Assembly (NCBI GenBank): GCA_024137785.1
Contig: JAHRHZ010000016.1
Coordinates: 31,640,784 to 31,704,783, forward strand
Length of the DNA stretch: 64,000 nt
Direction: 5' to 3'
Source of the DNA: Ginglymostoma cirratum
Taxonomy: Eukaryota
The position numbers and the translations under genes were made by a program. The notes beneath the pieces are model-generated. The model had not been told where the DNA came from. It saw only the letters and a program-made list of their open reading frames with translations, and did no database searches. Positions 1 to 64,000 of the stretch are shown here, one piece after another (position 1 is the first letter of the stretch; the number at the start of each line of letters is the position of its first letter).

Positions 1-2046
1 AATGATGCTGGAGTGCATGCCTTCCCTTTTTGCTGCAACGTAGGAAGAGAGTAACGATTGTTGAGCTCTCAAAACAGTCTTCAGTTTTTCGACTTTTATT
101 GTCCAAACCATGCCGTTCAAGGAAAAATTATCCTTGAATGCACTGTGTATTGTTGTCTGGTGTATTCCAAATTTTCCTTTTTACTTATCGACATGCTTTG
201 GTGACAAGTAAGACCACCCCTTATCATTTGCAGTTGTGAACAGAGATTCATTTTCCTGTTCAGCATGGAAATACTGTTTTGGTTTCCTTTTAAATGGACC
301 AGGTTCATCATTCGTCACTATGGTGTCACCTTGTAGTTTGTGACCTCACCCTACCATTGGTCAAGCTGCAAGTAGGCTTCTGGATCTGTTTCTGCAACAT
401 TTGGAATGCTGCTGGCTGCTTTCAAGTGTGGAGGCACAGGAAGGTCATTTCTGTCATTGTGACTTATTTCCGAGGCCCCTGATTGTGTTGTTTTGCTTGG
501 ATATTCGATGCGGAGCATGACAGCATTTCCTATAATTTTGTTCTTTTATTCTGCATAGACCTATTATAAAAGCAGCTGAAGGAAAGCAAAACTGCAGGAC
601 TACAGAGAATGGATAGAGGAGTGAGCCTAGCTGAGCTACTCTTGCAGAGAGTGTGTATAGACATGATGAGCTGAATGGCCCCTGTGTTTTTAATACTGTA
701 ATATACTGACTTCATAGATCAGTTCCAAGTTTTTTTCTTATTTATTTGTACAGCCACTGCAAAACTTAATTTATCCTGCAGTGATAGTCCACCTTAACTG
801 AACTGTGACACGAAGCAACAGGCTGGCAAAACCTAAGGGCATGTATATATTTTTCCTGAACTGCACAGCTTCCTGAAATGGAGCTCATGCAATGGCAGGG
901 CAGTCACCGGAGGAAATACGGGTAGGCAGTAAACTATCAGAGATGTGCATGGTGTGAGAATACCAGGTGGTATGATCAACTGTCAGAGATGCTCATGGCA
1001 AAGGAATGTGGGCAGGCAGTGTAATTTACTATCCAGTCTACATGTTGGGGACCTTGGCTGTGCCTGGAGGGATTTTCTGAACATTAAATAAAACATCTGA
1101 TTTATTAAAATTCAGTAAACTTAGTGCATGACAGGAATACATTAACACAAAAGGCCTTGAAACACAGAACATACAGACGTTGTCAATTCCTCATCTTCTG
1201 TTTAAAAACAATAATGGTCTTTTAAGCTTAACAAAAACGCTGTTACCTTTTCTCCTCTGAGCTTTTTCCAACTCTTTCTCCATTGTCACAGCTTATTGTG
1301 TCAAATCATGCACATAAACATTGGTGTCTTTGGAATGGTGTGATATAATAGAAGCCAAGCTACTGAAATGACAGAGTTGTGTCTGCAGTTTACACTGTTA
1401 AAGTAAATCTAAATGAAACCTTCTGCAAACTTGGCTGCAACGTCCTTTGGCGCACATATGCTTTTCAATTTTCTGTTTAGTTTTTGAACTTAACAAAAAC
1501 AAAATGTGTATTTCATTTAAATTATTACCTGGTTAAAAGTTGGTTTCTGGACTATTTCTCAATCGTGACCTCTCATTTGGGTTATGGTGGATATGTTTTG
1601 TAATTGTGAGAGAGGATACGTCAACATGAAAGAAGTCAAGTCAACAAAATTTTCAGTTAACAAAATTGTTTTACCAGGTTAATATTTAAAAAGAACCCAC
1701 ACTGGACTGGAACAAGTAAATTAGTTGATGAACAAAAATGAAAACAGATGTTCAGATAACTGTGATTTATCACAAAGAATCCAACAGACAGAAAATGTCA
1801 GTCAAATCAGTTGAAGCTCATGAGCACAGTTCAAAAGGTAGCACTATACAAAAGAAAAGTCTTCTATTTATATAATGATTTCAATGACTACTAGCATCCT
1901 GTAACACTTTAAACCAATTAAATACTTTGGAAGTGAATCACCATAATGCAGGACAGTGAGCCCAGAGAATGAGAGGAATAAAGATAGTGTTTTGAGCATA
2001 TTTTTTGGCCATTTTACTTGTACTTAAATGTTCCTTTTTGTTTTAG

Positions 2047-2169
<123 letters not shown>

Positions 2170-4009
2170 TGATCAAAGTCTCCTCTAAATATTGGAGCTG
2201 TACAATGGATAGTTCTGACTGAGAATCTAAGAATAGGCTAAGGTGTAAAGTGAGAACTATGACTACCTTTCACTGAGGTGGAGGTCAATAGTAGAAAAGT
2301 GATATAACTAAAGCGAATAATTATGAAAGTGTGCATACCGTTACTGTTTCAGATTTTATTTAAAAGGTTAAAAAAATAGAAACATTGCAGTTTAAATACT
2401 CATGATTGATGGATTTTTGAGAATTTTATGTTCACACACCACTCTTCACTTCCGTGCTTCCGCTGTGTTTAATAAGATAGTGCAGTTGAAGTCATTTCTA
2501 GTACTGCATAGTAAAATACAGCATTACCGTCTGTTTCAAAACAAGTGGAAATAACTATGTATACACTATTTTCAAATAAAGATGTATATCTAAAAAAGGT
2601 TCTGTGATCTTGGTAGTGCCAACCTGGTGTGATGTTAAATTGAAGTGTTATATTTTCCAGTGGCTTATTTGAATTCGAAAGATCCAATTACACTGTTGGG
2701 CGAGGAATTAATTCTGGTGTTCAGTCAAAATTCTTCCAATGAATGTTCTATAAATAGCAAATTGATAAAACGTTAGTTTTGTGGGCTATGGGACTTTGCT
2801 GTACATACCGTAACTGCTATACAGTTGGCATAATAGTTATTACAGATCAAAGTTATTCATTGTACTTGACATACTTTGAATTAGAATAATGCATTAAAGG
2901 TACAAATATTTTCTCCATAATTACTTTGGACTAAAATAAGTAATGGCTCAGAATTCATGTGTTATACCTTTTGCCATATCATTACAGAATAAAGGGAGGT
3001 TTTGTGAATACTTTGTGACATTTGTTTAGGCGTGAAAAGTCTGAGGTTCTATTGAGTTATATGGATCAAAGTTGCACAATGTGACACTGTGTACTTTATT
3101 CTGCAGCTGTTGGCACCATTAATTCCCAGGACTGTGTTTTTCTTTAAACCCTCATGCAAGATTTTAAATTGCTGTCCTCCAACTCTGAGTGATGTTGCCT
3201 AAAATATCGTCACCTTCTGTTCATATTAAGGAGATCATTTCCACTTCTTAGTATTTCTCTGACAAGCTTGTATGTTGGCTTGAAAAAACTGATCTATCTT
3301 TTCTTCCTCATTTTCCTCTGTCCTGGGTATCTCAGTCATTTGTGACATCATTGAACTCTGAGTGAGTCCACTTACATTTGGAGTTGTTATGTTTTCAGAG
3401 CACATTTGGATGTATATAGAAGCAGGGGCTACTGCAAGAGCTGGATGACAGACAAATACAAGTGTTCGATGTGCCCTAATGATGGGTGCAAGAGTAGCAA
3501 CATAAGCGGGTGCAATTGAGTTGAAGAAACTGCCACCAGACCAGTTACACTGGCTACATAGGCAGGTCGTAAGGAGGCAAAATATTTGAAATACATATGC
3601 TTTTATTTGTTATGAATGTTACTTTAACTAATTTAAGGACAAGCAAGAGCGATTAATGGCTTTAGTGTTCTCTCTTCTTCTGCAGCAGCTTTGCAGTACA
3701 CTTTGATGCTAACGTTCAGTAAATTCATACATTTCTGAAACAAAGAAATTTGAAAAGATCCATCCTTCTTCAACTACTTGTTAATTACTTACTTTTGAAT
3801 TACAACGTAATTGAATTGTATCTTTCTGATACAGTCATCTGTAGCTGGCTAGTTACTAATCTGCTATAACAATTATTTGTGAATCTCAAAATGGCTTCTT
3901 TAATATGATTGTTTCAATTCAAAGTGGCACCTTGACCATGTCAATTTACTACAGCAAACGTATTGTTAAAAATGCCTAAAAGTGAGCAAAATTAAACTAA
4001 GCTATTCTT

Positions 4010-5345
4010 ATTTATGGAATGTGGGTGTTGCAGAATTGTCAGACACTTATTTTCCATCCTAAAATGCTACTGAGATACTGGTGAGTTGCCTTAAATTAGC
4101 ATAGTCATTGGGGTGTAGATACCCCTAAGTGCTGTAGGAAAGGAGCTCCAGGATATTGACCCAGTGACTCTGAAGAACAGTGTACTTTGAAGTCAGGATG
4201 GTGTGTGACTTAAAGGGAAACTTGAAGGTGGTGGTGGTGGTGTCTCCAACAGCTGCTGCCCTTGTCCATCTGGGTGGCAGAGGCTGCAGGTTTGGAAGGC
4301 ACTGTATCAGGAGTATGAGTTGGTTGCTGCAGTGCATCTTGTTGACAATATACACTGATGCCACCCTATGCTTTGGCACAGGGAGTGAATAGAAGATGGT
4401 GGATGGTGTAGCGGTCAAGTGGATTGCTTTGACCTGGATAATATTGAGCTTCTCAACTGTTGTTGGAGCTGCACTCATTTAGGCATGTGGACAGCATTAC
4501 ATCTTACTTTTGACTTGTGTCTTGTAGATGGTGGACGGGTTTTGGGGAGAAGGAAGTGAATTATTAGCTGAGAGATTCTTGGCCTCTGGCCTGCTCTTGT
4601 AGCCATACAGCCAGTCCAGGTCTGTTTCTGCAGATAGTAACCTCAAGGATGTTGATAGTGGGGGATTCAGTGATGGTAATATTGCTGATTATCAAGGACC
4701 AATAGTTAGATTCTCACTTGTTGGAGATGATCGATCCTTGGTACTTGTGTGACATGAATGTCACTCATCACTTACCAGCACAAGCCAGGATGTTATTCAG
4801 GTTTTTCTGGGTCTGCATGCAGACTGCCTCACTTTCTGGGGAGCTGGAAATGGTACTGAATATGAGGTGATCGTCATATACCCCTACCTCTGACCTTATG
4901 ATGGTGGGAAGTTCACAAATAAAGCTGCTGAAAATAGTTGGGGATAGGGCATGATCCTGAAGAATTATTGCAGTGATATTTTGGAACTGAGATGATTTGC
5001 CTCAATTAACCACACCCTCTTCCATTTTATTGACCTACCAGTGGATAATTTTTCCCCTGATTCCCATTGACTCTATTTTTGCTAGGACTTCTTGATACCA
5101 TTCTCTGTTAAATGCTGCCGTGATGACAAGGACAATCATTCTCCTCTCCTTTCTGGAGTTTATTTCTTTTGTCCATTTTTGGACCAAGCTGCACTGAGGT
5201 CAGGAACTCAGTGACATGCAGAACCCAAACTTGATGGCATTACCTCTATCATCACTTTGTCGAAAGAGTAGACTGATGGGATAATAATTGGCAGGGTAGG
5301 ATTTTTCCTGTCTTTTTGGACAGGATATACTTTGTATTTTTCCAC
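4010..5345 (-). mobile_element. Decayed CR1-group LINE (family B), RT to 3' end
   Basis: Reverse-complement homology to 5800-7200 along its length, e.g. aagggaaacttgaaggtggtgg vs accaccttcaagttcccc, and gagtagactgatggg vs cccatcagtctactc. Confidence 0.8.
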
Positions 5346-5547
5346 TCAGCTGGGTAAATTATTACAACTTAACTGGGAAGACTGCACTTATTATCAAGCA
5401 TTTGTGTTCCATAAGCTATCACAAATGTGCAAATGCCCAATTAAACTATCAAAATATCAATTTGCCTGACGGACTTCTACTTGGGTCAAAAGTAATTCTT
5501 ACCATTGTTTTGGCATTAACAGACAACAACGATTTATTGTATACACA

Positions 5548-7205
5548 GCAGTCTTTGGCCAGAAGTGCCGAGTGGATGATCCATCTTGGCCTCCTCCAGC
5601 CCTCAGCATAACAGATACCGGTCTTCAGCTGATTCGTTTCACTCCACATGATATCAAGAAATGGTTGGAGGCACCGGATACTGCAAAGGCTACGGTCCCT
5701 GACAACATTGTAGTAATAGTACTGAAGACTTGTGCTCCAGAGCTTCCTGCTCCCCTAGGCAAGCTGTTCCGGTACAGTTACAAAACTGGCATGTACGCGA
5801 CAATGTGGAAAATTGCCCAAGTATGTCCTGTACATAAAAAGCAGGACAAATCCAACCCAACCAATTACTACCCCATCAGTCTACTCTTGGTCATTCACTG
5901 AAGTGATAGAAGGTGTCATCAACACTGCTATCAAGCAGCACTTGCTCAGCAATAACCTGCTCAGTGACTTCTAGTTTGGCTTCCGCCAGGGCCAGTCAGC
6001 TCCTGACCGTGTTGAAGCTTTGGTTCAAATATGGACAAAAGTGCTGAATATCAGAAGTGAGATGAGAGTGACAGCCCTTGACATCAAGGCTGCATTCGAC
6101 TGAGTGTCGCATCAGGAAACCCTAGCAAAACTGGAATCAGTGGGTTTCGGGTGAAAATCCTGACACATAGGAAGATGGCTGTGGTTGTTGGAAGTCAGTC
6201 ATTTCAGCTCCAAGACATCTCAGCAGGTGTTCCTCAGGGTAGTGTCCTAGGCCCAACCATCTTTAGCTGCTTCATCAATGATCTCCTCTCCATCATAAGG
6301 TCAGAGGTTGGGATGTCCATCGATGATTCCACAATGTTCAGCACCATTCACGACTCCTCAGGTACTGAAGCAGTCCATGTTCAAATGCAACAAAATCTGG
6401 ACAATAACCAGGCTTGGACTGACAAGTGGCAAGTGACGTTCGCTCCACACAAATGCCAGGTTATGACTACCACCAACAAGAGACAATCGAACCACCACTC
6501 CTTGATGTTCAATGGTGCTCCATCACTGAATTTCCCCACTATTAACATCCTGGGAGCTAATTTGATCAGAAATTTGCCTGGACTGACCACATAAATGTAG
6601 TGGCTACAAGAGCAAGTCAGAGGCCAGGAATACTCCAGCAAGTAACTCCCCTCCTGACTTTCCAAAGCCTGTCCACCATCTACAAGGCAAGTCAGGAGTG
6701 TAATGGAGTACTCCCCACTTGCCTGCATGAGTGCAGTTCAACAGCACTCAAGAAGCTTGACACCATCAGGACAAAGCAGCCCATTTGATTGACACTGCAT
6801 CCACAAACATCCACTCCCTCCACTGCCAACTATCAGTACTCCCAGCTGCTACTGTCTACAAGATGCACAGCAGAAACTGACCAAAGTTCCTTAGACAACA
6901 TCTTCGAAACCCACGGCCACTTCCATCTAGATGGACAAGGGCAGCAGGTATATGGGGACACTACCACCTTCAAGTTCCCCTCCAAGCCAATCCCCATCCT
7001 CGCTTGGAAATATATCACCATTCCTTCACTGTTGCTGGGTAAAAATCCTGGTATTCCCTCCCTAAGGGCATTGTGGGTCAATCTCAGCATGTGGACTGCA
7101 GCAGTTGATGGCAGCTCACCACCAGCTTCTCAGGAGCAATTAGGTGCAAACATTAAAAACTGGCCAGCCAGCGATGCCCACATCCCACAAAATGAATAAA
7201 TAAAA
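5548..7205 (+). mobile_element. 5'-truncated CR1-group LINE (family B), reverse transcriptase pseudogene with 3' tail
   Basis: Peptides CAPELPAPLGKLF, KKQDKSNPTNYYPISLL, DIKAAFD, GVPQGSVLGP and a decayed xADD motif; in-frame stops; ends in aatgaataaataaaa. Confidence 0.92.
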
Positions 7206-7324
7206 TTCTTTTAACAAGTTGCAGAGAAGGATGATTATCAATGCACAAGTATGCAACTGAAACTGCACTGCTTTAAAAACTAAAGTGCACACGTTTAGTC
7301 ATAAGTAAGACAAGCAAAGGACCG

Positions 7325-7940
7325 ACCATAAGACCATGAGATGTAGCAGCAGCAGGAGGCAATCTCAGCTTTGAATTTTTTGGTTAAAAAATTCCACAGA
7401 TTCACTACCCTTAGAGAAGAAACTCTTCCTTATCTCTGTCTTAGACCCTTTATTTTGCGATTATTGCCACTGGTCTCTTCATACAAGGTTAAAAAGTCTC
7501 TGTCTACTTTGTCAAGCCCCTAAGAATCTTAAATCGTTCAATAAGGTCAACTGTCATTCTTCTGAACTTCATTTGTACAGGCCTATCATACTCAAGCCCT
7601 TAGAGGGTTATAAAATTGAGGGACATATCTAAAGTGAATAGCAAAGGTCTTTTCCCTTGTGTAGAGGAGTTCAAAATTAGAAGGCATAATTTTAAGGGGA
7701 GAGGGAAAGATTTAAAAAGGACCTTAGGGGCAAATTTTTTACACAGAGAGTGGTGCAAGTATGGAATGAACAGTCTGAGGAAGTGGTAGAACATTTGAAA
7801 GATGTTTAGATGGGTATGTGAATAGCTAAGTTTTAGAGGGATATGAGCTAAATGCAGGCAAATGGGACTCTTCAGTTTAGGAAACTTGGTCAGCATGGAC
7901 AAGTTGAGCCAAAGGATTTGTTTCCATGCTGTATGACTCT
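7325..7940. mobile_element. Two HER1/CR1 3'-end fragments in opposite orientation (- about 7325-7600, + about 7600-7940)
   Basis: Similar to the 3' part of the element at 52521-53000 and to 23900-24230 (tttttacacagagagtggt...tggaatgaac). Confidence 0.65.
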
Positions 7941-8096
7941 GGCTCCTCATAAGAAAATTGCTTCATACATGAGATCACCTTCTCTGGGCTGCTTCCAATC
8001 CCAGTATGTTTCTTTAGGTGAGTGCCTTAACACTGATATTATGGTCGGAAAAATAGAGGATGGGAAAACAGAGATCAAAAGTCCAGATCCAGATTT

Positions 8097-8124
8097 GGCT
8101 CGTTGGTCTAGGGGCATGATTCTC
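8097..8124 (+). pseudogene. tRNA-Pro 5' fragment
   Basis: ggctcgttggtctaggggcatgattctc differs at one base from the vertebrate tRNA-Pro 5' end GGCTCGTTGGTCTAGGGGTATGATTCTC. No T-arm or 3' acceptor strand. Confidence 0.7.
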
Positions 8125-8130
8125 TGTTTA

Positions 8131-8444
8131 GGCGCAGCACAGTGGCTCAGTGGTTAGCATTGCTGCCTCACAGCGCCAGAGACCCAGGTTCAGTTCCACC
8201 CTCGGGCAGCTGCCTGTGTGGAGTTTGCACATTCTCCCAGTGTTTGTTTGGGTTTCCTCCAGGTGCTCCGGTTTCTCCTACAATCCAAAGATGCGCAGGC
8301 TAGGTGGATTGGCTATGCTAAATTGCCCGTAGTGTTCAGGGTTGTGTAGATTGGGGGGATGGGTCTGGGTGGGATGCTCTGAGTGTTGGTGTGGACTTGT
8401 TGGGCCAAAGGGCCTGTTTCCACACTGTAGTGATTCTATGATTC
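8131..8444 (+). mobile_element. HE1-like tRNA-derived V-SINE
   Basis: Pol III A box tggctcagtgg, B-box-like ggttcagttcc, V-domain gtggagtttgcacattctccc...ccggtttc, CR1-like tail ending gattctatgattc. Confidence 0.92.
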
Positions 8445-8699
8445 ATCACTTGGGTGGGCTAAGTTGTCCCTCAACTCTTTCCGGTTTTAGCAATCATGAT
8501 ATGATGTTGCATGTGCAGTAGAGTTTATTTTGCAATTTGAAAGCTTCAACGGAAGCAACACAGTAGTTACTATTTTTAGTGCTTTTTTTGCATAGCTAAA
8601 TGTTTTTGATTTTCCAGGTTGCAAAACCCTCCTAGAATTTCAGCTATAAAGCAATGTCTAACTTCCATTCTAGTTTGTAGTATAAAAAGGAAAAATATG

Positions 8700-10260
8700 T
8701 GGTCCCTTACAATGTGCCAGTGATGTAGCTGTGCTGGAACAGCTTTCCTAGATGCATGGTGAGGTCTGGAGCTGAAGTGGCATTGCTGGAAGCTTGTCAG
8801 AGCCCGTAACCTTGACAGCATTCGGTGCTCTAAGTAATGTATTGATATTATGTGGAATGAATTGATTGGCTGAAGATTGTCAACCAGTGATCTTGGGCCC
8901 TCAGGAGGAGGCTGATATGGGTCATCCACTCTTCACTTTTAACTGAAGATGCATCCAAATGTTTCAACCTTGTCTTTCGTACTGATGTGCTGGCACAGAA
9001 TTGGGCCATTCAGCCTATCAAGCCTGCCCCACTATTCAATGTCATCATAAGTGAATGAAGACTTGAATGACTTTTACTCACCCCATCCCTATAAACTGTT
9101 TGCCATTGGTAATCAGAAATCTATTGATAACTGCCTTAAACATACACACAGACTGAGTTTTCACACTCTGTCCTTTGCAGTGGAGAATTCAAAATCCACA
9201 ACCCTCTGAGTAAAACAATTTCTTCTTCATCTTTTGCTGAAGTGGCATACCCATTGTTTTTAAATTGTGTCCCCGGTTCTAGACTCTCCGAAGGAAAATG
9301 TCTTGCCTGCATCTACCCTGTCTATCCCATTAAGCATTTTGAAAGTTTTGTAAGATAGACCTTGTCATCATTAAGGATGGGAATATTTATGGAGCCGTCT
9401 CCAACTGTTAATTGTTTAATTGCCCACTACCTTTGAAAACTGGTATGTGGCGGGATTGCAGAATTTAGGTCTGATCCCTTCATTGTGGAATTGGCTAGCC
9501 CTGTCAGTCGCATGCTGCTCGGCGTGCGAGTTGTTCTGTATAGCGCCTTCGGCAGGTTGGCATCTCGTTACAAGTGTGTATGTCTGGTGCTGATCCTGAT
9601 ATGCCAATCTGTACTCTTCATTGAGTCAGAGTTGATCTCTTTGCGTTAAAGGAAAATACTACAAATGCTTGAAATCTGAGACAAACACAGAGACCTGCCA
9701 TCTCTGATGGGTTTGTCCTGCTTGTGGTACAGGACATACCCAAGGATGTTAATGTGGCATTTGGGATATTGCATGTAGGTTATGATTCCATGAATATGCT
9801 TATTAGTTTGTTGCCTAACTGATAAATAGAACAGTTTTTCCAATTTTGGCATAAGCCCCCAGATGTTGGCAAAAAGGACTTTGTGGGGTTGACAGTTTGC
9901 TGATTATGTTTTATTTGTTCACGGGATGCCAGTGTTATTGACTGGCCAGCAATTATTTTCCATCCCTAATTGCCAAGGCGGATGTGATGCTGTACTGCTC
10001 AGTCCTTGGAGAGTTTGGATACCCACGGTGGTGTAAGGAATGCCAGAGTTTTGACCCAGTGACAGGAAGGAATGGCAATATTTGAATAGTGTGTGCCTTG
10101 GTGGGGAACTTGTGGGTAGTCATGTCCCTGTGCATTTTTTACCCTTGTCCTTGCACGTGACAGTTGGGTTTGGAAGATGTTGTTGAAGGAACTCTGGTGT
10201 GTTACTCCAATGCATCTTGTAGATGATACAAACTGTAACAATTGTGCCATAGTTGATATC
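8700..10260 (-). mobile_element. Patchwork of decayed family-B LINE fragments with a nested HER1/CR1 3' fragment (about 8995-9360)
   Basis: ORF 8576..8929 begins MDDPYQPPPE, like 5572 MDDPSWPPP; 9900-10260 resembles 4010-4400. Confidence 0.6.
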
Positions 10261-10755
10261 ATGTCATCTGTCTAATTTCATTCCTTTTCATAAACTTTGT
10301 TGTAGTCTGATACAATTGATTTGTCTTGATAGGCATTTAAAGAGTCAAAATCCCATTGCTATGTTTCTTGAGTGAGTTGTAAGCTAGATCATACTGGACA
10401 GCAGATTCCTTCTTGCAAGGACATCAGTGAACCAATGGTTGTTAAAACAAATCAGTAATTTCATGGTCATTGTTAGGCAGTTTTTAATTCCAGATTTATT
10501 AATTAAGTTTAAATTTCACTTTTGCTGTGGTGGGATTCAAGCCTATGGCCCAGAGTATTATCCTGGGCTTCTGGCTTACCAGTCTAGTGACATTGTACTA
10601 TGTTACCAGTCTTCTACAAATTCAAATCTATTTTCCACACGTACTTACAGACCACTCGATATTTTTGTTGAAGAACAATTCTTAGTGTGAGTGAAACTTT
10701 TAAAAAAAAGTGTTACCACAGGGGAATGAGTTAGAGAGCTCACACAAAGTAATTT

Positions 10756-10860
10756 CAGAAGTCACGCGACACCAGGTTATAGTCCAACAGATTTAATTGA
10801 AATCTCAAGCTTTTGGAGCGCCATTCCTTCATCAGGTGAAGTCACTGACACTTCCACGTA
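10756..10860 (-). mobile_element. Short Penelope-like fragment with a degenerate hammerhead (rc CTGATGA-AGGA..TCC-AAAA-GCTT)
   Basis: Same family as the arms of 43999-44802; flanked by a 10-bp direct repeat aaagtaattt (10746-10755 and 10861-10870). Confidence 0.75.
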
Positions 10861-11003
10861 AAAGTAATTTTGGATTACTAGAAATATTTCAACAAGCTTT
10901 TATGTTTTAGTGCATTCAGAGCTTCACACATGCAACTACTTTTTGTTACAAATAGTGTTTGTGCTACTGGATCCATTCAAGTCTGTATTGAACTTTGTTA
11001 TAG

Positions 11004-11195
11004 ATCAGCTCCTACTTCAGCAGTATAATCGCAGAGAAGTTACGATGTAACACATTTCCGGATACAGGCAAAAGGAAGCCTCAGGTTAATCAGAAGGATA
11101 GTTTCTGGCTTGTCACAGCTCGTTCCCAACCTTCAATACATAACTGGTTTACTGATCTGTCTGGAACCAAACCATTAACACAACTTGCAAAAAAG
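11004..11195 (+). CDS. MED12: MED12 exon 3 equivalent, 192 nt, [64 protein letters not shown]
   Basis: ttatag acceptor and AAG|gtaagt donor, phase 0-0. Start of the Med12 domain. Not in the ORF track because there is no start codon. Confidence 0.95.
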
Positions 11196-11769
11196 GTAAG
11201 TTACTTTTGATCCATGATTTTTTTTTTTCTGCTGTTAAGTTTATAAGGATACAATTGTCTCATAATACTTTTACATTTTTCAGCTGCCGACTACCCTAGT
11301 ATTTAAGTAATTGTAGTCCGATCATGATATACAGTTTTGAGTTGTGAAGTAGGTCAGTGGTCGGAATGAAGCCAATCTGGCTGCTAATAAAATTCAATTT
11401 GGTAGATGTGACTCTACTTTTCTTTGATTTTTTTTTCTTCTAATTCGTTTTAGTCTACTTTTCAGCACATACATTTAAAGTAGTATCATTGTAGACTTCT
11501 GTGTCAATTAGAGCACTTATTTCAGTAGCTTTTTCCACACCTTTAATGCTATTGATGGTAGACACACTAAATTAGCTTATTCTTTTTAATTGCAGAGAAG
11601 TGATATGAAAAAGGGCTGTTGAATCTTATCCCACCATCAGCTGGTATCTTATCAGTTGGTTAGAAATGTCTTTGTTTACGATGGATGGGGTTTTTAAAAA
11701 AAATATGCCTTTAGAGTTGCTGTTGGCAAGCATTTAGGGTCACAGAAATCAGGAAGAATAAAGAATTGG

Positions 11770-13070
11770 TTTATACAGCAAATATAGAATGATGCAGCAA
11801 GTTCAACCTGTGTTCAACCCACCCTCCCTGTCCCCCAGCTACTTTGGTAAGCTGTTCAATCAAAACCAATCCACTGCTCCAAATAGTTGTAATTTTTTTA
11901 ACCTACAATTATTACCCAATTCTCTTTTGGATGTTACTTTAAATCTGCTTTCTCCATTCTTTCATGCAGTGCCTTTCAACGTATAACAAGTTTCTTTGAG
12001 GGGAAAAATTATATTTCCTCATGTCTCTTCTGACTTGTTTATTGATAATTTTAAATCTGTATATCCTGGTTACTGACCCTTTTACCATTGGAAACAGTTC
12101 CTCCTTATGAACTGTTATCAAATTACCTATGATTTTGAACACGTCCATCGAATCTCCTCTACCTTTTTGCTGCTCTTAAAGCACAAAACCCAGCCTCTTT
12201 ATTCTCCATGTAAGTGAGGTTCATTGGACTGTGACTATTTTTAAATTTTGGCAAACTTTTAAGTACCTTTTCTTTATTTTTATCCTGTTCACTATAACTA
12301 CTATTTCAACCTTTTACCAATGCCTTCACTTCATCTTTCTAGTGAATTCAACAGCAAGGTATTCATTCAGTAACCCAGCATTCCATCTCCACAAGAAAGT
12401 CCCATTTGTCATCCTTAATTGGCCATAACTACCTTTTGACTACTCTTTACTATTTATACACTTATGAAAGATTGGCTTACCTTTTTTAATTGCGACTAAT
12501 CTATTCTCATTTTCTCTTTTTTTATTATTCCCTTTTCTTAAATCTTCACTCGGTTTTCTAAATACTGAATATAACTTCTATTGGGTTAGCTGCACAATTG
12601 TCATGTCTCCTTTCTCTGTTTCATTTTAGCCACTATATCTTTAGTCATTCAGTGAGTTCCAGCTTTGGATGTCCTTTCTTTTGTCCCTACTTCATTTGAG
12701 TCATTTGTTCTTTGAAAGCTCTTTGTTTTACAATTATTGTTTAATCTATTAATCTATTAACTTTTGACATCCCATACATGTTCTCAATTTACTACCTTTC
12801 CTCCATTTATGTATTTTTGATTGTACTTTGTTTTTTTCTGTAACTCAGCTAAACCTGATCATACCATGTTCTTCAAATGCCTTGCCTCACTTTATTCCCC
12901 AGAACTACATCAAAACCGCTTCCCTCCTCACTGGGCTGGAAATGCACTGATCAAGAACATTGTCTTAGGCACATTTCAGGGATTCCTCCTCCACTTTATT
13001 CTTTACACTGTTGCTATCCCTGTTTATGTTAGGATAACTGAAGTTTCCCCATTATTGCTACGTAGTTATT
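11770..13070 (-). mobile_element. Old, highly decayed CR1 LINE
   Basis: ORF 11939..12148 (DVFKII..EELFPM..SVTR..RFKI) is CR1 ORF2 C-terminus-like; the downstream pyrimidine-rich sequence resembles 54150-54900. Confidence 0.55.
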
Positions 13071-13204
13071 GTATTTTTCTGTAAATGCTCCTCTGTCGTC
13101 TTCCCATGATTGGCTTCTACTTTATAGCAGCTCAGTGGCTCCACTGTTATGTGACTGTAAATATAATTATGTTCATGTGTAAGTAACATCTGATAGTGAA
13201 TAAA

Positions 13205-13340
13205 TAATTTTCTGATGAAGGGTCTAGGCCCGAAATGTCAAGCTTTCCTGCTCCTATGATGCTGCTTGGCCTGCTGCGTTCATCCAGCTCCACACCTTGT
13301 TGTCTCGGATTCTCCAGCATCTGCAGTACCTATTATCCCT
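13205..13340 (+). mobile_element. Penelope-like terminal repeat fragment with a minimal hammerhead core (13212-13239)
   Basis: CTGATGA-A-GGGTCTAGGCCC-GAAA-TG-TC followed by the family body cctgctcctatgatgctgcttggcctgctg... Confidence 0.8.
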
Positions 13341-13377
13341 AATATTTATCAGAAGCTTTGAGGAAAATGAAAGGCCA

Positions 13378-27609: not shown

Positions 27610-29430
27610 AGGACATGAATATCGATGGCTGGGCTTTAGTTCCTTGCCAATCCATAATTACGCTTGAGAAAGTGGTTTGGGGCATATTTACGAACCACTG
27701 CAGTCCATGTGGTGTAGGTACATCCACAGAAAGGAATTCCAGGATATTGACTCACTGACATTGAAGGAATGCTGATATAACTTCAAGTCTGAATGGTGTC
27801 TAACTTAGAGAGGCCTTGAACATGCTGCTGGTCCCATGCAACTTCTGCTCTTGTGATACAAGGTGGTAGAGGTTGTGGATTTGTAAGATACTGTCAGTGG
27901 AGTGTAAGAATGAATTACTGAGTGTATTTTGTACATGATACACACACTGCTGTTACGGTGCGACTGTAGTGGAGACTATGAATGTTGAAAGTGGTGGATG
28001 GTGTGCCAACGAACTAGGCTGGATTTTGTCTGTCATTTTGAGTGTTAATGGTGCTATACTCATTCAGACAAGTGGAACCTATTCCATCGCACTCCTGATG
28101 TTGTGCTTTGTAAATGGTGTGCAAGCTTGAGCGTTGGGAGTTATGTCTGTTACCACTGAATTTCTACCCTTCAACTTGCTGTTGTGGCCACAATATTTAT
28201 ATGGCTAAACCTGTCAAGTGTTTGGTCACTGATTAACCTCTGGAACATGAATGACTATGGATTCAGCAATTATAATTACGTAAGCTATCTTCAGCCATAT
28301 TGTGTGGAGTGAATCAACTTATCTTAAAAACTGACATATGATACTGAGATGGGGCAACACTACGGACTTGTGGCTGAGGATAGTTACAAGTGCTTCAACA
28401 TTGCCTTTTACATTGATGTGCTGGTTCTCCCATCATTGAGGATGCAGTATTTTTGTGTCCGATATTCACAGCTGGATGAGACAGCTCCACAGAATATTGA
28501 TCTGATCTGTTGGTTTTAGGATTGGTTACCTCTGTCTGTCTTTTGCGTACTGCTTCTATTTTTCAACAGATAAATGTCACATGTTGTGGTTCACTGGGCT
28601 GGCACCTCTTTTTCAGGTATATCCTTTCTTGCTTCTGGTAAGTTCTCCGACACTCTTTATTCCGACAGGATTTAACCCCTGATTTGATAGTTGTGGTAGA
28701 GTGGAGAATATTCCAGACCATAAAGTTATAGATTGTAGTCGAGTACATTTCTGCTGCTGTTGATCTGTGGTGCTTCATTGGTGACTAGTTTTGAATTGTT
28801 ATATCCATTGCTAAATCTGCCTTATTTAGCACAGTGGTAGTACTGCAGAACGCGGTGAAGGATACGGATAATGTGAATATGGGACTTTGTCTCCACAAGG
28901 ACTGTGTGGTGGTCACTCCTACCAGTATGATTGTGGGAAAACACATCCGGGACAGGTAGATAAGTGAGGAAGAGGCCAAACTGGTTTTTCTCTCGTTGCT
29001 TCTTACAACATTTACCCCAGGTCCAGTCTAGCAGCTATGTCTTTTAGGATTTGGCCATCTCGGTCAATAGTGGTGCTACTGAGCTACCCTTGGAGATGGA
29101 CATTGAAGATGCTGAATGTGACTATATTCTGTGCCTTTGACATGCTTAGTTCTTTGCTTGTTCAATTATTGAACTACATGAAGGAGTACTGATTCATCAG
29201 ATGTGGGGGCAGCTGTGCATGTAATGAAGAGGAAGTATATTTTCCTGTGTTTGAAATGATGCTATGAAACTCCGTGAGATCAAGACCTGATGTTGAGCAC
29301 TCCCAGGGGAACTGTCTCCTGGCTGTATGCTACTGTGCTACCACCTCTGCTTGTTTTGTCTTGCTGGTGGGAAGGACATAACCTGGTGATGTTGGTGTCT
29401 GGGAGGTTGCCTATAAGATATGAATCAATA
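27610..29430 (-). mobile_element. Decayed family-B LINE with internal deletions, 3' end to endonuclease
   Basis: Homologous to 4010-4700 and 31550-33960; PDTNIT..QQDKTSRGGSTVAYS is endonuclease-like. Confidence 0.75.
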
Positions 29431-30044
29431 AAGACTGACTCAATCTGTGTTTGGATCTTTATTCTAGGACAGAAGTTGAAAAGCAAGTATCAGCCAGGTT
29501 GCATTCGTAAAACCATAGGGTGTAGGAACAGAAGTAGGCCATTCAATCCATTGAGTCTGTTCTGCCAGTCAATGAGCCTTAATTGTACTTAGCGACCCAG
29601 CCTTTACACCCCTCTGCAGTAGAAAATTCCATAGATTCACTGTCCTTTAAGAGAAGAAATTACTCCTCATCCTTGTCTTAAATGCACAAGACCCTACTTT
29701 GAGATTATACCTCCAGTCTAACACTCTCCCACAAGGAGAATTAACTTTTCTGCATCTACCCTGTCAAGTCCAGTAAGAATTTTGTACATTTCAGCAAGGT
29801 TGCCATTCATTTTTCTAAGCTGCAATGAATACAGACCCTTCCTGCTTAACCACTCCACACAATAAAGTTTCAATGTTTCTGGGATCAACCAGACTGCATC
29901 CAGTGCACGTGTATGTTCTTTCAATCAAAGTACATAACATCTCATTTTGATACATTGTCTTCCAGGATTTTGCCCACTCGTCTAACCTCTGTACAGACTG
30001 TTTGTGTCCCTGCTCAAGAGATTATGTATGTTAGGTAAGGAAAG

Positions 30045-30380
30045 ATCATAGAATGCCTGCAGTGCAGAAAGACACCTTTTGGCCCATCGAGTCTGCATCT
30101 ACCTGCCAAAGATCATCCCGCCCAAACCCAGTCCCTACTCTGATCCCATAACTCCGCATTTACCATGGCTAATCCACCTAGCCTGCACATCCCTAGTCAC
30201 TATGGACAATTTAGCATGGCCATTACACCTAAATGCACATCTTTGGACTGTGGGAGGAAACCACGATGCCCATCATAAACTAGGGGAGAATGTGCATCTC
30301 CACGTAGACAGTCCCAAGGCTAGACTTAAACCTTGGTCCCTGGTGCTGTGAGGCAGAAGTGCTAACCACTGTGCTGCCCA
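30045..30380 (-). mobile_element. Older HE1-like V-SINE, next to a CR1 3' fragment at about 29510-30010
   Basis: Reverse complement shows ggcagcacagtggttagcact, a V-domain and an internal duplication of the catggc..cacctaa block. Confidence 0.85.
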
Positions 30381-30939
30381 AATAGGAGGAGGATTTAACT
30401 CTGATGCTACCTTTTAGCTAACCGCCTGTTGAAAATGAATTTTGGTGTTTACCTGATCGCTGTGATCAACTTTTTATATCTGTTCAGTTTCCTTGCACTG
30501 TTTTTTGTCACCAGAAAGCTGTTTTTGATTTTGTTTTGCCCTAGGGAGAAATGGCACCCCTGTGGACTCCTCTGCTGTCTTCACTAGTCATAAGGAACTA
30601 CAGTAGCAGAGAGAGAGAATTTGTTTGGTTCCTAAACATTGCTAGTGATTCTTGATAAAAATTGTCCCCTTTCCTACATCAAGTAAGGATTACTTATGAT
30701 CTTTGCACATTGAAAGGCCTGTAGGTACTTACTGTCTTAAATCACATATGACAAGTTGCCATTTGAGTGAGCCACGGTTGAACACTTGGCGCCCATAAAA
30801 TCAAAACACAGAAACAAGTTTGGAGTTGCATGAAGAAACTAGGGAAGATTTCTGTCGGAGATATAAACTTAAGACAGTTGTGCAGAGAAAGACGTGAAGA
30901 TTTACTGTTGTGAATGACGGTTGGCTGCTTGTTTTACAG

Positions 30940-31086
30940 AGTATAGTTTTGTGTTGTCCAAGTGCATTGGTGTGGCATTACTCGTTGACTGATTGCAGAA
31001 ATAAGACTGGATCTCCCCTCGATCTTTTACCCATAGCGCCATCCAGTCTGCCCATGCCAGGAGGAAACTCTACATTTACCCAACAG
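30940..31086 (+). CDS. MED12: MED12 exon 8 equivalent, 147 nt, [49 protein letters not shown]
   Basis: ttacag acceptor, CAG|gtatat donor, phase 0-0. Confidence 0.95.
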
Positions 31087-31194
31087 GTATATGAGATTCT
31101 CTTGTATAAAAAATGTTGTCTAGGTTTCAGATGTTTTTCCACATTAGATGAGTTTAATAGATGTAGATTGTTATGAAACTTTTTTTTTAAACAG

Positions 31195-31294
31195 GTCCGA
31201 GCTAAAGTGCGGGAAATTGAGGATCAGATTAAAGAACGAGGTCAAGCTGTGGAGGTCAGGTGGTCGTTTGATAAATGTCAAGAAACTAATGCAG
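31195..31294 (+). CDS. MED12: MED12 exon 9 equivalent, 100 nt, [33 protein letters not shown]
   Basis: aaacag acceptor after a T-tract, CAG|gtaatg donor, phase 0-1; preceded by a 108-bp intron. Confidence 0.95.
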
Positions 31295-31549
31295 GTAATG
31301 GAAAATCTTAATATTAGGAATGTTTCTTCTTGCCAATTTTAGTTGGACTGACTCAAGAATTAAATTTTGCTTGTTGAATATTGAGTATAACCAGTACTGT
31401 AGCAATATAATTTGTAGAGATATGGAAATACTGTTAGGCCTAACTTTCTGATCGATCTCAACACTTATCGATGTGCCTTTTCAATGTATGTTTTAATACT
31501 TTCTTTCTCAAGAAATGCAATTATGTCTTACTTTAAAATATTAGTTGAG

Positions 31550-33970
31550 GGATGTTGATATCATTGATAGGTCAGACTTTATTACCCAACAATAATTGTC
31601 CTTGAAAAAGTGGTGGTGAGTTGCCTTCTTGAATTACTGCAGTCCTTAGGGTGTAGGGACTCTCGAAGTGCTTTTAGAAAGGGAATTACAGGACTTTCAA
31701 CCTGTGAAAATGGAGAAGCAGTGATGTAGTTCCAAGTCATGATATATATGGACTGGGGGTAAGTAGGTCATGGTATTCAGATACATCTAATGCTCCTTGT
31801 CCTTGTCGGTGTTAGAGGTTATGGTTTTGGAAAGTTCTGCTGGAGAAGACTTTGTAAGTTGATGCAGTGCACTTTGTAGATGTTACGTACTACTGCAACT
31901 ATATGATGGAAGAAAAGGGAATATTGAAGATGGGTGAGGTGTCAGTCAAGTGGGCTGCTTTGTCCTGCTGGTTTCAAGATTCACGAGTGTTTCTGCAAAT
32001 GAAGTCATCCAAGCAGGTGGATAGTATTCCATTACATTTGTGAATTGTGCCTTGAAGGTAGTGGACAGGCAGTGGGGAGAATGGAGGCAAGTTACTTACC
32101 ACAAAATTCCTAACCTCTGATCTGCTCTTTTAGCCACGATATTTACATGGCTGGTTGAGTTCAGCTTCTGTTGAATGATAAGCCCCAGGATTTGATTGTG
32201 GGAGATTTGAGCAATGGTAATGCCATTGAACGTCAAAAGGAAATAGATTCTGTCCTTGTTGAAGATGCCCATTGCCTGACTTATGGGGCAGAAATTTTAT
32301 TTGTTATTTATTGAGCCAAGCTTGACTGTCATCCAAGTTTTGCTACATGTGAACACTGGCTGCTTTAGTATCTGAGGTGTCACGCATGTTGCTTAACATT
32401 GTGCCAACATCAGCGAACATTCCTACTTCTGACTTAATGATGGAGTGAAGGTCATTGATGAAGCAGTTAAAGATGTTTGGGCTGGGGCACATCACTGAGG
32501 ACCACCTGCCTTGAGTTGGGGCTGAGAAGATCGAACTTCAGCAACTGTAATCATCTTCCTTTGTGCTAGCTATGATTCTGGTAAAGAGCATTCCCCTGAT
32601 ACCCGAATCTCCAGATTTGCTAGGTTCATTGAAGCTATACTCAGTCAAATGCTGCCTTGGTATCAAGGATAATCACTCTCCTCAAACTTAAAGTTCAGCT
32701 CTTTTATCTGTTTGCATCAAGGATATAGTGAGATCAGGAGCTGAATGGCTGTGGCAGAAACCAGATTGCACATCTGATGGCTGTTGCTGAATAAATGCTG
32801 TTTAATGGTACTATTGATGACTTTTCCATCACTTTGCTGATCGAGAGTAGTCTGAAAGCGTGGTGATTGGCTGGAGTTTTTGTGCCCAGGATCTACCTGA
32901 GCAATTTATGCCACTGTCAGGTAGATGTTGAAGCTGTGCTGGAACTTCTTTGCTAGGGTGTGGCTAGTTTTGGAGCATAGATCTTCACTAACATTGCTGG
33001 AATGTTGTCAGGATGCATAGCTCTTGCAATATCCAGTCCTTTCAGCTGTTACGTGACATCCAGAGTGAATTGAATTCGTTGAAGACAGGCATCTGTGATG
33101 CTGGGGACATGATGAGAACGCTATCGTGGATCGTCCTCATGGTATTTCTAATTGAAGTTGGTTACAAATGCTTCAGAGTTGACTTTTGCACTGTTGTGTT
33201 GGGCAATGCTGTTGTTGAGGAAGGGAATATTTGTCTATGTATGTCGACCACTATTCATGACTGGATTTGGTAGGACTGCAGAGCTTGCATCTGATCTGTT
33301 GTTTGTAGCATTGCTTAACCCTGTCTTTTGCATGCTGTTTCTCCTATTTGGCATGCAGCTAGTCCTGTGTTGTAGTCATAAGATTGACATCTCACTTTTA
33401 GGTATCTCTGATGATTCTCTAGCAAATCTTCCTAAACTCCTCCTCAAACCATGGTTGGCCTCCTTGGTTGGATAGTAATGGTGGAATAGGGGTCTTGCTG
33501 GGTCTTGAGTTTACAGATTGTGGTTGAGTACAGTTCTGCTGCTGCTGCTGATGGCCGACAGTGCTTCATGAATGCCCAGTTTTAAATGCTTCTGTTTGAA
33601 ATCCATTCCATTTTGGACAGTGGTTAAGCCAAGCAGCACCATGGACGATATGCCCGTCGTAAAGATGAGATTTCATCCTCCCAAGGAATGTGAATTAGTT
33701 ATCCTATAAGTACTAGTATAGAAAGATGCATGTTTGACACATTGATAAATTGAGGTGTATTAATGAGGACAAGGACAAGTAACTTCTCTTGTTGGTTCCC
33801 TCACCATCTGCTGCAGGCCAGAGCTAGCAGCTATGCTCTTCAGAACTCAACCAGCTTGTTAATAGTGGTGCTCCTGACCTGTTTTGGTGATTAAAGACCT
33901 CCAGAGTACATTCTGTTCCTTTGCCATCCTTGGTGCTTCTTCCAAGTGATGTTCCGCACGGAACTGTACC
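31550..33970 (-). mobile_element. Decayed family-B LINE, about 2.4 kb
   Basis: Collinear with 4010-5345 and 59090-61320. Confidence 0.8.
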
Positions 33971-33974
33971 GAAT

Positions 33975-36630
33975 CATGGGATTGTTATAGTGCAGAAAGC
34001 GGCCATTTGGTCCATTGAATCTGCACCAGCTCTCCATTACGTATTAGTAGCATTTTCCTGTATTTTTCCTGTAACCCTGCACATTGTTTCTATTTAAGTA
34101 ATCATTTAATGCTTTCTTGAATGCCTCAACTGACTCTGTCTCCGCACACTTCCAGGTGGTACTTTCCAGACTTCAGCGCTCATTGTCAGTAAAGTGTTTT
34201 TTTAAAGGACGTTTACTAATTCTTTGTGAGTGGAAAAATTTTTTCTCTTCTTTGCCCAGATTTGTGGATTTGAAAACTTCTACCAGATCTCTCCAAGGTT
34301 AATGGTTCCATCTTCTGCAATCTCTCCTCATAACTGAAGTCTCTTATCCCTGGGATAGTAGAAGCAGGAAAGCTGACGTTTCAGGTCGAGACCCTTCCTC
34401 AGAAGGGCCTGCTGTGTTCATCCAGCTCTACACCTTGTTACCTCTTATCCCTTGTACATTTTTGTGAATCTTCTGCACTCACTCCAATGCATTCATATCC
34501 CTGCTGCAGTATGGTACTCAGAACTGTACGGAATATCCCAGCTGATCTCGAACAACAATCTGAAGTTCACGATCTCCTTACTCTTGTACTTCATGCCATA
34601 TTAATCAAGCCCAGGATACTGTATGCTTTGTTAACTGCACTTTCAATCTGCCACCTCCGTGTTCAATGCACATTTTGCTTCTGCACCCCTTTTAAGCATT
34701 GTACTGCCCCTTTTTTTATTATCTCTCCATGTTCTTTCTACCAAAGTGCATCACTTCACCACTATCTGCATTGTACTTCATCTGTCTTCCATCTCATTCT
34801 AGCAACTTATCAGTGTCCTTTTGGAGTTCTACATCTTTTCTCTCAGTTTACAATGCTTCCAAGTTTTATGTCAACAAATCTATCATCAAGATTTGCAGCC
34901 TTGCAAACTTTGAAGTTGTTTCCTGCCCATCAATACCAACCCTTGGGAACTCCATTAAAAGCTTATCTCCCAGCTTGGAAAATACTGTCTTTTCCATCTT
35001 GCAGCCAATTTTGTATCTGTGTTGCTACAGTCCCTTTTGTTTCATGATCTGTAACTTCTCTCAAAAGTCTATTAAGTGGATTGAATGCATTTTGAAAGTC
35101 CATGCACACCACATCAACAACGTTAAACTCAGCGACTCTATCTGTTCAATAAACTTAACAACTGTAACAATGAATTCTGTCTTGAATAATCATTTCTAGA
35201 TGTTTCTGCACGACTGAAGTTTAGCTGATTGTTCTGCAGTTGCTGGGCTTAACCTTACAAACGTAGGTACCATGTCTCCAAATTCCTAGGAACCTTACTT
35301 CTCCCATAAATTTAGTGAGGACTGTGATTTTGGCCAGTGTCCCTGCAATTTCCACTCTTTCTTCAATATCCTTCGATACATCTCATCTGGTCCCAGTGCC
35401 TTGTCAACTTTAAGTACCAACAGTCTATGCAGCACTGATCAATTTTGAACCCTTCTTATGATGCAGGTTCCTCTTCTGTTATCATGGTCTGGGTCGCATC
35501 TACCCCTTGATAAAGGCAGAAGCAAAATTATAATTTAACAGTTCAGCGTTGCCACTTGCCTCCATGTCTAAATGGACTTTTTTGGTCCTGAGAGGCCCTA
35601 CTCCTTTCATCACTCCCTTACTATTGATGTGCCTGTAGAAGACTTTGAGATTTCATTTTATATCGATCGACTATCTTTTCTCATAATTCCTCTTTGCTTC
35701 TGTAATACGCTACCTCACCTTCCCTTTGAAGCTTCTATACTTTTGGTGTTCAGTTGTGTTTTTTACTTGACACCTGTGATAAACACTCATTTTCTTATCT
35801 AACTTAATTTCTATTTTTTTTCTTCTCATCCAGAGAGGTCTGAATTTCTTCCCTGTTTCCTTTTTTTGAGGGAATACAACTCTAGACTGTAGCCGTACCA
35901 TCTTCTCTTTGAAAGCAACCAGTTGTTCAGCTGCAATATCTATTGTGAACCTTTTTTTTCTAGTATTTTTGGCCCAGCACCTTTCTTAACCCATTGAAGG
36001 GAGCCCTGCCACTGCCGCCCCCCCCCCGCCCGCCCAAACCCATAATCATTCTTACTCTGGATTGCCTATTATTCTTTTTTATCATTGTCCTGAGCCTACT
36101 AGCCCTTGATCATCTTAGTCCACTTCATTTCCAAAAGTTAGGAATATATCCTTCCAAGTTGGATTGGATGAATATTGATGAAGGAAAGATGCCTGAACAC
36201 GGTTTAGGAAGATTTGCCCTCTGCTGCCCTTACCACTACCACTGTCCCAATTTTCATTCAGGTAGTTGAAGTCCACAATTATAACCACTCTATAGTTTCA
36301 GCACCTCTCGGCTATATCATTCCAAACGTGTATCTCTACATCCTCCCCACTAGTAAGTGGTTTATAGACTACACCGAGCAAACAACTGTAGACTTTTTTT
36401 TTCTCCTTGGCTCTGAAAGATTATTATGAACTTGAGCAGCTGGTGCATCACCTTTTTATCAGCACAAAAATGTTCTCCTGAACCAAAAACATCATAGCAC
36501 GGGAAGGAAATGAGGAGCAATCATTTCTGAATACTCTCTTCCCAAGAATATTTAACATCCAATTCTGTCCTTCCAAGCCTCTGTTCTCAGTTATTGCCAC
36601 AATGTCATATTTTAGCATGGCAATCCAAAA
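33975..36630 (-). mobile_element. Long decayed CR1 LINE ORF2 (3' end to endonuclease)
   Basis: ORF 36448..36816 contains YDIVAITE..QNWMLNILGKRVFRND (APE endonuclease); the body is collinear with 52521-55400. Confidence 0.75.
34352..34441. mobile_element. Penelope-like insertion with inverted structure, an 11-bp TSD and an intact minus-strand hammerhead core (34375-34402)
   Basis: TSD ctcttatccct at 34341-34351 and 34442-34452; rc CTGAGGA-A-GGGTCTCGACCT-GAAA-CG-TC. Confidence 0.85.
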
Positions 36631-36654
36631 TGGAAAAATTGATTTGTGAATAGC

Positions 36655-37000
36655 ACCCTCGGAGATTCCAGCACTACCTACTGATTCATGATTCATCTGC
36701 TGATGTGGAACTACAGGTGGTAATAGACAGGACATCTCCTTGCTCATGTTTGACCTGAAACCATGAGATTGTGGTTTGGAGTTGATGCTGAGGACGCTCT
36801 GGGGAAACTCCTTCACATTGTGCTGTCACCTCTGGTGAAGCTGTCCTGCCGATTGGACAGGACATATCCAAAGGTAGTGATGGTGGTGTCTGGGGCACGG
36901 TCATTCGCAAAAAAATCCTACCTGACAGAGACTGGCAGTCTCTTGCTTAATTGGTCTGTGGAATTGTTCCCACCAAGCTGCGACAAGGTTCTGTGTATAG
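36655..37000 (-). mobile_element. Family-B LINE endonuclease fragment
   Basis: Homologous to 29180-29410 (ggacaggacatatcc..gtgatggtggtgtctggg). Confidence 0.65.
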
Positions 37001-37104
37001 TGAATGGTATTGGCACGCTAATCATGGCATTGAATTCCAATTCCAGAAGCCGCTGCTCGAGCGGACCTCGGGTCTTTGCAAAGGTAAAAACAAAATGGAG
37101 GAAA

Positions 37105-37342
37105 TGCTGGTGATAACACAGTGTGGAGCTGGAGGTGCACGGCAGGCCGGGCAGCATCAGAGGAGCAGGAAAGTTGACATTTCGGGTTGGGACCCTTCTT
37201 CATAAGGTTTCTGATTTCTGAAGAAGGGTCCCGATCTGAAATGTCAACTTTCCTGCTCCTCTGATGCTGCCTAGCCTGCTGTGCCCCTCCAGCTCCACAC
37301 TGTTACCTCTGACTCCAGCATCGGCACTTCTTACTATCTCTG
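37105..37342. mobile_element. Penelope-like inverted terminal-repeat pair (about 90-bp arms) with hammerhead cores
   Basis: 37112-37202 is the reverse complement of 37219-37309; TSD atggaggaaa at 37095-37104 and 37343-37352. Confidence 0.88.
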
Positions 37343-37797
37343 ATGGAGGAAACACTGCTCCGAGGGGTGCCTTTTGCCATTTTGGTTCAAGCGCCCAGAT
37401 GTTAATAAGGAGCACTTTCCAGTGTCGACATGGAACTTGTCCTTGTGATTTCTGGCTCCTAGGTCAGCGTTAGGCGATCCACCTTTTTAAGATCCTATTT
37501 TTAGACATTGTGATGAGTTTTGCTACATTGATGGCTTTCTTGACAATTTCATAGGACATTTAAGAACTACCAACATTGCTGTGGATGTGGAGTAACAAGT
37601 AGGCCAGCCTGATCAAAAATGATTTTTTGTCTAGTGCTTCATTTCATATAGTACGGTGTGACTGAACAATGGTGGCTGTAAAGCCAAAAAAAAATCTGCT
37701 TTGGTTATACTTGACATAAATTAACCACGTGAAATATTGTTTCATTTTTGTAGAAAATAAGTTTTTAAGTCTCATGGCTCTGATCCCATTTGTGCAG

Positions 37798-37934
37798 GTT
37801 TTACTATTGGTCGCGTATTGCATACACTGGAAGTGCTTGACAGCCACAGTTTTGAAAAATCAGATTTTAATAACTCGTTGGATTCGTTGTACAACAGGAT
37901 ATTTGGATCCGGGCAGAATAAAGATGGCCATGAG
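37798..37934 (+). CDS. MED12: MED12 exon 10 equivalent, 137 nt, [46 protein letters not shown]
   Basis: gtgcag acceptor, GAG|gtgagt donor, phase 1-0. Confidence 0.95.
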
Positions 37935-39984
37935 GTGAGTTTCATGAATTTTCTAAAAGTATTTGATGCGTTGTTGCATTTAGGAAACATTGCAACCTGG
38001 TTTTTGAATGATTTCCTTTTGAAGATGGTATTTCCTTTTTCGGATCAAAATTCACCATTTCCAGCTGTCATTCCCGTCCCATGTGACTATTTTTCATGCA
38101 TGGAATTCGATACGAATTATTGGACCTTGAGGGGAACAATGATTGTAAGCATGTTTTGACAGGTGTCAGTGGATAGTTGGAACGCTGGCTGATTTGTCTA
38201 CCGTTTACCCTTGCCCAGAAGAGATTCAAAATGGAATTGTTTTAAAAATTAACAGTTAACATGTCAAATGCACCACATATTGAAGTTTTATTGTTCACTT
38301 TTGTCACTGTGGTGGTTTCACTAGTTATCAATGAATAGTTTTGTTTAAAACTGAGAAAAGTGGGATGAGTTAAGTTACTTCTGCAGAGAGTCAGCACACA
38401 GTACCCGATGATTTCTCTCTTTGCTGTAACCATTCTGTGGTTCTGTGATTTATTCACAAAAATTTGAAGACAAAGCAACTGTAGAAGCTTGTTATTCTGT
38501 TAATATCAGATTAGATACTCACCTTCATCATGATTATCTGAGATTGCAATTTAGCCCAGAGTTTGATGAAATGAAAGTCTCACGTACTGCTTCATGTCAT
38601 AACAACTCGCCTGAAATTAATTTTGGTTTTCCATATGAAGTTCAAAATGGGCATGGACCAGCAGGACAAACAATCCTCTTCTGAGTAACGGGTTTATACC
38701 TGCTGTATAAAAAAAATTCAGATGCTGACAGATTTGTCAATTTTCTTCCTCTCTTAGATTTCCAATGTTTGTGATATCTTCAATTTCTTCTACTCCTCTA
38801 ATATATTGGCCTTCATTCAGAAAAAAGATAGAATTGTGTTGGCAATTTCACTATGTGGTACAACAGAACAGTAGAAGTGTGTTTTCACATTCAGGCCTCT
38901 GATTATTGAGGCCGGGAAGAGTAAACCTTACTTTGTATCAACCCAGCCATAGCTAACCTGTGAATATTTTAATGTTGACACTGGTTGCTCAAAATAGAAA
39001 ATATTTAGGCATTCATTTTTTGAAGAGGATGGAAATTCACAGCTGATGTAAATGTTTATGGTTTGATACTTTCAATGCATTTTTGGTTTGCTTTGAAAAA
39101 TCTTTAGGTCCTGTTTTATTGTACCATTCAAATGCAATTCTCTTTGAGATCAGATATCTTTCTGTGATGATGTGGTCACTAAATATTGTTACATTTCCAA
39201 AAAAAATGTGATTTTGTTTTCGTGATCTTGTGATGTCATTTGACAATGCTCACTGCTATGTTGAAAGTTGATGTTGACATAATATTGAACTTGTGGCTCT
39301 TCTTTCACAAATCACTGCTGAGCTCTTCTGTCTTGATTTGTGGATGTTGTGTTTTTTAACGTTTACTAGCTACTTGACTTGTGTTACCTGGTACTTCCAA
39401 TTAAGCTGTGTATCACTCCCTTTACGAACTTGAGAGGAATTCTGATCACAAGATTGAATTGGAATGTTGATTCCTCCTTTTGAAGGTACAAATACTTGCC
39501 AAGATTCTCTGTATGCAGTGTCATGATTAGCAGACTATATTAACCAATGGAGAGTGCTTCTGTATTTTACTTATATACTTGATCCATTATGTACATACAC
39601 ACCTGGAGCCAGTGTATTTGTAGACCACCACACATCCCAGTGCTGCTCAGACAGGTCCTTATATTTCTGCTGTGATCTTGGATTGAACTTTGAAATTTAT
39701 GATGTGGTATGACACAGCGTAATCTTATGCATTTACTCATGTAGTCATCGAACAAAGTTTTCTAGCATTTATTTTAAATTTTAAAACTATTTGCACATTT
39801 CAGACAATGTGGCCTTGCACATGTGCTGTGGCTTCTAATTCCTTAAATTCATATTTGTGATTTTACTACTTTTTTTGGTTTTCCAAGTTGGTGAAGAGAA
39901 ATCAGATCATACTTCGAGGCATTTTGTGCTTCCCGGCAGTTAGTTGTCCAGTTGATGCTAAATTTATTCTTTTCCCCTGTCCAG

Positions 39985-40116
39985 ATATTACCAGATGATG
40001 ATGCAGTTATGACTTTGCTGTGTGAATGGGCAGTGAGCTACAAGCGTTCAGGCAGGCACCGAGCCATGGTGGTGGCAAAGCTGCTGGAGAAGAGGCAAGC
40101 TGAAATTGAAGCCGAG
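39985..40116 (+). CDS. MED12: MED12 exon 11 equivalent, 132 nt, [44 protein letters not shown]
   Basis: gtccag acceptor, GAG|gtaaga donor. Contains the diagnostic LCEWAV motif. Confidence 0.97.
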
Positions 40117-41238
40117 GTAAGATACTTTGTTACTGAGTCAAGTAGATCAAATTTCAGTCACGGGTTGTTTAAGGGTTAGGATTGTTGAATCTCAAAATTT
40201 AGGTTGGCTGTGGAATAGAGCAAGAAAAAATTCGTAGTAGAAATAGTTAACTAGATCCCAGTAGGATAAGAATGGATTTGGGCCACATTTGCAACACTGT
40301 AACTGAACGATGAACTGCTTTAAAAGAGCAGATCATATTAACACAGCTGAGGTATAATTCAAGGACAGGATAGGCCAATTTAATGCCAACCTCTCCGGGT
40401 GATGAAAGAGATGAGTTAAAGATGAACAAGAAATTATGTGCTTAATACCATTGTCAGGAGGATAATACAACTAAAAACTAGACTGGATATATAAGTTTTA
40501 GAGGAGAAGTAATAAAGCAAATAAGAAAAATCAAATATGAAAATAGATGGGCAGCAATCATGAGAGGGAGTCCTAAAGTCTCATATTGTCATAGAAATAG
40601 TGGAAGTGGTAAACAGAGGACGGGGACCAATGAAGAATCAATAAAATAGATTTATGCATGTCAACTGTAAATGAATACGTTGCATCCCTCTTTACCAAGA
40701 AGGACGATGATGTGCAGGTCACGGTGGAAGAGGAGGTCATTCGAACATTGAGAGTTTAAAATTGATGAGGTTTTTGATAGACTATCTGGGCTTAAATCTG
40801 GTAAGGCATCACCAAATGTGATGCATTTGAGGGAAGTGAATGTGGACATTGAAGAGGCGCTGGCCAAAATTTTAGTCTCCCCTAGTCCCAGGGTGATGCC
40901 AGAGATCTGGAAAATTGCAAATATAACACGCTTATTCAGAGAAGGACGTAATTATACAGGTTATTCAATTTAACCTCCATGATGGAGAATTTTCTAGAAA
41001 CCCTAATTTGAGATAAAATTAATGCTTTGGTGAATGCAGGCCGATTATGGAAAGCTAACTTGGAATGCTAACCTAGCTGGAACATTTTGAGGTAACAGAA
41101 GGTTGATTACGGTAATGTTGCTGATGTGGTAGAACATCCAAAAGGACTTCTGAAAGGCGTTTAATACAGTCCCACAAAATTGACTTGTGAGCATTGCTGT
41201 AACTGAATAAAAAAAGACAGGAGCAACGTGGATATGAA

Positions 41239-41340
41239 TTCATTTTCTGATGAAGGGTCTAGGCCCGAAACGTCAAGTTTTCCTGCTCCTATGATGCTGC
41301 TTGGCTTGCTGTGTTCATCCAGCCCCACGCCTTGTTATCT
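41239..41340 (+). mobile_element. Penelope-like insertion with a 10-bp TSD, nested in CR1
   Basis: TSD tggatatgaa at 41229-41238 and 41341-41350; the host CR1 reads through when the insert is removed. Confidence 0.9.
41247..41274 (+). ncRNA. Minimal type I hammerhead ribozyme motif (PLE-type) with intact core
   Basis: CTGATGA-A-GGGTC-TA-GGCCC-GAAA-CG-TC; palindromic ACGT in place of helix III; helix I only about 3 bp (TTT/AAG). Activity not shown. Confidence 0.7.
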
Positions 41341-42822
41341 TGGATATGAAATTGGTTGAGTGAGGAATTCATGAATGTTTTTGTTTGAGAGAAATAGTTG
41401 AACTGGAGATGATTAGAAGCTGTTGTTTGTGCCCTTTATCCCCTTGAGCCTTATTAATGACTTAGACCTTGGTGTAATTTCAAAATTTGCACATGATGCA
41501 GTGCTTGAATAATTGTGAAGAAAAGGATATTGTAGAACTTCAAAAAGGACAAATAGGTTGTTGGGATGGCCAGAAAAGTGGCAGATGAAACTTAATGCTG
41601 ATTATTATAGTGATATATCTTGACAGAGATCGCATAGAGAGAATATAAAGTAAATTGCCAAAGGAGTGTAAGAGCAGTGAAACTAGTTGTATGTGTGAAT
41701 GTATTTTACATATTTGCACGTTTATGTATAGATATTTGATATAATTGTAAATTTAGATATTATGTATGTATTATTTATACTTTTAGTTTATACAAGTATG
41801 TATGTCATTGAAGGTGGCAGGGCTGGCTGAGAGAATTGATAATAAAGAATAGGCTGTACAGGGGCTTTGTTAATAATGGGCGTACTGTACAAAAGCAAGG
41901 AAGTTATTCTAAACTTGTAGAGAACACTACCTCGGCCTCAACTGGAGCATTACGCTCATTTCCAGGGGTTAAACTTTGCGAAGTATGAGAAGGCATTATA
42001 GGGTGCAGAGAAGATTCATGTAAATGATGGCTGGGATGAGGAAGTTCAGTTATGTGGATAATTTGTAGACATTTTGATTATTTTCATTGGAGGTGGGAGT
42101 GTTGATAGGAGATTTGTTAGCTGTTTACAAGATCATAAATGGTCTGTACAGAGTAGATTAGAACGATCTTCCCAGTGGTGGATGGATTGGGTTAAGATGC
42201 CCCACGTTTAAGATAATTGGCAAAAGGCAGCAATGGAGACATGAGGAAAAAAAAACTTTTGCATAGCAATTGGTTAGGATCTGGAATATGTTGCTTCAAT
42301 ATATGGTAGCAGGATCAATTGAGGCCTTAAGAGGGAATTGCATTGTTATCTGGGAACAAAGAATGTGCAGGGATATGGGTAGAAGACTAGAAATGGCTGT
42401 AGGTAACTTGCTCCTTTGGAGAATCCGGATAGATATGATGGGCTTAATTGTCGCTCCCTGTATTGTAACTGTTCTGTAATTAGTTTCAAAATGCTTTGAA
42501 GCCTCCCAGGATTTATTGGTTCTTTATATATTTAGAATTTTCTGTTTCTTTCTTAACCTGAGATTAAGTTCCAAACTTCAGCTGAATAATCAATCAACAT
42601 CACTTTCAAGTTCTTTTGAAGGGAAGGTGATGTTCCACATGCTCTCAAAAATCTTGAGAGAAAACAAAATGTGTGCTGACTGAAAAACAAAAATTGACGT
42701 GTCGTCAAGTGGTGGCATCATGAAAATGTACTGTGAATTAACATCAGTTTGATTTTTACCTTTCTTTACTTGCTTTACAAAACTTAGTATAATTTTATGT
42801 CCTGTTGTATTCTTTATTTTAG

Positions 42823-42949
42823 AGATGTGGTGAATCTGAAGTGGTAGATGAGAAGGGGTCTGTCTCGTCTGGATCTCTCACCAGTGCCAGCATTCCTGTT
42901 TTCCAAGATGTATTACTTCAATTCCTGGATACCCAAGCTCCAATGCTGA
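42823..42949 (+). CDS. MED12: MED12 exon 12 equivalent, 127 nt, [42 protein letters not shown]
   Basis: ttttag acceptor, A|gtaagt donor, phase 0-1. Confidence 0.95.
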
Positions 42950-43998
42950 GTAAGTGTGTTGCAGGAAATTTTACAGTGATGCAGTGCTGTGTCAGACCAA
43001 CAAAATTGCTCTTGGAAATCTGGAATCTATAATTTTCATCACAGTGAGATCATATGCTGTAATTTGGTTTGCATTTTGGTAGGATTTATTTCCCCTAGCT
43101 TACTTGTATAGGTGGTGTCGAAATGCTGACAACTGTTTTCTACAATGGTGGCTGTCAGGAGCCAGAATGAATAAACTGAAGTTCATGCTCAGCAGTAAAA
43201 TTTTGATCTCACATGCAGCTGTGTGTGCTTGGACATTTGTCTGAAGGTTCGACCTAGGCTAGTGGCAAGGTTAAACCATTAGATGCTGCGCATGGTTATC
43301 CTTGGACCCAATTGCTTTACCTTTCTATGCAAATTTTCTGGAGTACAGGTGCAACTGGAAGCAACAATGTCTGAATGAAATCATAAGATCTTCACTCAAT
43401 GGATCAGGCAGACTGGCATTACTGCAGGAATCTATTACTGGATATCTTCTTGTAAAACAAGATTATGCATCTTTAACATTTAATTTGTGCAATTGATTTG
43501 AATATATCTCGAATTCATACTAAAGTTTTTAATATACTTTTTATAAGTTTTGTTAAAGCAAGCAACTATGTCATATTGGATGATGCAACAGTATCTAAAA
43601 ATATTATCTTAAATTACATGCTGTAACATTGAGCGTAAATCTCAAACTCAAACTTTTGTCTCTATGTAAATTCTGTAAGAATAACGGAATTACAGAAGAG
43701 GCATGTTAACGAGATTGAGGAATACTTTACTGCTGATCTAGTGCAGTGTGAGAAATCGTGAACAAATAAGGATTAGTAAATGGTCTATTCGGTCATCTGA
43801 TGACTGTTCAACCTTTTGTACAGATGTCAACAGAACAAATCATGTCTGACGCGCAAGGTATTATGTTAATTCATGTGATCAGTGAAGCTTAGATTGGCTA
43901 ATTCTTCTTTTTAAACGAAAAGTTGCTGATAATAATGCCTCTGCCATGATTTGTTTCCTCAGGGACAGTTTAAGATTTAAATGTCATATCGTGATCTG

Positions 43999-44802
43999 TG
44001 ATGTGGAGGTGCTGGTGTTGTACTGGTGTGAACAAGGTCAAAAATCACATGACACCAGGTTATAGTCCCACAGGTTTATTTGAGAACACAAGCTTTCGGA
44101 GCCTTACTCCTTCAGGTGTTACTGAGAGGGGTATCAAACAACGAATTTGTAAGTATAAGATCAAAGGGTCACACCATTGTTAATGATGTACTAAACAAAC
44201 CCAAGATGTTGTTAAATCTTCAGTTAGAAGCTTCTAATTGATTAATATACATATGTATATCCCTGAATTCCTTTTGCGTCCCTGTCCTGTGAGAACTAAA
44301 GGTTTTATCAGTGTAAGGAAGAGGTAACATTTTAGGTCAGACAATGCATGTTAGATGTGCACGCAATTTATAGACAGTCACTCAATGTGGCGTTTTATAA
44401 GCTCCTACTCTAGAAATAAAACCAGTCTGACGCCAAACCAAAATACAAACCGATTCTAAACAAGGCCTCACACCTAACATGCATTGTCTGACCAAAAATG
44501 TCATCTCTTCTTTACACTGATGAAACCTTTAGTTCTCACAGGACTGGGACTTGAAAGAAATTCAGGGATTTACATGTACATATTAATCAGTTAAAACCTT
44601 CTAACTGATTGAAGGTTTAACAGTATCGTGGGGTTGTGTAGTACATCCCCATCAATGGTGTGACCCTTTGATCTTTTACTCATAAATTCGGTGTCTGATA
44701 CTACCTCTCTCACTAACACCCGAAGAAGGAGTAAGATTCCAAAAGCTTGTGTTTTCAAATAAACCTGTTGGACTGTAACCTGGTGTCGTGTGATTTCTGA
44801 CC
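43999..44802. mobile_element. Penelope-like element remnant with ~325-bp inverted arms
   Basis: 44036-44360 is the reverse complement of about 44468-44802; degenerate hammerheads at about 44090-44116 (-) and 44720-44748 (+); TSD atatcgtgatctg / atgtcgtgatctg at 43986-43998 and 44803-44815. Confidence 0.85.
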
Positions 44803-44959
44803 ATGTCGTGATCTGACCTCTGTGACTTATGCAACTGTTTATCCCATAAACATTTGGTGATTTTTGTAGTTCAGTATTTGAAGTAAATTGAGAAAAAAAA
44901 AATGCTCAGCAGGGGAATTAACAAAGGTCATATTTCAAGCCATACCTATTATTTGTATT

Positions 44960-47100
44960 AACTTGTAAATTACTGACATTGTGTCAATATCAAATAGCAT
45001 TGCTGGCGACATCTTTCGTAACTGATGATATTGTGCGACTACCAAAGGGATAGCCTAAATTCAGGAAACGATGATGTAAATCTAGTTTGGGTACAGATGA
45101 AAATGGATAAAGGTAATAAATCATTTGTGAGACTAGTGTAAAGGCCTTCTAACTAACCCACATGGTAAGGTGGAGTACGGTGAATTGGTCATAGAATCCC
45201 TACAGTGTGGAAACAGGCCCTTCGGCCCTACAAGTCCACACCGAACCTCAGAGCATCCCACCCAGACCCATCCCCCTATAACCTCCCTAATCTACACCTT
45301 CCTAAACGCTATGGGCAAATTAGCATGGCCAATCCACCTAACCTGCACATCTTTGGACTGTGGGAGGAAACCGAAGCACCCGGAGGAAACCCACGCAGAC
45401 AGGGGAGAATGTCTATGTGGAGTTTGCACAGTTGCCCAAGGCTGGAATCGAACCCGGGTCCCTGGCGCTGTGAAGCAGCAGTGCTAACCACTGTGCCACC
45501 GTGCGTCATCTAGGTTAATCATGCATTACAGGTCAGTTATCTCAGTCACGAGCTGTCAAAGCCAAGAATGTATCCATTTCTTCCAATCTTCCTACAAATT
45601 TAATGACACATCTCTCTGATAGTTTCCTGGATCATAATTCATCTCAGTGGTTGTGTCATGGAAGATCAACAGAAAGTTACTGCTCTCTACAGCAACAAGA
45701 CCAAAACCATGTTCACAGTTTCGCAAACCTTGAGGGGGACGGAAGTTACAAGGCAATGCAATTTTTAAAGAAGCAAGGTGTATTATTCAAGCAGGATAGA
45801 GCAATCCTTTATTTCTAGGAAAGAGAATGAATTGATTTATAAGCTAGGTTTGTTATTCCAGTGGGATGCGTACCTAAAGTGTTCTCTGGGCAGCGCAATT
45901 CATTCAATATAAATTTAAAAGGGCCATACCAACATAAACATTGTAAATTCAGTGGAATTACAGGTCACAAAAGGTATATATGAACTGCAGACTTACAGGC
46001 CGAGCCATTGTCCGATGCTCAGAGTTATTTGGAAATACAGGAACAGGAGTACATGCTGATGTTGGTGGTTATAAATGCTCTTGAAGAAATTTTAAAACAG
46101 AGGAAACAAAATAGGAGCTTGACAGAAAGGTATGGAATAATAATGTGGAATTTTAATCCGTATACCGGTGGGAACAATCAGATGGTAGAAGGTAGTCAAG
46201 TTGACTTCATAGAATATTTTCGAGAGAGTTTCTTAGAACAATGCATTCTGAATCCAACCAGAGATCGAGCTGTACTGGAACAAGAACTGTGTAATGAGAT
46301 GTGATTCAGTAATAATCTCACAGTAGAGGCACCTCTAAGTAGTAATGATCATTATATGATTAAATTTTATGTTCCCTTTGAAGGAGAGGTGAGTCTAAGA
46401 CTGATGTAATTGTCCTTAGTTAAGTTTAATATGAGGGCATGAAAACAGGGCTAGCTAAAGTGAACTGGCAAATATAAATTTCAGGATAGATCAATAGATG
46501 CAGTGATGGATATTTAAAGGGATATTTCAGAATACACAAAAAATATACTTTTCAGCAGAGACAAATTCTAAGGTGGGGAAACCTACTATCTGTGGTTAAC
46601 TTTCAAAAAAAAAAGATATTTTCGGATCAAAGAAAAAGCGTATGATCCTGTTTGAAGATTGGATGGCATATAAAGAACAGAAACAATGACTAAAAGATCA
46701 ATAAGGAGGGAAAAATTCAGTATGAGAAGAAGCTGGCTTGAAATATAAGATCAGGAAGAATTTCTGTACATAATTTAAAAATTAAAGCATTAACAGGGTG
46801 CTGATCCTAGCAAAAGAAAGTCGGGAGAATTAATAATGGGAAATAATGATATGGCAGATGACATTTCCATCGGTCTTCATTTTGATACAAGTAACACCTC
46901 ACTAAATCAGGAAATGGAAGAGAGGAATTACAATCACCAGTAAAGCTGTGGGTTGATAAATGCCTGAGTTCGGATGGAATTTGTCCTCTCGTCTTAACAG
47001 AAGTCAGTAGTGAGATAGTTGATGCATTTTGTCTAATTGACCAAAATTCCACGGATTAGACAATAGTGAATGTAACTCCTCCATTCGATAAAGGGAGAAA
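44960..47100 (+). mobile_element. Decayed CR1 endonuclease/linker fragment, interrupted by a SINE and unassigned sequence
   Basis: FIEYFRESFLEQCILNPTRDRAVLEQELCNE parallels FMECLRDGFLEQLVVEPTREQAVLDLVLCNE in ORF 54747..55400. Confidence 0.7.
45188..45503 (-). mobile_element. HE1-like V-SINE (micro-inversion variant), young-looking
   Basis: rc A box tggcacagtgg, B box ggttcgattcc, CpGs retained; closely similar to 15824-16121. Confidence 0.93.
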
Positions 47101-47499
47101 AGGCAGAACAGGCTAAAAGGCCAAATGGCCTACTCCTGCTCCTTACTTGTATGTTCGTTGTTATCAGTACGTAACTGGTCATAGTGGATTTTCCCCTGCT
47201 ATATATGTTTGGTAAAAATCCTATAACCTGTTGGTATTCACCATGTCATTGCAGCTAGACTCCACTTGCAATGAAGAACGTGTAGTCAGGTTTCCCTGTT
47301 GTTGGCACTTTACTCCATTTCTCTTCCAATCATTCTGGACACAAACTTGCACTTATGTTCTGTAGGACAGTGAAAACTTTGGAACAAGAACCTCTGTGTA
47401 ATCGTCATCTAACATGTTTAATATAAGTACAATGTTCAATTCCATTCGCAGTTCCTCAGAAAAAATCAGTTTTGCTCACATCGAGCACGACCGTGTAAA

Positions 47500-47990
47500 C
47501 ATTCAGACTTGAGCTGATAAGTGGCAAGCAATATTTACCCACATGAGTGCTATCTCCAATACAAGATGATCTAATCTAGTTGCCTGACTTAAATATTTAA
47601 TAGCATCATCGTTGCTGAATCCTGTAACATCAATGTCTTAAGTTGTCATGAACCAGAAATCTAACTGGACCAGCCACACAGATATCTATAGTAGTTTCTA
47701 AGCAGGTCAGAGACTAGGAATTCCATAATGACCAACTCACCACTGAACTCCCCTCGGCCTGTCTGCCACCAATAAGGCACAACTTAAGAGTGTGATTTAA
47801 AAACTCTCCACATGCCTGAATACGTTCAGCTTCAAAAACACTCCAGGAACTCAACATCTAGGAAAATGTAGCCCACTCATTTGTTACTCTGTTCACAACT
47901 TTAAATATTTATCCTCTCCATCACCAGCACTTTGTGGCTGCAGTGTGTAACGTCTGCCAGATGCATGGTGGCAATTTGCCAAACTGCTCA
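47500..47990 (+). mobile_element. Decayed family-B LINE 3' fragment
   Basis: Collinear with 6400-6890. Confidence 0.65.
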
Positions 47991-48740
47991 AAGTAAGGAG
48001 GCATGGGATTCAGGGAAATTTGGCTGTCTGGATACAAAACTGGTTGTCCAATAGAAGACAAAGAGGGTAGTAGTAGATGGAAAGTATTCAGCCTGGAACT
48101 TGGTGACCAGTGGGGTTCCGCAGCAATCTGTTCTGGGACCTCTGCTCTTTGTGATCATTTAAGTGGAAGGGTGGGTTAGTAAGTTTGCCGATGACACGAA
48201 GGTTGGTGGAGTTGTGGACAGTGTGGAGGGCTGTTGTAGGTTGCAACTGGTCATTGACAGAATGCAGAGCTGGGCAGTGAAGTGACAGATGGAATTCAGC
48301 CCAGAAAAGTATGAAGTGATTCATTTTGGAAGGTCGAATTTGAATGCAGAATACAGGGTTAATGGCAGGATTCTCAGCAGTGTGGAGAAACAGAGAGATC
48401 TTGGGGTCCACGTCCATGGATCCCTCAAATTGCTACCCAAGTTGATAGGGTTGTAAAGAAGGCGTATGGTGTGGTGGCTTTCATTGGCAGCGGAATTGAG
48501 TTTAAGAGCCGCGAGGTTATGCTGCAACTCTAGAAAACCCTGGTGAGACCACACTTGAAATATTGTGTTCAGTTCTGGTCGCCTCATTATAGGAAAGATG
48601 TGGAAGCTTTAGAGAGGGTGTAGAGGAGATTTACCAGGATGCTGCCTGGACTGGGGGGAAGGTTTTATGAGGAAAGGTTGAGGGAGCTAGGGCTTTTTTC
48701 ATTGAAACGAAGAAGGATGAGAGGTGACTTGATCGAGGTC
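47990..48740 (+). mobile_element. HER1/CR1 RT fragment
   Basis: [45 protein letters not shown]. Confidence 0.9.
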
Positions 48741-49150
48741 AAAATCCCCTACCAATGTAACCTTTGTTATTTTTACAACCATCTGCGATATCCCTATTTA
48801 TTTGCTTCTTAATTTCCCGCTGACTATTGGGGGGCCTAAAGTACAATCCCTTCAAAGTAATCATGCCCTTCTTATTTCTCAGTTCCACCCATATAGCTTC
48901 ACTGGGTGATTTCCCCAAGAATATCTTCTCTAAGTATTGCAGTGATGTTTCCCTAATTAAAAATGCCAACCCCCATCCACCTCTTCTTTTGCCTCCTTTT
49001 CTATTCTTCCTATGCCATCTGTATCCTCGAACATTGAGCTGTCAGTCCCTCAGACATGTTTCTATATTGGCTATGATATCCTAGTCCCATGTTCCCATCC
49101 ATGCCCTGAGTTCATCTGCCTTACCTGTCAGACCTCTTGCATTGAAATAA
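48741..49150 (-). mobile_element. CR1 endonuclease fragment fused in opposite orientation
   Basis: EAIWVELRNKKGMITLKGLYFRPPNS. Confidence 0.85.
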
Positions 49151-50580
49151 ATTCTCTTATTTCCATAGGTTTGATGTTTGTGACATTTTGTGCAAGACAC
49201 ATCTTAGTCATCTCTGGATCAACATTTTTAAACTAAGTCCTAGGCTTATTTAATGAAGGACAGTTCTTGTTGAATGTTGGAAATATAACCGAGGAGAGAA
49301 GCAATTTGGTTGGAGTTGTGTTCCTACAATAACCTACTCAGCAACCAGGTCCTTTTATATTCCACCTTTTGAAATACTTATCCGATTCCTTATAAATAGT
49401 CTTGTTTTTACCTGCACAGATCCTTGATATGAAGCATCCTATGGCCTAAGAGCCCTTTGGTCATATGCTCGCATTTTCATTTTCCCTTTAGTTCATTGTT
49501 ATGATCCTAGCTGGTGTTCTTATTGGACAAGTCCAATCCTAGACAGAAACCTAGCTTGGTAGATCGTATTTTGATTTATTTTGGTTTTAGTAGTTGGTCT
49601 CTTGCTGAAAAATAAGCATGCATTGCTGCAGCTTATTGCTTTAAGAATAAAACTGAAGTTTATTACAAAAAGAAATGAAGATGAAATGGAATAAGCCAAA
49701 CTATCTATTTATAAATACACATTTGAGGATTCAAAGATTTTTAAACACACGTAATAGAATCCCATGAATCGCAAATTGAAAAGTAGAAAACAAACCAGCT
49801 TTGGTATGGTAACTGAAAACCCATCCCAGGATAGTTTCCGAAACTCTACTTGTGCAGTACTCTCACAAGAATCCCTGTATGCAACACCTCTGTAGACGTA
49901 GGTTGCTTGTGGTTTCAACTTTTAGACTACAACTGCAAATGATCGTTTCTTCCTGACTCAACTTCATACCTGAGCTTTATTGTACTCAGCTTTAAGTAAC
50001 CTTTCAGGGTTTTATGCCAACACTTCTAGTCTAGGACTAATACTAACTTTTTAATCCAAGGCAGTCTAGTTTATTACAACCTTCCCTTCACTTGTCACAT
50101 TTATTCCAAGGGTTTCATAGGACTACCCAAAACTTAAAGTAAAATTGAACCAGAAGTTCTCCTCTTTAAGCAATGGGTGTTTCCCTTAAGTTTGAAAAAA
50201 GCAAGTTCCATAAGTTTCTATCAAACGTTGAACCCCCATTGTTTGGCAACTGAGCAAGGTAAATAATCTATGAGAAACAAAAAAAGTCCATTAGCAGTGT
50301 GCACAAACCCATTCAATCTGAAGCTATACTCTAAAACTTTTCTTATAAGAAGTAATCACTATTGTTACCGAAATATTTACAAGTAATTACTTACTTCAGA
50401 CACGCAGACAACCCATAGGGTACTGAAAAACCAGCAACCCAATCTGGCAGACAGTCCACTCTGCAATGTTAGTACTCGGAAGCTGTATGTAATCCATAGA
50501 ATGTCATTTGTACATCAATCATTAGAATACAGATTAACATTTCCTTTGTTGTCCTTAACTATCCCTTAATTGTCTTCTAG

Positions 50581-50810
50581 CTGATCCTGGTAGTGAAAGT
50601 GAAAAGGCTGAATTTGCCAACTTGGTACTCCTGTTCTGTGAGCTGATCCGCCATGATGTTTTCTCTCACAATGTCTACATGTGCACGTTGATATCCAGAG
50701 GAGATTTGTCCTCGGAGCAAAATGTGCCCAGACCACGATCGCCTGTTGACGATGCAGCAGAAGAACAGGACCGGAAGGAACATGAAGGAAACAGCAGTGT
50801 AAAGCTGGAG
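50581..50810 (+). CDS. MED12: MED12 exon 13 equivalent, 230 nt, [43 protein letters not shown]...VKLE
   Basis: ttctag acceptor, GAG|gtatgg donor, phase 1-0; conserved [13 protein letters not shown] motif. Confidence 0.96.
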
Positions 50811-51928
50811 GTATGGAGAATATCAGGGACAGTGCTGGGGTAGATGTTTTGAAGTATAATTTCCTCTATCCTCTAACTTTAGCAGTCCTTTCAGGCACAG
50901 TCTTAGGCGCTGGACATGGTGTCATGTAAGTGATGTTGTCCGCTTAGCGAGAAAATCTGGTGCTGTTGTATGTAGCTCCATGCTGGATACAACTATCCTT
51001 GGGGAGGCAAATAAAAGACTGACTGACTGGTCTCTGACCTGATTTGTTGTTTCACTGTCAGATTGAAGTATTAAATTTACAAGTGCCATTGGAAGTGGAG
51101 AATGGAAGGGACTTTCTTGACTGATTTTTTTTTTTTTTTCCAGAGTGCAAAGTGTTCTGTCTTTGATATTTTAAAAACTTGGTAGCATATCTTGTATGTC
51201 TGGGCTCTGATACCTTGGTTTATTTCTTATTTGATCAACCTATCCTTGTTCTAGAGCTCTGGCAATATTAATTTCTTTCTTGTCTGCTTTAGACCTATGT
51301 TTGGTGCTTGATTTTTCTTGTGTGATAAGCCACAGGCTGAAGAAAGTAACATTGGATGCTGATCTCTGAAACACATAATAAAGAACTTCCGAAAGTTTCC
51401 ATGGCTAACAAATATTTTAAAATATCAAAATTCAGGCCAGAAACAAAATATGTCGAATCGAGTTCAAGGTTAAATATTTGCCTTAAAAAGTTTGATCTAG
51501 GAAAGCACCTGACTTCATGTACAAGTTATCAAAAGTCCCAGCTGAGTACCCACTGTGCCTTTAGTTTATCAACTTCAAGTGTTCTTGTCATTTAATGTTG
51601 TTTGTTTAAGGGAGAACAGCATACATTTAATAATTTCAGTGGGTGTTTTATAAGGAGAGATTACATAAAATTGGGTGTACTCTGGAATGTAGTAGGTTAT
51701 GGGTGATTTTATCAATGTTTTCAAACTATCAAATGGAACAGATAGGGTAAATAGAGGAAAATTATTTTTACTGGTTGAGTCCAGGACTTGGGAATGTAGT
51801 TTAAAAATCAGAGAGATATTCTAGCAGTGATTTCAGGAAAACAATTTTCTCCAGACAAAAGCAAATAGAGATTAGGAGTTTTCTTCTCAAAATGGCAATT
51901 TGCTGCTAGATAACTTGTTAATAATGAA

Positions 51929-52386
51929 GTTGTTTCAGAGATAGTAGGAACTTCACAAGCTTCAAAATCTCCCCTCCCCCTACCGCGTCCCAAAACCAGC
52001 CCAGCTCGTCCCCGCCTCTCTAACCTGCCCTTTCTTCCACCTATCCCCTCCTCCCACCTCAAGCCCCATCCCCATCTACCTACCAACCTCATCCCGCCTC
52101 CTTGACCTGTCCGTCCTCCCTGGACTGACCTATCTCCTCCCTAACTCTCCACCAACACTCATCTTTACTGGCTCCATCCCAGCCTCTTTGACCAGTCTGT
52201 CTCCTCTCCACCTACCTTCTCCTGTATCCATCTTCTATCCGCCTACCCCTCTCTCCCTATTTATTTCAGAACCTCCTTCCCATCCCCCATTTCTGAAGCA
52301 GGGTCTAGGCCCGAAACGTCAGCCTTCCTGCTCCTCTGATGCTGCTTGGCCTGCTGTGTTCATCCAGCTCTACACCTTGTTATCTC
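51929..52386 (+). mobile_element. Penelope-like 3' region (pyrimidine-rich UTR plus hammerhead with A9->C, 52293-52320), nested in a CR1 3' fragment (about 51600-52510)
   Basis: CTGAAGC-A-GGGTCTAGGCCC-GAAA-CG-TC; short inverted tail piece gagatagtaggaac at the 5' side; imperfect TSD ttgttaataatgaa / ttattaataataaa. Confidence 0.8.
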
Positions 52387-52520
52387 TTATTAATAATAAA
52401 TCTGAGTTTGTAGGTTTTTTTGTTGATAAAAGGGATGAGGGGCTGAGTGTGCATTGAGAGTGAGCGTGCATGTTAATCATGATTCTTTAAAATGATGGAT
52501 TATGTTGAAGGGTTTATAAA

Positions 52521-55400
52521 ACCATAAGACATAGGAGAAGAAATTAGGCCATTCAGCCCATTGAGTCTGCTCCGCCATTCAATCATGGCTGATAAGTTTC
52601 TCAACCCCAATCTCCCGCTTTCTCCCCATAACCCATGATCCCCTTGATAACCAAGACCCTATCTCTTTCCGTCTCAAATATATCCAATGACCTGGCCTCC
52701 ACAGCCTTCTGTGGCAGTGAATTTGAAAGATTCACCACTCTGGCTGAAAAAGTTTCTCCTTATCTCTGATCTAAAAGGTCATCCCTTTACTCTAAGGCTG
52801 TGCCCTCGGTCCTAGTCTGTCGTACCAATGGAAACAGCTTCCCAACATCCACTCTGCCCAAGCCATTCAGTGTTCTGTAAGTTTCAATTAGATCCCCCCT
52901 CACCCTTTTAAACTCCATCGAGTATAGACTCAGAGTCCTCAACATTCCTCACATGTTAAGCTTTTCATTCCTCGGACCATTCTCGTTAACCTCCTCTAAA
53001 CCTGTTCCAGGGCCAGTACATCTTTCCTGAGATATTGGCCCAAAACTGCATACAATACACCAAATGGGCCTGACCAGAGACTTATAAAGCCTCAGAAGTA
53101 CATCCCTGCTTTTATGTTTAAGTCCTCTCAAAATAAATGCCAACATTGCATTTGCCTTCTTAACTACTGACTCAACCTGCAACTTTACCTTGAGAGAATC
53201 CTGGACTAGAACTTCCAAGTCTCTTTGCACTTCAGACTTCTGAATTCTCTCCCCATTTAGAAAATAGTCCATGCTTTTATTCGTCTTACCAAGTGCATGG
53301 TCTCACATTCCCATTTTGTACTCCATCAGCCACTTCTTTGCCCACTCTCCTAACCTGTCCAAATCCTCCTGTAGTCTCCCTGCCTCCTCAACACGACCTG
53401 TCCCTCCATCTATCTTTGTATCGTCTGCAAACTTAGCCAGAATGCCCTCAGTTCCTTCATCTAGATCATTAATGTATAAAGTGAAAATTTGTGGCTCCAA
53501 CACTGACCCTTGTGGAACACCACTTGTCACCAGCTGCCATCTTGAGAAAGACCCTTTTAACCCCACTCTCTGCTTTCTGCCAGACAGCCAACCTTCTATC
53601 CATGCTAGTACCTTTCCTCTAACATCATGGGCCCTTATCTTACACAGCAGCCCCCTGTGCAGCATTTTGTCAAAAACCTTCTTGAAGTCCGGTTAGATAA
53701 CATCCATTGGCTGTCCGTGGTCTAATCTGCTTGTTACTTCCTCAAAAGAATTCTAACAGATTTGTCAGGCATGACCTCCATTGATGAAACCATGCTGACT
53801 TTGCCCTATTTTACCGTATGCTTCCAAGTATTCAAAAGTCTCATCCTTCACAATGGACTCTTAAAATCTTACGCACGACCAAGGTTAGGCTAATCGGCTG
53901 GTAATTTCCTGTCTTTTGCCTTACTCCCTTTTTAAACAGGGGTGTCACATTAGCGATTTTCCAGTCCTTTGGACCCTCTCTGACTCTAGTGATTCCTGAA
54001 AGGTCACCATCGTTAAGATAGTCCATCTGCTCCTGGTGATTGATCCACCTTCAGACCATTCAGTTTTTTCAGTACCTTCTCCTTGATGATGGCTGCCATA
54101 TTAAGCCTTCCACCACCCCACCCCCCCCAACTATCTTGAATTTTTTGGAATATTACTTGTCTCTTCCACTGTAAAGACTGACATGAAGTAAGTGTTCAAG
54201 TTCCTCTGCCATTTCCTCGTTCCTCACTACTATCTCTCCAGTGTCATTTACCGGTGGTCTGATGTCCACTTTTGCTTCTCTTTTGCCCTTTATATGTCCA
54301 AAAAAACTCTGACAGTCTTTCTTTATATTACTGGCTAAGTCACCCACCTATTAAATCTTCTCCCTCCTTATTTCTTTTTTTTTTGTGTTGCCCTCTGTTG
54401 GTCTTTGTAAGCTTCTCCATCCTCTGTTTTCCCACTGCCCTTCACCACATTATATGCTTTCTCTTTTGCTTTTATGCTATCCCTGACTTCCCTAGTCAGC
54501 CATAGTTGCCTTATCGTCCCTGTACCATGCTGCTTTTTCCTATAGTTGAATTCTTACTGTGTTCCCTGAATTACTCCTAGAAACTCCTGCCATTGCTCTT
54601 GCACTGTCTTTCCTACGAAGCTCCTCTCCCAGTCAATTCTGCCAAACTCCTCCCTCATGCCTCTGTAGATGTCTTTATGCAGCTGTAATACCATTACCTC
54701 TGATTCCATCGTCTTCCTCTGAATTTACTCTGCAATTTGAATCATATTATGATCGCTGTCTCCTAAGTGTTCCTTTTATTTTCAGCTCCCTTATGAAATC
54801 TGCCTCATTGCACAACACTAAATCCAGTACTGCCTGTTCCCGAGTGGGCTCTACCACAAGTTGCTCCAAAAAGCCATCTCGTAGACATTCCATAAATTCC
54901 TTTTCTTGCAATCTGCTATCAACCTGATTTCCCCAGTCCACCTTCATATTGAAATCTCCCATGATCACCGTAACTTTGTCTTTCTCACACACTTTTTCTA
55001 TCTCCTGGTGAATCTTGCGCCCCAGCTCCTGACTATTGTTTGGAGACCTGTACATAATTCCAGCTATGGATTTTGTTTTACCTCTGCGGTTCCTCAACTC
55101 TACCCACAAAGATTCTACACCATCTGACCCTACTTCCTTTCTTAGTATTGATTTAGTTTCATTTCTTATTAATAAGGTAATCCCACCCTGTCTGCCCACC
55201 TGCCTATCTTTTCGATAGGATGTATATCCTTGGATATTCAGCTCCCAATCCTGATCCGCTTGCAGCCATGTTTCCGTGATGCCCACCACATCATATCTGC
55301 CAATTTCGATCTGCGCTGCAAGCTCATTTACCTTCTTTCTTAAACTGCGTGCATTCAGATAAAACAACTTTAGTTCTGTATTAACTGTCTCTTTTCTCAT
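52521..55400 (-). mobile_element. Best-preserved HER1/CR1 LINE: ORF2 pseudogene (APE endonuclease plus RT) with 3' tail
   Basis: YLNARSL, VVGITETWL, IMGDFN, DWKIANVTPLFKKG, GVPQGSVLEP and KFADDTK across frameshifted ORFs; tail ...cctatgtcttatggt. Confidence 0.95.
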
Positions 55401-57809
55401 TGTCCTTCATTTATCCAGTGTGCTTGAAGTTTGATTCCTGACCCTTTCCAAACACTCTGTCCTATTTGTGTCTGTGCTGAAGACTTTAATAACCTCTCCT
55501 AAATTCTCCTTTCCCGTCATTTTTTTTTCATATTTTTCCACGCAGTGGAATGTACCCCTACAGATGTTAACCTGCTGCTTTGTTGCCCACTAGGAGAAGC
55601 TTTACCCCTCCCTTGCCCCCAACTGTTTAGTTTAACATTCTGTTGATCAGTCTGTTTATGCGCATACTGTTCCTATTCTCCTCTGTTCCTATATTTTGAC
55701 TTAATCTAGTTTCTGCATGCTGGTGGTGTTACTCAGCACATGCCTTTGATTGAATTCAATTATGTTGCTTCCCTACATCTTGTACGTTTCACACTAAAAG
55801 CTTCTTCCTTTCTTTCATAGTTTCGGGCAATAAGGATTAATGTTTTATTGCCTTTTTTCAAAAAAAAAAAATTACTCAACAGCGTTTTCCAAATTTCTGC
55901 CAGATAATTCCTGAGGTATAATAATAAGAAATAGACGTAGGGTTAGGCCATTCAACACTTCATAAGTGCCCGATCATTCAATGAAAAGACCACGATTGGT
56001 CTTCTCACTGAATTCCACCTCTCAAACTGTCACTACATCCCTTGATCTTCTTGGTACCCAAAAATCTAACAGTCCCTGACTTGAATATATTAAATGATTA
56101 AATATTTGCAGCCCTCAAAGGTAGGGCATTTGAAATGTTCTCCTTAGTCCTCTTATTTTGAGACTGTGATCCCCTGCCTGTGGAATCCCTTCTAAGTCAC
56201 ACCATCCTCTGCAGATTGACAGTGGCGTGCCTCTTTAATGAATTTTACGTTTCAGTTTGATCACCTGTTAATTTTCTAAACTCCTAGGAGGTTCAGGGTG
56301 ATTATGCTCATTTCCATAGTCTTGTCTCGTGTAGTATAGTTTGTGTTTATCTGTGCTTTTGTTGAAACTACATTGGTAGCCTCTCGTGAATATGCTCAAT
56401 GACTGTTGGAGAGAGGTTTTAAGAGAAGTCAGATTTGTGCTGAACACAGGACTGTATCTTTATTTGGACCTTGTTTACCACAAATCTGGGAGGGGCCAGA
56501 GACCGCTCTGAATCTGGCTTTCACGTAGGGCCCAGTTGCCCTCTTACATACAGCTCAGATCAGAGGTCAGTGACATTCTACCTTTCCCAATGAAGTCCAG
56601 GATATTTATACATACCATGTTCCAGTTGTTACATGCAACATTAACATCAGTGCTTCCACATCTCCTCTGACCTATGCATCCAATCCTGTGAATACAGGAT
56701 CAATGATGGACAACTTCATGCTCTACCTTAGGTTCTCCCATCACCTTGTGATATTTGCCAGACCCCCTATCACCTATCCTTGGGCTCTTATGATCCTTGA
56801 TCGCATTCCAATACCAATTGTTATGCCCCTTCCTAGACATTTGCAGCTGCATTGTATACTTATTACTAGTCACGTCTCGTATTTGATCATGCAAATTCTA
56901 TCCCGTGCTGATCTTAGTATAGAAGATTAAAAACTATGTTAATTTCTACCAATTGCTTTAATATATATATAACATCAGCTCTAATATAAAGTTGCTTATA
57001 AAGTTGTACATAGTTAAAGCTAATACAATGATTCTGTGACTAAGCTAACAACTTCGGGAACAGCATCCTTCTTATCCGAGCTGTGAGCAGCAGTTGTTTA
57101 TTCTCTCGAGGTCATAATGACGTTGTTCCAAATTCACCACCCCTCCACCCCTCACGCCCACCCCCGGCTGTGTTGTTTGTCTCTTGATACTCTTACAAGG
57201 TTATCTTGTTTATACCTTTTTGTTGTTCCAATCTTTTTGCTGATGGAGAAAAATGTTTCTTCAAGGGTGTTTATCAAAACTATTCTCTGCGTCCAAGGCT
57301 AATTGCTTTCAGAAATTTAATTTCCCAATACCTAATAAGTTTTAAGCTTCTATTATTGGACAAATATGTGTCTACTCTAATATGTAATTATAATTATTTA
57401 AAAGGTCTCATCTCAGGTAAGTTAGGCTTTACCTTTCTATTTCATATAAAAATTGGAAATCTCAAATCAGATGGTTTCCATCTGAGCTGCCTTATCAGAG
57501 TTTAACTAAGACTTGGAGGTGTTTTGTTGGCTGTCTGTGAAGGCCATGATTTGAGCTATATAAAATGCTGCATTAGCTAAAATTTCCTTTGATTGTCTAT
57601 GTCAGTTAAAAATAAAACCCCTGATAACCATTTTGTCGTATTCAGCTGGGGCAACTATAACAATGACTGACCTCCACAATAAACAAAACAAAAAATAAAA
57701 CTTATGGTCATCAAACCATGTTTTGTGCTGGAGTCTGACTTGTCCAGTAGTGCCATCAGCTGGAATCATGGCTATATATATCAGTCATTTTCCCTCTTAC
57801 CTTGTTGCT

Positions 57810-58225
57810 GTCCGAGCTTGGTTTGGTTGCAGCGCTCCTGCGCTGTAAGTTTAGAGTTAATCTAAAACCTGGATATGTCGGTAAAAACTTAAAGGTATGC
57901 TAAATTGTGAAATAAGCTGCTTGATAGATGTTATGCTAAATTGTAGCCATGTATGTTGTCAGGTGATTAAGGTGAATATTGCAGATTCCAAAGCATTGTT
58001 TTTAAAAGTTTATAGTGTTCTGTTGGCATAACTGGCAATTTTCCCTTAGCCAATATCATAAAAACAAAAGTCAGTTGTTCAATTGTTGCTTTTTATGGAA
58101 TCTTACTACATGCGAAATACCTCCCACATTTGGCTATAAGGACCATCACTGTATTTCACATTAAAAGTGCATGTAATACCCATTTTGAGCGATTATTCTA
58201 AGACGCTATACTTTCAAGTCTCTCT
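57810..58225 (+). mobile_element. Ancient Deu-domain SINE remnant (SacSINE1/AmnSINE-like)
   Basis: Recognised by eye from decayed blocks (cccttagccaatatcataaaaaca; ttgttgctttttatggaatcttactacatgcgaaat; tcactgtatttca). Confidence 0.45.
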
Positions 58226-58879
58226 TTCTATACCTTCTCCTTCCCCAAACCTTGTTAAATAGGGAAGAGTAGTTGGATGCTCTATATTGTGTATTGTTGT
58301 GTTTTCTTCTTTGCCCTCAGTGCTGATTGATAAATTTGGATAGCCTATTGTACTGCCAGGTATAGCATGTTGAATGCCCATTTCTGGTGATGATTGAGTA
58401 TCGATCTTTGCAAACTATTAAATTTTATTTTAAACATTGCTAAAATCATGAAATTGCTTTTGAATTTTCTTTTTCTCTTCTTGTATATGATTCAAATTTG
58501 GTGCTAAATTTTGTTTTAATTGGAAACAATTTGTCAAGTTGTTGCGTATTTACTGACAAGCCTCTGGCATTGCTGTTATGAAAGCAGCTTCCAAGAGCAA
58601 TCTGGTTTGTTCTCTTTCTCCACTCTGTTTCATACCATGTTTACCCTCTTGCATATTTCCAAGGAAACTTTTAAGTGGCAATCTCATAGACATTGTGTGG
58701 GCTTAACTTGACTGCTCTCAATTCTTTGCTGTTGAGATTATGAATTAACCAGTAAACACGGTACCAGGTATAATACGTTTTCTGCCATACCAAAAGATGT
58801 TCTGCTATGATTAATATGGACAAAAATGCTTGCGATCCCAGTCCAATCTAACTTTGGATTTATGTTTGTTTTCTCGCAG

Positions 58880-58984
58880 GATCCTGGCTTATCAGAAAGC
58901 ATGGACATAGATCCAAACTCTAGTGCTATTTTTGAAGATGTGGAAAAGAATGACTTTAAAAGTGAATTTAGTTCTGATTTTTCT
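58880..58984 (+). CDS. MED12: MED12 exon 14 equivalent, 105 nt, [35 protein letters not shown]
   Basis: tcgcag acceptor, TCT|gtaagt donor, phase 0-0; [12 protein letters not shown] is MED12-type. Confidence 0.92.
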
Positions 58985-59084
58985 GTAAGTTAATTGCTGA
59001 TTCTAAGTATTATTCTCCCTGTCTCTGTTCCTTGATTTGGATATTTGGAGTTGGGAGGGTTGCTACTGTTTTCTGTCTTTAAAC

Positions 59085-61325
59085 CATCCTTTTGCATGCT
59101 ATACAAGTGTTGCTGACAGCTAGCATTTGATCCTGTTTCCTAACTTGTATCGTAAGTTGATGGTGAGCCACCTTCTTGAACTGTTGCAATTCATGTGGTG
59201 CTGGTGTACCAACAGTGCCAGTAGGGAGGGAATTGTAGGGTTTTAACCTGGTGACAGTAAAGGAATAACAATGTAATTCTGAGTTAGCATGGTATGTGAC
59301 TTGGGGAGAAGCTTGTAACTGGTACTGTTCCCATGTAGCTGCTGCCCTGGTGAAAGAGGTCAGGGGTTTGGGAAGGGGCTGTTGAAGAAGCCTTAAGATG
59401 CATTGCAGCAACTCGTGAAGTGCAGCTACCACAGTGTGTCAGTGGTTCAGAGATTCTATGTTTGAGGTAGTGGATGAGGTGCTAATCAAGAGAGCTGTTT
59501 TGTCTCTGGTAGTGTCAACTTTCTTGAATGTTTTTGGCACTGCAGTAATCTCCCTCAATGCAAGAGTCTGCCATCACATGCCTGTTTAGTACCATGAGAT
59601 GGTGGATGGACTCTGAGAATCAGGAGTTGAGTTACTGTCTACGAAATTGCCATTCTTTGACCAGCTCATGTTGTCACATTATTTGGATGGGTAATCCAGT
59701 TAAGTTATGGTCAAAGATAACCCAAGAATGCTATTTTTGAGGGAATTCAACAATGGTGATGTCTGTCTTGTTGGATATTGCCTGGCACTTGTATGCAATG
59801 GTATTTATGTGGCATAAACGTTACTCAATACAAACTGAATGTGTTCATGTCTAAAACAGACGGATTCAGTTTCTGACGAGTTGCGAATGGTACTGCGTAC
59901 TACGCCATTATCGCCAAACATCTTGATGACTGTACGATGGGTCATTGATTAAACAGCTGAGTTCCCTGATGAATTCTGGTAAGAATATCCTGGGGCTCAG
60001 ATGATAGACCTCTAGCAATCGCAGTTGTCTCCCTGTATGCTAGGCATGACTCCAATCAGTCAAAATGTTTATCCCTTGATTCTCTTTGTCTCCAGTTTTG
60101 CTGGGCCTCCTTGATTCCAGACTCTCTCAACTGCTGCCTTGAACCCAAGGGGAGTCACTCCTCTTATTTCTGAAACTTAGCTCTTTTAACATTTGGACCA
60201 AGGCTGTACTGAGGTCAGGAGCTGATTAGCTTTGGTGGAACATAAATTGAGCATCTGTAAGCAGGTTATTGTTGCAGAAATGCCACTTGGTAACATCTGA
60301 CAACATGTTCCATTACTTCTAATTGAAAGAAAATGGAGGAGGAGTAAGCCACATTCAGCTTAACAAAGCTGTTCTTCCATTCAGTAAGATCACATTTCAT
60401 GAGATTGTGGCCTTTGTTCTTTTTTCCAACTTGCATTCCTACCGTATTTGCATCTATCCAAGTTATTAACATATGATTGAGATTGGACTGATAGGGGAGT
60501 AATTGGCTGGATTGGATTTGACCTGCATTTTGTGGCCAAGGCAGAGCTGGACAATTTTCCACTTTGTATACTTGATGCCACACATGATGCTGTTCCCATA
60601 CTGGAGTAACTTGACCATGCGTGCAGCTTGTTCTGGAGCACTTGGTTTCAGTATCAGTGCTAGGATGTTGTCATTTTGCAGTATCCAGTGACTTCAGCTG
60701 TTTTTTTGTTTTGAAAGCACATTGATTACTATTTCTATTTTTTATCATGTATATCTCACAATTCCACTGTTTAATCAGGTTGGAATCTCGTTTTTTAGTT
60801 TTGCCTAGTCTTCTTGCTGTTGTGTTGTTCTGTACTACTTATTGATCTGGGTTTATTGCTTGATGATGGTAATGGCAGAGTGAGCAATTTACTGGGCCAT
60901 AAAGTTGAACATTGTGGTTGAATGCAATTCTGCTACTATCGCTGGACAATTCTTCATGAATGACCTGTTTTGAGCTATGAGATCTATTCAACATCATTTA
61001 ATAAGATCTAGGGGAAGGGGTTGAACTCCCAATACAGAGATAGGGCACCATCTCCACAAGGACTGTACACTGTCCACTCATGGCAATAATTAATGCATCT
61101 GCAACAAGTAGATTGGTGAAGAAGAGATCAATTTTTTTTTCACTCTTGTTGGTTCTCTCCCTATCTGTCATAGGCCCGGTTTGACAGTTATGTCATTCTG
61201 AACTCACATAGTGGTGTTACCGAGTGGTGTTGATGATGGTCATTGGAATTCCCTCTCTGAGTACATTTTGTACTCTTGCTACCCACATTGCTTCTTCCAA
61301 TTGGTGTTGTTCAACATGGAAGATT
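59085..61325 (-). mobile_element. Decayed family-B LINE with a nested CR1 tail (about 60320-60475)
   Basis: Collinear with 31550-33960 and 4010-5345 (ttggaccaaggctgtactgaggtcaggagct). Confidence 0.8.
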
Positions 61326-62501
61326 TCCTAATATACTGATTCTGATAATCTTGGGACACAGCTTTTACTGGAAATGATTATTTGGTATTTATTTGAGTGT
61401 GCGTTCTTCAGTCATACTTGGTCCTGCTTTATTCATTCACTTTGGCACATGTTCATTCAACCCATTCTGTAACCATTCTCATTTGGGGGACCATATAGCA
61501 TCTGTCAAGTATTTGTGAAGATGTCTTACAAGTGAAATGCAGTAAGTCTTTTTCTGTTAAGTCTGGCCATACTTCTGTTAGTTGGATTACCAAAATATGG
61601 AGCATAACTTTATTGTGGCTTTTTGCAAAATTATTTTGTACTTAAATCATTTGATTTATCTTCTTTACACTTTATGAACTCAGAAATGAGTGCTTTGCGA
61701 AGGTGTTCCTGCCCATGCTTGAACATGAAAAGTTTTTATAGCTGATGTTTGGTATTTTCGTGATCACTGGAATGTGGTTTATATCCATCGCTGGTTCAGA
61801 TATGCCACCTGCAGATCACAATTTATAATGAAATATAAATTGTAAATGAAGGAAAAAAGTGAGTCACTTCCAAAAAAAACTTCCACGAATGGATTGTGAC
61901 GATTAACAGTCGTGAGGTTTGACTCCATGGTAGATTTGTGAAGCCTGGTGACTATATAAAAGTTGTGATTGTTTTGAAGTTTTTGATGCTACCAGTTGTG
62001 CCATGGTTGTTACTTTCATTGTTTTTATTGTAAGCAGCCAGGACATGGGACCCTAATGGAAAGCCCGCTTGATTAAAAAGCCTTGTTCACAATTATTTGA
62101 TCAGCCTCTTTTTCTGTCAATGTTATTTTCCATCCATTTTGACCTCCTTCCCTATTCATCTTTTTGAGGATACCAAATCTATTCTGGCTGCAGTTTCACG
62201 ATGGCCAGACTGCATGTGCTTTTTTTTAAAAGTATGAATCTAAACAATTAATCTCAGCCTGTTTGATCATGGTTGCATCAGGCTGGAGCATAATTTCATG
62301 CACAGATGTACAGGGTTCATTGGATAGCAATTAAAAGAATGAATCATGACTGGTTTTCAGAAAAGTGGGTGCGGAAGCTGGGGTTGGTTGACGATAGAAC
62401 CTAGTAAAATACAATTGTAGAAAGCTTTGACTGAATGCTACAACCGATGATTAAATTTCAGCTTTTCATGTGAATTGATTTTATCCCCCCCGCTTTTATA
62501 G

Positions 62502-62669
62502 ATGTTTTCTCCTTCAATGCACTGTGAATCGAAAACTAGTCCGTCTCCAGAAAAACCTGCTTCAGAAAAGGACATGAAGCTGTTACAGAAAATAAATGAA
62601 GTAGCATTTCCATCACCGTACGACCAATCAAGGCATATACAGTATGCCACACACTTTCCTATTCCTCAG
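62502..62669 (+). CDS. MED12: MED12 exon 15 equivalent, 168 nt, [19 protein letters not shown]...[17 protein letters not shown]
   Basis: ttatag acceptor, CAG|gtaagg donor; conserved [10 protein letters not shown]. The gene continues beyond the window. Confidence 0.95.
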
Positions 62670-62799
62670 GTAAGGCACAAGGTTGGGCGGTTGAGGCAAT
62701 GGGAAGATGAAATGTTTTTGTTCAATCTACTTAAGCTTTTAGTTATCTTTTGAAAAACATAATGAGCTCAAACGTCCAATGTCAGGATTCTAATTGTTA

Positions 62800-63250
62800 T
62801 AGAAACTTAGAAGATCTGAGCAGGAGGAAGCCATTCGGCCCTTTGAGCCTGCTCAGCCATTCTTCCTAATCATGGTTGATCGTCCAACTCAATAGTCTAA
62901 TCCTGCTTTCTCCCCATGACCTTTTAATCCCATTTGTTCCAAGTGCTATATCTAGTCGTCTCTTGAATACATTCAGTGTTTCGGCATCAACTACTCCCTC
63001 TGGTAATGAATTCCACAGGCTCGCCACTCTTTGGGTGAAGACATGTCTCCTCATCTCCTTCGTAAATCGTGTATCCCAAATCCTCATACTGTGACTCCAT
63101 GTTCTGGACACACCCACCATCGGGCGCATCCTCCCTGCGTCTACCCTATCCAGTCCAGTTAGAATTTAATAAGTCTCTGAGATCCCCCTCCCTCATTGCT
63201 TGAACTCTAGCAAGAACAATCCCAACCTAGTCAATCTCTCCTCATACGCC
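62800..63250 (-). mobile_element. HER1/CR1 3' fragment
   Basis: EMRRHVFTQRVASLWNSLPEGVVDAETLNVFKRRLD. Confidence 0.88.
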
Positions 63251-64000
63251 GGCATCCTTCCATGATCTCAGACTCTATTGCTGACTCTGTTGGAGTTTGC
63301 ACTGTCATTTTGAGGGCATCTCATTTGTATGGGCTTGGTGGCAAATGCAAAATCATAGCCACATCTCGGTACATCATTACGAGAACAATTTCCCTAAAAA
63401 TTAATTGAGAGATTAAGCATGCTGGACATTATGATCTCACTGATCAGTGTACATTAATGCAAGTAAATACTCTGTAAATAACTTAGATTGTATTGGTGCC
63501 AAGTAAATGTCAATATTATAGTTGAACCATTTATAGTTGTTTTTTCATGATCTTTAGGTAATGGATTGTTTTAATCAATGGCCTTCCATCTCCAGCATCT
63601 GAATTTAAATTCCAGTGGTAAACCTCCCTCTGCTGACTGTTAGGCTTCTTTGTAAAACAAAATCTGTACAATACCAGTGTAGTTCATTGTGTAGTCCATT
63701 GAGAAAATGACCACTACTGGGATGAAATAAGAAAAATGTTATTTCAGTGCAATGTGAAATACTTTTCTGGTTTGGAACTGATGTAGAGTGTTAGGACAGA
63801 GGAGCAAGCTTTGTTCTTTTTATAATCTATGCTATACTAAATCTAGGAGTATGTGTCTGCATCTGAAATAAAAGTGAACCATTCCTCAGTACTGATAAAC
63901 TAACGAAGTGAAATTTATTAAATAAGTGTTCGTGAATTTTCCAATTTCTTAATTTGTTTTAAAAAAAATTTAACATCTTTGCAACTTCAGAACAGAAAAC

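Follow-up and report, generated by a model that had tools for sequence, protein, structure and literature searches.

Type I hammerhead ribozymes lie on the sense strand in introns of the amniote genes RECK and CTCL/C10orf118, where they occur as single, conserved copies with full helices and tertiary contacts. Both loci are named as amniote intronic hammerheads in PMC6155905. A minimal form, carried by the pLTRs of Penelope-like elements (PLEs), is an already published class (PMC4209133; Cervera and De la Pena 2014), in which monomers do not cleave and dimers and trimers cleave at a low level. Work on PAc, a Poseidon element of Anolis carolinensis (PMC11167929), saw cleavage when the element's protein was present and not otherwise, and none of the RNA-seq reads ended at the cut site. 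A CX2-5CxxC linker before the endonuclease defines the Neptune/Nematis group of PLEs (PMC8557442), and non-LTR retrozymes are recognized by tandem repeats with at least two complete motifs (bioRxiv 10.64898/2026.07.22.740005). The searched supplement of PMC4209133 contains no shark term, and a literature search with subscription journals mostly outside its scope found no shark PLE hammerheads.

The window analysed here, the whole 64,000-nt stretch of DNA, very probably contains dispersed pLTR fragments of three EN+ PLE families with a minimal type I hammerhead, likely inert in the introns of MED12. Their host is a MED12-family gene on the + strand. Four of five exon peptides match Med12-LCEWAV on that strand, a PDB search matches human MED12 (E 6e-21), and + strand matches to the Med12-PQL domain reach ~149,900 in window numbering. 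The putative naming of the gene as MED12, not MED12L, rests on extent (~480 kb in the paralogue versus ~130 kb here) and on the known sizes of the two genes. The copy at 10835 is probably intronic as well, the next exon (~11005) having no start; exons 1-2 of MED12 were not located. The features are as follows.

10755..10842, - strand: family C short copy, motif 10835-10807 with G12>A and a stem II mismatch; it starts at an Inr-like A preceded by G.
11004..11210, + strand: open frame with the first exon located in the window, which from its translation we take to be MED12.
13207..13344, + strand: short, long-tailed copy of family A whose motif, 13212-13239, has retained its core and stem II and whose palindrome has decayed to AUGU.
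13378..13484, + strand: family B short copy, motif 13380-13409, with a 10-bp flanking duplication.
13897..13999, + strand: family B old copy with U4>C, A13>C and U16.1>C.
16983..17084, + strand: family B copy, core boxes present, stem II broken, AUGU.
17754..17830, - strand: family A copy cut off inside stem II, without CUGANGA box; 15-bp target-site duplication.
18753..18842, + strand: MED12 exon matching Pfam Med12 (PF09497), the next after 11004..11210.
19683..19875, + strand: family B copy with C3>U, G8>A and G12>A, its tail microsatellite expanded.
22402..22461, + strand: family B tail remnant.
26787..26905, + strand: family B-type old copy with G12>A and broken stem II.
34359..34448, both strands: family A head-to-head inverted insertion with 11-bp flanking duplication; motif 34402-34375 (-), antisense to MED12, with core, stem II and ACGU kept; tail arm 34406-34448 (+).
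37112..37344, both strands: family A fold-back pair whose arm pairing buries the motif; - arm with C3>A at 37203; + arm motif 37218-37245.
41242..41345, + strand: short copy of family A with motif 41247-41274; no other sense copy in the window is fully intact.
44001..44807, both strands: family C inverted pair with upstream UTR in common and a motif on each arm, 44115-44090 (-) with a 3-nt deletion in CUGANGA and 44720-44748 (+) with U4>C and G12>A.
51949..52386, + strand: family A 5'-truncated PLE end, 90% identical over 438 nt to the long copy L026, comprising the last 17 ORF codons (51949-51999), a pyrimidine-rich 3' UTR, a TATA-like box, an Inr-like site, motif 52293-52320 with A9>C, and a short tail.

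All 15 sites named in the original prediction carry a repeat copy, and copy comparison bears out its three related families: A (13212, 17821, 34402, 37203, 37218, 41247, 52293), B (13380, 13901, 16988, 19687, 26787) and C (10835, 44115, 44720). The motif states of 10835, 19688 and 37202 were read by hand. The family B remnant at 22402-22461 and the inverted arm at 34406-34444 had been overlooked. The descriptor CTGANGA-N11-18-GAAANNTH has six matches in the window, at 13212, 13380, 16988, 37218 and 41247 (+) and 34402-34375 (-), against 0.36 +/- 0.61 expected (100 shuffles, none reaching six). Five cores had been called intact, a description that holds for 41247 (+) and 34402 (-) alone, the only ones in which a preserved core is accompanied by a 4-bp stem II and a Watson-Crick ACGU palindrome. 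The palindromes of 13212 and 37218 read AUGU (CpG decay); 37218 additionally has two G-U pairs among its four stem II positions and is paired with 37203 (-) in an 88-nt, 91% fold-back (-173 kcal/mol), and 13380 combines an A-C mismatch in stem II with AUGU and a GUA triplet. The TG head variant of the original prediction reflects CpG decay and is no third palindrome. With E values up to 10 allowed, an Rfam scan of the window yielded no hammerhead family: the models miss the minimal form, and the check suggested with them leaves the motifs undetected.

Genome copy numbers come from exact pattern searches. The 28-nt family A core has 22,605 exact copies, and exact tail words number 90,622, 35,418 and 3,674 genome-wide. 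A minority subfamily ending gave 789 matches, a low figure that reflects that ending and not rarity. The copies compared below were drawn from a non-random 1.67-Mb sample centred mostly on exact tail matches, with those touching N-read stretches left out (34/295 in A, 5/230 in B, 0/120 in C).

Motif anatomy in this sample matches the minimal class. The CUGANGA and GAAA...UH boxes are present with a variable N7, which alone among the core positions differs from subfamily to subfamily (A87/T70 of 161 in family A), and an unpaired nucleotide, the A bulge, stands between 9 and 10.1 in 157/161 A, 123/130 B and 75/84 C copies. G10.1-C11.1 is followed by a stem II with compensatory change, and a palindrome replaces helix III, most commonly ACGU in A and B and AGCU in C. 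When the majority pairs of B and C are compared, both partners are changed at pairs 1-3 of stem I, at pairs 3-4 of stem II and in the palindrome; by these pairs, stems I, II and III covary between families. Pair counts were taken from structure-anchored parsing, a cross-family MAFFT alignment having offset family C by one column. The proposed check on stem II covariation and core conservation came out in favour of the motif, with pairs 3-4 covarying and N7 alone varying by subfamily. Single copies have decayed: among copies that reach the motif, 58/161 A, 23/130 B and 9/84 C are fully intact. Non-CpG core positions are slightly better conserved, at 2.0% mismatch versus 3.1% in the adjacent linker, a point against inertness that comes from copies selected by alignment through the motif. 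Stem I has only 2-4 bp and helix III is absent, so the full helices for monomer cleavage are lacking. The window has no tandem arrays, its copies being dispersed singles or inverted pairs; a non-LTR retrozyme, which requires at least two complete motifs in tandem, was rejected on this arrangement.

The surrounding sequence supports identification of the window repeats as pLTR ends of three PLE families. GIY-YIG domains at the Pfam cut-off lie 5' of the pLTR in family A (long copies L024 and L026) and family C (L206). A same-strand tblastn match to the L026 ORF ends within 900 nt in 41/68 long A and 11/14 long B copies, and in just 3/35 long C copies with that query. The stretch ahead of the endonuclease is a Cys-rich linker, with CX2-5CxxC present in the L026 and L206 translations; the L026 translation also reads a YIDD motif, and Pfam found no core RT family in the partial ORFs scanned. 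In the window, the GIY-YIG ORF is reduced to the 17 codons listed above. All three families have two 3'-end clusters ~35 nt apart, which correspond to the known PLE tail, and the EN+ PLE traits of an optional 30-40 bp tail, inversions and short target duplications are found. The original assignment to PLE minimal type I hammerheads is supported by GIY-YIG ORFs, motif anatomy and covariation between families.

The short copies share a 5' start. Ends fall at -7..+9 from C3 in 125/261 A and 131/225 B copies and at -10..+3 in 51/120 C copies; the modal boundary is -3, with a spread to +9, and only 7/261 A copies end within -44..-8. Long copies have a TATA-like box at -35 (48/68 A) or -33 (10/14 B) and, in 60/68 A, an Inr-like CCATTT, and the shared start is the Inr-like A, ~30 nt below the box, at -4 from C3 in A and B and at -7/-8 in C. 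Among the first 100 non-C matches listed, G stands ahead of this A in 55 (A), 51 (B) and 71 (C), versus 20/100 at a control position (Fisher p 5e-7, 7e-6 and 4e-13, respectively). The extra G may, but need not, be a copy of the cap: of 20 local cases, 13 have TG at the junction and several can be explained by a short duplication or snap-back; in L172 a lone G cleanly separates the target duplication from the element. A 5'-end peak at the cut site was rejected as proof of in vivo cleavage. Starts within 2 nt after that site number 16/261 in A versus 3.6 expected, but in 12 of the 16 the start belongs to an inverted arm, at the palindrome (A)AGCT(T); without inverted copies the count is 4 versus 1.5 (p 0.06), and B and C have 4/225 and 1/120.

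Judging by these ends, the short copies probably arose as cDNAs that ran off the 5' end of uncleaved RNA. The motif would be retained by selection on active master elements, where the hammerhead would need to dimerize in order to fold, probably aided by the element's protein. RNA polymerase II would start at the Inr-like A, 4-7 nt ahead of the CUGA box, and reverse transcriptase (RT) would prime at either of two internal sites, ~65 or 100 nt beyond the motif, read across the uncleaved motif and run off the RNA 5' end. Insertion of the cDNA would then duplicate 7-14 bp of the target, and the inserted copies would often form a head-to-head pair. The chances seem about even that the short copies record a strong-stop intermediate, in which RT reaches the capped 5' end, adds the extra G and fails to jump to the RNA 3' end, the products being inserted in tens of thousands; longer copies would require that jump. 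If true, this would account for pLTR regeneration, and the hammerhead would then cleave apart from, or later than, the use of the RNA as template. A literature search, with subscription journals mostly outside its scope, found nothing on a PLE 5'-end hot spot, strong-stop product or cap-derived G.

A shared start set by an AT-rich cut preference of the endonuclease, by microhomology or by RT stalling is possible though rather unlikely, and would leave the PLE origin unchanged. ATT is the favoured cut in an ORF-pLTR junction target (PMC11167929) and the family A boundary reads ATTT, the modal boundary at -3 tails to +9, and many G junctions read TG; yet B (AGTT) and C (ACTTCAC) differ there while sharing the hot spot ~30 nt below the TATA-like box and the G excess, and few A copies end in -44..-8. 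It is improbable that the short copies, instead of being by-products, form a non-autonomous mini-element that propagates itself in the manner of a SINE or retrozyme. Family B is mostly short (14/225 long) and target duplications flank 25/77 non-inverted short A copies, but the TATA-like box is missing from short copies, the ORF is present in long copies belonging to the same subfamilies, tandem arrays are absent from the window, and the 3' ends are the PLE tail.

Inertness toward MED12, as modelled, is likely. In the gene, matches between 11,200 and 149,900 comprise 23 sense versus 16 antisense pieces, of which 4 versus 1 have core and stem II kept. Predicted dimers fold poorly: the active fold of the 41247 homodimer lies at -3.5 versus a minimum of -33.8 kcal/mol (30 above), and that of 13212x13380 at +10.2 versus -14.3 kcal/mol, nearest-neighbour energies that ignore core tertiary contacts and protein help. 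In a relative (organism D), a 2,214-nt contig joins across 41214-41366 in the orthologous intron and lacks 41247 (one sample); a domesticated intronic hammerhead was rejected on this one copy and on the want of full helices. The original proposal that the sense copies, dimerized in cis or in trans, cut MED12 pre-mRNA, extended here to a tuning of the gene's output, is very improbable: 41247 is sense and intact with a stem II predicted to be well formed in context (P ~0.95), 22,605 identical cores are potential trans partners, and 13212 and 13380 are only 168 nt apart, but in that pair stem II is broken and stems I have 2 bp each, in-context stem I pairing is ~0 in every copy, sense copies are not depleted, the relative lacks 41247, and activity is low or protein-dependent (PMC4209133, PMC11167929). 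The accompanying statement that such motifs cleave as dimers is too strong: published dimer and trimer cleavage is low (PMC4209133), and PAc cleaved only in the presence of its protein (PMC11167929). Nothing here is specific to MED12 because a single 28-nt core has 22,605 exact genomic copies; any large gene of this genome carries such stubs, which for MED12 probably do not matter. How PLEs are copied is the more promising lead, their transposition being poorly understood and the copies a natural data set on it.

Compared with known systems, the MED12 copies resemble the hammerheads of RECK and CTCL/C10orf118 (PMC6155905) in being type I, intronic and sense, and differ in being minimal, multi-copy and decaying, with 41247 missing in a relative where those are conserved. 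With Neptune-type EN+ PLEs (PMC8557442, PMC3846280) they share a C-terminal GIY-YIG with Cys-rich linker, 5' truncation, head-to-head inversions, the optional 30-40 bp tail, short target duplications and pLTR TATA/Inr-like sites, a likeness by traits that makes the clade a putative one; here, unlike there, most insertions are motif and tail alone. PAc (PMC11167929) belongs to another clade, and its available description does not include a 5'-end hot spot or extra G, but its 3' end likewise lies at either of two sites beyond the hammerhead, its template is likewise uncleaved RNA, and its cut site gives no clear signal. Relative to the metazoan pLTR minimal hammerheads of PMC4209133, one core alone reaches 22,605 exact copies versus ~4,000-9,000 by descriptor in coelacanth and Xenopus, and a fixed 5' start ahead of the motif is absent from the available text of that account. 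The two otherwise agree in the CUGANGA box, the unpaired nucleotide before stem II, G10.1-C11.1, the palindromic 15.2-16.2, the short stem I, and the mostly solitary copies with opposite-strand pairs.

The repeats in the window are pseudo-LTR (pLTR) stubs of Penelope-like elements (PLEs) with minimal hammerheads, a known kind and an ordinary one for this genome. Three families (A, B and C) are represented, and a repeat copy is present at every place listed in the original prediction. A relaxed hammerhead pattern gave six matches in the window versus 0.36 expected (100 shuffles); hammerhead motifs went undetected in an Rfam search of the window. Of the five copies that had been called intact, a single one, at 41247, is both intact and sense. 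Only 41247(+) and 34402(-), the latter antisense to the host gene, retain the core together with all four pairs of stem II and ACGU, the palindrome that replaces helix III. The palindrome is AUGU in 13212 and 37218, the motif of 37218 is buried within an 88-nt fold-back, and stem II is broken in 13380 and 16988. The remaining copies have core changes:

52293 (family A): A9>C
44720 (family C): U4>C and G12>A
44115 (family C): 3-nt deletion
17821 (family A): first box absent

At 19757-19852, one family B copy has a (GTTTCT)n/(GTTTTT)n microsatellite that has expanded within its tail.

The host gene lies on the + strand of contig C16, in a genome of 4.36 Gb. Four of five exon peptides match Med12-LCEWAV, human MED12 is the sole match in a PDB search, and Med12-PQL lies ~150 kb from the window start. 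Two MED12-family features were located:

18753-18842, +, Pfam Med12 domain (Pfam match)
C288:3761352-4239148, -, second MED12-family gene on another contig (C288), spanning ~480 kb

Because this paralogue is much longer than the window gene, the latter is taken to be MED12, judged by gene size, and the former is probably MED12L. A 196-nt direct repeat, 91% identical (17830-18025 and 19379-19574), flanks the exon at 18753, and the 17821 insertion adjoins one copy only. LINE-like endonuclease and RT fragments occupy introns at 52949-55406 (-), 48088-49041 and 5470-6594, presumably CR1/L2-type by their motifs.

The 28-nt family A core has 22,605 exact genomic matches, and tail words have 90,622 (A), 35,418 (B) and 3,674 (C), versus 0 for reversed control words. 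Upstream of the motif, long copies contain a pyrimidine-rich UTR and then an ORF ending in GIY-YIG, seen for family A in sample loci L024 and L026 and for family C in L206. A same-strand tblastn match to the L026 ORF lies within 900 nt in 41/68 long A, 11/14 long B and 3/35 long C copies; across 438 nt, the copy at 52293 matches L026 with 90% identity, and the last 17 codons remain in it. The two 3'-end clusters found ~35 nt apart in all three families are the PLE tail. Of the 77 short A copies that are not inverted, 25 are flanked by duplications of 7-14 bp; of all 125 short A copies, 48 are head-to-head arms. Copies at L186:4488 (+), L148 and L173 extend beyond the long tail into common sequence, probably the element's 5' body.

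Copies were gathered by tail similarity alone from 1.67 Mb of DNA (295 A, 230 B, 120 C), with motif statistics confined to those reaching core position C3 (161 A, 130 B, 84 C). Among these, no core position but N7 varies freely; the bulged A is retained, and losses concentrate at CpG sites. The stem covariation that the original prediction asked of a true hammerhead is present in majority pairs of B versus C, albeit as few independent events: stem I pairs 1-3 (U-A, U-A, G-C to C-G, A-U, C-G), stem II pairs 3-4 (G-C, U-A to A-U, G-C) and the palindrome all differ on both sides. Fully intact motifs number 58/161 (A), 23/130 (B) and 9/84 (C); evidently it was the master elements that were under selection, with copies decaying once inserted. 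The frequent family C variant CUGACAA (e.g. L117, L118, L157; G8>A in 16/84) is CpG decay of CUGACGA and is predicted to inactivate the core.

Short copies share a 5' start. With copies touching N stretches dropped, 125 of 261 tail-selected A copies begin at -7 to +9 from C3, 68 are long and 7 fall between; 131/225 B copies begin in a cluster just before the motif, and 51/120 C copies at -10 to +3. No account of such a 5' hot spot in PLE copies was found in the literature searched. pLTRs with TATA and Inr are already known from PMC3846280 and PMC2377424. Long copies contain a TATA-like box at -35 (48/68 A), -33 (10/14 B) or -39/-40 (13/35 C; absent in 16/35), with an Inr-like site ~30 nt below. 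By hand tally, the base before the Inr-like A, where not the native C, is G in 55 A, 51 B and 71 C (each among the first 100 matches listed); for a control C located five bases further along, G occurs in 20/100 of the matches listed. In LINE-1, an extra G is known to be left where RT copies a cap. Among the PLE copies, L172 is a clean case, with a single G between target duplication and element. TG junctions, read in 13/20 local cases, some fitting duplication or snap-back, count against a pure cap-copy reading; under either, the cDNA ended at the Inr-like A. A copies starting at the cut site number 16 versus 3.6 expected (4 versus 1.5 without inverted arms). An ATTTT start, one T above long copies, occurs in 17/47 short versus 1/61 long A copies (e.g. 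window 13207-13211 and 41242-41246; L039, L172, L187); the extra T may have arisen by slippage where the RNA or cDNA ends. The simplest reading of the short copies, about as likely as not, is that reverse transcription would be primed internally, as described in PMC11167929, copy through the uncut motif and run off at the RNA 5' end.

Cleavage of MED12 pre-mRNA by sense copies, as originally proposed, probably does not occur: predicted dimer folds are unfavourable, sense copies show no sign of purging and 41247 appears not to be conserved. In predictions omitting tertiary contacts and protein, the active double hammerhead of a 41247 pair reaches -3.5 versus -33.8 kcal/mol for the best fold, and 13212 with 13380 reaches +10.2 versus -14.3 kcal/mol; predicted stem I pairing in context is ~0 for all copies. 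Across the host gene, 23 pieces are sense versus 16 antisense, and core plus stem II are retained in 4 versus 1; at these small numbers, no purging of sense copies was seen. The one intact sense copy, 41247, appears not to be conserved, because a 2,214-nt contig of a relative (organism D), ~93% similar on either side, lacks 41214-41366 and has 34 unrelated letters at the joint; another run from that sample gave an identical joint. The stubs are likely without effect on MED12.

PMC4209133 reports that PLE minimal hammerheads do not cleave as monomers and that cleavage of multimers is low. PMC11167929 describes hammerhead cleavage only with protein, insertion in vitro that does not require cleavage, and a cut site without RNA-seq ends. 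The three families may already be listed in supplements to PMC4209133 or to a bioRxiv study that samples one chondrichthyan genome. The PLE ORF has a Cys-rich linker N-terminal of the endonuclease, resembling Neptune/Nematis as portrayed in PMC8557442. In AG-type copies, a reading frame beginning at the ATG within the CUGAUGA box stays open across the tail, much as in PAc (a Poseidon element of Anolis carolinensis), whose ORF starts at the motif.
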